Below, one piece after another: positions 1 to 64,000 of a DNA stretch of 64,000 nucleotides (the stretch's first letter is position 1; each line of letters opens with the position of its first letter). The notes beneath the pieces are model-generated. The model saw nothing but the letters and a program-made list of their open reading frames with translations, was not told where the DNA came from and made no database searches. This stretch comes from a virus (Duplodnaviria; Caudoviricetes), in IMG/VR virus record IMGVR_UViG_3300021400_001148, positions 1-64,000 of that record, one strand, 5' to 3'. Both the position numbers and the translations under genes were made by a program.

Positions 1-434
1 GCCAATGTTATTTCGTGCAACCCAATAACACCTTTGAGTGTTTGAAAACTTGACTATTAAATTAGTATACAGTTGCAATAAGCGAATAGACAGTGTGTAG
101 AGACTATCGAAAGACGGTAGCAATACCGAATCGAGTAGAGTACATGATGAGTCGCTGAGCGTCTTTGAGTGGAAATGGGAGGAACCTAAGTTGAAATTTG
201 GATTCTAAAATTAAAACAAAATTTTGCAGGAGGTGCCTGCTATTTGGGGTGAGAACGAACCCTAATCCAATCTTGCAAGATTTCAATATGGTTAAGATAT
301 AGTCCAGACCACAAACAAATACAAGATTGCAAGGAAACTAAGAAGTGGTGTTCTTAGCCGTTTGGAAGATAACGGTGGTGTAAACTACGGGCACAGGCTT
401 AAATGTATTTGGTAGTGAAAACTATAGTGGTAAG
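1..434 (+). ncRNA. Group I intron, 3' portion (5' end lies outside the window), interrupting tRNA-Leu
   Basis: GTGTAGAGACTAT (~95-107) and AAGATATAGTCC (294-305) give the conserved P7 pairing GACUA/UAGUC; there is no credible ORF; the terminal G434 directly precedes a tRNA 3' half. Confidence 0.85.
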
Positions 435-481
435 AGGAGCATGTTCCAAAAGGAGTGAGAGTTCGATTCTCTCCGGGCCCA
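435..481 (+). tRNA. tRNA-Leu(UAG) 3' exon
   Basis: AG-GA-GCATG (rest of anticodon loop and stem), long variable arm TCC-AAAA-GGA, T arm GAGAG-TTCGATT-CTCTC, acceptor strand CGGGCCC-A. The U^AG anticodon is inferred from the omega-G position and the U required at a group I 5' splice site. Confidence 0.75.
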
Positions 482-529
482 CTGATGTAAATTTCCTCAG
501 AATTGTTCAAAATTAAACAAAAGAAGAGT

Positions 530-865
530 ATGGCTGAAACAGAAACAATCGTAAGATACGCAGAACAGGAAAATATTTCCAAGAGACTTTATGTTCTGGT
601 TAACAAGAGGCTCAATTCCATTTATGGGTGCGTTCAGGGCGGTCACGCCGTGGCACAATGGCTTTTGGATAATCCTAAGCAAAAATGGAACAACGAATAT
701 CTTATTTATTTGTGGGCAGACACCGATAGGTGGATAAGCAAATTCGATGAACTCGGTATCAGGTATTCAGCATTCCGCGAGCCGGATTTAAATGGAACTG
801 TGACAGCGATTGCCTTGCAGGAAGACACGGGTCTTCTTTTCCAAAGTTTGGAAACAATCAAATAG
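530..865 (+). CDS. Peptidyl-tRNA hydrolase 2 (PTH2/PTRHD1)-like protein
   Basis: LYVLV...VQGGHAVAQ...FREPDL..TVTAIAL pattern of the PTH2 fold; located inside the tRNA cluster. Confidence 0.6.
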   Translation: MAETETIVRYAEQENISKRLYVLVNKRLNSIYGCVQGGHAVAQWLLDNPKQKWNNEYLIYLWADTDRWISKFDELGIRYSAFREPDLNGTVTAIALQEDTGLLFQSLETIK

Positions 866-875
866 TTTTTTTTTG

Positions 876-883
876 TATATTTG
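876..883 (+). promoter_or_regulatory. Bacteroidota-type -7 promoter element
   Basis: TATATTTG matches TAnnTTTG; it is followed by non-coding structured sequence and tRNAs. Confidence 0.7.
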
Positions 884-891
884 CAATACGG

Positions 892-1105
892 AGCACCAAT
901 GTGTTGGTCTAGTAGGGATTGGCGGATGGAGACGGACGAGCAACGAAACTATGAACCTGACCCTAACCAAAGTCTACCAACTTTGTGACAAAGACTCTAA
1001 TGGCAGTTTGGTGCTGACTATCAAATCTGGATGCATACAGTGATGGTAGCCTGACCGTTACATTCCCTATCTGGCAGTCAACGGGTGACAAATGACTGCC
1101 GTTTT
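892..1105 (+). ncRNA. Candidate structured ncRNA / tRNA leader
   Basis: Nested pairings AGCACCAA/TTGGTGCT, GTTGGT/ACCAAC and TAGGG/CCCTA; hairpin GGCAGTCA/TGACTGCC whose loop (AACGG) can pair with upstream CCGTT. Confidence 0.5.
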
Positions 1106-1106
1106 T

Positions 1107-1189
1107 GACTTAGTGGCGGAATGGTAGACGCGCCTGCCTCAAAAGCAGGTCCCAGAAGTGGGGTGTGGGTTCGACTCCCACTTGAGTCA
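1107..1189 (+). tRNA. tRNA-Leu(CAA)
   Basis: Acceptor GACTTAG/TTGAGTC, anticodon arm CCTGC-CTCAAAA-GCAGG, long variable arm, GTGGG-TTCGACT-CCCAC; CCA not encoded. Confidence 0.95.
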
Positions 1190-1207
1190 CATAATCTTTG
1201 GAAATAT

Positions 1208-1363
1208 GGCCTGCTGGGGGAATGGTAGACCCAATGGACTTAATTACTTGAAAGAAAACAAGTTAAACTGCTAGATAATATACACTATGGTTGGTTTGTA
1301 CCCAACATCTAGTCAATCCATCGGCCCGAATGGGCCATCTCGGTTCGAATCCGAGGCTGGCCA
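1208..1363 (+). tRNA. tRNA-Leu(TAA) with 71-nt intron (1244-1314)
   Basis: Removing 1244-1314 restores ATGGA-CTTAAAA-TCCAT; D arm, variable arm GGCCC-GAAT-GGGCC, T arm CTCGG-TTCGAAT-CCGAG and acceptor GGCCTGC/GCTGGCC are all intact. Confidence 0.85.
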
Positions 1364-1437
1364 CAAAAAGCGAACTTAAAAGGCGTAAATATTTATATTT
1401 TTAAGTTTTTCATATATTTATATGTAAAGATTACTAT

Positions 1438-2247
1438 ATGAGAAACACAACAAAAGAGGAGTATGAAACCGCCGCAAAAATATCGTTAAGTTATGCAGGA
1501 ATGTGTAGATACCTTGGACTTTCCCCGAGAGGAGGCAATTATGCAACAATAAAAAAGAAGATTAGGGAATATAATATTGATATCTCACATTTCACAGGGA
1601 AGGGTTGGAATGTTGGGTTGAGGTTTAGGCCACAAAAAACTTATAAGTTGGAGGAGGTTCTTCAAAAAGATTTTCCATACAACACACAAAGGCTTAAGAA
1701 CAGATTATTTGAAAGTGGATTAAAAGAAAAAAAATGCGAGTGTTGTGGACTGGATGCTTGGAATGGAAAAGAAATACCATTGGAGATACATCACATGAAT
1801 GGTGATAGAACAGATAATCGTATTGAAAACTTACAAATATTGTGTCCGAATTGTCACGCACAGACTGATGGGTATAGAGGAAAGAATAAAAATAGGTATG
1901 AAAAGAAAAAATGTATAAGCGATAAAGAATTGAAAGAAAAGTATGAGCAATATAAAGAAGCAATGTTAAAAAAAAGAGAGGTTAGGGAAAAAAAACGAAA
2001 ACAGAATATTAGATATTGTAAACATTGCGGAAAAGAATTAACCAGTAAGCAAAAAGTATATTGCAGTTGTAAATGCGCTCATGCTGAAGTGTCAAAAAAG
2101 CCATCCGATGAAGTATTAAATAAAAAAATAAAAGAACTTAATGGAAATATGTCAGCGGTTGGAAGATTTTATAATGTTTCAGAAACAGCGGTCAGAAAAT
2201 GGCTAAAATTAAATAATGCTCGAGTGGCCGAAGGGTGTGGTCTGTAA
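1438..2247 (+). CDS. HNH homing endonuclease
   Basis: CECCG...LEIHHMNGDRTDNRIENLQILCPNCHAQT; C-terminal zinc finger and HTH-like segment; AT-rich relative to its neighbours. Confidence 0.9.
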   Translation: MRNTTKEEYETAAKISLSYAGMCRYLGLSPRGGNYATIKKKIREYNIDISHFTGKGWNVGLRFRPQKTYKLEEVLQKDFPYNTQRLKNRLFESGLKEKKCECCGLDAWNGKEIPLEIHHMNGDRTDNRIENLQILCPNCHAQTDGYRGKNKNRYEKKKCISDKELKEKYEQYKEAMLKKREVREKKRKQNIRYCKHCGKELTSKQKVYCSCKCAHAEVSKKPSDEVLNKKIKELNGNMSAVGRFYNVSETAVRKWLKLNNARVAEGCGL

Positions 2248-2282
2248 ATCACGATTTATGAGTTCAACTCCCACCCGGGGTA
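2218..2282 (+). pseudogene. Degenerate tRNA remnant (Cys/Tyr-like)
   Basis: GCTCGAG-TGGCCGAAGG...GTGGT-CTGTAA-ATCAC...GAG-TTCAACTC; D arm, anticodon loop and acceptor stem are damaged; overlaps the 3' end of the HNH ORF. Confidence 0.45.
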
Positions 2283-2324
2283 CAAAATTCAGTGACAAAC
2301 TATTTATGACAAAATGATTGGATT

Positions 2325-2741
2325 ATGCCAAAAATAGTTTTAAACGAATCTCAATTACATAAAATAGTATCCGAATCCGTTAAAAGGATTTTGAAAGAAT
2401 ATTTCAATCGGCATCCCTATGACTTGGAACTGGACACATATGAGATTTTTGAAAAATACCTGGGTGAGATGGCACCGGATGACGGATGGTGTGAAGATTA
2501 CATCAATGTGAAAGTGACTGCTGAGAGGGGAAGACACGACAAGGGTGACCACTGGACACCACCATATGACGAAGGTTGGCTTTTTACTGGTGTTGAAAGA
2601 TGGGATGAAGAACAACTGGGCCGGCTCTCGGAGCAATCCGGAAAAAGCGTGGAGGAGATTAAATCCGCCACAGTAAATTACATTCAGGATAATTGGGAAG
2701 AGTATCAGGAAGATATTTATCAATACGAACAATGGTATTAG
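2325..2741 (+). CDS. Hypothetical protein with N-terminal LNESQL..VKRILKE propeptide-like motif (possible internal head protein)
   Basis: N-terminal (I/L)xE repeats; TATTTAT motif at 2301-2307. Confidence 0.55.
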   Translation: MPKIVLNESQLHKIVSESVKRILKEYFNRHPYDLELDTYEIFEKYLGEMAPDDGWCEDYINVKVTAERGRHDKGDHWTPPYDEGWLFTGVERWDEEQLGRLSEQSGKSVEEIKSATVNYIQDNWEEYQEDIYQYEQWY

Positions 2742-2750
2742 AAGTTTTTG

Positions 2751-2774
2751 TATATTTGTAATGCTCTTTGAAAA
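2751..2774 (+). promoter_or_regulatory. -7 promoter plus boxA-like antitermination element
   Basis: TATATTTG (2751-2758) followed by TGCTCTTTGAAAA (2762-2774). Confidence 0.6.
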
Positions 2775-2781
2775 ATAAAAT

Positions 2782-3239
2782 ACGCTTCACCCTATAATAT
2801 AGTAGGGACTTGCCAAGCAGTAACGAGGCAAACGGGTGGATGACCGAGGAGAGATTCATAAACGATGGCTTAATCGCCTACGGCCTGTTTAAGAAACCAA
2901 CCGCGCGAAGAATTGATGTTGGGCTGCTCGTGAGACTTGTATTCAGAAACATAATTCATAAATTCTGAAAGAAGCGCCTTGCCAACAGGTGGGTAAAACC
3001 TTGTAAAGAAACAAACAAAAAGGGGCTATATTATAGCCAGCAAACCAGAGCCCCTGAACCTCGTAAACGCCCCGACCGCCTTATGCAAAGGGGGAGGTGA
3101 CAGACCATTGGGTAATTCCATAGAAGCGCTGTTAGGCTGGTTTCATTTCCAAAGGTAATGCAATCCTCGTACAGAACCGCAAGGACAGGCGGTGCTCCGG
3201 ACAGCCGAGGTTCCTCAGTCGCAGCGATGTAACAAGCGT
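2782..3239 (+). ncRNA. Large (~460 nt) highly structured ncRNA (GOLLD/ROOL-like or new class)
   Basis: No ORF of 60 aa or more on + strand; closing stem ACGCTT/AAGCGT; many internal helices; own promoter and terminator. Confidence 0.7.
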
Positions 3240-3248
3240 TTATTTTTC

Positions 3249-3284
3249 CGCATCCGGATATGTCCTCCGGGTGCGTTTTTTTTT
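3249..3284 (+). terminator. Intrinsic terminator
   Basis: CGCATCCGGA-loop-TCCGGGTGCG followed by a T9 run. Confidence 0.85.
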
Positions 3285-3292
3285 ATTGTTTC

Positions 3293-3334
3293 GCGCCGAA
3301 CCTTGCCAAAATTAAATCATTTTTTGTATATTTG
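3293..3334 (+). promoter_or_regulatory. GCGCC-N29-TAnnTTTG promoter
   Basis: GCGCC at 3293, TATATTTG at 3327 (offset 34). Confidence 0.7.
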
Positions 3335-3370
3335 TTTTCGGAAGTTAAAAACCTGAAAAATTAACAGTTT

Positions 3371-4420
3371 ATGAATCGTAGATTTGGCGTACAATCAACA
3401 GGTGTTGTCTGCCCAATTATTAGAGAGGGGGATGACATTGTCAATGTTATCACAAGTGCCATTCCAATGTCTGATATTGAAAATGGTGAAATTTTTGGAA
3501 TTACTGAAAGTGTCGTTGCAAGAGCCGCCGGCCTTTATGTGACAGTGGATGAAATTGCTGATGATATCCGGGCAAAATACGGTAATAATTCAACAATTGT
3601 TGTTGACGCTCCGATTTATTCCCGTAACAGATTTTCTATGATACTCAAAGGGATTGCAAGGGCTGCTGACATGGTAATTCTTGGTATGCCGGCGTTTGAC
3701 GAGGTAGGAAACCCCAGTGGAGTGAATCCGTTTACCGGTGTGGATATTGAAGCTTATTATAGGGAAATTATTGAATCCGAGGGTGCAAAATGTCGTGTTG
3801 TTAACGAGGTGGTTTCCGCGTTGGCTGAGCCGCACCTGCAGTTCTACCAAAATATTATCTATTGTGGGCTGCACGACTTCGACGAGTTTAGGAAAAAGTA
3901 CAAAGATGTTCCCACATACTATACTCTTGCCGATATTTGCTCAGACAAAAATCCTGATTTCGGGCTTCTTGGCTCCAACAAAGCAACAGAAGAGCGACTT
4001 AAATTGTTTCCCACCAAAGCCTTGGCTACGGAGGTGTGTTATAAGGTGCAAGAACATGTGAAGAAAGTGACAGGCAAGGATGTATATGTGTGCTGCTACG
4101 GGGACGGTTGCTTTAAAGATGCCGTTGGGGGTATCTGGGAGTTTGCCGACCCAGTTTCAATGCCCGGGTATACAAATCCTGAGGTTTTCGAGTCAACACC
4201 TAATGAAGTGAAACTCAAAGCCCTCATCGATGAGAGTGAAAATGATGAGGAGGTAAGGCGAAAAGTTGAGGAAAAGAAAGCCAATCTGAAGGGCCAGATG
4301 ATATCAATGGGTACAACACCTAGACTTATAAGAGACCTTCTTGCTTCCCTTATGGACCTCACCAGTGGTTCTGGTGATAGACAGACTCCTCTTGTTTGGG
4401 TTCGTGGCTATTTTAACTAG
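3371..4420 (+). CDS. Coenzyme F420-0:L-glutamate ligase (CofE)-like protein
   Basis: PIIREGDD...GITESVVARA...GDG...DLLASLMDLTSGSGDRQTPLVWVRGYF motifs. Confidence 0.8.
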   Translation: MNRRFGVQSTGVVCPIIREGDDIVNVITSAIPMSDIENGEIFGITESVVARAAGLYVTVDEIADDIRAKYGNNSTIVVDAPIYSRNRFSMILKGIARAADMVILGMPAFDEVGNPSGVNPFTGVDIEAYYREIIESEGAKCRVVNEVVSALAEPHLQFYQNIIYCGLHDFDEFRKKYKDVPTYYTLADICSDKNPDFGLLGSNKATEERLKLFPTKALATEVCYKVQEHVKKVTGKDVYVCCYGDGCFKDAVGGIWEFADPVSMPGYTNPEVFESTPNEVKLKALIDESENDEEVRRKVEEKKANLKGQMISMGTTPRLIRDLLASLMDLTSGSGDRQTPLVWVRGYFN

Positions 4421-4427
4421 AATAGAT

Positions 4428-4655
4428 ATGGAGAAGATGTCTTTTGATGCGTTTAAGAGCCTTCTTAAGCATGATACGGGTTTTCGCAAGGAGATGTCCA
4501 ATGAAAAAGACTTCATTGACATGGATAATGGGGTGATGCGGGTGCATACCAAGAATCTCCCAAAATATCTAGAAAAGTATATGTGTAAAGATGCGGATGA
4601 CCTCTGTAACACAATGTGGTACAGTTACGGTGTATTCTGCCAAGTAATAGACTAA
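4428..4655 (+). CDS. Hypothetical protein
   Basis: ORF tightly packed within the operon. Confidence 0.6.
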   Translation: MEKMSFDAFKSLLKHDTGFRKEMSNEKDFIDMDNGVMRVHTKNLPKYLEKYMCKDADDLCNTMWYSYGVFCQVID

Positions 4656-4658
4656 ACA

Positions 4659-4913
4659 ATGGAAATAGAAAAAATCAAAAAAGTAGAGGAACTATCCTCA
4701 CTCATTATCACGCACAAAGAGAACATTAAACTAATTGAAACTTCCAATTGCCTTATGTTTACATCGGACGGGCGGGAAGCCTCAGATAGTATCACTCTCA
4801 CTGAAAGCAAAGATACCGAAGACATAATTTCTTCAGCAAAAAAGGCGGCTATTGCGTACATTGAGAAAAAAATTAGTGAATGGGAAACAAAACTTGAAGA
4901 AATTCTCAAATAA
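4659..4913 (+). CDS. Hypothetical protein
   Basis: ORF tightly packed within the operon. Confidence 0.6.
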   Translation: MEIEKIKKVEELSSLIITHKENIKLIETSNCLMFTSDGREASDSITLTESKDTEDIISSAKKAAIAYIEKKISEWETKLEEILK

Positions 4914-4963
4914 ATTTGTATATTTGTAACATCTTTTATTAACATTTTATTTATTTAGTGAAA

Positions 4964-5452
4964 ATGGGAAACATTATTACACTTCCTGGAAGGCTCGGCA
5001 GAGATGCTGAAGTCAGGCAAACCGCCAACGGCACAAGTTTTCTCAGTTTCTCTCTGGCGGTAGATGAGAGGACTGGCAGACAGAATGAAACAAGGACTGA
5101 CTGGTACACCGTATCTTCTTTCCTCCCCAATCATGTTGGTGCTCTTGCACAGCACCTTAAGAAGGGACAACCACTTCTTGTAACTGGTAACCTCCGCCCC
5201 TCAATTTATGTGGGCCGAGACGGACAGTCTCACATTGACCTCAATGTTACGGCTTCCCAGATTGAATTCCTCAATTTTGGTAAACGCGATGATAATGGTC
5301 AGCAGCAGGCTTCAACCGCAGCAGCTCCCGCACCCGCAGCACAGGCACCAATGGCCGCTGCTCCCGCTCCAGCACCCGCCCCTTCATTCATGGAGCCACA
5401 TCCAGCAGCGCCAGTAGCAGACGCGGACCCTTCCGATGACCTTCCTTTCTAG
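4964..5452 (+). CDS. ssb: Single-stranded DNA-binding protein
   Basis: GRLGRDAEVR...FSLAV...TDWY...LKKG OB fold; Ala/Pro-rich linker; acidic DDLPF tail. Confidence 0.95.
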   Translation: MGNIITLPGRLGRDAEVRQTANGTSFLSFSLAVDERTGRQNETRTDWYTVSSFLPNHVGALAQHLKKGQPLLVTGNLRPSIYVGRDGQSHIDLNVTASQIEFLNFGKRDDNGQQQASTAAAPAPAAQAPMAAAPAPAPAPSFMEPHPAAPVADADPSDDLPF

Positions 5453-5472
5453 TAAAAAGAAATGCGGATAGT

Positions 5473-5504
5473 GCCAGAACAAACAAAGTTCTGGCTTTTT
5501 TTTT
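5473..5504 (+). terminator. Intrinsic terminator
   Basis: GCCAGAAC/GTTCTGGC stem followed by a T9 run. Confidence 0.8.
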
Positions 5505-5646
5505 GATTGGGGGGGGGGGACTATATACCAGTCGTCCAAAACTAAATTCTAATGGCCGCGGGAAAATTCTCGTGTTTTTTTTTTTCTTATCCATCGCACG
5601 GACAAAGGGCTGGTCTCAACTATTTATATATAAACTGTGATTATAT

Positions 5647-7320
5647 ATGAAATACTTGACCAAATTCGGTACTCAAAACGAATATGTTTCTTTTGCAAAC
5701 AGTGATGCATACGAAATGCCCAATGTAAGCCTTGTGGGGGAGGGTACTGTAAAGTACAATGACTATAGTAAGATACCACTTACCTTTGAAATTGTTTCTG
5801 ATGGAACCATTGTTTGGCGAGGAGAGGCGGATGAAGAAGAATATCTTTATCCCGTAACCATCGAATACAAGAAGAATGACGAGGAGTGGGTTTCAATTAC
5901 ATCGAGCATGTCGACTTCAGCACCTTCCATTGCTGTATCCACCGGAGACATTATTCAATTCAAGGGAAATAATCCTTACATAGCACAAGATGTATTTACA
6001 TACAGTTCTTTTCACGGTACTGCACGATTCAACGCCTATGGTAATATAATGTCTATCCTTGACAAGGACAACTACAAAACAATGTCTTCCATTCAAGGTT
6101 GTGGATTTCATGGACTATTTACCCAGTCCAACATCGTGGACGCTTCTAATTTGATATTACCAGCAACCACGCTTACAAATTATTGTTATTTAGATATGTT
6201 CAGCAACTGCACTTCCCTGACCTTCGCGCCGGAACTTCCAGCAACCACGCTTGCAAATTCTTGCTATAACAATATGTTCAATGGTTGCACCTCCCTGGCC
6301 TCCGCACCCAAATTACCCGCAACAACGCTTGCGAATGATTGCTATTCCGGTATGTTCGCCAGTTGCACCTCGCTGACCTCCGCGCCGGAACTTCCAGCAA
6401 CAACGCTTGCAAATGATTGCTATTCCTATATGTTCTCCAGTTGCACTTCGCTGACCTTCGCACCAGCACTTCCAGCAACCACCCTTGCGAATGGTTGCTA
6501 TAGACAAATGTTCAATGGTTGCTCTAAACTAACAACAGCACCAGCACTTCCAGCAACCACGCTTGTGGATTCTTGCTATCCCGATATGTTCGCCAGTTGC
6601 ACCTCGCTGACCTTCGCACCAGCACTTCCAGCAACCACGCTTGCGGATTCTTGCTATTCTAATATGTTCCAAGGTTGCACCTCCCTTACCTCCGCACCTG
6701 AACTTCCAGCGACCACGCTTGAGAGTGCCTGCTATTACAGTATGTTCCGTGGTTGTGCCTCCCTTACTTCCGCACCGGAACTTCCAGCAACCACGCTTGC
6801 AAACTCTTGTTATTCCAATATGTTCAGTGACTGTACCTCCCTTACCTCCGCACCGGAACTTCCCGCAACCACGCTTGCGACTAATTGCTATTACTATATG
6901 TTCCGAAATTGCGTATCACTGACCTCCGCGCCGGAACTTCCTGCAACCACGCTTGCGGCTTCTTGCTATCAAAATATGTTCTATGGTTGCACCTCGCTGA
7001 CCTCCGCACCGGAACTTCCAGCAACAACGCTTGTGGATTATTGCTATAACCACATGTTCTATGGTTGCTCTAAACTAATAACAGCACCGGAACTTCCAGC
7101 AACAAGGCTTGTGGGTTCTTGCTATTACAATATGTTCAATGGTTGCACCTCACTTAACTACATCAAGTGCCTTGTAACGAATATATCAGCAACAACATCC
7201 GCTTTAGGCAGTTGGGTTCAGAATGTTGCTACCTCAGGAACCTTTGTAAAGAAATCAGGCGTTTCTTGGCCGTCAGGTACTTCGGGTATTCCTTCCGGTT
7301 GGACAATTCAAGAGGTATAA
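5647..7320 (+). CDS. BspA-like leucine-rich repeat protein (13 x 26-aa repeats), probable virion adhesin
   Basis: LPATTLAxxCYxxMFxGCTSLTSAPE repeated 13 times; C-terminal GIPSGWT cap; TATTTATA at 5621-5628. Confidence 0.8.
   Translation: MKYLTKFGTQNEYVSFANSDAYEMPNVSLVGEGTVKYNDYSKIPLTFEIVSDGTIVWRGEADEEEYLYPVTIEYKKNDEEWVSITSSMSTSAPSIAVSTGDIIQFKGNNPYIAQDVFTYSSFHGTARFNAYGNIMSILDKDNYKTMSSIQGCGFHGLFTQSNIVDASNLILPATTLTNYCYLDMFSNCTSLTFAPELPATTLANSCYNNMFNGCTSLASAPKLPATTLANDCYSGMFASCTSLTSAPELPATTLANDCYSYMFSSCTSLTFAPALPATTLANGCYRQMFNGCSKLTTAPALPATTLVDSCYPDMFASCTSLTFAPALPATTLADSCYSNMFQGCTSLTSAPELPATTLESACYYSMFRGCASLTSAPELPATTLANSCYSNMFSDCTSLTSAPELPATTLATNCYYYMFRNCVSLTSAPELPATTLAASCYQNMFYGCTSLTSAPELPATTLVDYCYNHMFYGCSKLITAPELPATRLVGSCYYNMFNGCTSLNYIKCLVTNISATTSALGSWVQNVATSGTFVKKSGVSWPSGTSGIPSGWTIQEV
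6157..7160 (+). repeat. 78-bp coding tandem repeat (~13 units)
   Basis: CTTCCAGCAACCACGCTTG...TGCTAT...ATGTTC recurs with a 78-nt period. Confidence 0.9.
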
Positions 7321-7366
7321 AGAAACGTTCCTGAAATTGACTTTATGACCATTGTGATATATTTAT

Positions 7367-7420
7367 AAATCCCAAGTTTCAAGGTCTGTATTCACTTATA
7401 CCTTGAAACTTGGGATTTTT
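7367..7420. terminator. 19-bp perfect inverted repeat, likely terminator
   Basis: AAATCCCAAGTTTCAAGGT (7367-7385) pairs with ACCTTGAAACTTGGGATTT (7400-7418). Confidence 0.7.
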
Positions 7421-7507
7421 CTGATTATTTTCTGGAAGTTACATGATTATTGTGGGCAACTGGTATATAATTCTTTTTTTTTGTATATTTGTAAAAATGT
7501 TACGAAC

Positions 7508-8362
7508 ATGGGAAAAATATTGATAATACCAGATGTCCATTCCAGAAACTTCTACAAAGAAGCGGTTTCCAAAATCGATGAATATGAGAAAGTTGTCTTT
7601 CTCGGGGACTACCTTGATGGATATGAATACGAGGGTATTAGCAATGACGAAGGCTATGCCAATCTTTGCGAAATAATTGAACTTAAAAAGAAGAATCCGT
7701 TGAAGGTCATTCTGCTTTTGGGCAATCACGATTGCCATTATATAAAAAACAGTGCTGGCGGTAGCAGGTTCGACTGGCTCAACCACAAAAGAAATCATAA
7801 AACATTTTTGGACAATCTCGAGCAGTTCGATATGGCTTGGGAGACTGATATTGCCGGAAAGCGGTATTATTTTTCCCACGCCGGCATCAGGGAGGGCTGG
7901 CTGAGAAATTATAAATTTCTTTTCAATTGGGTGGACGGTAACAGAACTCTCCCATCCTACATCTTTTTTAATAATTTCCTTCACTCTGAGGTTGAAAGCC
8001 AGCAGGATGCCTTTTTTAAAGCACTTGGTGCGGTTTCCCACCATCGTGGCGGTTGGGGAAGTTCTGGCTCGATGGTCTGGGCTGATGTGCATGAATATTT
8101 TACACCAAGGGGCGACATCTCCAATGAGTTTGATAATGTGTATTTTATTTTCGGCCACACTCAACAAGAAAGTGAACCAATAGTAACCGATTACTTTGCG
8201 TGCCTCGATGTTCGTCGTCCTTTCATTCTTGATGATGAAACAGGAAAAATTTTCGAAATGACTGGCGAAGAAGTCAAAAAGGCTGAACTCAAAATTAAGT
8301 CCGACGAAGAGATGGAGGAGGAACACAAGAGACTTGAACGGGCAATGGCATTTTTCTTTTAG
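7508..8362 (+). CDS. Calcineurin-like metallophosphoesterase
   Basis: PDVH, LGDYLD, LLGNHD, FSHAG and FGHT motifs; TATATTTG promoter upstream. Confidence 0.9.
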   Translation: MGKILIIPDVHSRNFYKEAVSKIDEYEKVVFLGDYLDGYEYEGISNDEGYANLCEIIELKKKNPLKVILLLGNHDCHYIKNSAGGSRFDWLNHKRNHKTFLDNLEQFDMAWETDIAGKRYYFSHAGIREGWLRNYKFLFNWVDGNRTLPSYIFFNNFLHSEVESQQDAFFKALGAVSHHRGGWGSSGSMVWADVHEYFTPRGDISNEFDNVYFIFGHTQQESEPIVTDYFACLDVRRPFILDDETGKIFEMTGEEVKKAELKIKSDEEMEEEHKRLERAMAFFF

Positions 8363-8365
8363 ATT

Positions 8366-9118
8366 ATGGAGAAAGAACAATATATAGGAGTTACAGAGGC
8401 TGGTGAGATTGCATTTATGCTTGATGCCTTTGACCGGCTGTACAAAGGTAATATTATTATCACCAAACGGTTGACTGAACCACTGATTGCAAAATTGGTT
8501 GAAAACAAGGAGAAAATCATTCTACACCTTACATGCACTGGTATGGGTGGTACAAAGATAGAACCACTTGTTCCGAAACTCGAAAAAACCCGCGAGATGT
8601 TTGGAAAACTTCTTGAAGCGGGTTTTCCGGCTGAGCATGTTGTTCTCAGGATAGACCCCATAGTACCAACAGGCAAAGGCTTGAGCACCGCTTTCAATGT
8701 TATGGATTCTTTTGGTGATACTGGAATTAAGCGAGTGCGGGTGTCGTTCCTTGATATGTATGACCATGTAAAGGAAAGGTTTAACGAATCCGGGGTGAAA
8801 CTTCCGTATGAAACATTTCACGAGAAGAGAAAAGTGAGAATTGTGGCATATGAGGAACTTGAAGACTATGGAAAACAATATGGTTTCACATTGGAGGCTT
8901 GCGGTGAGCCGGATATTAAATCTGTTCCATGTCTGTCACAGAAAGATATTGAAATTCTGGGGTTGGAAAACGATATTATACTTGAGGGAAAAAAAGACCA
9001 ACGAAACACTTGCTCCTGTCCGGCCAACAAAAAGGAACTTCTGACTGGTTTCAAACCCCACAGATGCGAAAACAAATGTTTGTATTGTTACTGGAAAGAC
9101 GACGATGGGAAGAACTAA
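8366..9118 (+). CDS. DUF1848 / radical-SAM-like Cys-rich protein
   Basis: LRIDPI motif, QRNTCSC and C-terminal CENKCLYCYW. Confidence 0.6.
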   Translation: MEKEQYIGVTEAGEIAFMLDAFDRLYKGNIIITKRLTEPLIAKLVENKEKIILHLTCTGMGGTKIEPLVPKLEKTREMFGKLLEAGFPAEHVVLRIDPIVPTGKGLSTAFNVMDSFGDTGIKRVRVSFLDMYDHVKERFNESGVKLPYETFHEKRKVRIVAYEELEDYGKQYGFTLEACGEPDIKSVPCLSQKDIEILGLENDIILEGKKDQRNTCSCPANKKELLTGFKPHRCENKCLYCYWKDDDGKN

Positions 9119-9671
9119 AAAAGTGATAATGGCGTTTGAGACGCTGTGTCCGAATACACTTGTGAAGCCTAGTACTATTTGTAGGAATTTCATATGTTAC
9201 GAAGAGAAAGTGATGGAAAACCTCCAAAAGGAGGACCGGAAAGAGGCTTACAAACACGACGAAAACATTCAGCGAGACTTCAATGCTGTGGTGTCTTTTA
9301 AAACTCAGATTCGCAATGGTATGGCAACTGTCGGTGCTGATGATGTTTGTTTGGAGCCGGTTTCACTTGATGCAGAAACCAAAAAGTGCAAGTATATCTA
9401 CAAATTGTGTGACTGGGGAGACCTTAAAAAAACCCCGATATTCGGCTCGAGGGAAAAGATAACCAAGGAAATTTTCCGCCGGGTTAAAAGTGGCCAGATA
9501 CTTTTGAATTTCTTAGGAAAGACGAATAAGGAGACACTGACTGAGGATATGATTTCCAGAATTTTTGATGAGGCACAGATAGAGACCTACGATGTTAATA
9601 TTGTGCCTCTTGGAAAAAATAATACTGAAGGTGATATAATTGGCGTAACAATTTTCAAGAACTTAATCTGA
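9105..9671 (+). CDS. Hypothetical protein
   Basis: ORF overlapping the upstream stop. Confidence 0.65.
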   Translation: MGRTKKVIMAFETLCPNTLVKPSTICRNFICYEEKVMENLQKEDRKEAYKHDENIQRDFNAVVSFKTQIRNGMATVGADDVCLEPVSLDAETKKCKYIYKLCDWGDLKKTPIFGSREKITKEIFRRVKSGQILLNFLGKTNKETLTEDMISRIFDEAQIETYDVNIVPLGKNNTEGDIIGVTIFKNLI

Positions 9672-9734
9672 ATGGCACGCAATTTGTACTAATACAATTG
9701 ATAAAAAGAATATAACTTTTAAAAAAATATTGTT

Positions 9735-10223
9735 ATGAAGAGTTTAAATTTGGTTCCCTTCTTCGCTCCCGTTTTTGGGTGGAACGAATCTGAAAGTTTT
9801 ATTAATGACCTTTTTAACAGTGTTGTTTGGGACGGCAGAGCATTGGATGATATCAACGCGAAACTCTATTCTACACTCGATTTCAAGTTCGATGAGGAAA
9901 GTAAAAAATACACGGCAACACTTTCTGTAGACCCCAATACTCCTATTGCCGGAATCAAGGTTGGTGTGTTGGAAAAAGATGGTATGAAACTCATTACGGT
10001 TTCTACGGAATATACCTCAGAAACCGGAAAAATGTCGACATACACTGAAAACAGTATTCCAAAAGATTTGGATGTCACCACATTGAAGGCGAAAGTGAAA
10101 AAAGGCGTTGTTACGATAACAGGCAACAAGTTGCCGGAGCCGACCAAGCTGCCGGAGCCGACTGAGAAGAAAATAGACACTGCTGGTGACGAGACCGAAT
10201 ATGAACTCGAGATTGACATTTAG
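9735..10223 (+). CDS. Small heat-shock protein (Hsp20/alpha-crystallin)-like
   Basis: IPKDLDVTTLKAKVKKGVVTIT motif; C-terminal LEIDI (IxI); N-terminal 'INDLFN' segment. Confidence 0.7.
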   Translation: MKSLNLVPFFAPVFGWNESESFINDLFNSVVWDGRALDDINAKLYSTLDFKFDEESKKYTATLSVDPNTPIAGIKVGVLEKDGMKLITVSTEYTSETGKMSTYTENSIPKDLDVTTLKAKVKKGVVTITGNKLPEPTKLPEPTEKKIDTAGDETEYELEIDI

Positions 10224-10228
10224 CAACG

Positions 10229-10255
10229 AAAACCACTCTATTTGAGTGGTTTTTT
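10229..10255 (+). terminator. Intrinsic terminator
   Basis: AAAACCACTC/GAGTGGTTTT stem followed by a T run. Confidence 0.8.
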
Positions 10256-10300
10256 GTTTTCAAACGGTTTTGCGAGGGTATTTATATAGAAAAAAACGAA

Positions 10301-11953
10301 ATGAACAACAACACCCTTATTATATCTATGACATCGTACCCTGCAAGAATCAATGGGGTAGCGTCTGTTTGGGAAAGTATACTGAATCAAAACGTTGATA
10401 AAAACGAGTATCATTGTGTTCTGGTACTGGCAGAGCCGGAGTTTCCAGACAAAGTTCTTCCAAAGGATTTACAGGCTATCATAGACAGGGGTGATGTGGA
10501 ACTTATCTGGTATCCTGTTAACATCAGGTCGCACAAGAAACTGATGCCGACACTCAAAAAATACCCGAATAGCCCAATACTTGTGGTGGATGATGACATT
10601 ACAAGAAAAGAGGGCTGGCTCAGAGTATTCATTGATGACCATAAAAAGTACCCGAACGATATTATTACCGGCACATTCCAATATTTCCTTGACGGTGACT
10701 ATAAGTTCCAGAGGATGATAGATTTCAAACAGAAGAACGCCGGTGGGAAGAATCAGGTTCCGGGTATCATTATGAACTTTGCAAGGCCAGCCAATGGCTG
10801 TGCCGGCACTCTGTATCCTGCAGGTACATTTACTGACAAGAGATTTTTTGATGAAAAAAAGATGATGGAGATGTCTCCCACCTCCGACGAGTCATGGCAA
10901 TATGCTTTTAATATAATGGCTGACAAGGTGATGCGTCAGACATCGGTGATTTTTGACGAATCGGAAACAGTTGTTCCGGGTTCGCAGGCCGTACCAACAT
11001 CACTGTATAAAGTAAACAAACTAAAGTATCAGACCATTTTTAATGATTTTGCAAAGGAGTTTCCTGAATTCAAGGAAAAGATGCTGGAACGCCAGAACAG
11101 ATACTATTTTTCGTTGACCTCGTATCCAGCCAGATACAAAAGACTTCCGGAGGTCATAGCATCTTTACTGGAGCAAACCATAAAACCAAAAAAAATACTC
11201 CTCACCCTGACGAAGGAAGAGGAAAACAAACTCACGCCGGAATTAAAGAAGTTTATAGACAATGGCGTGATGGAAATTGTTTGTGCTGACGAGGATTTGA
11301 AACCCCATAAAAAATATTACTATGCAATGAAAAAATATCCGGCAGAGGCAATTATTACAGTAGATGACGATATTGTTTATGCGAAGACAATGGCTGAATC
11401 ACTTCTGAGAGGTTACCATTCCCATCCCAATTGTGTCATAGCAAGAAGGGTGCACAAAATAAGGAAAGACGGGAACGGAAAAATACTCCCCTACAAGCAA
11501 TGGTTGTATGAATGTCAGACAGTTTTAACTCCATCTTTTGAACTTCTGGCTACCGGTGGTGCTGGCACGCTCTATCCACCGAACATACTTGGAATAGACG
11601 GCATTACACCGGAAAGTATTAAGGAGGTCTTGCTGGCCGACGACATATTCCTTAAGCATATCGAGATGTCCCGCGGTATCAAGGTGCTTTTCGTAAAAGA
11701 TGTGAAAGATGAGTACATGAAAGATGAGGAGACTCAGAAATTGGCATTGTACAAATCCAACTGTTCTGGTGGAGGAAATGATAAATACATTAAAGAACTT
11801 GCCAAGGGAACAAAACTGACTGCGGAGGGGAGTAACAATACAAAAAAAGAGGTTGTATTGAAAAAATACAACCCCAAAATAATTCATCATAAAAGAATCC
11901 TTGGTATTGGGAAGCCTGCCTCCAAATCGTGGAAAAATTTTTTTAATGATTAA
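10301..11953 (+). CDS. Tandem two-domain GT-A glycosyltransferase
   Basis: Two homologous halves, each with S(M/L)TSYPAR..., (S/P)HKK, VDDD and GAGTLYP-like motifs; TATTTATA at 10281. Confidence 0.8.
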   Translation: MNNNTLIISMTSYPARINGVASVWESILNQNVDKNEYHCVLVLAEPEFPDKVLPKDLQAIIDRGDVELIWYPVNIRSHKKLMPTLKKYPNSPILVVDDDITRKEGWLRVFIDDHKKYPNDIITGTFQYFLDGDYKFQRMIDFKQKNAGGKNQVPGIIMNFARPANGCAGTLYPAGTFTDKRFFDEKKMMEMSPTSDESWQYAFNIMADKVMRQTSVIFDESETVVPGSQAVPTSLYKVNKLKYQTIFNDFAKEFPEFKEKMLERQNRYYFSLTSYPARYKRLPEVIASLLEQTIKPKKILLTLTKEEENKLTPELKKFIDNGVMEIVCADEDLKPHKKYYYAMKKYPAEAIITVDDDIVYAKTMAESLLRGYHSHPNCVIARRVHKIRKDGNGKILPYKQWLYECQTVLTPSFELLATGGAGTLYPPNILGIDGITPESIKEVLLADDIFLKHIEMSRGIKVLFVKDVKDEYMKDEETQKLALYKSNCSGGGNDKYIKELAKGTKLTAEGSNNTKKEVVLKKYNPKIIHHKRILGIGKPASKSWKNFFND

Positions 11954-11962
11954 CTTTTGGCT

Positions 11963-12276
11963 GTCAATTACCCACGAATGAATTCGTGGGCTTGACGGAA
12001 GCCCGAGGCTCCCATCGATTGGGCGATTGACAACGCCCTGCCGCTCAGGGCGGAGCTGAGAGCGGGTGGTAAATCCTCCGCATTAAAAAAAAACTGTTGT
12101 CCACGCGATGCGTGGTGCCTTGAGCGGATGCTGTTTTGATTTTACCGGCGGGCAGACAGCCCCGCCGAACCGAATATCAAAGAGTTTTTTTAATACAAAT
12201 ATAATAATAAACTAAAAAAAGTTAATTGCAATTCCTCCCAACGGCTAAAGCCGTGGGTTTCCTTGCGGTGGATATC
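11963..12276 (-). mobile_element. Non-autonomous IS200/IS605 (TnpB omegaRNA-type) cassette, copy 1
   Basis: Minus strand reads TCAT|GATATC..GCAAGGAAACCCACGGCTTTAGCCGTTGGGAGGAATTGC ... AAGCCCACGAATTCATTCGTGGGTAATTGAC|; no ORF; homologous to copies 2 and 3. Confidence 0.85.
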
Positions 12277-13162
12277 ATGAAGATTCAGATACACTTGGTG
12301 CGTTAAGTATTATTGTAGTCGTGAGTTCCGGCACGGAAGTAGCCGTACTTGTACCAGTATATACTAGTACTGATGATGTCGAATCACTCCTTAGATGCAG
12401 AGTCACTTGGGACCTAATGCTACAACTACCCGTCGATGGCAGATTCACTTCAAAGTAAGTACCGGATTCCGGACTTAGTTGGTATTTATCTCCTCCAGAT
12501 AATGTTGCAGTGCACGCATAAGGCAACCACAGACCCGACTGCTCGCAAGTTTCAATCATTAAGTCCGCACTTCGAATATTAGTAAATAGCGCGCCACCTT
12601 CAATATTACCAGTATTGAAGGCGAACTGTAGAGTTTTTCTACTGGGAGCTGGGCCTGAGCCTTCTTTGAGTGTCGTACTTCCGGTTACCGCAATATCCTG
12701 TCCGCTGGTGGTGTGTGCAGTAATATAATACTCTAATACAGTATCGCTTGTTATACTGTTGGTAACTTCAACCACAACATCATCACCCGTAATTAAATCA
12801 CGACCGCGTATACATGGTATGTTATTTATGGTGACAGTGGCCCCAAGATATCTTAAGGGTCTTGGTCCGGAAGTATATAGACTGCCGTCGCAAGTAACAC
12901 CCGTAATGCCATACATATCAATTGAAGAAGCACCCGAGGTTGCCCCGAAAGGTACAGTGAGTGATGTTGGCAGTACAAACTTAGCTCCCCCCGCTGCGGC
13001 TTCCAAGTCGTCAGAGTTGACAAAGGTTATTGTTCCGTTTGCATCGGAAGTGTATGTGCTTTTAATTACATCTGGTCCGTCCGGTGTCACCCCTGATATG
13101 GGTTCACCGGTAGTTGCATCTACGAAGGTATAAGTAAAAGAGTCGGGGCTTAGTACTGGCAT
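12275..13162 (-). CDS. Ser/Thr/Gly-rich beta-strand protein, probable virion structural or adhesin protein
   Basis: Composition; carboxypeptidase-regulatory-like N-terminus (VDATTGEPISGV...TSDANGTI); TATTTATA on the minus strand at 13179-13186. Confidence 0.6.
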   Translation of the reverse strand: MPVLSPDSFTYTFVDATTGEPISGVTPDGPDVIKSTYTSDANGTITFVNSDDLEAAAGGAKFVLPTSLTVPFGATSGASSIDMYGITGVTCDGSLYTSGPRPLRYLGATVTINNIPCIRGRDLITGDDVVVEVTNSITSDTVLEYYITAHTTSGQDIAVTGSTTLKEGSGPAPSRKTLQFAFNTGNIEGGALFTNIRSADLMIETCEQSGLWLPYACTATLSGGDKYQLSPESGTYFEVNLPSTGSCSIRSQVTLHLRSDSTSSVLVYTGTSTATSVPELTTTIILNAPSVSESS

Positions 13163-13429
13163 AATATTCTTTTTAATATATAAATATATTCTTTTGTATA
13201 TTTGCAATATGGAAAAAGTGTTAATTAAATTTCAAGAGACTGGTAATGCACAAGAATATTACCGTCAGTGGCCGGTTGCGCTGTTGCCTATTGCCGGAGA
13301 CCATGTTTTTCTGCAAATGTCAGGAGAATCTTCGACCGTTGAATTCAAAGTGATTGAAAGAAAATTTGTTGAAAATTCGCCGGAGTTTATTGTAAAAATT
13401 AAGGTTGCCCGTATTTTTCGAAACTAATT

Positions 13430-13471
13430 GCGCCGAGAATGCGATGTTTCAAGATTTTTTTACTATTTTTG
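13430..13471 (+). promoter_or_regulatory. GCGCC-N29-TAnnTTTG promoter
   Basis: GCGCC at 13430, TATTTTTG at 13464. Confidence 0.65.
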
Positions 13472-14042
13472 CAATATGGAAAAAGATAAAGTACTGAATT
13501 CAATTAAAGAACTGCACAATGAAATTGATGCAACCATCACCGATTTGGTTTCAGCAAGACTCGCTCATGATGAACAAAAAGAAGGTAGGGCTTTGTTTAA
13601 GATGGAGTCGCTTTTAGTTGGTTGTCAGCAAGAACTGAGTTTCCTTTATGATTTCTTTTCAGAGTAGTTATGTATCCCAATCCGTTATATCAACATATCC
13701 CTATTGAAGACCAATACGAGATATTCAAAGAAAAGTGTCTTGATGAAGGTATTGAACCTCCGAGTTTTGAAAAGTTTGCAGAGAGAAATGAACCACGGGA
13801 AATGTATTAACTGTTGGTGGTATCTATCTATCAAAGGTAGAAATTACATTGTTACCAACAGCGGTATAAAAGAGAAATTCGGTAGCGGCAAATGCTATAT
13901 GCACAATGGTGATGTTGATGATTTTACAACTGTTGAGGGAGATAGTTATTGCCCAGATTATTACAATAGAAAACGCGGAAACAAAGAACAAAAGATGACA
14001 CTCGGTGACTGGATTGATAACAAAAGGAATGTTTGATATAAT

Positions 14043-14510
14043 ATGTTAAGACTTACACACCCTTTAACCAACATCAACGGATTTAAAATAGGCGATAAGG
14101 TTCGTTTGAAAGATGGTGACGGAAGACCTCATACCATCAAGTCATTTGCAATTGATGGCTTGAAGGCGTTCTTTTTCGAGGTTGAATTTGAGGATGGAAC
14201 AAGAACTATGCTCGACAACATCTCCTTGCTTCCCTCCAACCTTGACGAAGCGGCAGAAGACATTATGCCGGAAGGATATGGATTTATTGAAGTAGATATA
14301 TACGGCGGTTCAGAAACGATTTATTCAAGGGAGCAAATGCTTGCTATGTTCAAAGCCGGAGCAGAGTGGATGGCAGGGCAGGGAGTTATCGGAGAAGGTG
14401 AAATCACAAAAGATATTAGCAACTCCCTTACTGTATCCGCCAAAATTCCGCTACTGCCAAAGTTTTTTAAATTTGGGGACAAAGTTAGTGTAACTGTTAA
14501 AGAAAAGTGA
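14043..14510 (+). CDS. Hypothetical protein (LPSNLDEAAE...AGAEWMAGQG module)
   Basis: C-terminal module shared with 28567-28935 at both protein and DNA level. Confidence 0.7.
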   Translation: MLRLTHPLTNINGFKIGDKVRLKDGDGRPHTIKSFAIDGLKAFFFEVEFEDGTRTMLDNISLLPSNLDEAAEDIMPEGYGFIEVDIYGGSETIYSREQMLAMFKAGAEWMAGQGVIGEGEITKDISNSLTVSAKIPLLPKFFKFGDKVSVTVKEK

Positions 14511-14954
14511 TATGTGTTTAGTGGTTTTACCGGCCCCGCATTACCTGTATGATTGGGCAAATAGATTGATAGGTGTTAACCCAAAAAAAGCTGGGCTTTT
14601 TGGAAAAAGGTGCTATAAAGTGCTTGTAACAAATGGCGTTGATATTCGTACACCATATAGAGGGGAACGGATATTGTTTACTGGAGGCAAATTTACACAA
14701 GACTCGGGTGTTAAGCACCTATTTCTGCATCGCTCTAAACAAGCCTCCGAGTTTTACTATATTGACATTGGGATACACGGGTTTTGCAATAAAAACGCGG
14801 CCTTAAAGAATATCTCAAATTATTATTCGTGTCCGTTTGGATGCAAACTCTTGGTTGTAAAGGCAAAAATACCGAGAGGTGCAGAATATTATTACGGACT
14901 TGACGGCGAAATCGTTGCAACGAAAATGATATTGTCTACAAAAAGCATTTAAAC

Positions 14955-15401
14955 ATGAGTGAAAAAATTTTATGCTCGGCAATATGGTATAACGATGGTG
15001 AAAAACATGCCCATCAACCAAAAAACATTGAGACTGGCATCGTAGTATGCGGTATGCGGCACTACAATTGTATTGCACTTCTAAAAGAAATTGTACAAAA
15101 AGTCGACAAAAATGCTGAGACCTTTTTGCCTTACTTTAAGGAAAACATACAAGGTTTTCTCACCACCGAAAATAGATTTGTTGACAGGTGGCAGGCAATG
15201 GGGATTGCGTATCACGAACTCCAACTCAACATTCCCGAAAGCGAAGTGCATGGAAGAGTTTTTAGGCGAGAATGGAACCTCGACGAGGTTACTGATTTTC
15301 TTCGAAATAAATGCGAAAGGTTTGTTGGTGAAGAACCAAACAAAATTCGTAAACCGGAGGATTGCCCATTTAGGAGATTACATTCAGAAGACTTATGGTA
15401 G
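14955..15401 (+). CDS. Phage hypothetical protein
   Basis: ILCSAIWY...CGMRH...QGFLT..NRFVDR...HSEDLW pattern, recognised as recurring in phages. Confidence 0.65.
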   Translation: MSEKILCSAIWYNDGEKHAHQPKNIETGIVVCGMRHYNCIALLKEIVQKVDKNAETFLPYFKENIQGFLTTENRFVDRWQAMGIAYHELQLNIPESEVHGRVFRREWNLDEVTDFLRNKCERFVGEEPNKIRKPEDCPFRRLHSEDLW

Positions 15402-16423
15402 CAACACGAGCAGCATCAATACTCATATATCAAGACAAAGTCTTGGTGTGCCATGCCCCTAACCGCAGGCATGGGGAAAACACTTGGGACCTTCCAAAAG
15501 GGCATCGAAATGCCGGTGAGACATATAAACACTGCGCACTCAGAGAACTTTTTGAAGAAACAGGCCTTTCGTTAAAAGACCTACAGTTTAGTAATTCACT
15601 CTTAACCAAGAGGTATGACTATGGGGAGGACAAAATTAAATTTTTACTTCTTCCATTGGAATCCTTTCCTGAGAGAAGACTTACTTGTACTTCATATTTT
15701 GACTGGAAGGGTAAACGGCTTCCGGAAGTTGATGAATTCATATGGTGCCCAGTTGAAGAACTGAAGTATTCACTTTACCCAAAACTTTCCAAAATTGTTC
15801 CGAGTATTTTGGAAGAAAATAAAGAATTATGGAAAAAAAGATTAGTGTTTGGAATTGACTGTGACGAGGTTCTGAGGTGTCTTCTTCAGAACATGGTTGA
15901 TTTGTACAACGAACATTTCGGTGAAACCCTTACGAGGGATGATGTGACGGATTTCGTAGTTGAGAAGTCCTTCCCGAGAGTAGTAGAGGAAACTGGCTCA
16001 ACAGCCTCCAACTGGTTTTTTCAGGAGCACGGTCATGAACTGTTCTATTACTCGGATGCATTTCCGAGAATGAGGGAAAATATTGAGACCCTGCAGAAGT
16101 ACGGCGATGTTATCATTATTACTTACCAGAAAACGTATGCCAATAAAATTGACACTTTGCGGTGGCTAGAAAAGAATGGGATTATCCCTGATGGTATTTG
16201 CTTTTTGAAAAATAAGAGTGTGCTTCACTGTGATTGGTTTGTGGATGACAATCTCTGGAACTTTCAAGGCTGCAACGCTGAACATGGAGTCATTATTGAA
16301 GCACCATACAACAGGGATGTTCCAGTGCAGGACACTCTTTATACAAGTAATTGTAAGATGATGCACAAATTTGTTTCCTTTGATGAATTCGTGCAATGGT
16401 TTGTTGAGAATTATGCAGAGTAA
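15395..16423 (+). CDS. Nudix hydrolase fused to HAD 5'(3')-deoxyribonucleotidase (NT5C-like)
   Basis: Nudix box WDLPKGHRNAGETYKHCALRELFEETG, followed by GIDCDEVL...VDDN...APYN. Confidence 0.8.
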   Translation: MVATRAASILIYQDKVLVCHAPNRRHGENTWDLPKGHRNAGETYKHCALRELFEETGLSLKDLQFSNSLLTKRYDYGEDKIKFLLLPLESFPERRLTCTSYFDWKGKRLPEVDEFIWCPVEELKYSLYPKLSKIVPSILEENKELWKKRLVFGIDCDEVLRCLLQNMVDLYNEHFGETLTRDDVTDFVVEKSFPRVVEETGSTASNWFFQEHGHELFYYSDAFPRMRENIETLQKYGDVIIITYQKTYANKIDTLRWLEKNGIIPDGICFLKNKSVLHCDWFVDDNLWNFQGCNAEHGVIIEAPYNRDVPVQDTLYTSNCKMMHKFVSFDEFVQWFVENYAE

Positions 16424-16576
16424 ACAATGTATCGAAAGTTTTTACAAGGACGGCCTGCCGTTTGTTGCCGGAAATTTTTACGAGTTCGAGTTCAACCCGC
16501 TTGACGGAAGACTGTACATCTATACTGTATGGGGATACACAGATATTTCAATTGAGTTTTTAAATCGGAAATTTAT

Positions 16577-17029
16577 ATGAAAGTGGCTAAAGCAGACCCG
16601 GAGGAATTTGAACGGGTAATGAGATTTGTCAGTTTAATGGAATCATTTTTTGAAGGTCGCTCTTTTTTTTCCTCAGAAGAAGATTGGAGGGATTGGCCTA
16701 ACGACGATGAAGATAAAAAAAGGCTTCTTGAAATTGAGAAAGACCTCGTGGATGCTGGTGAAGCAACTTGGGATGGGCATCCAGACAACCGCCTCATTCT
16801 CTTTGAATTTATCAAAGAAAAATGGAAATATACTAATTGGAGCGGTTCCTTTGGGCGAATTGTAATTGATGCAGAGGTTCTCATTGAAAATGCCTGTGAC
16901 CCTGACTTGGATTACCTTGAGTGGAAACCGGAATTGAAGGCTTTCATTGAGAAACTTGAAGAGGAGAAAAAAGAAAAATGGGCAGGAGAGTTGTTCCCGC
17001 CAGAAGAAAGTTGCGCCGAGAACCAATAA
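16577..17029 (+). CDS. Hypothetical protein
   Basis: ORF; its 3' end overlaps a GCGCC promoter box. Confidence 0.65.
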   Translation: MKVAKADPEEFERVMRFVSLMESFFEGRSFFSSEEDWRDWPNDDEDKKRLLEIEKDLVDAGEATWDGHPDNRLILFEFIKEKWKYTNWSGSFGRIVIDAEVLIENACDPDLDYLEWKPELKAFIEKLEEEKKEKWAGELFPPEESCAENQ

Positions 17030-17054
17030 TTCTCGGTACTTTTTTGTATATTTG
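17013..17054 (+). promoter_or_regulatory. GCGCC-N29-TAnnTTTG promoter with hairpin spacer
   Basis: GCGCC at 17013, TATATTTG at 17047; CCGAGAA/TTCTCGG hairpin in the spacer. Confidence 0.7.
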
Positions 17055-17058
17055 CAAT

Positions 17059-18279
17059 ATGATTGAATTAACTTTTGAAGAAATACGAAAACGCGGACTT
17101 CTCCTTTATGAATATGTGAGGGGGAGTCATGCCTATGGCCTCCAGAAAGAGGATGGGACCAGTGATGTTGATACCGCCGGTGTCTTCATGGAGCCCGATG
17201 AATGGCTTGATGGGCTGGGATATGATTACAAAGAGCAGATTGCCGACGCAAAAAATGACAATGTATGGTATTCGTTCAGGAAATTCGTGTACCTTCTCAC
17301 AACAAGCAACCCCAATGCATTGGAGGCCTTGTTTGTTCCTGACGAATGTGTTTTGTATGAGCACCCCATTATGACGGAATTTAAGAAGCATCGCAACGAG
17401 TTTCTTACAAAACAGGCGTTTGGCCCTCTTCTTAATTATTCTGTCGCTCAAATCAGGCGGGCAAGGGGATTGAATAAAAAAATCAACTGGCAGGAGGTAA
17501 CGAGGAAAGACATTCTTGATTTCTGTTACACATTCAAAAATCAAGGGTCACAACCTATTAAGGAATACCTCGGCAAACACAAACTTGACCAACGATATTG
17601 CGGGCTTGTTAATATTCCCAATATGAAAGATGTGTTCGGTGTGTACTACGACTTTGCTGCTTATTTCAAGTTTGAGAAGATTGATTCCGCTCTTGACAGA
17701 TACAGCATACTGAAGCACTACGCCGGAGGTGACTATGATTTAGAAATCCACAAAATTGAGGATAGAATTACCCACAAGGAATTTTTTCACTACAAGGGTA
17801 TTGTGGAGCCAGACCAGATTGATAAGTCCAATGAAGTGCGGCTCACATCTATTCCAAAAGGCGAGAAGCCCATCTGTTTTATGACCTACAATAAGGATGC
17901 ATACACAAAGCATTGCAAGGACTACAAGGAGTGGTGTGAATGGGTTGAGAAACGAAATCCTGAGAGGTATAAAGAAAATAAGGAAAAGGATTTCGACCGC
18001 AAAAATATGGCCCACTCGGTGAGGCTTCTCCATATGGGTATAGAACTTGCTGAAACCGGAAGGTTCAATGTTGACCGCAGCAACATTGACAGGGATTTTA
18101 TCATGAATATCCGTCTTGGTAACGCGACTTACGATGAACTCATTACCTATCTTGAGTCTAGAAAGGATGAGATGGAAAAGGCGATGGCCAACTCGACACT
18201 TCCGGATGCGGTTGATATCAATAAGATAAATGACATCGTTATTGAAATTAGAAAAAAATTCAGAGAAGAATATGAATAA
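17059..18279 (+). CDS. Pol-beta-superfamily nucleotidyltransferase (YcgL/RlaP-like)
   Basis: GSHAYGL...SDVDTAGVF, NPNALEALF and KNMAHSVRLL motifs. Confidence 0.85.
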   Translation: MIELTFEEIRKRGLLLYEYVRGSHAYGLQKEDGTSDVDTAGVFMEPDEWLDGLGYDYKEQIADAKNDNVWYSFRKFVYLLTTSNPNALEALFVPDECVLYEHPIMTEFKKHRNEFLTKQAFGPLLNYSVAQIRRARGLNKKINWQEVTRKDILDFCYTFKNQGSQPIKEYLGKHKLDQRYCGLVNIPNMKDVFGVYYDFAAYFKFEKIDSALDRYSILKHYAGGDYDLEIHKIEDRITHKEFFHYKGIVEPDQIDKSNEVRLTSIPKGEKPICFMTYNKDAYTKHCKDYKEWCEWVEKRNPERYKENKEKDFDRKNMAHSVRLLHMGIELAETGRFNVDRSNIDRDFIMNIRLGNATYDELITYLESRKDEMEKAMANSTLPDAVDINKINDIVIEIRKKFREEYE

Positions 18280-18556
18280 AATTAAGTTTTTGGATGTATG
18301 GGCACCTTGGTGTGGTCCCTGTAGAGTTTACGGTCCTACATTTGAAAAAGTCTCCAAGATGGAGGAATTCAGTGATGTGACATTCGAGAAATTGAACGCC
18401 GATGAAGATGAAGCACTTGCAGCCAAATATGGCGTTAGGAACATTCCGGCAACTCTTGCGGTGAAGGTTGAAACTGATGAGGTGGTAGGCCGCCTTGCGG
18501 GCATTCAGAGTGAGGAAAACTTGATAAAGTTCGTAAAAGAAACCCTCAATAAATAG
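18272..18556 (+). CDS. trxA: Thioredoxin
   Basis: WAPWCGPC active site and YGVRNIP motif. Confidence 0.9.
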   Translation: MNKIKFLDVWAPWCGPCRVYGPTFEKVSKMEEFSDVTFEKLNADEDEALAAKYGVRNIPATLAVKVETDEVVGRLAGIQSEENLIKFVKETLNK

Positions 18557-18608
18557 TTGTTTTATGTGGAGAGAAAAAACTGGTAATGTGTCGGGCAACG
18601 GGCGGTTT

Positions 18609-19367
18609 ATGCAGCCCATCATATTCTATGATTTCGAAACAACCGACTCCAACCCCCAGACCTGCGGAATTCATCAGCTTTCTGGTGCCGTTATAGTAGA
18701 GGGCAAGGTTGTTGAGAGATTCAATTGGTTTGTCAAGCCGAAGGAGGGGTGCTCGGTGAGTCCGTATGCCATGTGGCTCGCATACAAGGCAAATGGTTTC
18801 GGTAGCGTAAAGGCAATGCGGGAATCTGAGATATATGAGCCGCAGGATGTGGTATACAACCGTTTTATCAGTCTTTTCACTAAGTACGGGGGTGATTATC
18901 GGGATGGCCATCCAAGATATGACAACCGTCCAATGCTCGGGGGATTCAACATCCACAAGTTTGATAACGAGGTCCTCCGGCAGTGGATGAAGGATAACAA
19001 CAGTCCCCATCAGTTGGGCCATTACATTGCTGACGGCTCAATAGACCTTCAACTCATTTGTGGTATTGTTCTTGGACGACAGTTGAGATGTATGAACAAC
19101 TTTAAACTCAAGGAAGTTGCGTGGGCACTCGGCGTAACGGTAGAGAAGGACAAACTGCATTCTTCAGACTATGACACCGAAATGTGTATTGGCATCTACC
19201 GGGCATTAATAAAGAAAGGTTTTATTAGGCCTATGAGTAATGAGGATTTTTTTGCGATACACTCACAGGAGGATATGGACAGGCACAATGATGAGCACTG
19301 GGAGGAAAAAAACAATCCCGACCCCGAAAAAGAGGAGTGGATTAAGAACTTTAAGGAAGACGAATAG
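18609..19367 (+). CDS. DEDDh 3'-5' exonuclease (DnaQ-like)
   Basis: YDFETT, GFNIHKFD and LHSSDYD motifs. Confidence 0.85.
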   Translation: MQPIIFYDFETTDSNPQTCGIHQLSGAVIVEGKVVERFNWFVKPKEGCSVSPYAMWLAYKANGFGSVKAMRESEIYEPQDVVYNRFISLFTKYGGDYRDGHPRYDNRPMLGGFNIHKFDNEVLRQWMKDNNSPHQLGHYIADGSIDLQLICGIVLGRQLRCMNNFKLKEVAWALGVTVEKDKLHSSDYDTEMCIGIYRALIKKGFIRPMSNEDFFAIHSQEDMDRHNDEHWEEKNNPDPEKEEWIKNFKEDE

Positions 19368-19375
19368 TTAGAATT

Positions 19376-19417
19376 GCGCCGGAAGCCGGAAACTTCCGGC
19401 GGATTTTTGTATATTTG
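19376..19417 (+). promoter_or_regulatory. GCGCC-N29-TAnnTTTG promoter with hairpin spacer
   Basis: GCGCC at 19376, TATATTTG at 19410; GCCGGAAG/CTTCCGGC hairpin. Confidence 0.7.
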
Positions 19418-19903
19418 CAAAAACGAAATTTATGACAATTGTACTTGGTATAGTCCTTTTTTTGGGATTTCTTAGTTCGATACTCCTTGTATTGAGTATC
19501 GTTGCGGATTTGGTATCAACAAGCAACATAACCGCGTTCTCGGAGGAACTGATTAAACAACTCAATGCAAACTCCGGGATGAGGGTTCTTTATGCTTTCG
19601 TGGCTTCCTTGTGCTGGACTTTGGCTATCCTGTGGCTATGAGGTATCGAAAGAGTTTGCTGAACAAGCCCCCAATAGAGTTGACCGATGAAGAATTGAAG
19701 GTAATGGGGAGGCACTTTTTAAAGCATCCATTGCAAGAAAAACCTATTCGTAATCTTCATAAATGCTTATATTGCCAGCATCTCATATGGTGGGATAACC
19801 TCGGTACAGTAGAATGGAAATGCCTTGAAAAAGACAAGATTTTTAATTGTAAGCAAATAACACACGCAAGATATTGCGAAGATTATAAAAGAGATGAGAT
19901 ATT

Positions 19904-20869
19904 GTGAAAACTGCAAAAGAGATGGGCGATAAATTCTATGTATCATTCGAGGCCGCAAAAGCCTTAAGGTGGGCTGGCTTTAATGAAGAAGTAAAAACTT
20001 ACTACACTTATGACGGAAAAGCACGGATTGCAAGTTCGCCTTTTAATTGGAACCAAACTGCTCCCGAAGGTTTGCTCCAAGATTACTCTCGGCCGCTTCT
20101 TGCTGAAGCCACCGAATGGCTTAAGAAAATGAAGGATGTTGGCATAGTGGTTTACAGGATATATAATACGATTCAGTATCGGTATTTTATATATGAAGGG
20201 ATAACCCTTACACTTTCAGATAAAACCGCTTTTTCTACACAGGAAGAGGCAATAAATGCTGCAATTATAGCATATCTTAATAATGAAGATAAAGCGGGAC
20301 CAATGGAGAACCACAGTCAATCTGATTTTGTAAGCCTCCTTAAAGAATTCAAGAATGAGTGTTGTAGTGAAGATTATCTTGCGGAATACTCTGAAAGAAT
20401 TTTGAACGCCGCGAAAGAGGAACTCAAAAAGCAAGGGTATTTTGTTTCTCACAACATAAATGCCGGAATGCAAAAAGAGGGCTGTTTGAAAGAACGCGTG
20501 GTTGCAACACTAATGGGTGTATTCAACGGATACTATGACGAGGATAGGGTGGCTACCAGGTACAACAATACCGCACAGGGCATCATTGATGATGTGGTAA
20601 AATCGTACTATCCAATGGCATTCAAGGGGCATAAGGATTATGAGAAGGGTTACGCCGATGGTAATACTGCAGCAAAAAACGCCATTCCCAAGTGGAAAAT
20701 TGCTGAAAGGGACTTCAATAGTGACACGATAGACTTTGCAATAAAATATAAGCATGATGGAGGGGATAATCCAGACTATGAGTCGGTTGAAGTAACAAAC
20801 CGCATTCGTAAGGGGGAGGAATATTTTGAACTCTCTGACCTCGGTAAAAAGATATTTTATACCAATTAA
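19904..20869 (+). CDS. Mosaic hypothetical protein
   Basis: N-terminal YVSFEAAKAL..GF module (as in 28208-28564) and C-terminal PKWK...LSDL module (as in 21320 and 24904). Confidence 0.7.
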   Translation: MKTAKEMGDKFYVSFEAAKALRWAGFNEEVKTYYTYDGKARIASSPFNWNQTAPEGLLQDYSRPLLAEATEWLKKMKDVGIVVYRIYNTIQYRYFIYEGITLTLSDKTAFSTQEEAINAAIIAYLNNEDKAGPMENHSQSDFVSLLKEFKNECCSEDYLAEYSERILNAAKEELKKQGYFVSHNINAGMQKEGCLKERVVATLMGVFNGYYDEDRVATRYNNTAQGIIDDVVKSYYPMAFKGHKDYEKGYADGNTAAKNAIPKWKIAERDFNSDTIDFAIKYKHDGGDNPDYESVEVTNRIRKGEEYFELSDLGKKIFYTN

Positions 20870-21319
20870 GTTATTATGGATATTAAGAGGACTTGCGAGA
20901 ATTGCACTAAATTATGGAGATGCATTCAAGGGCAAAACATTAGATTTTATGCGTGCAGAAATCACGAATATGATGAACAAAGGTTTGGAAAATTAAGAAA
21001 AGAATCCCACTGGTTTTGGGGAAACAAAGATAATTTGATATGGTAGCAGCTACTATTGTTGGTTTGGTAATGGGAATTTTCCTGTTTTTTCTTGCTGGTT
21101 TAATGGCCGGCAGAGATGATGAGTTTGGGATGGCGGGACCCATTCTATTTTTTGGTGCTCTTTTTTTTATATGCGGCATCGTGGGTGCCGTAAAAGTGGC
21201 GAAAAAAGAGGTACGAACAGACACAAAGCCGGTTATTACAGCCGAAATCAGACAAACGATAACAGGAAACGAAACACAGGCGGACACTGTTTATATTTAT
21301 CAATTTGAAAAATAAAAAC

Positions 21320-21943
21320 ATGAGGGTACAATTCAATCCGAAATATGTTCCCTACCTTTTATCGGGGGAATATTCTGTCACGACAAATGACGGAAGAGGT
21401 GCAAGATTCATTACTTTTGATGAGAAAGAAGGGCACTACCTTTTCTTCATAGAATACAGGGTTATCGGTGATTGTGAGCGTGAAACGTCTAGTGATGGTG
21501 GGTATCTACCGTTTGATGAAAATGGCAGATGCCTGTCTCCGACAACAGAGCCGTTGATTAATGACCTCTGGGTTATAGTGCCTGACCCGGAACTCTCAAA
21601 ACTTGAACAAAAAGTTTTGGAAGTGGCGTTTTTCAGCACAAACGAACATTCGGTTTCAATGGCGAAACAGCTTGCAGCAGAACTTCGGGATATCGCAAGA
21701 GAAGAGATTTTTGATAGTGACGAGACATTGAAAGAGTATGTCGGTGCAGCAAGGATGGAAGGGTACAAGGACGCCATAGAACAGATGCCGGTGTGGAAAA
21801 ATGTACCGGCCGACTCTTTATTCTTTGGTAATTTCTCAGGGTTTTCCATTGTTAATGGGGTTGTGTACGCCGATGGAAAGTATATTAACTGTGAAGACCT
21901 TAAAAAACTTCCCGGATGGGAACATCCGAGAAAGGAAGCCTAA
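21320..21943 (+). CDS. Hypothetical protein, paralog of 24904-25584
   Basis: MRxxFxxKYxP..SGEYxVxTxDGR N-terminus and DLxKLPG C-terminus. Confidence 0.7.
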   Translation: MRVQFNPKYVPYLLSGEYSVTTNDGRGARFITFDEKEGHYLFFIEYRVIGDCERETSSDGGYLPFDENGRCLSPTTEPLINDLWVIVPDPELSKLEQKVLEVAFFSTNEHSVSMAKQLAAELRDIAREEIFDSDETLKEYVGAARMEGYKDAIEQMPVWKNVPADSLFFGNFSGFSIVNGVVYADGKYINCEDLKKLPGWEHPRKEA

Positions 21944-22414
21944 AAATTTTTTAGTATATACAACATGTTCAGCAGAATAAAAGACATCCTTTTCAAGATA
22001 AAGGATTATGACAGGCTTGAGCACGATTACTCAACTTGTTTGTATTATTTTACCAATGGAAGACTAAGTAAGACGGGCTACGAGATTAAGACACTTGAGA
22101 CTTTAATCTGCGATACGATTAGCGAGTATGAGGAAGAAGGTTATAATCATGCAGTAGAGAAAGCAGTCAAGTGGCTTGGCGACAACGCCGATACATATAC
22201 TTGGTACGACGAGATGGAAGGTGAATCGGGTATGACACGTGAATTCATTCCAGATTTTAAAAACGCAATGGAAGTTGAATAATGGCAACTGCGAAATGCG
22301 GCTCAATATTCTCTTGGGACAGCCCAATGTGGCCTAAGGGAATAGACCACCAATATTGTGGAGATTGCCCGTGGTTTGAAGAAAACTCTAAAAACAACAT
22401 TTTTGACAGCGAAA

Positions 22415-22966
22415 ATGAAGACGATAACGATTACTGATGAAGAATATGCGTTCCTGAAAGAACTGCAGCACGAACTTAATACACAGGGAACTGATGGTAA
22501 TGCCGACCCCGTGTTTTGGGGTGTCCTCGAAGACAAGGAAGATGTAACCGCAGAAGGATATGGCGTACCAAAAATCGTTTGCGAGGAAAGTGTTTATACA
22601 CTCAAAGAGGCGGTTGACCACATCGAATGCCTTTTAGACGAAGATGAAAACTTCGCTGAACAGCGAGATGCATGGTGCGAAGTAGACAGGGGTGACATAG
22701 ATGCTGTTGCCAATTTTATGGAAAACGAAATTGGTGAAACAAGGGCTGAAGTGATTGACTTTGTGACAGTCCCTGAAATTTGCCGGTACACAGGGGCATT
22801 TCTTACAAAACGGGCGTGCAAGAAGTATATTGAAAAATACGGATACAACCACAATAATCCAAGGACATATGCGATGACAGCTTTCCGTAACTATGAACTC
22901 GAAAACCTGCTTAATATCCTAAAAAACTTAAATTTCAGCGACAGCAATGAAAATAAAAGTAAATAA
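22415..22966 (+). CDS. Phage hypothetical protein
   Basis: FLKELQHELNTQ..DGNADPVFW...FLTKRACKKYIE pattern. Confidence 0.65.
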   Translation: MKTITITDEEYAFLKELQHELNTQGTDGNADPVFWGVLEDKEDVTAEGYGVPKIVCEESVYTLKEAVDHIECLLDEDENFAEQRDAWCEVDRGDIDAVANFMENEIGETRAEVIDFVTVPEICRYTGAFLTKRACKKYIEKYGYNHNNPRTYAMTAFRNYELENLLNILKNLNFSDSNENKSK

Positions 22967-23138
22967 AAATCAAATGTTTGATGATTGGGACGACGAGGTT
23001 GCGAGATATCAAACTCCGGATACGGATATATCACATACTTGGGGACGAAGAGGTACATTCGAAAAGGTTGATGCAACAGTCGAGCAACTTCTTGATTTCA
23101 TTGATAAAGGCTATGGTATAAAAATCAATTGTTAATAT

Positions 23139-23600
23139 ATGGAAAGAAGGAATTTTATTAAAAAGATTTTTGGGTTGGGCGCTGCGGCTGCAGTGTCTGC
23201 TGTTCCGTTAATGGGGACGGGTAGAATTACTGAAGAGACATTCAAAATTGAGGATATTGCCGAGCAGGGCACAGGAAATAAAAATCTGTGGTACTTGAAA
23301 AAGGATAGCTGGCTCAACAAAGAACTTTCCAAAATCCTTGGGCAAAGAGTGGTGGAGAGAAACTATTTTTCATACTACGACCCGAAGCGTGATATGTTGA
23401 TTCCTGTAAAAGACGAATATACAAGGGAGGACTTTCAGGTTCTTCTTTTGTGGGCGGAGTCGGAATATGATTTCAATTATTACTGTGACGGGACGGCTAA
23501 TGGTGGTGTTGAAACTGGATTGTGCAGGTTTATAATCAATAGAACCGGTAACGCCTACACTGTTGATTTTTTCAGGGCAAGGAATCCTAAAGTTGTTTAA
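23139..23600 (+). CDS. Protein with twin-arginine-like signal peptide
   Basis: N-terminus MERRNFIKKIFGLGAAAAVSA. Confidence 0.6.
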   Translation: MERRNFIKKIFGLGAAAAVSAVPLMGTGRITEETFKIEDIAEQGTGNKNLWYLKKDSWLNKELSKILGQRVVERNYFSYYDPKRDMLIPVKDEYTREDFQVLLLWAESEYDFNYYCDGTANGGVETGLCRFIINRTGNAYTVDFFRARNPKVV

Positions 23601-23602
23601 AT

Positions 23603-23944
23603 ATGGAGAAGAACAAGTTTTTTGTGATAGTTTATGAACCGAACAGTAAAAAGTTCGAAACTTATGATGTGTTACCATATTTCCGCGATGAATACAAGCG
23701 TCGCGCCAATGGGGAGCGATATGATAAAAAGGTGCCTGAGACTTTTGAAGAGTTCCGTGAGTTTGTAAAAGACGAAGGAAAGTATCAGTTCTGGGCCAGG
23801 TGTGAGTATGAGATTATATTGGCAGACTGGCCGGTTCAGAAAACAGAGAAAAAAATAGATGTATGGGACCAAATCGAAAACAATCTTGATTTGGTGGCGA
23901 GGCTTCTTAAAGAGGATATAGAGAACTGCGCCGAAGATGAGTAG
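23603..23944 (+). CDS. Phage hypothetical protein
   Basis: YQFWARCEYEII..WP...KIDVWDQI pattern. Confidence 0.65.
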   Translation: MEKNKFFVIVYEPNSKKFETYDVLPYFRDEYKRRANGERYDKKVPETFEEFREFVKDEGKYQFWARCEYEIILADWPVQKTEKKIDVWDQIENNLDLVARLLKEDIENCAEDE

Positions 23945-23969
23945 GTTTCAACTAAAGTTTGTATATTTG
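23928..23969 (+). promoter_or_regulatory. GCGCC-N29-TAnnTTTG promoter
   Basis: GCGCC at 23928, TATATTTG at 23962. Confidence 0.7.
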
Positions 23970-24903
23970 CCATATGAAATATAGTGTATATATCGTGAAC
24001 TTGGACACGGATGATGCCATGTTTGTAAAGAGTTTTAGCAGCGAAAAATCCGCCAAGGCCTATATCAAAAGGCATGGTGGTACACCACCCGACGGGAACT
24101 CTGTATATATTGTGCAAAAAGAGGAGAATGTATGAGGTTTCACATTTATGGGCAGAAAAGCCTCATTGAACTCCCTAACGGTACAACAATAGAAGACCTG
24201 CGTTCGCTTGCAGTATTTAACCGAATTATTAAAAAATACTTAAAACTTTTAAAACTTGAGAACAATGGGAAAAAAAGATAAAGTCTTTAGGTTTCGCATA
24301 CTGGAAAAGACAAGGCGAAGTCTTTCGGATGACTTAGAAACAATCGTTGAGGACAAGGAGTACTACCTTTATAAAAAAGTGCCATGGTTTTTGGGCAGCT
24401 GGCTGGAAGTGTATCCTCAAGAGTATGATGGGGACTATTTTTTAAGTTTTGAAGATGCGCAAAGACGTGCATTTGAAGTGGCCGAAGATGAAAAACATTA
24501 CAGAATACATTACAGAATAGAAAAAAAGTTAAAACAACAACTTAAAACAACCGTAAAAATAGTCGACGATTTTTCAACCCCAGTTGAACCATGACGAACC
24601 AAAACTGTTTGAGATATGACACGCAGAGAAATGTTAATCCAAGAGGGTGCAAGAAATGCATATAGGGGTGTTTCCAATGAAGCAGTATCAGCGAGGACTG
24701 GTTACGCTCGAGGCTATAAGGAAGGATACCACCAGGCCGTGGCCGACACATGGGATTGGTTTGCTAAACATGTTACAGCCAGTATTGGGAAAAATATGGT
24801 TATTGATTTGCCCACATATTCCGATGTAATGAACAACTACTTGGAATATGTTGAAGTTGACCCCATGCTTAGGTGTAAAAAAGAAGATTAAACTATTTGA
24901 GAT

Positions 24904-25584
24904 ATGAGAATACCATTTGACATTAAGTACAGGCCGCAGATTGAAAGTGGGGAATATAAGGTAGAAACAAGAGATGGGAGACTGGCAAGAATTATTTGTT
25001 GGGATGCCAATTGTTATACGCCTATTGTTTTTCTCGCGACAGAGTATGATGATTTAGATGACATGGATAGGGAGTATCCATATTCTTGTAATAATTTTGG
25101 GAGGAATTTTTCTGTTAATCATCCCAATGACCTTTTCATCGTCACGCCAGAGGAAGAACTTACGGAGTTTGAGAAGGAATTGGAGAGTTTCTACAATCAT
25201 CATTTGCAAGTATGTTCCTACGACAATCAAGGAACGGTAGAGGATAGTTTGCACGATGGGGCTTCTAAACTTCTCGCCCTTGCAAGGAAAGAACTACTAT
25301 CAGAAAAGATGTTTATTGAACAGACCTATAATCCTGACATAAATAAAGCCCATGAATTAGGCAGGAAGGAAGGTATTATGCTTGGCAAGGCCGAAGCCTT
25401 GAAGGACTTGCCGAGGTGGAAGAAATGGGGAAATGGTGCGTGTGGGAACGGTATAGGGATTCCTATTGCCATTGTAAAACGAGAATTAGGCAACTATAAA
25501 CTTGTTGATTCGCTTGGTATCCAAGACGAACAGTATATTATGCTTTCCGACCTCGAAAAACTTCCCGGTTTCAAGGAGGACTGA
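24904..25584 (+). CDS. Hypothetical protein (MRIPFDIKYRPQIESGEYKVETRDGR family)
   Basis: Paralogous modules shared with 21320 and 19904. Confidence 0.7.
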   Translation: MRIPFDIKYRPQIESGEYKVETRDGRLARIICWDANCYTPIVFLATEYDDLDDMDREYPYSCNNFGRNFSVNHPNDLFIVTPEEELTEFEKELESFYNHHLQVCSYDNQGTVEDSLHDGASKLLALARKELLSEKMFIEQTYNPDINKAHELGRKEGIMLGKAEALKDLPRWKKWGNGACGNGIGIPIAIVKRELGNYKLVDSLGIQDEQYIMLSDLEKLPGFKED

Positions 25585-25587
25585 GAA

Positions 25588-25875
25588 GTCAATTACCCAC
25601 GAATGAATTCGTGGGCTTGACGGAAGCCCGAGGCTCCCATCGATTGGGCGATTGACAGCGCCCTGGTAAATCCTCCGCATTGAAAAACTGTTGTCCACGC
25701 GATGCGTGGTGCCTTGAGCGGATGCTGTTTTGATTTTACCGGCGGGCAGACAGCCCCGCCGAACTGAATATCAAAGAGCTTTTTTAATACAAATATTATA
25801 ATAAACTAAAAAAAAAAGAGTTAACCGCAATTCCTCCCAACGGCTAAAGCCGTGGGTTTCCTTGCGGTGGATATC
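25588..25875 (-). mobile_element. Non-autonomous IS200/IS605 (TnpB omegaRNA-type) cassette, copy 2
   Basis: Near-identical to copy 1 apart from loss of a ~28-nt internal hairpin; followed on + strand by ATGA, the start of a 47-aa ORF. Confidence 0.85.
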
Positions 25876-26019
25876 ATGAAAATAGATTATAAGCGGGTAA
25901 AAAACGATTTTGTATATTTTGCTACTCATTGCATCGTTGACGCCAAAACAGGCAAATCGTTCAAATGGAGTTCCTTGCAACTAAAACAACTAATCGAATT
26001 TAAAAAAAGCCATGAGTAA
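25876..26019 (+). CDS. Small hypothetical protein (MKIDYKRVKNDFVYFATHC...)
   Basis: Hand-translated 47-aa ORF starting at the ATGA target and overlapping the next start. Confidence 0.45.
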   Translation: MKIDYKRVKNDFVYFATHCIVDAKTGKSFKWSSLQLKQLIEFKKSHE

Positions 26020-27233
26020 AAGAACAGAAAGACTATTGGGGTGCGAGATTGAATTTCCGCACTTCGGCGCGAATTATCCCGATGCGAGATGCATAGACGG
26101 ATATCTGTGGGACTTGGATTCTTGCGATGGTGACTATCTAACTATTGGCGGTGATGACCCGTGTCCATTCTGTAATACTGAGGAATGGCTTAAGGGAGTT
26201 CTTGATGATGAATCTTTCGCAAGTCGTGAAGATGCTTTGGCTTGGGTTGATAAAATGAGAAAGAGATATGAGTAAAAGAGCAGAAAAAGCAGCGATGAGA
26301 GTTCTCCCTGATTATCCGCTAAACGGAAATATTAAAGTTGATTTGGCACTTTATAGGACGCTATATCAGCGCGGCTACGAGCAGGCGGAGAAAGAAACGA
26401 TTGAAAGAGCTGTAGAATATATCAAGTCAACGAAAATTTTTGGTAGATGTTTTCCCGAAGATTTTCGCGAAGCTTTGGAGAAAGAATAACAGACAAACCA
26501 AATTAAAGAAAAAATAATGATACACTATGAGGCAGGACTTGGAAGTTGGACATATGACTTCCTTGATAGAATTTTTGATACTGATGTTAGAATCGGAGTG
26601 CCCTATGTAATTAACAAAGATGAATATTTCGAGATGTTGAAGGCATATGGCATTGAATCTAGAATTAAAAATACAGCTGTTGTCACTTTTTCGGCTGATG
26701 TAATTTATGAAGACAAAAATGGCAACACCATCTACAGCGAAACCCTTCCGGAAGAGCATAAAATTGCTCACCGTGCTTTTTTTGTTTTTCCAAAGGGCTC
26801 ACCCGAAGGGAGTGGCGATTTTTATGATTGCATCCAGTTTGGATATTACAATAATGAAAAACTAAGTTTAGAAAATTACGAAGAGTTCGTTCGTGGTTTG
26901 CTAAGGTGCGTAAAATACCCCTCAATCCAGCATAGTAAGGATTTGATATGTGAAAAAATACAGGAACTTGAAAAAACAACGCACGAAATATCTGAACTCA
27001 ACAAAATTGTATACTAACATGGCAATGGAAGAATAGTTAAAAATTATGAGTAATATTATTCCAAATTTGGTTTGTCCAAAATGTATGAAATCATTTGAAG
27101 ATTGTGAGGATTATTCCTCATATCATAATAGAGTAAGATATATATGCCCACATTGTGGATATGTTGCCGATAGTATTGAATTTGAAACTTCTTATAAATG
27201 GCATCCAATACATAAAGATTTATCTGATTAAAT

Positions 27234-27275
27234 GCGCCTATTCTTTTGAGAATAGGTTTTTTTTTAGTATATTTG
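27234..27275 (+). promoter_or_regulatory. GCGCC-N29-TAnnTTTG promoter with hairpin spacer
   Basis: GCGCC at 27234, TATATTTG at 27268; CCTATTCT/AGAATAGG hairpin. Confidence 0.7.
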
Positions 27276-27462
27276 CACTATGACAGTTGGGGAGTTAATA
27301 GAAAAGCTAAAGGAATTTCCACAAAACATGCCCGTAGCGTGCTGTGGGGAGATGTATTATCCACCCGAAAATTATAAGGTAGAGGTAACACGAAAGACAT
27401 GGGTGGACAGTAACTACCCCTATAATCGTCCAGATTTTGAATATATTAATTTAGAATAGAAT

Positions 27463-27918
27463 ATGGAACAAACACTATTTAACGATATTTGCACAAGACT
27501 TCCGTATGGATTAAAGTGCCAATATAAGGCACCATTAGAAGGGGCGTTTGCTGATAAGCCGGAATATTATGATGTAATAGGGATACCGGATGCTAATAGC
27601 GTTGATATTATAGCATGCGGTAAGTACAGATTTGCAAAGGTTCCGATTGATGATATCAAACCCTATCTCCGTCCAATGTCAAGTATGACAGATGAAGAAT
27701 TTCTTGCTCTTCAAGATATGTGTATGTATAAAAATTTGGAATATGAATCAAATATTAATAAATTTTATACTCTATGGAAGAGAAAAAAAGATGTTCCTTT
27801 TTATATGTACGATTCTAATCAAATTGATTATTTGATTTCTCATTATCTTGATTATCGTGGTCTTATCCCTATGGGTCTTGCTCTTGAAGCAAAAGAAGGA
27901 ATGTATAAAAATTTTTAA
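27463..27918 (+). CDS. Phage hypothetical protein (RLPYGLK...IKPYLRPMSSMT...GLALEA.EGMY family)
   Basis: Recognisable motif family; the C-terminal module is repeated in the next small ORF. Confidence 0.7.
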   Translation: MEQTLFNDICTRLPYGLKCQYKAPLEGAFADKPEYYDVIGIPDANSVDIIACGKYRFAKVPIDDIKPYLRPMSSMTDEEFLALQDMCMYKNLEYESNINKFYTLWKRKKDVPFYMYDSNQIDYLISHYLDYRGLIPMGLALEAKEGMYKNF

Positions 27919-28207
27919 AATATGAGTTGGAATTTTTACCCAGAAGATAGGTTTTCATCTTACAATGATTATGTAAAGTATCTTAAAGAAAGGGGCTTTG
28001 CCCTGGAAGCACCTGAAGGAATGTATAAAACTGAATAAGCATGTTTTGGGTTTATGTACTCATAGTCGTAGGATTATTATTAGGCTTATATCTTTCGTAT
28101 AGAGCATTGAAGTCCGACACCGATGAAGAGGCAGTGTTTTTTTGTTTATTAAGTGGGGCAGTTCTTGGTTTTTCCATTCTCGGAATAATAGGAATATTAA
28201 GTTAATT

Positions 28208-28564
28208 ATGGTGATAGAAGATTATATCAGTTTTGAAACGGCAAAACTCCTGAAGAAAAAGGGATTTTCATCAGATAATTGTCACACGGCGTATGATAAA
28301 AACGGTGGTTTCTTTTGGTATGGTGACTACTCAAAAGACAGAAGAGATGTTATAGATGCTCCAACTCTTCAAATGGCAATGAGGTGGCTGAGGGAAGTAC
28401 ATAACATCTTCATTCAAGTTGAGTTATACAGTAAGTACGACAACTATTGCTTTGAGCTTTTCCAGAACACACATAGGCTAATAATAGAGCATCGCGAGGT
28501 GTACAATTCTTATGAAGAATCCTGCGAAGCAGCTATCAAGTATTGTCTTGAAAATTTGATATAG
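28208..28564 (+). CDS. Phage hypothetical protein (EDYISFETAKLLK.KGF...APTLQMAMRWLRE family)
   Basis: Module shared with 19904-20869. Confidence 0.7.
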   Translation: MVIEDYISFETAKLLKKKGFSSDNCHTAYDKNGGFFWYGDYSKDRRDVIDAPTLQMAMRWLREVHNIFIQVELYSKYDNYCFELFQNTHRLIIEHREVYNSYEESCEAAIKYCLENLI

Positions 28565-28566
28565 AT

Positions 28567-28935
28567 ATGACAAGAGAAGAAGCAGTAAACATCCTGAAAC
28601 AGGTTATCAGTTGGCGACACGATAACCTCAGGGGGCATCATGAAATGAAGTATGTTGCCGAGGCTATAGAGCTTATTATGTCTCCTTTTCTTTCCCTTCC
28701 CTCCAACCCTGACGAGGCGGCGGAAGAAATTGTAAGAGACTGGCTGGCCTATGGGGATGGCGAATATAAGAAACTTGTGATTGCCGGAGCAGAGTGGATG
28801 GCGGGGCAGGGAGAAGTATTTGATGGATTCATGTCAGTAAAAGGAAAGAGAAGCCTCGTTGCGATAAAAGGCTCTTCTCAAAACTTCAAATACGGTGACA
28901 ATGTCATCGTTCAAATCCGAAAGAAACAGCAATAA
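28567..28935 (+). CDS. Hypothetical protein (LPSNPDEAAE...AGAEWMAGQG module)
   Basis: Module shared with 14043-14510. Confidence 0.7.
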   Translation: MTREEAVNILKQVISWRHDNLRGHHEMKYVAEAIELIMSPFLSLPSNPDEAAEEIVRDWLAYGDGEYKKLVIAGAEWMAGQGEVFDGFMSVKGKRSLVAIKGSSQNFKYGDNVIVQIRKKQQ

Positions 28936-29331
28936 TAAACAAAGATATGGCAAAAGAGATTGATGAAAATATTCTGGCAAAATTTCCGGATTATGACGGA
29001 AAACCAGGACATTATGTAGGTAGCAAGGAGTATTGGAAGGGAATATTCGCGTGGGAGGAGAATCGCGACCCCGAACTTCACACTGCATTTAGCAAACTGC
29101 ACAAAGAAATTGTGGATAAAATAATTCAATTTTGTAAGGAGCGTCATCTTGATAACATTGATGAGGTGTTTTTCAAAGCAGACGGACTGATGGCCAGTTA
29201 CGAGTGTGGGAAATGGACTCCATTCACTGATTCAAGCATGAGTTTTATCAAGTGTGCAAAAGATGAAAAAACAGGGTGGATGCTCCCTGACAGAGAACAC
29301 CCGTTTCTTTACGAAATTTAATTTAAATGCT

Positions 29332-29739
29332 ATGGAAACATTGGAGTTAAAAAAAGATAGACCCATTTGGCTTCTTGACGACATTGAAAAGTCGTTGCAG
29401 AACATATACAGCCAGTTCCTCGCTGCTAAAACAAGAAATGAACATTTAAGAGAGGAGAACCAAAAGCTCAAAGGCGAGCAGTACAAAGATAACGAACTCT
29501 CACAAATGAAGTCTGAGTATGAAAAAATGAGAGCAGAATATTATCGCGGTTTCCCAATATCGGAAGAAGAAGGGAAGAAAATCAATGAATGGATAAATTC
29601 GCAACGTGAAAAACTCCCTGCAAATGAAGGGGCAATTGGTGGGCGGTTCCATTACATTTTTCTCCCAACATCAATTGGCGTCGTTGGACAAGTTAAAGAT
29701 ACTTTTACGGAAGACATTTTTACATTTAGAGAACTGTAA
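29332..29739 (+). CDS. Hypothetical protein whose stop codon is supplied by the IS cassette end
   Basis: GAIGGRFHYIFLPTSIG motif; TAA at 29737-29739 lies within the element. Confidence 0.7.
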   Translation: METLELKKDRPIWLLDDIEKSLQNIYSQFLAAKTRNEHLREENQKLKGEQYKDNELSQMKSEYEKMRAEYYRGFPISEEEGKKINEWINSQREKLPANEGAIGGRFHYIFLPTSIGVVGQVKDTFTEDIFTFREL

Positions 29740-30026
29740 ATTACCTACGAATGAATTCGTGGGCTTGACGGAAGCCCGAGGCTCCCATCGATTGGGCGAT
29801 TGACAACGCCCTGCCGCTCAGGAACTTTAGCGTGCCGTCGGACGGAGCTCTATGTTGTAGGTTACCGTGTTCATCTGTGTTCATTATATAAATAGTCTTT
29901 TGCGCCGAAAAGTTCTGTTTTTCCGCAAAAATTTGTATATTTGCGGAAAAGAAATGTTTAACAAACAAAAGGCTAACCGCAATTCCTCCCAACGGCTAAA
30001 GCCGTGGGTTTCCTTGCGGTGATATC
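29736..30026 (-). mobile_element. Non-autonomous IS200/IS605 cassette, copy 3 (apparent internally deleted tnpB, carrying divergent promoters)
   Basis: Same ends as copies 1 and 2 but a different interior: minus-strand TATTTATA plus an MNTVTYNIELRPT remnant, and a plus-strand GCGCC-N29-TATATTTG. Confidence 0.8.
29902..29943 (+). promoter_or_regulatory. GCGCC-N29-TAnnTTTG promoter inside cassette 3
   Basis: GCGCC at 29902, TATATTTG at 29936. Confidence 0.7.
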
Positions 30027-33000
30027 ATGAACAAAAGAGAGTTTGAAATTGCGTCAGAAGATATTAGGAAACGCTTTAATATCTTGAAGGAAGAAGAAAG
30101 GGAACTTCGGAGAAAATACTTTACTGAGGTTCTTGAACGAAATGGGTATCGTATTGGGCAGCATATTTCCTACCAAGGAAAAGAATTTGAAATCTACGGT
30201 TTTGATTTAGGCTTCGCTGCCTCAATCTATGTTCTTGGGCGGCCACTCAAGAAAGACGGAACACCGTCCAAAAATGTTCAAGCATTATACAATCTGCATT
30301 TAAACAAGGAATAGCCAATGATACCACTTCTAACAATAGACAAAGAATCAGTTGAAAAGAACTGGGCGAAAGAAGAAGACCGCAAGTGGGTGTATGACTA
30401 TGTTAACCCCATGTTTGCCGACGATATCCCCACTTATCAATGCGACGATAATTGGGTGAGAATGGGTGTGTTTAAAGAATTTAAAAAGTGTGTACCGGTT
30501 TCTGAATTCTTTGAATATGGGTATTGTGATACAGAAGAATCTCTCGTTAGATACCTTAAACAATATACTGATGATACAGAGAACCAGTATTTTGTTGAAA
30601 TCGGAACAATGAGTATGGACTATGAGAAATACTACAAAAACGGCCCATATGTCAATAAAGATGGAGTTGACACGGGTGAGGATTACTATGAATATATCGA
30701 CGAACATCCTGAAATGAAGGTTAGTCAAGACATCAAGAATGAATGGATAACCTTTGCAATTTACAGGATTATAGGTGAAATGAAAGGATAACCCTTGCAA
30801 TTTACAAGATTATAGGCGATGGGAAAAAGTAAACGGTCAATAAACCTTCCAATATACAACATAGTCCGTTACAGGGATGGAAAGTATGATTGCATATGGG
30901 ACAGTGGTATTACACTTCGCAATGCCTTGAGAATATGTAAGGTATTGAACGAAGATTATCATAGGAACTATGGAGAATATGTTGTTGAAGATGATTGTGG
31001 GAATAAAATAGAAGAATTCGAGGCGTAAATTATGGTTAATCCACTCATTTTTCAGGCAATTTACTACGCTGTAAAAAAAAAGTCACAGGGTGTGCCCAAA
31101 GTATGTTCCAAATGCAAGAATTACAGGAAGGGACATGACTATTGCAAAGCGGGAAGATATACAAGAGATAAAGAGTATCACTGTTCAGATTTGAAAAAGC
31201 GATGATTAATTTTTAACATATGTACTGTTTAAAAATAACACGAAAAGACGGAAGTGACTGTGTGTTTACTATGGTATGGTAGATATGAGTACTAATTATA
31301 CCATATCTGCTCCCAGGGAATGGGTTGAGAAGAACTGTCCTGAACTTTTGACAGATGATGAGTACACATACATCACACAACAAAGTAAATACAAAAAGAA
31401 ATTATTTGGTGGGTATGAAACAATCTGGGAAGATGTAGAACATAAGAAGAAATACTCTGATTTTGTCTATTCCCAGGAAGATGTTGATGAGGGAGAATGT
31501 GACAGGGTTGGAGATATGCCTTTCAGAGAATATTGCGAGAAGAATTTCGGTTCAAAATACTATGAGACCGGATGGTGGGAAGATGATGAGTGCGATGAAG
31601 ATGATAACCAAGAATAACAATTGACACAATGACAAATGAACAATTACATGAAATAGTTGACTATTTTTTAGATGACTATAATAGGAAACTAACTTATGAC
31701 ACTCGTCTTTATGAGTTATTCTGCAAGCATGATGAAGCGGTTGCGGAATACATTAAGGAGGGGCGAAAGTTTTGGCATTTTGACAATAAAAGACAGGAAT
31801 GGCGTAAAATTACCATAACTTATGTTAGAACAGGTGTAATGTTTTTCGTCTTTGATGATGAACCCGAAACAGAACTGGCGTGGTTCATCAATAGTATTAA
31901 TTGTTTGATGCTGCATGCTGCTGAGATTTACCCCGAAGAAATAGGGGAAATATTATCTAAATGGTATCCGGATGCAATAACAGAGTTTCCTAAAATCTGT
32001 AGAAATTGCAAGTGGGATGACAATGAGGGTAATATAAAGATAGAAGTTTTTTAGGAATAGTATGGAAAATAACAAGGAGAATACGCAGGAATGGGGTGTG
32101 AATATGTACATCCTCAGAAATGTATGGCTCAAGAATTCACTTATCAGGATAAGTGAAGAAAACCGTGACGACATTATGCTTGATATCTGTCCAGAAAAGA
32201 ACTTTCGGCAGTCAGGGACTCTGTTTGATGTTGAGGGGTTTAGGGTTTACCTTTATTACCGTGGTGAAGAGACACGAAAGAAAATCATGGAAAATAAGGG
32301 GCTCTTTAGTGAATGGTATGATACCGATTGTTACGATTTGTCTGAGAGCAGGGTTTCCGAACTGAGGAAACGAACCTATGAAGTAAAAAAGATATTTCAG
32401 AAACTGACATTACTCAACAAAGAATTCCAAAAAGCAGTATCTGAAAGTGACGAGGACTTTAAACCAAAGAAAACCTGCAGAGACTGCTGGGATAATTACC
32501 ATTGCCCAATGCCGCAAGAAGGATATGACTATGACCCGGACACCTGCCCGCATAATCTCGATAGGCGATTGGCCGATAATCGTACAACACTTACATCTAT
32601 TGGGGCAAGTAACTGATACTTTGCATATGTTTGCGTTGCTAAAAGAAAAAATTGTTAAAAAAGAAAAAAAATGGAAGAGAAAAAAACCCAGAGTGAGAAG
32701 TGGCTCGATGAGACTGTGGAGAAGATTCCCAAGAATGGCCCGTACAAACTGGCCTGTGCGATAATCGGGCGGAAAATGAAATACAGTGAACTGATTAAGT
32801 TTATTGAACACACGAATGTAAGGAAACTCCAGGAGAAAGAACTCTTTGAGGTTGCATTGAAAGAAGCCATCTCAATATACGAGTTTAACAACGGCCGGCT
32901 TCCGGATGGTGTCGATACAAAAACTCTTTAGATATGGATACAATAATTGGAGTCATAACTTTTGTGGCGATGATTGGGATATTCGTTCTCGGTTTTTGGC

Positions 33001-33273
33001 TTGACGAGCAACAAGAAAAGCGTGTAGCCGAAGAATATCGGAAGAAATGTATGGAAAAATTATCTTATGTTACTTCCGTTATGGACAGTTGTACGACATC
33101 ACAACAAGCTGCGGCAGTATTCATCTGGGCGAAGAATTTGGTGTATGATGAACTGAATTTTCTTAACAGGAACGCCTCCGTAGGCTCAGCACTTCGCAAT
33201 TTTAGCGTTTCGATTGACCTAAGATATAAAATAGCCTATCTTTTTGATAATAAAATAGCGGAAATACAAAGAC

Positions 33274-34029
33274 ATGAGTAATGCAAGAGAACATTTTGTG
33301 CTCTTGGTGGCAGGTGATAATCCATCTTCTCGCCTGAACCAGTTTGACAAGGAACAGCACAAAGAAAAAAAGATGGTTTATAAAAAATCTGATGCAAAAG
33401 AAATTCTCGAGAAATATAAGAAGACTTATGAGGAATTCATGAAGAATCAGCCGCCGGAGGAAATAACGGATTATATCACTGACCAATACAACTATCTTTG
33501 CCAGATGTCTCCGGAGGACTTCTACACCGAGGTGACACACGATATGGAATTGGACGCCGAGGGTAACGCGTGGGTTTACGAGAATCCCAATGCGAAGTTC
33601 AGATATTATGAACCGGCCGGAAAATTTGCCAACCCTCTCATCAATAAAGATGATGAAGAGGTGTATCAGGCAATTAAATCCGATATTGCGTGGGACCAGA
33701 TACATATGTCCGAGCGTGATGTGGCCTACTATGCCCGCGTTTGGGAAATGTGTGTAGAGGGTGAAGAACCGAGAAACGAAATTGAAGAGCGGGCATACAA
33801 AAACATGAAGGAACGAAAGGTGTATTTCCTTAATTTCGAAAACAAGGAAACCTATGTCGCCAGCAACACTTCTTTTTGGGCATATGCCTTTCTCGGTCTT
33901 GATGACAAGTGGGTTGATTTTGAGGATTCTGGCTGCACACAGTTTGATTGGATGACCAGTTTCTATGATAGGTTCATCAAAGACCTGCCCGAAGATACGC
34001 TTATAACAATTTATGAGTGTGCGAGGTAA
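33274..34029 (+). CDS. Phage hypothetical protein
   Basis: HFVLLVAGDNP...NPNAKF...DLPEDTLITIYEC pattern. Confidence 0.7.
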   Translation: MSNAREHFVLLVAGDNPSSRLNQFDKEQHKEKKMVYKKSDAKEILEKYKKTYEEFMKNQPPEEITDYITDQYNYLCQMSPEDFYTEVTHDMELDAEGNAWVYENPNAKFRYYEPAGKFANPLINKDDEEVYQAIKSDIAWDQIHMSERDVAYYARVWEMCVEGEEPRNEIEERAYKNMKERKVYFLNFENKETYVASNTSFWAYAFLGLDDKWVDFEDSGCTQFDWMTSFYDRFIKDLPEDTLITIYECAR

Positions 34030-34058
34030 GATTGGTGGATTTTTTGTATATTTGTAAT

Positions 34059-35141
34059 ATGGAAAAAAACGATAAGATTACATTTGCAGAGTATGTGTCG
34101 CCGGGGCATCCCGATAAGGTGGCAGATATCATTTCGCAGTACATCCTTGACCGCTACATTGAGAAAGACCCCAATGTAAGATATGCGGTTGAAGTTATGG
34201 TAAAGGGGAATCATGTTCTTTTAACCGGGGAAGTGAGCAGTTCTTGTCATTTCGATGACAATGAATACCGGAACTTCGTTCGGCAGGCTTACGAAGAAAT
34301 TGGCTACACCCACGAATATTTTTTGAAATGGGGTAAGAAAAACATCATCGACCCGTGGGACCTCAATGTAGAAATTTACATTACTGCCCAAAGTCCAGAG
34401 ATTTCCCAAGGTGTTAATGCCGGCGGGTGGGGTGACCAAGGAGTTTTCTATGGGTATGCTGATTACGGAGGTGATGTCTATCATATGCCCAAAGCTCATT
34501 CTTATGCTAAGAGCCTTTGCCATGTTCTTTACAACGAGGCAAAAAACAATGATATAGGGGGACTTGACATCAAAACGGAAATTGTGATAGAAGGGGGTGA
34601 GGTTACAAAGGTTATAGCCGCAGTTCCTTGTCGTAACGATATAGAGAAAATGTCGGTTTACAAGAACATTTCTGCGTGGTGCACACTACATGAAATAACA
34701 GGTAGCAAAATCATCCTCAACGGAACGGGAAATTACACTTCTCACGGCCCTGTTGCTGACAGTGGTGTTACCGGAAGAAAACTTGCAGTTGATTTCTACG
34801 GTGGTGGATATGCAATTGGCGGCGGGGCTGTTATTAAAGATTCAACCAAGGCTGATGTGTCCCTCAATCTTTATGCAAGGAAAATGGCTCTTGAATATGC
34901 TGCAAAATATAATGCCACTTCTGTTATAGTGTCCCTTGCTTGCTGTATTGGTTCTCCTGTGGTAGATTATTGTGTTGAGGAGGTATGTGGCAGCGTACTC
35001 GAGTCAGGGAAGAAGAGCATTACACCGGCGGAACTGAAATCTCTGTTGGACCTCGATAAGCCTATTTACACTAGTATGCATATGTTCGGGCTTTTCGGGG
35101 AATTCCAGCAAGATAAAGCGTGGGAAGAGATATATTTATAG
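34059..35141 (+). CDS. metK: S-adenosylmethionine synthetase
   Basis: EYVSPGHPDKVAD, QSPEI, GDQG, DIKT and DSGVTGRKLAVDFYGG motifs. Confidence 0.93.
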   Translation: MEKNDKITFAEYVSPGHPDKVADIISQYILDRYIEKDPNVRYAVEVMVKGNHVLLTGEVSSSCHFDDNEYRNFVRQAYEEIGYTHEYFLKWGKKNIIDPWDLNVEIYITAQSPEISQGVNAGGWGDQGVFYGYADYGGDVYHMPKAHSYAKSLCHVLYNEAKNNDIGGLDIKTEIVIEGGEVTKVIAAVPCRNDIEKMSVYKNISAWCTLHEITGSKIILNGTGNYTSHGPVADSGVTGRKLAVDFYGGGYAIGGGAVIKDSTKADVSLNLYARKMALEYAAKYNATSVIVSLACCIGSPVVDYCVEEVCGSVLESGKKSITPAELKSLLDLDKPIYTSMHMFGLFGEFQQDKAWEEIYL

Positions 35142-35154
35142 GAAAATTTTTTTT

Positions 35155-35877
35155 ATGGACAAGAGTTTGGAATTGATGGTGAGGATGGGCGTACTTCGTC
35201 CGGAAACTGTCTATGGCTTAAGGAAAATTAATGAACTAAATCTCGGGCGAATCCAGAAACACGGGGAGAATGGGATGGTTATAGTTTCGGCAAACAGGAG
35301 TTCCATTAAGTCAGACAATCCTCAGTGTGACTTGCTGGGAGATTATATCGCCTATCTTAAAGCAGAAAACCTCACGGATACCCCGAAACGGGAGAAAGAA
35401 TGGCTTGCAGCTAGGAACAAAGCGGCCGACAAGGACCTCAAGGAAAAACTTATTGCCGGAGGTTATTCGTTCAGTCCTGTTTTTGGCGGTTATCATGGTG
35501 AGGACGGTGTCGTTGACGACTTTGAACCCTCTTACATTATCTACAACTATGACAAAAATGGGAACCCCGGAAACTTCGAAGACTTGCTTGACTTGGCAAA
35601 AAAACTCTGTGGTGAATACAAGCAGGAAAGTGTATTTGTGAAGGGCCCGGGCGACGAGCCCCCAAAATACATAAACTCCGCTGGTGAACAGATAAACAAG
35701 TCTGCAAGCAACGACATGAAATTCAATCGGAAAACGGAATACTACACTACCACTGCTAGGGACCGTTCCAATCCACAGAAATTTTCTGCCAATGTGCTGT
35801 TTGAAAGCATGTACTATCGAGTTTATGAGAGAACTGAAAAAATGGAACATTCTCAGTATGGGGAGTACATTCTCTAA
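35155..35877 (+). CDS. Hypothetical protein, probably late-expressed
   Basis: IVSANR...GGYHGE...E.S....EYKQESV pattern; TATTTATA at 35133-35140. Confidence 0.65.
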   Translation: MDKSLELMVRMGVLRPETVYGLRKINELNLGRIQKHGENGMVIVSANRSSIKSDNPQCDLLGDYIAYLKAENLTDTPKREKEWLAARNKAADKDLKEKLIAGGYSFSPVFGGYHGEDGVVDDFEPSYIIYNYDKNGNPGNFEDLLDLAKKLCGEYKQESVFVKGPGDEPPKYINSAGEQINKSASNDMKFNRKTEYYTTTARDRSNPQKFSANVLFESMYYRVYERTEKMEHSQYGEYIL

Positions 35878-35934
35878 TTGAATCCGCGATAAATGTCGCG
35901 GATTTTTTGTATATTTGTGAAAAGCAAAACAAGA

Positions 35935-36852
35935 ATGAATGTACTTTTAACCGGGGCGAATGGTCAACTTGGACGGGCCATTGCCGATGCCCTTCAAGTG
36001 AGTTCTGAAACAGTCCATAACAACTGGATTTTAACAACAAGGGAAGATTTGGATGTAACCGACGAAGAAACAGTCGAGAAGTACATCCTTGAGAACAAAA
36101 TCAACATCATCGTGAACTGTGCGGCTTATACCGATGTTGACAAGGCTGAGGTTGAACGGGAAAAATGTGAAGCAGTTAATTCATTGGCCCCGGGGTACCT
36201 TGCCAAGGCTGCATCAAAAAACGGAGCACTTCTTATACATTTCAGTACCGATTATGTCTATAATGGAATGACTTTCTTCCCTTACGACGAAAAGAGGCAG
36301 ACCATGCCGAGAAATTATTATGGCTTAACTAAACTGAACGGTGAAAAGGCTATTATTGACTCGGGGTGCAGTTATGTGATATTCAGGCTGCAGGGGCTGT
36401 ATTCCAAATACAAGAAAAATTTCTTCTCGACTATTCTCGAAAAAGCCAGAAGCAATGAGTTTGAAGCAGTTCCTGTCGTAGCAGACCAAATTACGGGGAT
36501 TGTGAACGCTGAAACTGTGGCAACACATCTTTTGGAAATGATTGAAGGAAACCCTTATCTTCCGGGCAGATTGACAAATCGCGGAATTTACAACTTCAGC
36601 GACCTTGGATGTGCCTCTTGGTATGATTACGCTACCTATGCAATCAACTACTGTGGTCTTGCTCCGAAACACGCGAAACCCATCACATCCAAAGAATATA
36701 AGGAAATTAAAATCGGTGCAGCGGACAGGCCCCATTACAGTGTCTTGTCAAAAAGAAAGTACCAGAAAGACTTTTATCAGCCCCTGAACCACTGGTCTTA
36801 CTCACTGAATAATTATCTAGATTTTTATATGAAGAACAATGGCTGGAATTAA
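35935..36852 (+). CDS. rfbD: dTDP-4-dehydrorhamnose reductase
   Basis: LLTGANGQLG, NCAAYTDVDKAE, HFSTDYVY, YGLTKLNGE and RPHYSVL motifs. Confidence 0.93.
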   Translation: MNVLLTGANGQLGRAIADALQVSSETVHNNWILTTREDLDVTDEETVEKYILENKINIIVNCAAYTDVDKAEVEREKCEAVNSLAPGYLAKAASKNGALLIHFSTDYVYNGMTFFPYDEKRQTMPRNYYGLTKLNGEKAIIDSGCSYVIFRLQGLYSKYKKNFFSTILEKARSNEFEAVPVVADQITGIVNAETVATHLLEMIEGNPYLPGRLTNRGIYNFSDLGCASWYDYATYAINYCGLAPKHAKPITSKEYKEIKIGAADRPHYSVLSKRKYQKDFYQPLNHWSYSLNNYLDFYMKNNGWN

Positions 36853-37783
36853 AACAATCGTACTGGCGGGTGGAAAGGCAACAAGGCTTTATCCCACCAC
36901 CCTAGGAGTAAGCAAACAGCTGCTTCCTGTATATGACAAACCCTGTATTTATTATCCGATTTCCGTTGCAATGTTGGCGGGGTCCAGGGATATTCTCATT
37001 ATAACAAATCCGGAGAACATGAGTCCGTTTAAAAGGCTTCTTGGGACGGGGTCTGAACTTGGGGTTTCTTTTTCGTACGCACCGCAACAGAAGGCAAACG
37101 GTATTGCAGAAGCGTTTTTGATTGCTGAGCAATACGGGTTCCTCAAAGAAGGCGAGCCCTGCTGTTTGATTCTTGGTGACAACATATTTCACAGCACAGG
37201 CCTCTCTTCAAAGTTAAAGGCGGCTGCAAAGTTTGCAAAATATGGAAGGGCTTCCGTCTTCGGTTTTTATGTGAACGACCCCCGGAGATACGGGGTTTGT
37301 ACTGTCGACAAGACTGCGGTAATTGGAAATGGATTCCGGCCTTGTACCGGGATTGAGGAAAAACCGGAGAACCCAAAAAGCAACTATGCGGTGGTTGGTC
37401 TTTACTTTTATCCCGGGACTGTTCTTGAGAAGGTCAAACAACTGAAGCCGTCCGCAAGGGGTGAACTTGAAATCACAGACCTCAATAACCTTTATATTGC
37501 CGACGGTGGCAACCGGCTCGGAATACATCTTCTATCAAGGGCGACCGTCTGGTTTGATGCCGGTACATTTGACAGTTTGCTTGAAGCGTCCAATTATGTA
37601 CAGGCCGTACAGAAACGTACCGGATACGAAATCGCCTGCCTTGATGAAATTGCGTATAAGAACGGGTGGATAACCAAAGAGCAACTACTTCAAAACGCAC
37701 AAGAGAATGTCGGGAACACAGAACATCGAGCATATCTTGAAAAAATATGTCTTGAAGAAGAAGGCGGTGACGACGAAGATTAA
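36839..37783 (+). CDS. rfbA: Glucose-1-phosphate thymidylyltransferase
   Basis: LAGGKATRLYPTT..SKQLLPVYDKP, LGDNIF, EEKP, SARGELEITD and WFDAGT motifs. Confidence 0.95.
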   Translation: MAGIKTIVLAGGKATRLYPTTLGVSKQLLPVYDKPCIYYPISVAMLAGSRDILIITNPENMSPFKRLLGTGSELGVSFSYAPQQKANGIAEAFLIAEQYGFLKEGEPCCLILGDNIFHSTGLSSKLKAAAKFAKYGRASVFGFYVNDPRRYGVCTVDKTAVIGNGFRPCTGIEEKPENPKSNYAVVGLYFYPGTVLEKVKQLKPSARGELEITDLNNLYIADGGNRLGIHLLSRATVWFDAGTFDSLLEASNYVQAVQKRTGYEIACLDEIAYKNGWITKEQLLQNAQENVGNTEHRAYLEKICLEEEGGDDED

Positions 37784-37784
37784 G

Positions 37785-37816
37785 AAAAATCCCGGGGAAT
37801 TTTCCTCGGGATTTTT
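37785..37816. terminator. Bidirectional terminator between convergent genes
   Basis: AAAAATCCCGGGGAA/TTCCTCGGGATTTTT. Confidence 0.8.
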
Positions 37817-39294
37817 TAATTGTTGTTCATGTTGTAGTTCAGGTAGTTTTCCAAGTCTTTGGATGAAAAGGTGTAATACCCCCCGGATTTGTATTTCCTT
37901 AGAGCCTTTACATACAGGAGAAAATCCGTACTCCAAAGTTTTTCCTTGACCCATTGGAATATTTCCATTTGTTTGCGAATGTCTCCATCCTGCCCGTCGA
38001 CGGGAAGTATGTAAAGCCCTCCGTAGACACCTGTTCCCTCAGTAGCAATTGTGATTTTCGGTTTTGTCTGGGGAGAAATGAGCGATGAGACCGGTAGTTT
38101 CCATTTGTAAGTATCGTTAATGGCTTGTGTTCTGCCGAAGGCATACCAATGTTCGGTTGTTGCTCTGGATTCCAGTTTCTCACGGTTTTCCGAAAGCCAC
38201 CCATAAACCTCAGGACTCTGCTGGCTCAGTTCGTCTTCAGGAACCAGTTTTCCGTATGCATTGTAGGGGTAGATGATGTACTTGTGTTCTCCCGTAGATG
38301 ATTTTATAACTCCTCTCAGATGCCTCCCGATGTTTCGGCCGTCTTTGGGTGTATAAATGAAAACATTGTCTGCCAGTGTTGCAAACCCATTTTTCACTAT
38401 AAATTCCTTTTCACAGTCAGGACACTGCCAATTGGTAATATTCTTCAACAAGTCAATCGTTTCCGGTGAAGCAAAATAAAATTTTCCATTTATGGTCACA
38501 TCATCATAATCGAATGACCGGTGCCAACCCGATGTTGAAAATTCAATCCTTCTTGTGAACGAGTCTTTTATGAAATGGCAAATTGCAACATATGCCGTTA
38601 CATTTTCGAAAATTTGTCGATGACCATAGTCATAGACTGAAACCAAGTTTTTATTTTCGAGGATGTATTCTCTCAGCGGTCTTCCGGCTACGGAAGTAAA
38701 CCAAGATGAAGGGGATATATAAACCATATGTCCGTTTTCGTTAAGCATTCTGAACCCGAGTTCATAGAATGCGAGATACAAATCAGTCATACCCCCCTGC
38801 GTGAATTTATAGTCTTTTATGCTGTCTAAAGTAATGTCGTGCACCCTGACATATGGCGGGTTTCCGATTAGATAATCTATTTTTCCGTCATAATCGTGGC
38901 ATGAAAGAGCATCACAATTGCGTATATCCCACACAATTGGGCCAAACTTGTACCTGCCTTCATCAAAATGCCAACTAACAAGTTGATTCAGCCACGAAAC
39001 ACATTTTTTGCACGATTCTTCATTAGTTTCAATTCCGTGCACACAATTTTCCAACCACCACTTAAGGTCAGCATCCTCACGGGGGGTTCTGTGGAATCTA
39101 TGTTCTTGGAAGACCCTGTTCAGTATGCATACAAGCATGTTTCCGGTTCCACAACTGTTGTCCATAATATGTTTGTGGTTCCTCACCAAGGATTCATACG
39201 AAAAAAGTGGGTCAAGGTCAAACATAGTATCGCACATTTTTTCAATGACCGGTGTCGGGGTGTATATCTCCCCGGTTTTCTTTTTCTTAGCCAT
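37816..39294 (-). CDS. N6-adenine DNA methyltransferase (Eco57I/TaqI-like gamma class)
   Basis: GEIYTP, DNSCGTGNM, IGNPPYVR and DLYLAFYE motifs; no adjacent restriction endonuclease; minus-strand TATATTTG promoter. Confidence 0.9.
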   Translation of the reverse strand: MAKKKKTGEIYTPTPVIEKMCDTMFDLDPLFSYESLVRNHKHIMDNSCGTGNMLVCILNRVFQEHRFHRTPREDADLKWWLENCVHGIETNEESCKKCVSWLNQLVSWHFDEGRYKFGPIVWDIRNCDALSCHDYDGKIDYLIGNPPYVRVHDITLDSIKDYKFTQGGMTDLYLAFYELGFRMLNENGHMVYISPSSWFTSVAGRPLREYILENKNLVSVYDYGHRQIFENVTAYVAICHFIKDSFTRRIEFSTSGWHRSFDYDDVTINGKFYFASPETIDLLKNITNWQCPDCEKEFIVKNGFATLADNVFIYTPKDGRNIGRHLRGVIKSSTGEHKYIIYPYNAYGKLVPEDELSQQSPEVYGWLSENREKLESRATTEHWYAFGRTQAINDTYKWKLPVSSLISPQTKPKITIATEGTGVYGGLYILPVDGQDGDIRKQMEIFQWVKEKLWSTDFLLYVKALRKYKSGGYYTFSSKDLENYLNYNMNNN

Positions 39295-39360
39295 TACAAT
39301 ATTTTTCACAAATATACAAAAAAACTTGGGGATATTTATTTTATAATAAATGCTTTTTCA

Positions 39361-42300
39361 ATGGCAGAAATCACCGGAAAGACATTCAATTACAATAAAA
39401 CGGAACTCACCGTCAAGTTTCCACAAAACACCGGGACCACGGAAAATGTATATTCCGTACAGGTCAGCGGTACAGCCGTGGACGGTGTGACTCGTGTCTT
39501 ATCCAACACGGCCACAGTCCACCAGAATCCAAATGGGGCAATCTGGTTCAGCCCATCGGCATATTCCGGAGAAAGCGCTGGCGGAAATGCTGTTGTTGAG
39601 ATTTTTTTAGAAAATGTTGACGGCAGCACTTTACAGGTAACAGCGTGGGATGGGGCGTTTATCGTCAACCCCCATATTGAAAATGGGCAGATTCTTTTTT
39701 ATTTACGAGAAAACACCACTGCGGTTGGCCGTGGAGGCACTATAACAGTTTCCGGCTTTGACATAAATGGTGAAAGTATTGAATCTTCTCTTGAAATTGA
39801 ACAGGCTGCGGGGTTACCGGTTTCCATAAAAGTTTTGCCGGAAGAAACAGAGACTACATTCAGTGCGACCGAAGTCTTGTTCGGTATACAGATACTCAAT
39901 GGTAGCGTGGAATCTGGAACCATAGGCCTCGCCGCCCACTCGAGTAATGTCACAGAAAACAATCTGACGGTTTCCCAAGACGGGGCTACACTTGCAATTC
40001 CTGAAAACCAGAGTTACATCTCCCAAAACAAGTACACATTCAAAGTAAGTGCAATAACCACAAGTAACGAATATGTTGAGTCTAACGAGGCGGTTGTCCT
40101 ACAAAACCCAAGAACCACCAGCGGAACCTTGAGACTTACGGCCAGTTCTCGTGAAATATCATACTCTGCGAGAACCGCAACATTCAGGGTTGTCTCCGAG
40201 GGAATAGATAACATTGATGCTTGTGACGGACTTGGAACAATATCGGATGACATTCTGACGATTACTTTTCCGGCAAATGTTTCTTACACTGAAGAAATTT
40301 TTCTCAACGCCTGTGTTTCCGGCATTACTTCCAATGGCACAGTTGTAAGGGCTTATTCAATGGTGAAGCAGAGGAAGTGCCCCGGGCTTTTTCTCGGTGT
40401 TTCATCTGAAGACGCAAGACAACGGATGACTGATTTTGAACCGCAAGGCACCCCCTTTCAAATAGAGGCCCCGTGGTATACAACGTCTACGCTTCTTTGT
40501 TTTCTTTCGCCGAACCTGACAAATATAGGAATAAGTTCATTATCAGAGGGCGTTACAGCAGAAATCTTCAATGTTTCTGGGACTGTTTCTGTAACATTCC
40601 CACAGAATCTTGACGAATCTGGCATATCTGAACGAGTTCTTGTTGTCAGCGGCAAGACATCCGACGGGGGTGCTATCACTAAAACCTGTAAAATTATACA
40701 GGACGCTATGGCCGGTGGAAGAATAATCCTCGGCCTTCAGGGAAGCATTGAAACTACAGAAACCGATGTAGATTCATTGCCCCATACAATAAACCTTGAA
40801 TATCAGACCACAGGCGTTACAAATCTCGAAATCTCGTCTGCCACAAGACCAATTGGCATTGAAATATCGAAAGCCTTTTCCGGGGACAATGGAGTGACAA
40901 TAAATATTGGTGAAAACAGGTCGTATACACAGAACTGTTTTTATGAGGTGGTCGTCAAAGGAACCAACGGAAATGGTGATGAGGTAGTATCCAATGTGTT
41001 TACCATTGTTCAAGGACAAAAGGTAATTCCACCGGCAAGGATATTTTTCAATCTCGAAGGGTGTGACGGCACTGGTGAATGTGAATCTGATGTTGAGGAT
41101 TATTCCACCGGTGCAGCATATTCATATACATCTGAAAATATTAGCGAAGGTTCGCTCGAGGTGTTTTTCGACGAAGGAAGTGCAGACGATGCAACACTGT
41201 CTTTTGATTCGGAAAACGTATATATAAATTTTGATGGATACCCTGACGAAGACAAAACATATCATATTATCCTTAAAGGGTATGATTTGTCAGGGCAAAA
41301 TGAGATTGTGTGTCTTTCACCACTCACGGTTGTGCACCATGCAATGTCAATCCCTGTGTTGGAAGCAACCTTTGAAGGCGGCACGAGCGGAGAAATCGGC
41401 GTGGAGGTTGTTGCGAATTGTGACGAAACGGAGGCCATTCTAATCATAAGAGGCGAAAACCTCGATTTCTCTTACCTTCCAACCCTTTCAGGCCAGCGGT
41501 GCTCGTTTAGTGTCGGCCAATGGGAAAACCGGGTTTGCCAATGCACTGTTTCCTATCCCGAAAACGAAAATTACAGGGATGATACTCACGAATATGATGA
41601 ATACCATATAACCCTTTCAGCCGTTGCGTTGAATGGGGCTGCAGTTTCTTACGAAAAGGACATCGTAATAAAACAAAACCGTTGTAAAACCCCGCCGTCT
41701 GTTAACCTCACCCTTTCCAGAATAAACGGGGAAAACGTTCCCAGTGGCTCAACAATACCATATGATGCTGATAACATTACTTGGAAAATCACAACCTCTT
41801 ACATTCAATCCGGAACAGTTGAAATAACACTCCCGGAATCTGGCTCATTCATAAAAGATGTTGAGGAAGTCGTCAATGGCGAAGAAGAACTATGGGAAGG
41901 AGAGGCGTTGTCCAATCTCTACAAGAAGGAAAAACTTTGGAAGGTTTCATCTTCCCCGGAAACCACTCATATAACTGACACTGGAACGACACATATAGAG
42001 CAGAACAGTGGCACGACAACGAATATAGTGTCGATATCCGGAAACGGAATATCCTATTCAGCGGTTACTGCTTCTGTAATTGTCACAGCAGTCACATATG
42101 ACAGCGTCGTTGTTTATGCTCCGGGAGCCGGCGGTGAAGTGGTCCTCGAATATGGGCAGGGTATTGTGAACCCAACAATTGTCACTGGTGGTACCATCGG
42201 CTGCTGTACAGGAATTTCTTTGGACTCTGCCAATAGAAAAGTCATTGCAAGATTCACAGAAAACACTGGAAACACCGAATCGTCGCCTATTACAGTAAAG

Positions 42301-43119
42301 TTGAAAGATGGCGAAATTGAGACGAATACCCTGAACATTGTACAGGAGGAGCCCCCATATATACCACCATCCCTTCAGATAACGCTGGACAAGGTCAGTA
42401 CGGTTATGTATTCCGACAGTCTCATAGCAAGGGAAACTGCTGTAGCGTATTGGAAAGTGCAATATACCGGAATGCGGGAAGGAACCGTCGGTGCTGATTT
42501 GCAATCATCCACAAACATCGTGGCTGCTAACGGGACGAACCAGAGTGTCTCAGGTGAATTTACGCTCGTGACATCACTGCCCGGCGCAAACCCTCTAAGA
42601 ACCAACAGGGAAATAACCCCTGTCATTACCGGAACCAGCATATATTCAGATGATGTTACCGCAACCACATCTGAGAGTCAGGTGGGGATTATTGATATAA
42701 AATTGTTTTCACCGGCCAATGTGCGGGCGGAGGGTGATATCATATATTTGAGTGTTGCAACCACCAATGTTGAGATTGACAGTGTTGTATGCGACGATGA
42801 GGGAATACAGGATGCAATTGCTTACGTTTCCGGCACATCTTCAACCTCTGGCGTTGGGGTTACGATTTACAGTATTAATGTTCCATCAAATCTTTCCTGT
42901 TGGACCGACGAGGAGGCCATTTCGGCGGAGCAATATGAAATGACTGTATTCAAAGAGGGATATATCCCGTCAAAATTCGTGATTGAGTGCGGGGTGGATA
43001 AAGAAGTGAATATGTCCACACCGAAGGGACTCAGGGTCTTCACAGTTACGGTTTCCGGGCACGACGCGGCGGAGAATTCTTACATTGACTATGTGGTGAT
43101 TGTACAGAGACACACTTGA
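39361..43119 (+). CDS. Large multi-domain beta-sandwich (BACON-like repeat) structural or adhesin protein
   Basis: Repeated ~95-aa units (F/I-P-x-N...V(S/T)G...VxQ). Start moved to MAEITGK because TATTTAT lies at 39333 and the longer ORF overlaps the methyltransferase. Confidence 0.7.
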   Translation: MAEITGKTFNYNKTELTVKFPQNTGTTENVYSVQVSGTAVDGVTRVLSNTATVHQNPNGAIWFSPSAYSGESAGGNAVVEIFLENVDGSTLQVTAWDGAFIVNPHIENGQILFYLRENTTAVGRGGTITVSGFDINGESIESSLEIEQAAGLPVSIKVLPEETETTFSATEVLFGIQILNGSVESGTIGLAAHSSNVTENNLTVSQDGATLAIPENQSYISQNKYTFKVSAITTSNEYVESNEAVVLQNPRTTSGTLRLTASSREISYSARTATFRVVSEGIDNIDACDGLGTISDDILTITFPANVSYTEEIFLNACVSGITSNGTVVRAYSMVKQRKCPGLFLGVSSEDARQRMTDFEPQGTPFQIEAPWYTTSTLLCFLSPNLTNIGISSLSEGVTAEIFNVSGTVSVTFPQNLDESGISERVLVVSGKTSDGGAITKTCKIIQDAMAGGRIILGLQGSIETTETDVDSLPHTINLEYQTTGVTNLEISSATRPIGIEISKAFSGDNGVTINIGENRSYTQNCFYEVVVKGTNGNGDEVVSNVFTIVQGQKVIPPARIFFNLEGCDGTGECESDVEDYSTGAAYSYTSENISEGSLEVFFDEGSADDATLSFDSENVYINFDGYPDEDKTYHIILKGYDLSGQNEIVCLSPLTVVHHAMSIPVLEATFEGGTSGEIGVEVVANCDETEAILIIRGENLDFSYLPTLSGQRCSFSVGQWENRVCQCTVSYPENENYRDDTHEYDEYHITLSAVALNGAAVSYEKDIVIKQNRCKTPPSVNLTLSRINGENVPSGSTIPYDADNITWKITTSYIQSGTVEITLPESGSFIKDVEEVVNGEEELWEGEALSNLYKKEKLWKVSSSPETTHITDTGTTHIEQNSGTTTNIVSISGNGISYSAVTASVIVTAVTYDSVVVYAPGAGGEVVLEYGQGIVNPTIVTGGTIGCCTGISLDSANRKVIARFTENTGNTESSPITVKLKDGEIETNTLNIVQEEPPYIPPSLQITLDKVSTVMYSDSLIARETAVAYWKVQYTGMREGTVGADLQSSTNIVAANGTNQSVSGEFTLVTSLPGANPLRTNREITPVITGTSIYSDDVTATTSESQVGIIDIKLFSPANVRAEGDIIYLSVATTNVEIDSVVCDDEGIQDAIAYVSGTSSTSGVGVTIYSINVPSNLSCWTDEEAISAEQYEMTVFKEGYIPSKFVIECGVDKEVNMSTPKGLRVFTVTVSGHDAAENSYIDYVVIVQRHT

Positions 43120-43154
43120 CATACTCCCACGAATTCATTCGTGGAGTATGCCAA
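43116..43154. mobile_element. Minimal palindromic IS605-type end (PATE/REP-like)
   Basis: TTGACATACTCCCACGAATTCATTCGTGGAGTATGCCAA shares the CCACGAATTCATTCGTGG hairpin with the three cassettes. Confidence 0.6.
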
Positions 43155-43314
43155 TAAGAAATAATCGTCTAATATATGACAACATTAAGCGTCAGTAAAA
43201 GTGGATATAATACCAGTAGTGTAACAATAAATTAATAAGAAATAATCGTCTAATATATGACAACATTAAGCGTCAGTAAAAGTGGATATAATACCAGTAG
43301 TGTAACAATAAATT
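43153..43314 (+). repeat. Exact 81-bp tandem duplication spanning the start of the downstream gene
   Basis: 43153-43233 equals 43234-43314. Confidence 0.9.
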
Positions 43315-44597
43315 GCGGCGAGAGCTATTCGGTTTGCCTGTCTACGGGCTCAAAGACTGGAGTCACTGGTGTGAGTGTGCCTTCGGAGATTACTCTGTGC
43401 ACTTGTGGCAGTACTGCGTCCGTTTCGGTGTCCGCACTTCCTTCAGGTGCCACGGTTACCGGCTGGACAGTCACCAATGTTGATGGCGTTGACTCTGTCC
43501 TTTCACAGGGTAAGATTACTGTTTCCAACACCGCACAAGGAACGAGTGGAGACTTGATAACAATAACTGGTTCCAAGGTTGGTTTGGCTAAAGTGTCTGT
43601 AATAGCGAGGGATGATAATGGAACTTCCACAACTGGAGAGTTTACGGTTCTCATTACTACAGCCGAATCTGAAACCAACACGAAGATAGGTAGTAGAGGA
43701 TGGTTTAACCAATACAGGTTGCCGATGTTTAATGAAACAGACCTTACCAAATGTCCTACCAAGGAAGAGATTGTTGCTGCAGCACAAAGAGGGAACCTCG
43801 GCACAAATGCCGTCCTGACAATATCTGGCGATTGTGCAAACAACCAGTGTGTCAAGGAGGTGGTTGTAACTGTTACCCCTCCCCAGAGATATAGTTTCGC
43901 AGGATTAGAGATTGCTCCAGGCCCGTTGTATTACAATGGCAGTTCTTATGAGGTTAAGGACAGTTGGAACTACGATTCTTACAATTCCGTATACGGAAAG
44001 GCAGCGGGAAGTTATTATTTCAGTTTCATTGAGATGGGCCAGTTGTTTGAAAAGGCGGGCTTTTCCGCTTCCGACGGCAATATCGAAAACCTCCTCGACC
44101 CTCTGGACGGCTGGAGACTACCTACACAGGCCGAATGGGAGGCGATTACCATGAACACTTCGGTCCGTGATGGTTCTACTGTGAACGGTAGTGCAGGCAA
44201 GCATTATGCGATGATTCAACTCACCGGGGTGACACACGCCAGTTCTTCCACACCGAACGGACTGCTGTTATTCCCTGACGGAAAGACCATCACCGGCAAG
44301 ACCCTGTCCGGAATGGACAATTTTACACAGACCACCGGCGTGACACTGTCCGAGCTGAACGCGTATCTTGCTCAGGGTTGTGTATTCTTGCCGGGCTCCG
44401 GCACATACGAACCTGATGATATCCATACATACCTTCCCCCTTGGCAAAAAGGTGGTTACGACGGCTTCTATCGTTGCTCGACTGAGGAGTCAAGCAATAA
44501 CGGTTACGAACTGTATTTCACTGACGCCTACTCGTTCACAGATTTGACTAGAGATAAGACCATTACCTACAGTTCCATACGTCTTGTTCGAGAATAG
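43257..44597 (+). CDS. Ig-like plus C-type-lectin-fold (FISUMP/DUF1566-like) protein, probable receptor-binding or decoration protein
   Basis: VTGVSVP..I.L...V.V.ALPSGAT (Big_2-like); WRLPTQAEW, VFLPGSG and terminal SIRLVRE. Confidence 0.7.
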   Translation: MTTLSVSKSGYNTSSVTINCGESYSVCLSTGSKTGVTGVSVPSEITLCTCGSTASVSVSALPSGATVTGWTVTNVDGVDSVLSQGKITVSNTAQGTSGDLITITGSKVGLAKVSVIARDDNGTSTTGEFTVLITTAESETNTKIGSRGWFNQYRLPMFNETDLTKCPTKEEIVAAAQRGNLGTNAVLTISGDCANNQCVKEVVVTVTPPQRYSFAGLEIAPGPLYYNGSSYEVKDSWNYDSYNSVYGKAAGSYYFSFIEMGQLFEKAGFSASDGNIENLLDPLDGWRLPTQAEWEAITMNTSVRDGSTVNGSAGKHYAMIQLTGVTHASSSTPNGLLLFPDGKTITGKTLSGMDNFTQTTGVTLSELNAYLAQGCVFLPGSGTYEPDDIHTYLPPWQKGGYDGFYRCSTEESSNNGYELYFTDAYSFTDLTRDKTITYSSIRLVRE

Positions 44598-44682
44598 ATT
44601 GGTATGCTTTTTGTAGAATTATTCGTAGAAAGTTTGTATATTTGCAAACAACTACGAATAATTTTTTTTAAACTATTATAGT

Positions 44683-46509
44683 ATGAGTAAAAAAGCGATT
44701 GGAATTGACTTAGGCACAGGTAATTCTTGTGTTGCAGTCATGGAGGGCGGAAAACCCACGGTAATCATTAACGACGAGGGAAACAGAACTACGCCTTCGG
44801 TTATTGGTTTTGGAAAGGACGGCGAGATTAAAGTTGGCTCATCAGCAAAGAGACAGGCGGTCACAAACCCCACCAACACAGTCTCTTTTATAAAGAGGTT
44901 TATGGGCGAGAAATTTGACAATGTTTCATATGATGTGGAGCGTGCGGCTTATAAAGTAGTTAACAAAAACGGGTCGCCTCGCGTTGATATAAACGGAAAA
45001 CTCTATTCACCAGAGGAGATTAGTGCAATTATTCTCCAGAAGATGAAGAAGACTGCAGAAGATTATCTTGGGGAAGATATTAAGGACGCTGTCATTACTT
45101 GCCCCGCATACTATGACAATGAGGCAAGGAAAGCGGTGGAAAATGCCGGTAAGATTGCGGGTTTGAATGTCCTCAGAATCATCAATGAGCCTACCGCCGC
45201 AGCTCTTGCTTATGGTGTTGGCAAGGATAAAAAGGGTGGAAAGGTTGTGGTATATGATTTTGGCTCAGGAACAATCGACATCTCAGTACTTGATATCAGT
45301 GATGACAATGTGTTCGAGGTCCTTTCAACAAACGGTGACACCCATCTTGGAGGTGAAGATTTTGACAATGCAATAATCAACTGGCTGGCTGATGGCTTCA
45401 AAAAAGAGCATGGTGTTGACCTCAGGAAAGACCCTATGGCAGCACAGCGTTTGAAAGAGGCTGCTGAGAAGGCTAAAATTGAGTTGTCTTCACAGGTAAG
45501 CACCGAAATAAACCTCCCTTATATTACAGCAATTGAAAACCAGCCGATACACCTTGTAAAGACATTGACAAGAAGCACATTCGAAAACATTGCAGACGAT
45601 ATCTTCAAGAAGGCTATTGCTCCGGCACAGAAGGCTCTTGACCTAGCGAAACTCACAAAGAAAGACATTACCAATGTTATTTTGGTCGGCGGTTCAACAA
45701 GAATCCCTAAGGTTCAGGAGATTGTTAAGGACTTCTTCGGAATAGACCCGGACAAGAGTGTGAACCCTGACGAGGCTGTAGCTATTGGCGCTGCAATACA
45801 AGCGGGGGTTCTTACCGGGGACAGTAACACTGATGTACTGCTGCTTGATGTGCTGCCTATGAACATTGGTGTTGAAACGCTTGGTGAGGTGTTCACAACC
45901 TTGGTTGAAGCCAACACTACGATTCCGGCCAAAAAATCACAAGTTTTTTCCACCGCGGTCGATAATCAACCTAGTATTCAAGTCAATATTGCACAGGGCA
46001 TGAGGCCGATGTTCAAGGACAACAAACTCCTTGGTTCCTTCTTCCTTGATGGTATTGCACCTGCACCAAGGGGAGTTCCTCAGATTGAAGTTACAGTAGA
46101 TGTGGATGCTAATGGAATTATGACTGTCAGTGCTCAGGACAAGGCCACCGGCAAAGAGCAGCACATCCGTATCGAAGCCAATTCATCACTTTCAGAAGAG
46201 GAAATAAAACAAATGAAGGCCGAGGCCGAGGCGAATGAGGAGGCCGATAAAAAGCGTATTGAGGAAATCAACGCCCTGAACAATGCGGACGCCCTTGTTT
46301 TTCAAGTAGAGAAAGCAATGAAAGAGTTTGGGGACAAACTAACTGACGAACAGAAAAACCTTGTTACCCCGGTTCTTGAAGAAATTAAGTCTGCCGTCAA
46401 GGAAAAAAGAGCGGAGGATGCTACTGCCAAGGTTGACGAACTGAATAAACTCTGGCAGCCAATCATCACTTCTTTGTATCAGTCCACGGCGGAAACCAAG
46501 TCTGAATAA
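44683..46509 (+). CDS. dnaK: Hsp70 chaperone DnaK
   Basis: [45 protein letters not shown] and [10 protein letters not shown] motifs; short C-terminal tail. Confidence 0.97.
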
Positions 46510-46653
46510 AAACAAACCCCCACTTCACAGCGGGGGTTTTTCAGTTGCATTGTGAAAGAACAACAAAAAAGCAATGCAACCATTTCTAAATAGGTTTCTC
46601 GTTTCGGAAAGTTTTTGTATATTTGCCAAAAATAAGAATCAAATTCAAATGTT

Positions 46654-47304
46654 TTGACAAAATCAAACAGAAAAGAAGATACCCGTCTCGAAAAATTGGT
46701 GAACGAGTATCTTGACAAGAAACTATTCAACAGAGAAGACAGTTATTTTAAGAAAGTTGAATGGGTAAACGACCAGCAGCGGCAGATTTCCGGAATTGAC
46801 ATAATCCTTACATCACCGGAACTAGGAATAGAAAATGGTTTGGTGGATATAAAGTCAGCAGTTAAATATTCCAATACATATCTCTCCACATATGCTCTCG
46901 AATGCAGTTCAAAAGACCGTCGCGGCGTAGAGAAAATCGGGTGGCTCATTGATGATGACAAAACCACGCAGTATTACCTACTTCTTTACCCGCGTAGTCA
47001 AAAATATTATACGGAGATGCAGACTGTGGACGATATTGAGTATATTGAGTATTATCTCGTTGAAAGAAAGAAAATCCTAAATTACCTTGAGTCCAAAGGT
47101 TATGGGAAACAGCGGATACTTGAGGTGGTGGACGGTTTGCGAAAAGATTTCGGATATATGTCTGGTGAAAAGGGTTTGAATGAGGATAGTACCGACCCCA
47201 ACTTCAGGTTTTACCTTACCGGATATCTTGCTGAACAGCCGATTAATGTTGTCATCAAACGGAATGTCTATGACAGAATAAGCATTTTACACGACAGAAT
47301 TTGA
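46654..47304 (+). CDS. PD-(D/E)xK nuclease-like hypothetical protein
   Basis: QISGIDIIL...VDIKS...TYALE pattern. Confidence 0.5.
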   Translation: MTKSNRKEDTRLEKLVNEYLDKKLFNREDSYFKKVEWVNDQQRQISGIDIILTSPELGIENGLVDIKSAVKYSNTYLSTYALECSSKDRRGVEKIGWLIDDDKTTQYYLLLYPRSQKYYTEMQTVDDIEYIEYYLVERKKILNYLESKGYGKQRILEVVDGLRKDFGYMSGEKGLNEDSTDPNFRFYLTGYLAEQPINVVIKRNVYDRISILHDRI

Positions 47305-47507
47305 TATGGAAGACACTACTGGAAGATGGAAGTTCATTGAACTCACCGACGGAACTATTGTTAATTCCTATGACATTATACTTTTGAATGTCGATACTGG
47401 CGAGGATGGTGAAAAGGCGTACAAACTGTACCTTCGGGGAAAAAAGATGACACTTGCCCTCACCAAAGATGATTACGACATCATTAGGAATTTTCTCTGT
47501 GGTTAAT

Positions 47508-47549
47508 GCGCCGGAAATGGAAAAGAGAAAGATATTTTAATTATATTTG
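47508..47549 (+). promoter_or_regulatory. GCGCC-N29-TAnnTTTG promoter
   Basis: GCGCC at 47508, TATATTTG at 47542. Confidence 0.7.
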
Positions 47550-47553
47550 CAGC

Positions 47554-47949
47554 ATGGAAAAACACGAGGGAAAATATTATATTCATGTCGAGTACACAAC
47601 TGGAGACTCATTCGGTAGTCAGGAAACCTATGAAGATGTGGACTACGGTTGGAATGATTTTGAAATTGCGGCGATAAACGCCAAGGCAATGGCTCAGCAC
47701 GCGAGAATATATGAGGAATCAGAATACAGCACAAAGGAAAAAACTGAAAACAAGTGTCGCGGACACTGGTGGTTGGCTAAGCCTGAGAACAATTACAGTA
47801 TAATCGACGAAAGGATTTATCTTACACTCGATAATGGGGACAAAGTTCTCTATCGCTGCCCTTGGTGTGGGTATTTTGAGCGGTTTCACAGTGCTGAAGT
47901 CAGAATAAATGAAAAACAATGCAAATTCACGAAATATGACAATTGTTGA
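47554..47949 (+). CDS. Phage hypothetical protein
   Basis: YTTGDSFG...WCGYFERFH pattern. Confidence 0.65.
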   Translation: MEKHEGKYYIHVEYTTGDSFGSQETYEDVDYGWNDFEIAAINAKAMAQHARIYEESEYSTKEKTENKCRGHWWLAKPENNYSIIDERIYLTLDNGDKVLYRCPWCGYFERFHSAEVRINEKQCKFTKYDNC

Positions 47950-48562
47950 TAATTTTGGAAAAATAAGTGAGTGTCTGCAGTTTGCAGAAGACCTTACACC
48001 GGATAAGGCTGGTGATTGGTTCTATATGATTCAGATTATGACCAGAACCAAGGACACCGGCGAACGCCCGCACATCTATCGGACCTATTTTTGCGAGTCA
48101 AGGAATTACCTTAAAACCCACGAGGAAGAAATCAAGTTCCTCTGTGAGAAGTTCAATGCAAGGGCATATATTGCGGTTAATCCCTCTTCTTACAAAACTT
48201 GTGCAATCAAGATGTTCAAGGAGCTGGCTGACATCATTGACAATGAATCTTACAAGAAAATTCTTTCTCTTCCGGAGACCTGCGCGGGTAAATATACCTG
48301 CGGCGGGGAAAACAAGAAGTGGATTGTTGACCTTGACAATATCAAGACGGAAGAAAACGCCAAACCTTACATTGAGGAGATTCAGAAGGTATACGATGAA
48401 GGCCGTAGTAGGGGTAATGGTATTACTTGGATTCCGACGGTTAATGGCTCCCACCTTCTTGTGAGCCCCTTTGATATGCGTGAGTTCAAGAAGAGATTTC
48501 CTACGATTGAAATTCATAAGGATAACCCCACAATACTTTATTATGGTAAGGCCGATGTTTAA
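47936..48562 (+). CDS. Phage hypothetical protein
   Basis: NARAYI...KWIVDLD...PTVNG.HL...PFD...IHKDNPTILY pattern. Confidence 0.65.
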   Translation: MTIVDNFGKISECLQFAEDLTPDKAGDWFYMIQIMTRTKDTGERPHIYRTYFCESRNYLKTHEEEIKFLCEKFNARAYIAVNPSSYKTCAIKMFKELADIIDNESYKKILSLPETCAGKYTCGGENKKWIVDLDNIKTEENAKPYIEEIQKVYDEGRSRGNGITWIPTVNGSHLLVSPFDMREFKKRFPTIEIHKDNPTILYYGKADV

Positions 48563-48905
48563 AGAATTTTTGTATATTTGCGAAAAGAATTTTTATGTAT
48601 AATCTCAGTGTTTTGACTGGTTTGGATAAAAGAGCCGATGGGTACCAGTCCCCCTTGAAGAAAATGTGTCTTAATTGTGTGTCTTGCACATTGTCACAGG
48701 ATGATGGCCCTGTATCCTGCATTAATCCAACAGTTTTGGAAGCCGGAAAAAAGAAGGTTCTTGAATCGCTTGATGGTCAGGACTTCGTTGTCGGAAATGT
48801 GGAAATTAAGGCAATGACACTTAAGGACCCCACGAAAAAGTGCAAGCAGTATGCGGTAAACCGTGCCGTTATTGATGATGAATTGAATGAAATTTTTGGC
48901 TAGTC

Positions 48906-49649
48906 ATGAGTACATATGTAACAAGATTCATTGAAATCAGGAAAGACAATAAGTGGCAACTTCTTGACTGGACGACAAAGGTTAGGAATCACGAAGACAG
49001 TGACTTTGTGAAACCACACAGTGTGCTCCTGAACGGTGAATTGGTAGTAACGGAAAACTCAATAACCGACTGTGGGCTGGGTGTAAGGGATTACCTTCGC
49101 GATGTCTGGGGGTATATTGGCACCAAGTTTAAAAATCGCGGGGTTCCGGCGGACGCATCCAACGAACTTAAAGAAGCATTCGCTGAGCATACTAAGCCCG
49201 GCGAGAGTGGAACTTCGTACACTTACAACCACTCTTATTACACACTTGACGAAATGGAAAAACTTCTCGAGAGGCTTACTGACCTCGGATGGGAAAGTAT
49301 TGAAAGAGAAGTGAAAGCCGTCAAGAAAAGTGAACTCAATGAAAAACTTGATAAAGTCCTTGAAAATCAGGCAGCCTATGGTGAAACTTTGAAAAATTCG
49401 ACAATAGATTCAGTAAAAACCTATGTTGAAACAACGGCTAAAAACAAACCAAGGAAAAACACAGATGGCAAAGACACCAATTCGGAAGACGGTCTGATAT
49501 TTCTTCATGATACCTATTTTGAGGTTATTGATGACATCTGTGGAGTCAAGAAGGAAGTAGACCTCGTTTCTTCGGTAGTGAATGGGCTTCTGGATTCCTC
49601 TTACCCGAGTTGCGACATTAGAGTGACATTTTATTTTGATAATATATGA
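48906..49649 (+). CDS. Hypothetical protein
   Basis: RGVPADAS...HSYYTLDE pattern. Confidence 0.65.
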   Translation: MSTYVTRFIEIRKDNKWQLLDWTTKVRNHEDSDFVKPHSVLLNGELVVTENSITDCGLGVRDYLRDVWGYIGTKFKNRGVPADASNELKEAFAEHTKPGESGTSYTYNHSYYTLDEMEKLLERLTDLGWESIEREVKAVKKSELNEKLDKVLENQAAYGETLKNSTIDSVKTYVETTAKNKPRKNTDGKDTNSEDGLIFLHDTYFEVIDDICGVKKEVDLVSSVVNGLLDSSYPSCDIRVTFYFDNI

Positions 49650-49843
49650 GTACAGAAACCAAGACAAGTGTGGTGAGCGGTATTAGTTTTACCCAGTTGC
49701 TCACAATTGTTTTTATTGTATTAAAACTCCTTGGGAAAATCACTTGGAGTTGGTGGTGGGTTTTGTCCCCGCTTTGGATACCGATTGCCATTGCGATTGT
49801 CGTTATGGTGATTTGGGGGGTTATATTGGCGTTAATATCTTAA
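49646..49843 (+). CDS. Small membrane protein
   Basis: LLTIVFIVLKL...WSWWWVLSPLWIP with two hydrophobic segments. Confidence 0.75.
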   Translation: MSTETKTSVVSGISFTQLLTIVFIVLKLLGKITWSWWWVLSPLWIPIAIAIVVMVIWGVILALIS

Positions 49844-49846
49844 AAT

Positions 49847-50932
49847 ATGGATAAAAAGAAACAAAATTTTAAAAGTGAGATGAGTTTAAAGGCTCGGGGT
49901 GGACGAATAAAAATGTCTAATCTCCAGTCCCCCGCACCGTCGTTTTCAACCGAGGAGATGGACGTGGTAGAAGAAGAAAAACCTGCGGTGACTGATGTTT
50001 GGAATGATGCGATTCCGGGCGATGAGAGTTGTACGAAGGGTCCGGACACCAATTTTACAGTTTCACAATGGTCTTCTGTTGACGGTTGCATCATCCCCGT
50101 TTCCAATACAATGGACAGGCTGGAGAAGGGATACTACTCCATTAACTTTTCCAACCAACTTGGCATGTATTTCACTAAGGAAAAAATCGAACTAAACAAG
50201 TTGTATCGTTTGCCCAACAATGCAACAGACCTTATACTTAATGACATTTCCAAATTCTGGACATTGGAGGAGACATATAAGAAGTACCATAGGGTTTTCA
50301 GAAGAAATTATCTTCTTTATTCTGCACCGGGAACCGGTAAGACAAGCCTCATCAATCTTATGTGTGAAGAACTTATCAATGTTTATAACGGTATTGTCTT
50401 TTCACTTTCCACGGAAGCTCAGATTGAGTCATTTCCTGAGGCGGTAAGGCGAATCAGGAAAATTGAGCCCGACCGCAAGATTATTGCCATCATCGAAGAT
50501 ATCGACACTTTCGCACAAGGTTCTTCAAGGCTCAACACGCTTATTCTTAATATCCTTGACGGAAACCTCAAACTCAGCGGAATTGTGACCATCGCCACAA
50601 CCAACCACATCGAATATCTCGAGGACCGTTATACCAACAGGCCCTCTCGTTTTGACAGGGTTGTGGAGTTCCCTCTTCCTAATGCTGAGAGCCGAAAGAT
50701 GTTCATTGAGAAAACAGTTCTTCCGGAAGACCTCAAGAAGATTAATATTGACGAATGGGTGGCTAAGACCGAAGGGTTTACAATCGACCATATCAACGAA
50801 CTCATTCTTCTATTCTTTGTCTTTGGGCATACTGAGGAAGAGTCGTTTGAGACTTTGTTCGCAATGACCAAAAGCAAGGGAGCCCTCACGAATAAGACCA
50901 GCGTAACAAAACGAGACCTTGGCTTCTCATGA
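49847..50932 (+). CDS. AAA+ ATPase
   Basis: Walker A APGTGKTS, Walker B IIEDID, LNILDG, TTNH and RPSRFD. Confidence 0.9.
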   Translation: MDKKKQNFKSEMSLKARGGRIKMSNLQSPAPSFSTEEMDVVEEEKPAVTDVWNDAIPGDESCTKGPDTNFTVSQWSSVDGCIIPVSNTMDRLEKGYYSINFSNQLGMYFTKEKIELNKLYRLPNNATDLILNDISKFWTLEETYKKYHRVFRRNYLLYSAPGTGKTSLINLMCEELINVYNGIVFSLSTEAQIESFPEAVRRIRKIEPDRKIIAIIEDIDTFAQGSSRLNTLILNILDGNLKLSGIVTIATTNHIEYLEDRYTNRPSRFDRVVEFPLPNAESRKMFIEKTVLPEDLKKINIDEWVAKTEGFTIDHINELILLFFVFGHTEEESFETLFAMTKSKGALTNKTSVTKRDLGFS

Positions 50933-51310
50933 TGAACGAATTTCTTTCTCGAGACTACCCCTCCTCTATTGAAAAGTGGAGGCGTCTTGGGCTTTTAGAA
51001 GACCTGCGAGGGTCAATCGAGGTAAGTGTTGCCGAAAACTTAGAACGGATGTCCTTGTATTTGGGAGATTTGGAGGGGAAGGATGTGTATGTAATGGGGT
51101 ACAACTTAAGTTTTAGTATTTTTCCAGCTATACGAAGAATATGCTCACAAAATGTTGATTATCAAATAGAAGAACCGGAAAAGTTTTTCAACTACTACAA
51201 GGAGTGGTTTCGCGAACGCATCGAGTCATTCGAAAAAATGCCCAATATTGACCCCGAGGCACAAGCGGTATATATGTTTTGCGAACATACGCTGAAGATT
51301 TTAAGAAAAT

Positions 51311-51352
51311 GCGCCGAGAGTGAATAACTCTCGGACTTTTTTTGTATATTTG
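51311..51352 (+). promoter_or_regulatory. GCGCC-N29-TAnnTTTG promoter with hairpin spacer
   Basis: GCGCC at 51311, TATATTTG at 51345; CCGAGAGT/ACTCTCGG hairpin. Confidence 0.7.
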
Positions 51353-51356
51353 TAAT

Positions 51357-51968
51357 ATGAAAAACGAGTTTTGTACAAAAATAGAACATCCGGAAAAAAC
51401 CTATCTGATTTCCGACACACATTTTTGGCATACAAATATTCTAAAATATTGTAGCCGGCCATTCGCTTCTGTAGAGGAGATGAATGCAGCCCTTATTGAG
51501 AACTGGAACAATGTTGTTGGTCCGGATGACCACATTTACAGTCTCGGGGATTTCTGTTTTGGTAATGTAGAAAAATGGAATTCAGTCCTCGCTCCTGGTG
51601 TATTGAACGGCCACATTCATCTTGTCCTCGGAAACCATGACCCCGAGAGGCTTTACCGTGACGGTGTTATGCGGGAAAGGTTCGATGAAATCTGTTTCCA
51701 AAAGTACCTTTTGGCCGATGGATGGGGAATATACCTCAATCACTTTCCCTTCCTCGAGTTCTCCAATAATTTCGACCACCATGTATGTCAGGCTTATGGC
51801 CATGTACACAGTGGTCCCAACAATGTCGGGGCTCTCACCAATGAAAGGCTGAAGATGGTGCAATGGAATCAGTACGATGTGGGTGCTGATAACAATAATT
51901 ATGGACCGATTTCGGTTTTGGAATTTTTGAACATAATTAAAGAAAGAAGGGAAGCGTATGGAAAATAA
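51357..51968 (+). CDS. Calcineurin-like phosphoesterase
   Basis: SDTHFWH, LGDF, GNHD, HFP and GHVH motifs. Confidence 0.9.
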   Translation: MKNEFCTKIEHPEKTYLISDTHFWHTNILKYCSRPFASVEEMNAALIENWNNVVGPDDHIYSLGDFCFGNVEKWNSVLAPGVLNGHIHLVLGNHDPERLYRDGVMRERFDEICFQKYLLADGWGIYLNHFPFLEFSNNFDHHVCQAYGHVHSGPNNVGALTNERLKMVQWNQYDVGADNNNYGPISVLEFLNIIKERREAYGK

Positions 51969-52665
51969 AGTTTGGGTTGTTGAACTTTCTGAGGGAGAGT
52001 ATGAAATGTACAGAACTTGGATTCATGGTATCTACACATCCGAAGAACAGGCTGTTGAGGCCGCAAAGGCTGTTGACGAGGCCAACAAAAATGCGGTTAA
52101 AGAATTCGAGTCGCTTCCCTTTGTTATGGAAGACGAGTATGGCAATCCCTTGAACATGGCTCAGTTGATTTGTGGCGGTAGTGGAATTGAGGGGGATGAG
52201 TATGAGTTTGGTGCGGTGGTTTACAATTATAAAAATTCCGATGCAGACACCGCGGGAATGTATACTGCCATTGACGACCACATGGCAATCAAGAAATCTT
52301 TCCTTGAAAAATACAACATCTCAAAGGACGAAGCGGAGCATTACATTAATTTGCACTATTTGTATAATCACAATCGTTATGACTCACCCGGAATGGCAAG
52401 AATTCTTTCATACAACCTCAACGAAAGTGGCAAAGCGGGTATAGAACATCCGATATATAATGGGAGGAAATGATATACCTGTTGGCTAAAAAATGAACAA
52501 ATATGACATAATACAATATTATTTTAGGAATTTTGCGCGTCGGTGTGCGCGTGTATTGCTCGGAAAATCAATAAGATAGAACGAGAAGGTTGTAAATCCT
52601 TGTTGGGTAGCCAACAGGTATATCGTTCCCTAATGGGATTAATAATCCAATAAACGAAAAATAAT

Positions 52666-53235
52666 ATGGGAAAGAAAATTTTAGTAGTCGTTGATGTACA
52701 GAACGATTTTGTAACAGGAAGCCTCGGGTCCAAGGATGCTCAGGCTGCAATCCCCAAAATTGTTGAACGCATTTCAAGGGCTGATTACGACGCCCTCTAT
52801 TTTACCAGAGACACCCACTATGATAATTATCTGGAAACTAATGAGGGAAAGAAACTCCCCGTGAAGCACTGCATATTGAACACTTGGGGATGGAACATAT
52901 GCGATGAGGTTATGGCTGCGGCGAACAAGGTCCAGGTATCTCACCCGTACATCCTCCAGCACATCATTGACAAACCGACTTTTGGAAGCGAGATTATGGC
53001 CAACGACATTTGGCAGTACCTTGCCATTGCCACGGAAACTTCGGACCAGTCGGAGGTTGAACTCCTTGGTTTCTGCACGGACATTTGTGTTGTGTCCAAT
53101 GCCCTCCTTGTTAAGGCGGCAGTGTTTGAAAGGGCTGAGGTGACGGTCAACTCGGAATGTTGTGCCGGCGTAACACCCGAACTTCACGAGGCTGCACTCA
53201 ATGTAATGAAAAGTTGTCAAATAAACATCATTTAA
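52666..53235 (+). CDS. pncA: Nicotinamidase / isochorismatase-family cysteine hydrolase
   Basis: VVDVQNDFV.GSLG, TRDTH, PVKHC...GW, KPTFGS and GFCTDICV motifs. Confidence 0.85.
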   Translation: MGKKILVVVDVQNDFVTGSLGSKDAQAAIPKIVERISRADYDALYFTRDTHYDNYLETNEGKKLPVKHCILNTWGWNICDEVMAAANKVQVSHPYILQHIIDKPTFGSEIMANDIWQYLAIATETSDQSEVELLGFCTDICVVSNALLVKAAVFERAEVTVNSECCAGVTPELHEAALNVMKSCQINII

Positions 53236-53478
53236 TATGAAAGCAAATAAACTTAAGGGCCTTGCCCGCCACGGCTGCAAGAAGATTATGCAGACAATCA
53301 CACTGTCCAAGACAGCAACGAACACCAATCAGAAACTCACAAAGACTATTATCCATAGTCGTAACTTCAATAAACATGGATACAGGACTCTGGCTGAAAT
53401 GGTTTATGAAAGTTATGCCGATTACCTCAAGAGACGGAACGCCCTTCCTGCACCTGATACAACAGAACTTGCATAGGT

Positions 53479-54348
53479 ATGATTGAAATCAGGACGGCTT
53501 TTACAACCATTCCGTATAAACTTATCAACTACCCCGACGGTACACAGAAGATAGACTTCGAGAATGACTTCCGTTCTTACGCCGGGGTGGAAGATTTGTT
53601 CCTTGTATGGAAAGGTTATCGTGGTGACGAAGAATTAGTCACACTCATTTATCTCACGAGGCACATCCAGAACGAGTGGCATTTGAACCCGGGGTTGTAT
53701 CTCCCATATGTTCCGAATGCGAGGATGGACAGGGTAAAAGATGAGGTCTATGAGGTCTTCACCCTCAAATATTTTACCGAGATTATCAATTCACTGAACT
53801 TCAAGTTCGTGCAAGTTCTTGACCCTCACTCCAATGTGACATCTGCCCTGCTTGACAAGGTCAAGTCAGTATCCCCTTACGGGTTTATCAGTAACGCAAT
53901 CGACCATATCAAAAATGTGAAAGGGGCGAATAAAGTTTTTCTTTATTTCCCAGACGAAGGTGCTGAAAAGAGATATTCGGAACTCTTTAGGGAATCTGAC
54001 TATCTTGTCGGGCACAAGAAACGCAACTGGCGTACCGGGGAGATTGAGGGGCTCACCATTACTGGGAAAAACGGCCAGAACTACACCATTCCCGAAGATG
54101 CAAGCGTGCTGATGGTGGATGACATCATTTCATATGGCGGTACTCTTTCGCATAGTGCTTATGTATTGAAAGAAATGGGATTCTCTCACATTTACGCTTA
54201 TGCAACACATGTGGAAGACAGCGTCCTTGATAAAGATAAGGGAACGCTTTGGAAAGATGTTGAAAATGGTTTGGTTGATATGATTTTTACGACCGACAGC
54301 CTTTTCAGTAAAAAGAACTACCTAATCAATGTCTCGAAATGTAGTTAA
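53479..54348 (+). CDS. Ribose-phosphate pyrophosphokinase-like protein (candidate ADPR-PP synthetase, Adps)
   Basis: YPDG, LPYVPNARMDR, DPHS, PDEGAEKRY, KKR, VDDIISYGGT and YATH motifs. Confidence 0.85.
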   Translation: MIEIRTAFTTIPYKLINYPDGTQKIDFENDFRSYAGVEDLFLVWKGYRGDEELVTLIYLTRHIQNEWHLNPGLYLPYVPNARMDRVKDEVYEVFTLKYFTEIINSLNFKFVQVLDPHSNVTSALLDKVKSVSPYGFISNAIDHIKNVKGANKVFLYFPDEGAEKRYSELFRESDYLVGHKKRNWRTGEIEGLTITGKNGQNYTIPEDASVLMVDDIISYGGTLSHSAYVLKEMGFSHIYAYATHVEDSVLDKDKGTLWKDVENGLVDMIFTTDSLFSKKNYLINVSKCS

Positions 54349-54350
54349 TT

Positions 54351-54392
54351 GCGCCGGGGCAGTAATTGCTCCGGTTCTTTTTTGTATATTTG
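54351..54392 (+). promoter_or_regulatory. GCGCC-N29-TAnnTTTG promoter with hairpin spacer
   Basis: GCGCC at 54351, TATATTTG at 54385. Confidence 0.7.
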
Positions 54393-54396
54393 CAAT

Positions 54397-54723
54397 ATGA
54401 AGAAATTTTTATGTATTGTATTAGGATTGATAATTGTGTCTGCTTGCCAATTTACATCCAGAGAACGCAATTATCGTTGTGAAATTGTTTACAAAATCTA
54501 TTATCCCGGGGAAACGGTGATGTGTAAACGAACATTTATGGGGCATGAAACGGCTCGCTATTATCTTGATTCGTCACGTGGCACCAATTACCTTTGGGTT
54601 GAATTTGTCAACCAGCCGGAGCGTATTCCCAGACTCAGTGACATCGACGAATGTATTCTTTCAACCACAGCCCCAGTAAGGGTAATATCCTTTAACAAAG
54701 AAAAAATAAATGATGGAAATTAA
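54397..54723 (+). CDS. Putative lipoprotein
   Basis: MKKFLCIVLGLIIVSAC signal peptide with lipobox. Confidence 0.55.
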   Translation: MKKFLCIVLGLIIVSACQFTSRERNYRCEIVYKIYYPGETVMCKRTFMGHETARYYLDSSRGTNYLWVEFVNQPERIPRLSDIDECILSTTAPVRVISFNKEKINDGN

Positions 54724-56299
54724 TCCCCTTCTTTTAATTGATTTTTACAAAGCGGTTCACGGAACGATGATTCCGCAGAACATGGTAAAAAGTGTAAGTT
54801 ACTATACACCCCGCAGGTCCCGCGTTGAGAGATGGGACCAGGTTGTGTTTTACGGTCTGCAGGCTTTCTGTAAGACTTGGCTAATTGACTACTTCAATGC
54901 CAACTTCTTCCAGAAAAAGAGGGAAGATGTGGTTGAAGAGTATCGTCGTGTACTTGACAATTCTTTTGGAAAGGGAATATACAATCTTGAAAGGGTGGGG
55001 CATCTCCATGATTTGGGATATCTGCCAGTTGAGATTGTGGCACTTCCCGAGGGAACAAAGGTGGACATGGGCGTGCCTATTTTCGGTATCACCAATACCC
55101 ACCCCGATTTTGCGTGGCTTCCACAGGCGTTGGAAAGTCTTATTTCAGCCGAGTTGTGGTACCCTATGATTTGTGCTACTGTGGGTAATACATACAGGGA
55201 GGTTGTCAATAAGTATTATGATGAGACTTGTGACGATGATGCCCCAAGGCGCAGGGCACTCGGTAATTTCGATTTTCGTGGCGATGACGGACTCGATGCA
55301 TCATTGAAAGCCGCAGGCGGATGGCTTCTTTCTTTTGTCAACACCGCGACTGTCCCGGCGATACCTTATATGGAAAAGATGTACAATTGTGACTGTGAGA
55401 AGGATGAAGTTGGCTTTGGTGCGGTCTCTACTGAACATTTTGTGATGTGTTCCAACAGTGCGTATGACACCAAGCATAATCCGGATTACGAGTATGCAGA
55501 TATCGACCCTCGTCGGGAGAGAGTCTTCTTGAAAAAACTTCTGACTGAACTTTATCCTCACACCTCGTTCAGTTGTGTATGCGATAGTTACGATTATTGG
55601 AATGTGGTGAAAAACATCCTTCCGACCCTTAAGGAGGAGATTCTTGCTCACGACGGTTGTTTCCTTGTCCGTGGAGACTCGGGGGACTGTGTAAAGGTTG
55701 TTACTGAAACGGTTTTTGAACTTTGGAAGATTTTCGGCGGAACAGTGAACTCCAAGGGATACAAGGTTCTGGACCCTCATGTAAAGGCACTTTATGGGGA
55801 TAGTATAACTGTTCAGCGTGCAGGTCAGATTTATCAAATCCTCAAGGACAATGGGTTTGCCGCCCAGAATGTAAGTCTTGGTGTTGGTAGTTTTAGTATG
55901 CATTGTATTGAAGAAGTAGTTGAAAAAGATTTGGGCTTAGGCTATACATTAAAAGAAACAGTTCTTTCACCTTTTACTAGAGACACTTTTTCAAGCGCCA
56001 TCAAAAGCGTTTACGCTGAATTCAGGAATGAGGACGGAACCATTGACAAAGTTCCGATTTACAAAGACCCCAAAACTGACCGCGAAAGTGGATTTTCCTT
56101 CAAGAAAAGCCAGAAGGGGTGCTGTGAGGTCTTCTGGCGGGACAAATGGAACCAACGACTTGCATATACTGACGGACTAACTTGGGATGAGGCACATAAT
56201 GATAGTAATTTTCTTCAGCCAGTGTTCCGTGATGGCGTCCTTCTCAGGGAAACAACCCTGAAAGAAATAAGGGTGAGACTCAATAATGGGGAGTTTTAA
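54710..56299 (+). CDS. Nicotinamide phosphoribosyltransferase-like protein (Nampt/NadV; candidate Namat)
   Basis: DFYK..H, FDFRG, STEH.VMC, CDSYDYW, RGDSGD, YGDSIT, GVGSF, KDPKTD and KKSQKG motifs. Confidence 0.88.
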   Translation: MMEINPLLLIDFYKAVHGTMIPQNMVKSVSYYTPRRSRVERWDQVVFYGLQAFCKTWLIDYFNANFFQKKREDVVEEYRRVLDNSFGKGIYNLERVGHLHDLGYLPVEIVALPEGTKVDMGVPIFGITNTHPDFAWLPQALESLISAELWYPMICATVGNTYREVVNKYYDETCDDDAPRRRALGNFDFRGDDGLDASLKAAGGWLLSFVNTATVPAIPYMEKMYNCDCEKDEVGFGAVSTEHFVMCSNSAYDTKHNPDYEYADIDPRRERVFLKKLLTELYPHTSFSCVCDSYDYWNVVKNILPTLKEEILAHDGCFLVRGDSGDCVKVVTETVFELWKIFGGTVNSKGYKVLDPHVKALYGDSITVQRAGQIYQILKDNGFAAQNVSLGVGSFSMHCIEEVVEKDLGLGYTLKETVLSPFTRDTFSSAIKSVYAEFRNEDGTIDKVPIYKDPKTDRESGFSFKKSQKGCCEVFWRDKWNQRLAYTDGLTWDEAHNDSNFLQPVFRDGVLLRETTLKEIRVRLNNGEF

Positions 56300-56372
56300 T
56301 ATCGAAGGTTCCCCTAACTTAAGTATATTTCCGGAAGGCAGGAAATATTGTGGAGACTAATTATTATATATT

Positions 56373-57098
56373 ATGGCAAAAATTGTTAGTTTGTATGGTG
56401 GTCTTGGCGGCCTTGAGTTTGGCTTTAAAAGGGCTGGCTTTGATGTGGTTTGTGGAAACGAAGTGGATGAAACTATCAGAAATATTTTTGTGAGTAATTT
56501 CCCGGGGTCCTTCTGCTACAATAGCAATCTCGATGGTGTATGCACCTGCGGTTTCAAACACAGGAATCCACTGGGGATTGTCGGGCAAATTCGTGATGAG
56601 CACGACCGCGGGCATTTTTCAAGGATTCTTGCAGCAACGAAGCCGGCATTTTTCGTGGCTGTGGCAGATGGTGGCCTTGTTGATACAAACAGGAATGACG
56701 AACTGACTAAGATAACAGACGACCTCGGGTCTAAGGGTTATGATATCTTTGTTGAATGGATGGACGAATATGATTACGGCTCTCAGTTCAGTAAATCCTA
56801 TACTTACATTGTCGGATTCACACAAGAATCAGAGGTCCAGAACTTTGTCTTTCCCGAAAAAACCGTAGTCAGAGACAGTGGCCCCAATGCTTATGCTGTT
56901 GACCCCGTTACGCTTCCATCGTCCCAACTTCTTGAGGAGAAGGGTCTTGCACCAGAATACAACCTCTTTGGTCATGAGAATGAACCGGCGGTGAATCAAG
57001 CAATTATCGACACTATCTCCCCCAATGTTGGAGAGGCCCTCGCAAGAGCGATATCCAAAGTCAAGGTTACAGTAATGAAAAAAATCGGAGAGTTCTAG
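56373..57098 (+). CDS. Degenerate C5-cytosine methyltransferase homolog lacking catalytic motifs
   Basis: Motif I SLYGGLGGLEFGF..AGF and NEVD are present; PC, ENV and QxRxR motifs are absent. Confidence 0.7.
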   Translation: MAKIVSLYGGLGGLEFGFKRAGFDVVCGNEVDETIRNIFVSNFPGSFCYNSNLDGVCTCGFKHRNPLGIVGQIRDEHDRGHFSRILAATKPAFFVAVADGGLVDTNRNDELTKITDDLGSKGYDIFVEWMDEYDYGSQFSKSYTYIVGFTQESEVQNFVFPEKTVVRDSGPNAYAVDPVTLPSSQLLEEKGLAPEYNLFGHENEPAVNQAIIDTISPNVGEALARAISKVKVTVMKKIGEF

Positions 57099-57102
57099 AC
57101 CA

Positions 57103-57627
57103 ATGGAAGGCGATTTTCGCAAAATAGTTTTTTTGGATATCGACGGTGTAGTCAATCATGAGCGATGGTATAACGAAACCAAAGGCCGCTCCGGTGACTT
57201 CGACCCCCGGGCAATAGAACTCCTCAATCAACTGGAAGACATTGGTGCAGAAGTTGTAATAAGTTCTTCTTGGGGAGAGAGTGGTATTAAACCACTTCAG
57301 GATGTTGGTCTCAAACTCCCGATAATTGGTTGTACGGAGCACTATTATCAGGATTGGTTGTGTAGAGGTAATGAAATAGAGAAATGGTTGGTAACTAATC
57401 TTGGTGGTATGTGCACAAAATATGGTTGTGACAGAGACACTGGAGAGCCATATTACAGAAAACATTATAATGAAGAAGACACTGATTATGAATATGTTAT
57501 CTTTGACGATGATACTGACATGCTTCTCGGGCAGAAGGACAACTTCATTCAAACCAACAGGGAAACTGGTATAACACAGGAGGATATTGACAAGGCTGTT
57601 CAAATTCTCACTCGTGTTCAAAAATAA
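57103..57627 (+). CDS. HAD-family (Swiss-army-knife RNA repair-like) phosphatase
   Basis: FLDIDGVVN, ISSSW, RGNEIEKWL and YVIFDD motifs. Confidence 0.8.
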   Translation: MEGDFRKIVFLDIDGVVNHERWYNETKGRSGDFDPRAIELLNQLEDIGAEVVISSSWGESGIKPLQDVGLKLPIIGCTEHYYQDWLCRGNEIEKWLVTNLGGMCTKYGCDRDTGEPYYRKHYNEEDTDYEYVIFDDDTDMLLGQKDNFIQTNRETGITQEDIDKAVQILTRVQK

Positions 57628-57852
57628 TGAACAAACAGCAAATAATGAACATATGGCTTTCTTTTTACTTTTGTATTTTTATTTGTCTATTGGGCTAAAC
57701 CTTGGTTGGCAATGGCGAAATGCATTTCTCTATAGATGGGTGCCATCTTGGAGTTTGGTTTTTCTTTGGCCCTTCTGGCTTATTGATTTCGGAGTAACTT
57801 TCTCGAAAATTTCTTAGGCAAATCCCCGCTAATTGCGGGGATTTTTGTATAT

Positions 57853-58677
57853 TTGTCATATGAAGGAAGCGGAATAACGATGAAAAAAAATAAAAAACAA
57901 TCAAGCCAATCAATGTTATCAAAAACAATAAACGAGTGCATAAAGGAACTCCACGAAAATATTGCCAATGGAATGGACGAGTATGCTGACGGCGACTTTT
58001 ACGATGTTGTCCATCAAGTATATCCGATTAATCTAACGGAAGGGCTGATTGATACATATCCGGCAGAACTTGTGGTTAAAACCATTGGAAATTTATATAA
58101 TCTCTATCCAGTGGTCGAAAATAACGCATTGGGGGTAATAAAAATAAAGGAAAAATCTAATAAAGAAACTGTAATAGATATTGTTCTCTACAGTTACGAT
58201 GAAAAAACGGCCACGGGTATTAGAAAACATTTCCTTAAATATGGGTATTTCTTGAGCCTTGAGGATGTTCCCGCTGTCGGAAAAAGTGCACGACTCAGAT
58301 TTGAGAAAAGGTTCGGGGACCGTTTTACAAAGAAAAACATTAAAACAAAGACCACTACACTTTACCATGTTGCTCCGGCCAAGTCAGTGGAAAAAATATT
58401 AAGGCAGGGTTTAACACCACGGCAAGAACGGACATACAACAACTCAAAGGAAAACGGTGATATGGAAAAGGTATATCTATACCTAGAGCATCCAGACGCT
58501 TCTGATTTAACCTATTTCCAGTGGCGGTTTGGTGATATTGCAATTTTTGAAATAGATGTGGATAAGCTCCAAGACAATATCAGTTTCTTCTACGACCCAA
58601 GACTGAACAAAGCGATGTTCACATACGAACCAATAACGCCACAAGCAATAAAATTAGAACAAATCATTAAAAAATGA
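57853..58677 (+). CDS. Putative ADP-ribosyltransferase-fold protein
   Basis: C-terminal LYHV....VEKILRQGLTP...VYL...IFEID pattern (Tpt1/KptA-like ART); N-terminal (I/L)xE repeats. Confidence 0.5.
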   Translation: MSYEGSGITMKKNKKQSSQSMLSKTINECIKELHENIANGMDEYADGDFYDVVHQVYPINLTEGLIDTYPAELVVKTIGNLYNLYPVVENNALGVIKIKEKSNKETVIDIVLYSYDEKTATGIRKHFLKYGYFLSLEDVPAVGKSARLRFEKRFGDRFTKKNIKTKTTTLYHVAPAKSVEKILRQGLTPRQERTYNNSKENGDMEKVYLYLEHPDASDLTYFQWRFGDIAIFEIDVDKLQDNISFFYDPRLNKAMFTYEPITPQAIKLEQIIKK

Positions 58678-59642
58678 ATTTAATAAGACCAAGTTACGAA
58701 ATAATTGAGCAGGGCATGGGACTGCAGGGAGTCTATGATATCATAGAAAACGCCGGGAAAACTTCGTATAAAAGCCCAGTCAAGGGTGGTGATGATGCAA
58801 AAAAATTCGTAGAGACTCGTTCCAATGAAAAACATGGTGCGGTTCTAGAATTCGGCACTGTTTACCTTGGTTTCGAGGATGCGGTGACCATCTTGCCGTC
58901 ACAACAAGCATACATTGATGAAGCGGTCGCTTTTTATGAGAAAAACAAGTTCTCGGTTGTCAACGCTGTTCCCGGAATCGGATGGTTCGTCACTACGAAT
59001 TTCCGCGTCATTGTTGAGAATCACCGAGAGGAAGATTTACTTTACCTCTATTGTAACAATCACCCATCAGGGCATCATGAAAAGCGATACTGCGTAAGGT
59101 TCACTCTCGACAGGTTTACCGGCGAGGAATTCCTTCGTCACCGTGTGTTCTCCTTCTGCAGGGAAAGTACGAGATACTGCAACTATTCGAAGGACAAGTT
59201 CAATAACAACATTACATTCGTAATACCCCCGTGGATTGGAAAGGAAGACCTTGCTGAAGGTGAAAATATACAATACTGGGATGGTGATTGGGTTGATATG
59301 AATGAAATGAAAATCATCGCTTCCGACCGTTCATCGAAGGTCTCCCACTGGCTTAATGCAGTTGCAAGAAGCGAAATGGATTACATGGAACTTGTGTCCG
59401 GCCATGGAGAAGAAAAGGCGTGGACACCGCAAATGGCCAGAACAATTCTGCCGTGCGCCATCAAGTCACCACTTGCAATGTGTGGTTTTGCCCACGACTG
59501 GATTCACTTTTTCCACTTGAGGGTGTTCGGAACCACTGGAGCCCCCCACCCACAGGCAAAGGAACTGGCAGAGCCACTTATGAACGAGTTTATTAAAAGG
59601 GGATACTTAACAGAAGAAGAAATTAAAGCTAAAATAGTATGA
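58674..59642 (+). CDS. thyX: FAD-dependent thymidylate synthase
   Basis: HGAVLEFG, LRHRVFSFCRESTRYC, ARTILP and W.HFF.LR...PHPQ motifs. Confidence 0.93.
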   Translation: MNLIRPSYEIIEQGMGLQGVYDIIENAGKTSYKSPVKGGDDAKKFVETRSNEKHGAVLEFGTVYLGFEDAVTILPSQQAYIDEAVAFYEKNKFSVVNAVPGIGWFVTTNFRVIVENHREEDLLYLYCNNHPSGHHEKRYCVRFTLDRFTGEEFLRHRVFSFCRESTRYCNYSKDKFNNNITFVIPPWIGKEDLAEGENIQYWDGDWVDMNEMKIIASDRSSKVSHWLNAVARSEMDYMELVSGHGEEKAWTPQMARTILPCAIKSPLAMCGFAHDWIHFFHLRVFGTTGAPHPQAKELAEPLMNEFIKRGYLTEEEIKAKIV

Positions 59643-59901
59643 AACAAAAGTTATTTTTTGTAGTGTATGTGGATGTTTCCCGTATTGCCATTGAAGACAC
59701 TGCGGGATACATTAATAATGTGGCAAAATCTCTTTGCCCCAGTCCAAGAGAGGATGCTGAGTTCTATTTTATTCCAAACACACAGGGGGAAAGTAAAATC
59801 GAATGTCTTAACCCCGTAAGAGTTTCCGATGATGAGTATGCGGAAGTTGAAAAAAATGTGAGGGAGATGAGCCAGAAGGTTAATGAGTGTCTTGCCGGTT
59901 T

Positions 59902-59943
59902 GCGCCAGAAAGGCAAGTGTGAAACTAAAAATGGTTAATTTTG
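59902..59943 (+). promoter_or_regulatory. GCGCC-N29-TAnnTTTG promoter
   Basis: GCGCC at 59902, TAATTTTG at 59936. Confidence 0.6.
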
Positions 59944-60098
59944 TATGTCAAAGGAAGAGTTCAGACAAAATGCAGCCATTTCGGCATTGCAAGGTGTGAT
60001 TGAGGCCAAATATGGCGTCGCTCTTGAAGTAGACACCGACCTCGCTGCCGACATGGCAATACGACTGGCCAACAGTTTAACAGAAAAATATTTTAACA

Positions 60099-60542
60099 AT
60101 GAAAAGTTACAAGGGTAATATTGTACCGGAAGAAGGTACTGTTTTTGTTTTCGGGTCTAATCCAGAAGGCCGTCACGGCGCCGGTTCCGCTGCTGTAGCG
60201 GTCAAGCAGTTCGGTGCAAAATATGGACAGGGCGAAGGGCTGCAGGGCAATGCATACGCACTTCCCACAACGGAACTCAGGTGGCAGATGCGTGACAAGT
60301 ATTCGAGATATTCAATGAGCCGGGATACTATTGTCGAGAACATCAAACGAATGTACGATTGTGCCCGTCAGAACCCGGACAAAAAATTCAAGGTGGCTTA
60401 CAGGAACCAGCCGGATGAGGTCACACTTTGCGGGTATGCAGGGAAGGACCTTATGGGTATGTTCAAAGAGGCAAAGGGCGATGGTGAATACCCCGAGAAT
60501 ATTTATTTCTCCGAAGAGTGGGTTAACTCCGGGTTACTTTAA
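60099..60542 (+). CDS. A1S_2505-family phage protein (macrodomain-like)
   Basis: VFVFGSN.EGRHGAG.A..A...FGA..GQGEGLQGNAYALPT motif. Confidence 0.7.
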   Translation: MKSYKGNIVPEEGTVFVFGSNPEGRHGAGSAAVAVKQFGAKYGQGEGLQGNAYALPTTELRWQMRDKYSRYSMSRDTIVENIKRMYDCARQNPDKKFKVAYRNQPDEVTLCGYAGKDLMGMFKEAKGDGEYPENIYFSEEWVNSGLL

Positions 60543-61336
60543 GATTTGGAAGCAATCCAGCGTTTGATGCCATTCAAATGAATTTTTGTTATGGCTTCTC
60601 GCCCTTCGTCGGAGAGGAGCCATTCGCATTCTTCTTTGTTCGTATAGAACATATTCTCAGTAAGAATGGCCGGGCAGTTGGTTTTGACAAGGACAGTAAA
60701 ATTTGCTTCGTAGTCCGGGCCGTCATTTCCTGCCGGCTGGTTTTTTCCATTACGGACCTTTTTACCCATTGTAGGAAGGACTTTTTTGGCTTCTTCCCAG
60801 AACATTGTTGCGACAGCGTCTGATTTGGTGTTACCCACACAAGTGTAAACCTCCCAACCGTTAGGTGTTGTCCACTCAGCACCATTCCCGTATGCATTGG
60901 CGTGAACTGAAATGAAAAGGCAGTTGGTTACACCATATTTGTCACAAAAGGCGTTGGCTCTCGCAGCACGCTTTGAGAGTGCAATGTCGGTGTCTATCTC
61001 CGGAACAAGTATTTCATAATGAATGCCCTCAGCATCCAGAAGACGCGAAAGCCTTGCCACGATGTCCCTGTTGAATTCATACTCGAAGAGTTGGGTGCCA
61101 TCTTCGAGTTTGGGGCTTCTTTTACCGGCAGTTGATGATGCATGTCCGTTATCGAGAAGAACCACAAGGTCCCTGTTGGCAACACTTCCGTAGTGAGCAG
61201 ACTCCTCTTCTTCCAGTTCTTGAAATGTTTCAGCGTCGTCCGTTACAATTTCCTGCTGTTCAACGGATATAATCTCCTCATTTTCTGTTACCTCTGCATA
61301 TTCCGATTTTTCACTTTTCTTTTTCAGCCAGCACAT
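60539..61336 (-). CDS. N-acetylmuramoyl-L-alanine amidase (Amidase_3), endolysin
   Basis: LDNGH, EYEFN, ISVHANA and PAILTEN motifs; minus-strand TATTTATA at 61350-61357. Confidence 0.9.
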   Translation of the reverse strand: MCWLKKKSEKSEYAEVTENEEIISVEQQEIVTDDAETFQELEEEESAHYGSVANRDLVVLLDNGHASSTAGKRSPKLEDGTQLFEYEFNRDIVARLSRLLDAEGIHYEILVPEIDTDIALSKRAARANAFCDKYGVTNCLFISVHANAYGNGAEWTTPNGWEVYTCVGNTKSDAVATMFWEEAKKVLPTMGKKVRNGKNQPAGNDGPDYEANFTVLVKTNCPAILTENMFYTNKEECEWLLSDEGREAITKIHLNGIKRWIASKS

Positions 61337-61375
61337 AAATTCTTTTTTCTATAAATAGATGCAGGCAAAACAATT

Positions 61376-61417
61376 GCGCCGAGGTTATCAAACTTTACTT
61401 TTTTTGCTGTATTTTTG
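61376..61417 (+). promoter_or_regulatory. GCGCC-N29-TAnnTTTG promoter
   Basis: GCGCC at 61376, TATTTTTG at 61410. Confidence 0.65.
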
Positions 61418-61443
61418 TGATGAGAATTAAAAAAATATAAATT

Positions 61444-61731
61444 ATGAGCATTTTTTGGATTTTTGTGATTTCATTCATTTGTGGTATTGTAAGTTCTATC
61501 GGCTTCAAGATATTTGCCGACAGTGTTACTGAGAAGTCTGAGGATAAGCGGTTCATCGCGTGGCTTTTCATTACTCTTGCTTCTATTGTGATGATGATTG
61601 TGTATGCTGATATTTTTACTTCCCCACTCGAAAAGAAACTGAAAACTTTGGAGGAAACTATCCAGAGTATTCAAAAGGATGAAACTCTCCAGAGTATTCA
61701 AAACGAAAAAGAAGAAACACTATACCTTTAA
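61444..61731 (+). CDS. Two-TM membrane protein
   Basis: Two hydrophobic segments; ETxQSIQ duplicated. Confidence 0.65.
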   Translation: MSIFWIFVISFICGIVSSIGFKIFADSVTEKSEDKRFIAWLFITLASIVMMIVYADIFTSPLEKKLKTLEETIQSIQKDETLQSIQNEKEETLYL

Positions 61732-61804
61732 ACCCATTGAAAGGTTAGTTTTACATTTTCCACATATTTATGATATGTGGAATAATTTTTTAATATAACC
61801 CATA

Positions 61805-62323
61805 ATGAGACTTACAGAAGAAGACCTTGTATATTTGGTAAACAGAACAGTTTCCCTACTGAAAGAGGATGTTAAAGTCAGTGAAGATTTCTGGCAGACA
61901 CTTGATGGTTCGGCGGCCGGCTATGAGAAAACCGAAGTGAAAACCGAAGACATGCCTAACGATGACAGTGATTCGGATGCGGAAGAAATCACAGATACCG
62001 AGTCTGGGAATGTGAGCGAACCCGAACATAAGGAAAACAATGCCCCGGTTGATGATGCGGACGATTCGGCAACGGATGTTGTGGGCACCGATGACAACGA
62101 TTCAGCACAAACCAAGAGTACAACCGGAAGTCAACTTGGGCAGGGCGGTGACCCGTTCAGTCAGAAGATAGGTGACAGTTCCTCAGAGAGCGACAATGGG
62201 GAAAGTACTGACACCAAAAACGACGGTTGGGGCAGTTCGGAAAAACTTGACAGTGTTGTCGGAGGGGTTATTGACAATTTCAAAAAAGAAGTCAATGAGG
62301 CCCGCAGGCACCAAAGACAATAA
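61805..62323 (+). CDS. Acidic low-complexity protein with LTEEDL..LLKE propeptide-like N-terminus
   Basis: N-terminus resembles that of 2325-2741; TATTTAT at 61765. Confidence 0.65.
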   Translation: MRLTEEDLVYLVNRTVSLLKEDVKVSEDFWQTLDGSAAGYEKTEVKTEDMPNDDSDSDAEEITDTESGNVSEPEHKENNAPVDDADDSATDVVGTDDNDSAQTKSTTGSQLGQGGDPFSQKIGDSSSESDNGESTDTKNDGWGSSEKLDSVVGGVIDNFKKEVNEARRHQRQ

Positions 62324-62358
62324 GAAAAATCCCTCGGAGTTCTCTGGGGGATTTCTTT

Positions 62359-62856
62359 TTAAGGGAGGAAAATTAACACCACTAGAAGCAGTACTGCAAT
62401 CATCAGGGTATCAAACTGTTTTCTCTCAGTGTTTTTCATTGTATTATAATAGGTTTCCTCATAATCGTGGAAAATACTGATTCTGTATTCCCTCTGCCAG
62501 TCCTTCTTAATACATTCAAGACTATGTGAAATATTATTTGTTTTCAGAAAAACATAGTTCAACAGACTTACTACGAAGTTGTAAATTGCAATGGCCCATA
62601 CGAACAGATTTGCCAACGGAGTCCACGGGGCAACAGGAACCATCCCGAATAAAATCAAGACAATACCATACAAAGCAATGCCGGCATCAGACAGCCCACA
62701 TAAAATATCAGATTTTACGAGCCTGTCCCTGAATGCCGTCGGTGCACCGCGATGGGACGGTATTACCATAAAATCCTTAGCCGCAGTGTATCCAAAAATC
62801 AGGAAATGAAGCCCGCCGAGCAGTAGAAATACACAACCTATTATTGTCTCTATCAT
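62359..62856 (-). CDS. Multi-pass membrane protein
   Basis: Four hydrophobic segments; minus-strand TATATTTG promoter upstream. Confidence 0.7.
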   Translation of the reverse strand: MIETIIGCVFLLLGGLHFLIFGYTAAKDFMVIPSHRGAPTAFRDRLVKSDILCGLSDAGIALYGIVLILFGMVPVAPWTPLANLFVWAIAIYNFVVSLLNYVFLKTNNISHSLECIKKDWQREYRISIFHDYEETYYNTMKNTERKQFDTLMIAVLLLVVLIFLP

Positions 62857-62925
62857 AAAGTTTTCTTTTGGCAAATATACAAAAAAATCCCCGGCATTGA
62901 AAGCCGGGGATAAACAACAAGGGAA

Positions 62926-63408
62926 TCACTTGTTGAGTTGGTTTTCGTAGACATAGGCAATAATCGCAATGGCCTCGGAGATTGAAATCTTGTTGTCGTC
63001 GGCGAGGGCTTTTGCGAGAAGAGTTGAAAGAGTTGCCCAAGTGGTTGCGCTGAGGCTCTCCGGAAGGAGTTTGATGGCCTCCTGTGCGGCGACAATCTTT
63101 TCCGCAAGCGTAGCCTTTTCAGCAACATTGGATGCAAGATTGAGAGAATCGATGATGATAGGAAGATTTTTTTCCAGCCATTTCCTTACGGCAGGTACAT
63201 ATTTCGCACCGTATTTGGTATCAACAGTTCTAAGAATTGTCTCTACGATGTCCGCAGCCGCAGATTCGTTGAAGTCTTTGATGGTGTTTATTACGCTGAT
63301 AGCAATGGGGGCGTATTTCACCACGAAATCATCGACCTTTGATGATGTACTTTTAAACCAAGTCACAATCTTGGACCACAGGTTTTTGATTGTTTCAATG
63401 AATTTCAT
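62926..63408 (-). CDS. Hypothetical protein, probably late-expressed
   Basis: Start MKFIETIK follows minus-strand TATTTATA at 63424-63431. Confidence 0.65.
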   Translation of the reverse strand: MKFIETIKNLWSKIVTWFKSTSSKVDDFVVKYAPIAISVINTIKDFNESAAADIVETILRTVDTKYGAKYVPAVRKWLEKNLPIIIDSLNLASNVAEKATLAEKIVAAQEAIKLLPESLSATTWATLSTLLAKALADDNKISISEAIAIIAYVYENQLNK

Positions 63409-63433
63409 AATAATGCATTTTCTTATAAATATT

Positions 63434-63475
63434 GCGCCCAGCCGGTTAGTTTTTCCCATCCTTTTTGTATATTTG
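63434..63475 (+). promoter_or_regulatory. GCGCC-N29-TAnnTTTG promoter
   Basis: GCGCC at 63434, TATATTTG at 63468. Confidence 0.7.
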
Positions 63476-63490
63476 CGAAAACAAAGAGAA

Positions 63491-64000
63491 ATGGAAGATT
63501 GCAGCAAGTACATTTTCATTTGGAAAAACGATTTCTTCCGAATGACCGACTACTTTTTCGATAAGAAAAAGAAGATATTCTATGACCTCACCAATATTAA
63601 GACTGGTGAGGAATATTCGGATGTGCCTCAGGATGAAGTTGTAATATATAAGGGTGTGTATTCCGTGGATGGTTTGAAAGATTTGCCGTCCCCAGACTTT
63701 CTTTTTTTCTGGAGACCTTTTAATTTCGGAAAGAGAATCGGCCCCGGGGTGTTTTCTCAGTGGTATGTTTCACCGTTTGTTATTGATGGCATAACATACG
63801 ATACAGCCGAAAGGTATATGATGGCACAGAAGGCAAAATATTTCAACGACATTGATGTATTCCATCAGATTATGTCTGCTGAAACTGCTGCCGAGTGTAA
63901 AATACTTGGGAAAAAAGTGAAAAATTTTGTTGAGGACAAGTGGGATGAGGTGAAAGGTGCTATTATATTCAATGCCAACATCGCTAAGTTCTCCCAAAAC
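63491..64000 (+). CDS. NADAR (YbiA-like) family protein, truncated by the window end
   Basis: Hand translation gives FLFFW...FSQWYVSPF.IDGITY.TAERYMMAQKAKYFND...KILGKKVKNF...W...AKFSQN. Confidence 0.88.
   Translation, partial: MEDCSKYIFIWKNDFFRMTDYFFDKKKKIFYDLTNIKTGEEYSDVPQDEVVIYKGVYSVDGLKDLPSPDFLFFWRPFNFGKRIGPGVFSQWYVSPFVIDGITYDTAERYMMAQKAKYFNDIDVFHQIMSAETAAECKILGKKVKNFVEDKWDEVKGAIIFNANIAKFSQN

Follow-up and report, generated by a model that had tools for sequence, protein, structure and literature searches.

A short anticodon-loop insert with a leader hairpin and a tRNA-shaped module in a tRNA-Leu(UAA) gene of a ruminant gut phage

The stretch of DNA that was analysed, referred to here as the window, comprises the first 64,000 nt of a phage record of 354,809 bp with a G+C content of 41%; this phage turns up in ruminant gut metagenomes. 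Near the left end of the window lies an array of leucine tRNA genes, followed by a free-standing gene for an HNH endonuclease (Table 1). An earlier note, made from the sequence alone, had pointed out that the three leucine isoacceptors are in three different intron states, and this was borne out: tRNA-Leu(UAG) is split by a group I intron of approx. 630 nt, tRNA-Leu(CAA) is intact, and tRNA-Leu(UAA) carries an insert of 71 nt. The 5' exon of tRNA-Leu(UAG) is not at the end of this assembly; it is located on contig L005, which belongs to another haplotype of the same phage and represents the true upstream neighbourhood of the locus. The order of the array in L005 is Leu(AAG), Leu(UAG) with its group I intron, an ncRNA, Leu(CAA), the interrupted Leu(UAA) and the HNH gene, and its upstream neighbourhood differs from that of the record in having about ten more tRNA genes. 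The record also has a 99-bp 'direct terminal repeat' (window 1-99, genome 354711-354809), which is contained in the conserved core of each of two group I introns, those of tRNA-Lys(UUU) (genome 354463) and tRNA-Leu(UAG). The circular closure of the record therefore looks like an assembly join made via this repeat and, since the repeat sits in a group I core that is common to two introns, the record skips part of the tRNA array.

Table 1. Features of the interrupted tRNA-Leu(UAA) locus and of the phage RNA ligase cluster (window positions unless marked as genome)
Feature	Position	Strand	Basis or remark
Group I intron, 3' part, and 3' exon of tRNA-Leu(UAG)	1-481	+	3' exon at 435-480
tRNA-Leu(CAA), uninterrupted	1107-1190	+	ARAGORN, Rfam; 17 nt upstream of tRNA-Leu(UAA)
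tRNA-Leu(UAA), interrupted	1208-1363	+	ARAGORN -i, sequence
5' exon: acceptor 5' strand, D arm, anticodon stem 5' strand, loop 32-36 (CUUAA)	1208-1243	+	ARAGORN -i, sequence, resemblance of this half to intact Leu(UAA) in L008
Spacer UU, two bases, ahead of the leader hairpin	1244-1245	+	Sequence; 2 nt in most family members
Leader hairpin ACUUG/CAAGU, loop AAAGAAAA	1246-1263	+	Fold; opens with AC, closes with GU
A-rich linker UAAACU	1264-1269	+	Sequence; would be the 5' leader of the tRNA-like module
tRNA top-half mimic	1270-1313	+	Covariance model R1 and matches in other phages; covariation; shuffle test
Acceptor-like helix of the mimic, 7 bp, GCUAGAU/AUCUAGU	1270-1276 with 1307-1313	+	
Internal linker of the mimic, 13 nt, starts AAUA	1277-1289	+	
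T-like arm of the mimic, 5-bp stem GUUGG/CCAAC, 7-nt loop UUUGUAC	1290-1294 with 1302-1306	+	
Single unpaired C, last base of the insert, tRNA-discriminator position	1314	+	Sequence
3' exon: loop 37-38 (AA), anticodon stem 3' strand, long variable arm, T arm, acceptor 3' strand, A73	1315-1363	+	Sequence (no CCA encoded)
HNH endonuclease gene, free-standing	1438-2247	+	Pfam; 75 nt downstream of tRNA-Leu(UAA)
Three adjacent genes: RlaP-like nucleotidyltransferase (226 aa), Rnl2-like RNA ligase (301 aa), Rnl1-like RNA ligase (351 aa)	genome 72,079-74,764		Outside the window
The two RNA ligase genes of this cluster	genome 72,804-73,709 and 73,709-74,764		

Three metatranscriptome contig sets and one DNA set were compared with window 1-3400, and the group I intron and two ncRNAs are represented among the RNA contigs, whereas the tRNAs are not. 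One of these regions, window 896-1087, has no ORF and lies between a Bacteroidota-type promoter motif (TATATTTG) and tRNA-Leu(CAA); an exact contig of 192 nt was recovered from a gut metatranscriptome. In relatives, its place is taken by a suppressor tRNA (CUA or UCA), directly after the homologue of ORF 530-865. The other region, window 2776-3191, is likewise devoid of ORFs, is represented by RNA contigs in three metatranscriptome runs (exact, 357 and 379 nt) and is probably an expressed structured ncRNA.

The interrupted tRNA-Leu(UAA) is missed by ARAGORN in its default mode and also by Rfam. With the -i option, ARAGORN reports a tRNA at 1208-1364 with a 71-nt insert in the anticodon loop, which is placed 2 nt leftward so that the gene is mislabelled 'Glu(ttc)'. 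The body is that of a class II tRNA, with a 7-bp acceptor stem that includes one U.U mismatch (at 5-68), a Leu-type D arm, a long variable arm, the canonical T-loop TTCGAAT and A73. The loop CUUAAAA is obtained in a single register, with exon 1 ending at A1243, the insert at 1244-1314 and exon 2 starting at A1315. The uninterrupted tRNA-Leu(UAA) present at the same place in L008 and L013 shows the loop YUUAAAA, and the joined anticodon arm, taken as a 21-mer, has an exact match in 132 unrelated environmental tRNA-Leu(UAA) genes. These 132 genes have only the D and anticodon arms in common with the phage gene, and no intron-less allele of this tRNA was found among them; exact-pattern scans of IMG/VR and the JGI metagenomes for the exons or the insert gave no matches. 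Since the body and its unique register give a canonical Leu(UAA) arm, the earlier description of an otherwise intact tRNA that is split between positions 36 and 37 stands.

From its 5' end, the insert is composed of a spacer, a leader hairpin, a linker, a module that mimics the top half of a tRNA (acceptor stem and T arm) and a single C. The two hairpins previously described are therefore both present; the second one, however, is not a plain hairpin, given that it forms an acceptor/T-arm mimic with a discriminator-like C behind it. In this module the T-like arm is followed directly by the 3' strand of the 7-bp helix; the geometry of the helices is that of a tRNA top half, and the sequence of the T-like loop is not that of a canonical T-loop. 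The folding energy of the insert is not significant (z = -1.66 and +0.28). On the other hand, a 3' module of the same kind, defined as a 7-bp helix directly followed by an arm of 5 bp with a 7-nt loop and ending 0-2 nt from the end of the insert, rarely arises by chance (118 of 200,000 shuffles of the insert). A pairing of the 3' end of the insert (AGTC) with GACT of the anticodon arm had also been suggested; this pairing competes with the helix that covaries in relatives and no member of the family needs it, and the suggestion was not supported. The insert is single-copy, without repeats or mobile copies in the phage genome.

The insert had initially been treated as a one-off, a view that did not hold, since the same design is present in other gut phages and in the published introns of the Lak phages. 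A scan with ARAGORN -i of 91 loci from related gut and rumen jumbo phages called inserts in 138 of 1312 tRNAs, approx. 36 of them of group I size and approx. 100 of 200 nt or less, some of these short calls being certainly artefacts. One design was met repeatedly in the short inserts: a spacer of one to three bases, a hairpin beginning with AC and ending with GU (e.g., ACAG/CUGU, ACGG/CCGU or ACUUG/CAAGU), a linker, a tRNA-like module and one base before exon 2. The linker is either A-rich, as in the corresponding place of the window insert, or pairs with the loop of the hairpin as a pseudoknot; the module can be a near-whole cloverleaf or the acceptor/T-arm half alone; and the last base is unpaired and usually C. 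Under strict criteria, the AC..GT leader was found in 14 of 51 short inserts versus 93 of 2040 shuffles and the tRNA-like 3' module in 9 of 51 versus 18 of 2040, and both elements occur together in 6 of 51 short inserts as compared with a single case among the 2040 shuffles. A looser scan for 'minihelices' in which G.U pairs were allowed returned mostly chance matches and was discarded.

A covariance model (R1) was built from the top-half modules of the window insert, of a tRNA-Tyr insert (L022) and of a tRNA-Pro insert (L017), and beyond these seeds it matched two more tRNA-Pro genes, which brings the tRNA-Pro cases to three phages, and one stand-alone element. The alignment used was that of the model, given that MAFFT misaligned the whole inserts as well as the six modules. 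In this alignment, each of the 83 pair cells holds a standard pair and each of the 12 pairs has changed in both strands, as compared with 29-47% pairing in slid controls; these counts are partly circular and lean towards structure, because the seeds were picked with a pairing filter and the later sequences by the model itself. Independent support for the module comes from traits that took no part in the selection, i.e., the AAUA linker that the modules have in common, the leader in front of them and their position inside anticodon loops. In the three tRNA-Pro introns an eighth base pair also covaries (A-U, G-C and U-A), and exon 2 is still preceded by the single C. The stand-alone element (L096:1501-1543) is a top-half module with the helix GCCGUGU/ACACGGC and the loop UUCGAAU, located after a tRNA-Gly(GCC) gene of a 412-kb phage.

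The anticodons assigned by ARAGORN to interrupted genes are unreliable, and for this reason the identity of these tRNAs was established by joining the exons and seeking the nearest intact tRNA. A gene called 'Ala' is really Pro(UGG), with an intact homologue 97% identical that fixes the junction; by the same approach 'Arg(CCU)' and 'Met' proved to be Met(CAU), 'Ser' to be Asn(GUU), 'Cys' to be Phe(GAA) and 'Ile' to be Gln(UUG). Standard tRNA finders thus miss or misname such genes, as also seen with 'Glu' for the Leu gene of the window, and in consequence phage tRNA inventories, and the inferences on codon use or recoding that are drawn from them, are biased.

The junctions that could be fixed from intact homologues, on which the family spacer lengths are based, reveal a simple rule. 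The position of the insert in the anticodon loop varies from gene to gene (34/35, 35/36 or 36/37); nevertheless, in most cases the insert starts approx. 2 nt before the leader hairpin and ends approx. 1 nt after the acceptor-like helix. The window insert follows this spacing, with 2 and 1 nt, and the exception is the Tyr intron of L022, which has two to three bases after the helix. When the exons are joined, the junctions of the family always yield a loop of 7 nt whose anticodon agrees with the body. Because the position in the loop varies while the distance to the helices stays, the cut sites seem to track the structure of the intron and not the body of the tRNA.

Other short inserts were observed in these phages. 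A second short-insert tRNA of the same phage is located at L005:2748-2881, i.e., in the other haplotype and in the region missing from the record; its insert of 61 nt carries the leader ACGG-AGUGGUUCA-CCGU, whose loop sequence GUUC can pair with a downstream GAAC, and the gene can be read in two ways, since an insert placed at 35/36 gives Lys(UUU) and one placed at 37/38 gives a UUA suppressor. Short anticodon-loop inserts of 25-60 nt without a tRNA-like part also recur in loci L016-L091. In one family, seen in Glu, Ile, Pro, Tyr, His and a UCA suppressor, UAACAGCAAU stands between a hairpin and exon 2, inserts of a second family end in CGUUUCCGU, and the third is a form of 51-54 nt found in tRNA-Asn.

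The nearest relatives of the phage, L008 and L013, are 83% and 81% identical, respectively, in a neighbouring protein of 111 aa. Both have an intact tRNA-Leu(UAA) at the same place and lack the HNH gene, and from the uninterrupted tRNA it follows that the insert is a recent gain in this lineage. These relatives also carry, between Leu(CAA) and Leu(UAA), a class II tRNA of 88 nt with the anticodon UAU (L008:6578-6665 and L013:1866-1953), an unusual combination of body and anticodon that is absent from this phage. The only other copies of the window insert belong to one near-identical haplotype, so that two haplotypes are known, that of the window and that of L005, L006 and L007, which come from three other samples. 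They differ by approx. 6% in the flanking ORFs (460-778 and 2308-2717), and at only two to three sites within 779-2307, a block of 1.5 kb that includes the ncRNA, both Leu tRNAs and the HNH gene. This block looks like a recently exchanged cassette, and the exchange was possibly driven by the endonuclease; for this reason, little about selection can be deduced from finding the insert identical in both haplotypes. A fixed partnership of the HNH gene with interrupted tRNAs was considered and rejected, since its homologues are dispersed over tRNA arrays and are found near intact genes as well as near interrupted ones, without a clear surplus near the latter. A DNA contig from a bovine gut run (X3) matches the window only between 1251, where the loop of the leader hairpin begins, and approx. 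1370; left of the match, 255 nt or more of the contig are A/T-rich and unrelated. The contig may derive from another phage whose intron shares the 3' part, or it may be a chimeric contig.

The earlier note proposed that maturation of this tRNA needs an unknown protein nuclease/ligase route or trans-splicing and that the insert could mask the anticodon from host anticodon nucleases, and recommended a search of the genome for RtcB, RNA ligase or EndA-like genes. The need for a protein-based or otherwise unknown route is supported, and the second hairpin, as an acceptor/T-arm mimic with a discriminator-like C, points to RNase P and RNase Z more than to a wholly unknown nuclease. The genome search was positive for the ligases, i.e., the Rnl2-like and Rnl1-like genes of Table 1, which together with the adjacent RlaP-like gene form what looks like an RNA repair or ligation cassette; EndA, RtcB and Trl1 were not found in the phage genome, nor was an RNase Z-like metallo-beta-lactamase. 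An AAA_33 kinase-like ORF is present at genome 268997-269395.

From these elements, the insert is tentatively regarded as a real intervening sequence of the class formed by a leader hairpin and a tRNA-shaped module, in which the shape of the intron would guide excision by proteins, followed by ligation; this is the reading favoured here, held at somewhat less than even confidence. The enzymatic steps described below, and splicing itself, are inferred from the sequence. The tRNA top-half mimic at the 3' end of the intron would be handled like a pre-tRNA. Bacterial tRNA precursors that lack an encoded CCA are cut by RNase Z after the discriminator and, as no CCA is encoded here, the host should mature these tRNAs via RNase Z. 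A cut of this type after the discriminator-like C1314 would leave exon 2 with a 5' phosphate, and RNase P would cut in front of G1270. These two cuts alone would leave on exon 1 the 26 nt that make up spacer, leader and linker, and therefore the end of exon 1 would require a further nuclease, acting just behind A1243 and hence two bases ahead of the leader hairpin. Recognition by RNase P or RNase Z may be poor, because the T-like loop is not canonical. The exons, kept together by the tRNA body, would then be sealed in the anticodon loop by one of the two phage RNA ligases; a 3'-OH on exon 1 and a 5' phosphate on exon 2 within a folded tRNA would be a natural substrate for ligases of the Rnl1/Rnl2 type. 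The expected product reads GGACUUAA followed at the junction by AAUCCAU, and the 31-mer that spans the junction would be GGACUUAA joined to AAUCCAUCGG. Taken as a whole, the scheme would amount to a third route of tRNA splicing in bacteria or their phages, based on a tRNA-shaped handle plus leader, the ordinary end-processing enzymes RNase P and RNase Z, a further nuclease and an Rnl-type phage ligase, which would act at whatever place of the anticodon loop the intron occupies; this broader proposal is a possibility to which somewhat less credence is given than to the reading favoured above. If true, it could give the phage timed control over its usable tRNAs.

Several other explanations were weighed against this reading, and among them those that assign the insert to a known type of intron fare worst. 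That it is the remnant of a group I intron whose core was lost by deletion could be argued from the group I introns in neighbouring tRNAs of the same phage and from the fact that tRNA-Leu(UAA) is a classic host gene of such introns. Nevertheless, Rfam searches of the insert, both at the gathering threshold and at E<=10, gave no match, including none to RF00028; the conserved catalytic core (P3-P7 with the guanosine-binding site) was not found in it, and when aligned locally with five group I introns from this group of phages it scored no better than shuffles. The ends do not conform to the group I rule either, as exon 1 ends in A and not U and the intron in C and not G, and the alternative U...G register results in a Leu body with the anticodon UUC (Glu). 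The insert is located at 36/37 and not at 34/35, and both its modules match a different, recurrent family. The earlier view that it is no group I or II intron, based on its terminal C and on a length far too short for a ribozyme core, is supported, and descent from a group I intron is very improbable. An intron of the archaeal/eukaryal type, cut by the splicing endonuclease at a bulge-helix-bulge, is even less credible. Its location in the anticodon loop and the lack of a conserved splice-site sequence would suit such an intron; however, the motif (two 3-nt bulges around a 4-bp helix) is absent from the splice sites, where the predicted folds show a three-way junction, in agreement with the previous assessment that the geometry is not canonical. 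Against it also count the position at 36/37 instead of 37/38, the phage genome without EndA and RtcB, and the tRNA-Tyr of a relative, which is class II, i.e., of the bacterial type. Somewhat less remote, and still improbable, is that the insert, or the leader within it, belongs to a new class of small RNAs that cleave or splice themselves. The HDV-like ribozyme fold includes the P3 and P1.1 elements, which are missing in the leader. This leader is conserved, relatives can form an H-type pseudoknot between its loop and the downstream linker, and small HDV-like 'theta' ribozymes process tRNAs in gut phages (PMC10879173); on the other hand, it is only approx. 26 nt long, its loop in this copy (AAAGAAAA) has no pseudoknot partner, and no Rfam ribozyme matched at E<=10.

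The remaining alternatives accept the tRNA-like module and dispense with splicing. According to one of them, the gene has died or does not serve as a tRNA: its anticodon loop would have received a mobile element of tRNA-like shape, which RNase P and RNase Z would cut out with no ligation afterwards, the products being a small tRNA-like RNA and two tRNA halves, and which the neighbouring HNH endonuclease would perhaps carry or protect. The relatives at 81-83% identity that lack the insert also lack the HNH gene, the block 779-2307, with two to three differences against approx. 6% in its flanks, looks like a recent cassette transfer, a top-half module can stand alone (L096), and the acceptor stem has a U.U mismatch, all of which speak for such an element. 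Against this, the same architecture is found in many different tRNAs that have intact bodies and close uninterrupted homologues, the tRNA-Pro version persists through divergence with compensatory changes, the junctions always restore a 7-nt loop with the anticodon that matches the body, and HNH genes are found throughout the tRNA arrays with no clear excess beside the interrupted ones. A dead gene is considered unlikely, while being the most serious of the competitors. The other alternative takes the unspliced RNA as the product, i.e., a tRNA look-alike whose anticodon domain is enlarged and that would act as a decoy or sponge, for instance for host anticodon nucleases or tRNA-modifying enzymes. 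The retention of the tRNA body and of the Leu identity element A73 would be in keeping with it, and phage ligases of the tRNA-repair type suggest a conflict over tRNA; nevertheless, the same design is present in tRNAs of many specificities and at differing loop positions, which is hard to fit to one target enzyme, and this possibility is rated about as low as that of a new self-cleaving RNA.

If the insert is spliced as proposed, it would represent a protein-based splicing of phage tRNAs distinct both from self-splicing and from the archaeal/eukaryal endonuclease type, and the textbook view that all bacterial tRNA introns are ribozymes would change. The class has been in print since 2019 with no explanation given. 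The copy in the window is a convenient substrate for a direct test, as it is small, its junction is unambiguous, and candidate ligases are encoded in the same genome.

The closest known counterparts are the 'enigmatic', highly conserved tRNA introns described by Devoto et al. (2019) in the Lak megaphages of Prevotella, one of which may itself encode a tRNA (PMC6784885, Fig. 4); their sequences are printed in Table S6 with the statement 'no hit in rfam'. A 2026 survey likewise reported jumbo-phage tRNA introns that 'could encode another tRNA' (PMC13037316), and in the literature found, which describes such introns without setting out their architecture, neither a mechanism nor a junction rule for them had been proposed or tested. 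By its sequence features, the window insert is another case of this published class of 'leader + tRNA-like' introns. Like it, the Lak introns are inserts in the anticodon loop, of approx. 70-95 nt and without an Rfam match, and their Phe and 'Tyr' representatives have a hairpin at a distance of 1-3 nt from the exon, followed by a linker rich in A and a module of tRNA-like shape. The Lak Phe(GAA) intron begins after CUGAA of the exon with UUA-ACAG-aguaaa-CUGU, continues with an A-rich linker and a tRNA-like module with the loop UUCGAUU, and ends in ...GAGA-C directly before the AA of exon 2, so that it shares with the window insert the single C at the end; the 'Tyr' intron starts with ACAGG-aaacaa-CCUG (PMC6784885). 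Both kinds of phage share the gut habitat. On the other hand, this phage, with 355 kb and 41% G+C, contrasts with the Lak phages, with approx. 540 kb and 26%; unlike them, it shows no sign of stop-codon recoding, and in its insert the tRNA-like part is cut down to the top half with a degenerate T-loop sequence.

The group I intron of tRNA-Leu(UAA) in cyanobacteria and plastids (PMC3984707) interrupts the same gene in the same loop; however, such introns have at least 200 nt and are located at 34/35, whereas the insert has 71 nt, is located at 36/37 and possesses neither a catalytic core, nor a terminal G, nor a U at the end of exon 1. With the bulge-helix-bulge introns of archaea and eukaryotes, which depend on EndA/Sen and on RtcB or Trl1, it would share the condition of a short, protein-dependent intron of the anticodon loop whose exons are kept together by the tRNA body. 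It differs from them in the lack of the motif and of a phage EndA or RtcB, in its bacterial host, and in that the cuts are apparently set by the tRNA mimic of the intron. An embedded tRNA-shaped module that recruits RNase P and RNase Z is known from mascRNA, at the 3' end of MALAT1, and from the tRNA-miRNA precursors of MHV68; these handles release their products without re-joining the flanks, while here ligation across the gap would be needed. In phage T4, Pnkp heals and Rnl1 seals the cut that PrrC makes in the anticodon loop. What is mended there is one nick, inflicted by a host toxin, whereas in the present case 71 nt would first have to be removed; the likeness lies in the break in the anticodon loop and in a phage ligase of the Rnl1 type, of which this phage has an Rnl1-like gene next to an Rnl2-like one.

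Follow-up and report, generated by a model that had tools for sequence, protein, structure and literature searches.

About 70 genes or transcription units of a jumbo phage of rumen-type Bacteroidales (355 kb) have the sequence (T)GCGCC exactly 29 bases 5' of a host-type -7 box. The analysis supports this box as a promoter-linked, phage-specific signal that is not part of host promoters. In its full form, wTTGCGCCgRRa, the box may be an upstream promoter element, recognized by a factor that the phage encodes, in the manner of T4 middle promoters; this reading is assigned a probability of about 0.5. A protein brought by the phage would bind the box in trans and assist RNA polymerase at promoters without a -33 element; the polymerase would carry either the host primary sigma or a host-like sigma encoded by the phage. 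The outcome would be a regulon of ~70 transcription units, distinct from ~44 box-less promoters and from the TATTTATA class described below. Three points are inferred: binding of the box by a protein, a role in activation and not in repression, and a tie to a time class.

Box and spacing in the window and the genome

The stretch studied, here called the window, is the first 64 kb (64,000 nucleotides) of the 354,809-bp phage genome. It holds exactly 13 matches to GCGCC-N29-TAnnTTTG, all on the + strand, at the same positions at which a sequence-only reading had proposed a bipartite promoter class:

3293..3334, + strand: cGCGCC-N29-TATATTTG; gene 3371-4420, F420-0:gamma-glutamyl ligase-like, ATG 36 nt past the -7 box
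13430..13471, + strand: TGCGCC-N29-TATTTTTG; upstream ORF stop at 13427; gene 13476-13667, 63-aa ORFan, ATG 4 nt past the -7 box (leaderless-type)
17013..17054, + strand: box within the 3' end of ORF 16577-17029; spacer with hairpin and T-run, -10.4 kcal/mol; gene 17059-18279, RlaP-like nucleotidyltransferase, ATG 4 nt past the -7 box
19376..19417, + strand: box as base of a terminator-like hairpin (-17.0 kcal/mol), then a T-run; gene 19432-19641, 69 aa
23928..23969, + strand: within the 3' end of ORF 23603-23944; gene 23974-24135, ATG 4 nt past the -7 box
27234..27275, + strand: upstream ORF stop at 27231; spacer hairpin and T-run, -10.4 kcal/mol; gene 27280-27459, ATG 4 nt past the -7 box
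29902..29943, + strand: no ORF of at least 40 aa for the next 83 nt
47508..47549, + strand: directly past the stop of ORF 47306-47506; gene 47554-47949, 131 aa, ATG 4 nt past the -7 box
51311..51352, + strand: within the 3' end of ORF 50929-51327; spacer hairpin and T-run, -14.0 kcal/mol; gene 51357-51968, metallophosphoesterase, ATG 4 nt past the -7 box
54351..54392, + strand: hairpin and T-run, -15.5 kcal/mol; genes 54397-54723 (108 aa), then NAMPT-like 54710-56299
59902..59943, + strand: box wholly within ORF 59639-59938, whose TAA stop supplies the TA of the -7 box TAATTTTG; gene 59945-60118, ATG 1 nt past the -7 box
61376..61417, + strand: -7 box TATTTTTG; gene 61444-61731, 95 aa
63434..63475, + strand: gene from 63491, NADAR domain, running past the window end

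The longer form TGCGCC is present at 12 of these 13 sites, and at 3293 a C precedes the box. The recurrent C-A-E-x-x-stop ends described for three upstream ORFs were also recovered, as ESCAENQ-stop (ORF 16577), ENCAEDE-stop (ORF 23603) and RKCAESE-stop (ORF 50929). The transcript from 29902 is predicted to begin with a repeated hairpin element, CCCAACGGCTAAAGCCGTGGG; with this hairpin at its start and no ORF nearby, it may be a small RNA or carry a long leader.

The fixed spacing holds throughout the genome. Among 217 copies of GCGCC and 429 of TAnnTTTG, 67 box/-7 pairs stand at an offset of 34 nt and 3 at 35 nt, and every other offset from 5 to 79 holds at most one pair. The box itself is strict, with 67 exact copies at offset 34 versus 5 with one mismatch. 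None of 100 dinucleotide-preserving shuffles of the window yields a match to GCGCC-N29-TAnnTTTG (0 expected). The spacers are essentially unrelated, as the sequence-only reading had held: mean identity over their central 19 nt is 0.33, barely above the 0.27 of shuffled sequence. The box and its spacing are therefore held by selection and not by duplication, and the shuffles and unrelated spacers together rule out chance or recent duplication as the source of the sites.

Outside promoters, GCGCC is rarer than expected (120 observed versus 222), and the sister phage G003 has no comparable depletion. This scarcity is not specific to the box, because GCGCT is equally depleted and a general avoidance of GCGC, as under restriction, explains it equally well.

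Promoter architecture and promoter classes

The -7 box of the box promoters, TAnnTTTG, is the Bacteroidota primary-sigma consensus, whose full promoter form is -33 TTTG / -7 TAnnTTTG (PMC7366714). In that form the -33 TTTG lies ~19-21 bp upstream of the -7 element, whereas the phage box promoters lack one: position weight matrices give less than 0.3 bits per position there, for box and box-less promoters alike. The phage promoters also differ in that TTTTTG directly abuts the -7 box, and in that GCGCC stands one helical turn upstream of the -33 place, where it is not found in the hosts searched. The missing -33 element is in line with action by a phage factor or by a modified RNA polymerase. 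The spacer ends are biased by position, with gRRa just after the box and TTTTTG just before the -7 box. Many sites have an ATG 4 nt past the -7 box; with the A of this ATG taken as the transcription start, the box would run from about -47 to -38.

A second class comprises 44 promoters with the same TTTTTG-TAnnTTTG core and no box, and a separate third class is defined by TATTTATA. As proposed, the TATATTTG promoters at 876, 2751, 34047 and 35910 lack the box, and so do about 10 further promoters in the window. Between offsets -40 and -25, the A/T fraction is 0.46 in box promoters versus 0.68 in box-less ones. The two classes are interleaved, in the window within one co-directional block, and there both drive accessory, non-structural genes.

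Hairpins accompany part of the sites. In an array at 117-150 kb, the box makes up one arm of a palindrome of 29 bp and the 3' arm of a hairpin (median -14.3 kcal/mol); this array form of the site is a dyad with its centre near -56. Elsewhere the box is a lone half-site without palindromic symmetry. Of 31 non-array sites, 10 have the box at the base of a strong hairpin that leads into a T-run, and the other 21 have none; a hairpin with a T-run is present at 6 of the 13 window sites. Hairpins before box-less promoters (11 of 44) are about as common as at box promoters.

Phage specificity of the box

Host promoters carrying the same box would have spoken against a phage signal. The host search covered the composite box/-7 motif as opposed to the box alone, and this composite does not rise above background in either 201 Bacteroidales genomes or 185,579 species genomes. 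The Bacteroidales genomes (~720 Mb) hold 72 matches in total, versus 68 in the 0.355-Mb phage, with at most 4 per genome and ~45 for a reversed-motif control across all 201. Among the species genomes, the strict pattern gives 27 single matches and no genome has more than one. The composite motif is thus rejected as a host signal.

In IMG/VR, the strict pattern has 1 match, and strict and looser scans together return single matches only, at chance level. A metagenome scan recovered a clade of box-using phages. These relatives keep the box: 12 fragments (87 kb in total) hold 30 pairs at offset 34 and 1 elsewhere, and 17 of the 30 are additional to the matches by which the fragments were picked. 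Amino-acid identity of the fragments to the phage is 24-79%, mostly 35%-65%. The box and its exact spacing are retained while spacers and flanks differ; in the relatives' arrays, a different hairpin adjoins the box but is separate from it. Since the box is present in the phage and its relatives and absent from candidate hosts, a factor brought by the phage probably steers transcription.

More distant sister phages (~35-45% identity) have 0 boxes, and where the box would stand they carry an A/T-rich palindrome. In G003 this is TTAACA-AA-TGTTAA at nearly the same offset, together with a canonical -33 TTG (n = 29); both G003 and a second sister, G001, have a -33 element, unlike the phage studied. 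The G003 orthologue of the 51311 site has no box; at the orthologous promoter past the AAA ATPase unit, G003 simply lacks it. In a comparison of three phages, none has a box at the SAM synthetase promoter. One gene with a box promoter in three relatives has a box-less one in the phage studied, and two genes that are box-driven here are operon-internal in relatives. Class membership, box versus box-less, is not stable between relatives.

The sequence-only reading had proposed a site for a phage activator or a modified RNA polymerase that defines a temporal regulon. Its first part stands insofar as the box is a promoter-linked, phage-specific signal. The temporal part gained nothing, because the two classes are interleaved and drive similar accessory genes, and so present no functional split in favour of a time class.

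Candidate readers and comparison with known systems

Profile searches of the six-frame translated genome gave no match at E <= 1 for MotA (profile PF09114, which is distinct from that of the MotA C-terminal domain), and the genome likewise has no match at this threshold for AsiA (PF09010) or for Mor and Ogr/Delta (PF08765, PF04606), and none to the HTH_3 profile. With G003, a sister phage whose genome is complete, only 142 of 401 crude gene calls are shared (~35-45% identity), and this distance is too great to find the factor by gene content. Ten genes that the phage has in common with box-using relatives and that are missing from G003 (a HAD/RNA-repair protein, an exonuclease, an MGS-like protein, ClpP, a glycosyltransferase and ORFans) have no DNA-binding signature. 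The phage does encode two full members of the sigma-70 family, of 248 aa and 339 aa (the latter divergent), each with regions 1.2, 2 and 4 (Sigma70_r2 and Sigma70_r4 domains). Sigma homologues at 70-80% identity are present on contigs as long as 361 kb.

169686-170705 (genome coordinates), - strand: divergent sigma, 339 aa; its own promoter is box-less

These sigmas raise the alternative of direct recognition by RNA polymerase, equipped with a phage sigma such as the 339-aa candidate or altered by a phage-made modification, with no separate activator. Together with the host sigma they would make three sigmas for three promoter classes (box, box-less and TATTTATA), and the region 4.2 helix of the 339-aa protein differs exactly between phages with different upstream elements (GPMRVKQVEK here, ETRSVSREYN in the G003 orthologue, TRERVRQIKE in the host). 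The geometry is against it. The -35/-10 spacing of sigma-70-family promoters, 16-21 bp, is set by the holoenzyme, and the 29-bp gap between box and -7 box is ~10 bp beyond any of these. Region 2.4 of the 339-aa sigma is divergent as well (WYIRRNMGFY versus WWIRQSILQA in the host), so this sigma may not read TAnnTTTG at all. The 248-aa sigma was rejected as the reader and cannot set box specificity, because its host-like region 4.2 helix is identical in 13 aligned homologues (100% to 50% identity) and IMG/VR phages with 40-50% homologues lack the box. Direct reading by polymerase is judged unlikely. Slightly less credit still is given to the box as an operator for a phage repressor that silences a subset of otherwise constitutive early promoters. 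Box promoters have the full TTTTTG-TAnnTTTG core that is apparently enough at 44 box-less promoters; with a core this good, unaided RNA polymerase might fire, and the box could repress or only tune. The 29-bp palindrome of the 117-150 kb array has a typical operator shape. However, the site lies near -44, upstream of the polymerase core contacts, and a site centred there is poorly placed for steric repression. Outside the array the half-site is single and non-palindromic, and the palindrome is not the conserved feature, because the relatives' arrays have their hairpin apart from the box.

Very unlikely is a box without any role in initiation, whether as a 3'-end signal of the upstream transcript (a terminator base or processing site) or as a recombination joint of cassettes of the PeSL (promoter-early stem-loop) type known from T4-type phages (Arbiol et al. 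2010; PMC2839356). The hairpin bases and T-runs at 10 of 31 non-array sites, the array hairpin arm and the position of the sites between small ORFans, as for PeSL cassettes (PMC2839356), agree with such a role. PeSL cassettes are compact terminator-plus-promoter units among small non-essential genes in plastic regions, and at one third of the phage sites a hairpin with a T-run accompanies the promoter; the rest have none. PeSL promoters, however, are strong promoters of ordinary host type and carry no phage-specific box, and the phage hairpin is not obligatory and sits in the spacer between box and -7 box. PeSL cassettes also mediate recombination, gene shuffling or mini-circles, and of such events the comparison of relatives showed promoter turnover only. 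Neither the 21 hairpin-free sites nor the similar frequency before box-less promoters suits a 3'-end signal, for which, given unrelated spacers, there would also be no need to keep exactly 29 bp to the next promoter, and relatives retain the box and spacing but not the hairpin partner. The box as a terminator by-product was rejected because many sites do without a hairpin and box-less promoters are preceded by one just as often. Least probable, at the far end of the scale, is a host regulator that binds TGCGCC and is exploited by the phage. The profile searches gave no phage factor and hosts were searched for the composite only, which leaves it some room, but that composite is at background in all the bacterial genomes named above, and sister phages presumably infecting similar hosts use a different element at the same place.

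The preferred reading, a box bound by a phage-encoded factor, has its closest parallel in the T4 middle promoter, in which a MotA box is combined with a sigma-70 -10 element and MotA/AsiA appropriate sigma (PMC2988021, PMC6755090). T4 middle promoters require early phage proteins and become active once early transcription has taken place. The logic of the parallel drawn by the sequence-only reading holds: both systems pair a phage-only upstream box with a stringent host-type downstream element and no host -35/-33, with spacing fixed within 1 bp and dozens of copies among box-less promoters. Its geometry does not, since the T4 box lies 12 +/- 1 bp upstream of the -10 element and is centred at -30 (PMC2988021), versus 29 bp and near -44 here. 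The T4 box also tolerates many changes, whereas the phage box is near-invariant, and the phage studied, which has no MotA or AsiA match, has a Bacteroidota host with a TAnnTTTG -7 box. In position the box overlaps with UP elements, with class II activators and with phage activators such as Mor, C and Ogr. Mor and C of Mu, and Ogr of P2 and Delta of P4 (whose dyad is centred near -55), act at phage middle or late promoters. The location relative to the start is similar, at -38 to -58, and the array site is a dyad near -56, but the searches gave no Mor or Ogr/Delta homologue and the non-array site is not a dyad. An UP element, the alpha-CTD site at -40 to -60, fits in position and is A/T-rich, in contrast to the G/C-rich box.

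Bacteroidota are the dominant phylum of gut and rumen, and to our knowledge the means by which their phages seize host transcription are almost wholly undescribed. The cis half of one such system is sharply defined here, as a near-invariant box of 5-6 bp with spacing held within 1 bp in ~70 copies. The box can serve directly as bait for the trans factor. It may also supply an orthogonal promoter part for Bacteroides engineering, and it allows genes of these uncultured jumbo phages to be assigned to regulons. Logic of this kind has its precedent in T4; the host phylum, the geometry and, likely, the protein are new. More tentatively, the phage clade may possess a promoter redirection unrelated to MotA/AsiA, in which a separate phage protein or the 339-aa sigma would read the box and replace the host upstream contact. 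Sister phages would have the same system with another specificity, for TGTTAA-type boxes. If true, this redirection system might be the first of its kind described for the RNA polymerase of Bacteroidota.

The box and its fixed spacing

The promoter feature formed by a GCGCC box starting 34 nt before the start of a host-type -7 box, TAnnTTTG, is strongly supported as real. A pattern search of the window for GCGCC-N29-TAnnTTTG recovered all 13 copies proposed by the sequence-only reading, each where that reading had placed it and all on the plus strand, and returned 0 matches across 100 dinucleotide-preserving shuffles; TGCGCC occurs at 12 of the 13, as had been claimed. The window makes up the first 64 kb of a jumbo phage genome, which is one contig of 354,809 bp that has 41% G+C and carries direct terminal repeats. 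The enrichment of the fixed spacing holds genome-wide: GCGCC (n=217) and TAnnTTTG (n=429) pair 67 times at offset 34, three times at offset 35, and at most once at any other offset from 5 to 79. Five further sites carry one-mismatch boxes at offset 34 (GCGCT in three, GCACC and GCGGC), four of them inside the array region.

The spacers, described earlier as unrelated, average 0.33 in pairwise identity over their central 19 nt, close to the 0.27 of shuffled sequence, so the sites are not mutual copies; the exceptions are the pairs 106536/348210 and 51311/89499. One box promoter is duplicated and inverted, with identical flanks and spacer (106511-106577 on the plus strand and 348169-348235 on the minus strand, about 242 kb apart).

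Outside promoter boxes, with promoter copies masked, GCGCC is about twofold depleted in the genome (120 observed vs 222 expected), as is GCGCT (93 vs 194), and neither is depleted in G003, a complete, more distant sister phage of 372,793 bp. Avoidance of spurious boxes or of GCGC-type restriction sites could account for this depletion. GATC has 0 copies in the 354,809 bp (each GATC-containing 5-mer, 0 observed vs 327-648 expected), probably through restriction avoidance. Words containing ACGT are likewise strongly depleted, and the depletion of GATC in G003 is only partial.

The 30 offset-34 sites outside the array share the consensus w-TTGCGCC-g-R-R-a, a variable stretch, then TTTTTG-TATATTTG-CAA; in box promoters outside the array, the position of the host -33 TTTG (19-21 bp before the -7 box) holds zero information. 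A further 44 promoters have the same core, TTG-TAnnTTTG, without the box; they show no conserved upstream element, and the -33 element is absent from them too. Those in the window, which include the four that had been said to lack the box (876, 2751, 34047 and 35910), are interspersed with the 13 box promoters.

Box-less promoters in the window
876, 2751, 4919, 7484, 13197, 34047, 35910: core without box
39316, 44637, 46618, 48573, 57848, 61830, 62879(-): core without box

An ATG follows the -7 box by exactly 4 nt at seven of the 13 window sites, and by 1 nt at one site. The 4-nt gap also occurs at box-less promoters 13197 and 34047, and its presence in both promoter classes implies that these mRNAs would be leaderless. 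Of the 5' UTRs of B. thetaiotaomicron, only about 3.7% are shorter than 10 nt (PMC7366714). If the A of that ATG is the transcription start, TAnnTT would lie at -12 to -7, where E. coli has TATAAT; GCGCC would span -46 to -42, and the complete element about -47 to -38.

Box promoters with ATG 4 nt after the -7 box
13472-13478, 17055-17061, 23970-23976, 27276-27282, 47550-47556, 51353-51359, 54393-54399

The stop of an upstream ORF lies 1-8 nt ahead of the box at five window sites. Three unrelated-looking window ORFs read through the box in one common frame, so that all of them end C-A-E-x-x-stop, which accounts for the recurrent C-A-E termini noted earlier. A different frame is used at 59902, where the box falls within ORF 59639-59938.

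ORF ends reading C-A-E-x-x-stop, box in the same frame
17012-17029
23927-23944
51310-51327

A repeated hairpin (CCCAACGGCTAAAGCCGTGGG and variants) lies directly 3' of three promoters with no nearby ORF start. It has no match in Rfam and may be a small RNA or leader element.

Repeated hairpin CCCAACGGCTAAAGCCGTGGG
Window 29944-30020
Genome 66131-66170
Genome 348160-348200, minus strand

Distribution among hosts and related phages

The strict pattern TGCGCC-N25-TTTGTATATTTG had one match in IMG/VR and 27 single matches among 185,579 prokaryote species (one genome each), none of which had two or more. Whether host promoters carry the same box was tested on about 720 Mb from 201 Bacteroidales genomes, in which TGCGCC-N29-TAnnTTTG had 72 matches, at most 4 per genome, vs about 45 for the reversed control and 68 in the phage alone.

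A metagenome scan for the box promoter returned 57 stretches, of which 12 either resemble the phage or contain multiple boxes themselves (L066, L079, L101 and L105, which have no blastn alignment to the phage). Proteins that these fragments have in common with the phage are 24-79% identical, most 35%-65%. Offset 34 accounts for 30 GCGCC/TAnnTTTG pairs in the 12 fragments together (87 kb), 17 of them beyond the matches by which the fragments were ascertained, vs one pair over all remaining offsets between 10 and 69; the base preceding the box is T or A. A box-using clade exists among metagenome fragments.

None of the three more distant sister phages (G001, G002 and G003) has the box. G003, in which 142 of 401 crude gene calls are common to the phage at about 35-45% identity, has another element, AATGTTAAAAAT, which usually takes the form of the palindrome TTAACA-AA-TGTTAA; it sits at offsets 35-24 and a canonical -33 TTG comes next (n=29, mostly in the homologous array). 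That array, at 290.9-312.6 kb, has about 25 small gene units headed by TTAACA-AA-TGTTAAAAAT, the -33 TTG, TATCTTTG and a conserved leader (cantgttgaattaaaa). The G003 promoter orthologous to the one after the AAA ATPase unit has a terminator and -7 box and no GCGCC, and promoters of G001 and G002 read TTAACA-N5-TAAsAAAA plus ATTTGG. These alternative elements of the sisters take up the position that the box has in the phage.

Candidate readers of the box

Taken as a whole, the exact distance to the -7 box, the near-invariant letters, the unrelated spacers, the absence from the searched hosts, the retention in the phage clade and the replacement by a lineage-specific element in the sisters indicate a putative DNA site that an agent supplied by the phage would read along with the promoter. 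The position of the box matches that of UP elements and class II activators, as well as that of the phage activators Mor, C and Ogr. We put at about 0.5 the probability that the box serves a phage factor, most likely an activator. Searched with profiles, the phage genome yielded two sigma-70-family genes and no match to MotA, AsiA, Mor, Ogr/Delta or HTH_3.

Sigma-70-family profile matches
169686-170705, minus strand: 339-aa sigma
337220-337966, plus strand: 248-aa sigma

Direct reading of the box by a phage sigma or modified polymerase is unlikely. The 339-aa sigma, whose gene sits behind a box-less promoter, has recognition helices unlike those of the host in both region 2.4 and region 4.2, and its region 4.2 differs from that of the G003 orthologue. 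However, sigma region 4 would have to reach 10 bp further upstream to contact the box; despite this geometric objection, the protein is a candidate reader. The 248-aa sigma is ruled out as box-specificity factor by its host-like helices (WIRQSI; LTKERVRQIKE), which do not vary among 13 aligned homologues with identities from 100% down to 50%, and by IMG/VR phages that carry homologues of 40-50% identity and have no box. It may read TAnnTTTG during infection. Its gene has no promoter motif of its own and follows an SbcC-like gene in the co-directional string downstream of box promoter 334345. The protein is missing most of region 3, and contigs of jumbo-phage size encode hundreds of its homologues; those of 70-80% identity include some on long contigs.

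A box acting as a shut-off operator is less likely still, and action of a host factor there, given the counts in bacterial genomes, is very improbable. A role in RNA 3' ends or cassette recombination also appears improbable. A hairpin with T-run lies within the spacer, the box forming the stem base, at 10 of 31 non-array sites (6 of 13 in the window), and hairpins precede box-less promoters at similar frequency (11 of 44). In the array (117.7 to 150 kb, minus strand, about 39 small gene units), every unit has a 29-bp palindrome, GGCGCA-N5-GGCTGCC-N5-TGCGCC, whose 3' arm is the box (median hairpin energy -14.3 kcal/mol). The arrays of relatives have another hairpin, GGGGCAGCCCC, just 5' of a free-standing GCGCC at unchanged offset, so box and spacing are conserved and the palindrome is not.

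A paralogous family of 118-153-aa proteins, common to box-using relatives, has five copies in the phage. All three members scanned match phrog_12005 (unknown function), and no member has a match in G003.

Members of the paralogous family
Window 28208-28564
Genome 88549-88974
Genome 110068-110529
Genome 113205-113606
Genome 148081-148476

Promoter classes and known phage systems

Accessory genes stand behind both promoter classes in the window: box promoters drive an F420-ligase-like gene, an RlaP-like gene, a metallophosphoesterase gene, a NAMPT unit, a NADAR gene and small ORFans, and box-less promoters drive, among others, SAM synthetase, Hsp70 and a tRNA. Across relatives, promoter class is in part conserved and in part switched. 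Of 50 intergenic copies of TATTTATA/TATAAATA, 21 lie at genome 200-250 kb, where box promoters are nearly absent, and TATTTATA fits a third, separate promoter class for other genes.

T4 middle promoters join a phage box to a host -10 element and have no -35 element (PMC2988021, PMC6755090). Their logic is that of the box promoters, whereas position, strictness and proteins all differ. At sites with a hairpin, the compact terminator-promoter units that lie between small genes resemble the promoter-early stem-loop (PeSL) cassettes of T4-type phages (PMC2839356). Full-text searches pairing TAnnTTTG with phage or sigma turned up no published description of the box. The box promoters are phage promoter control of a known kind, in changed form, and may plausibly make up a temporal regulon.
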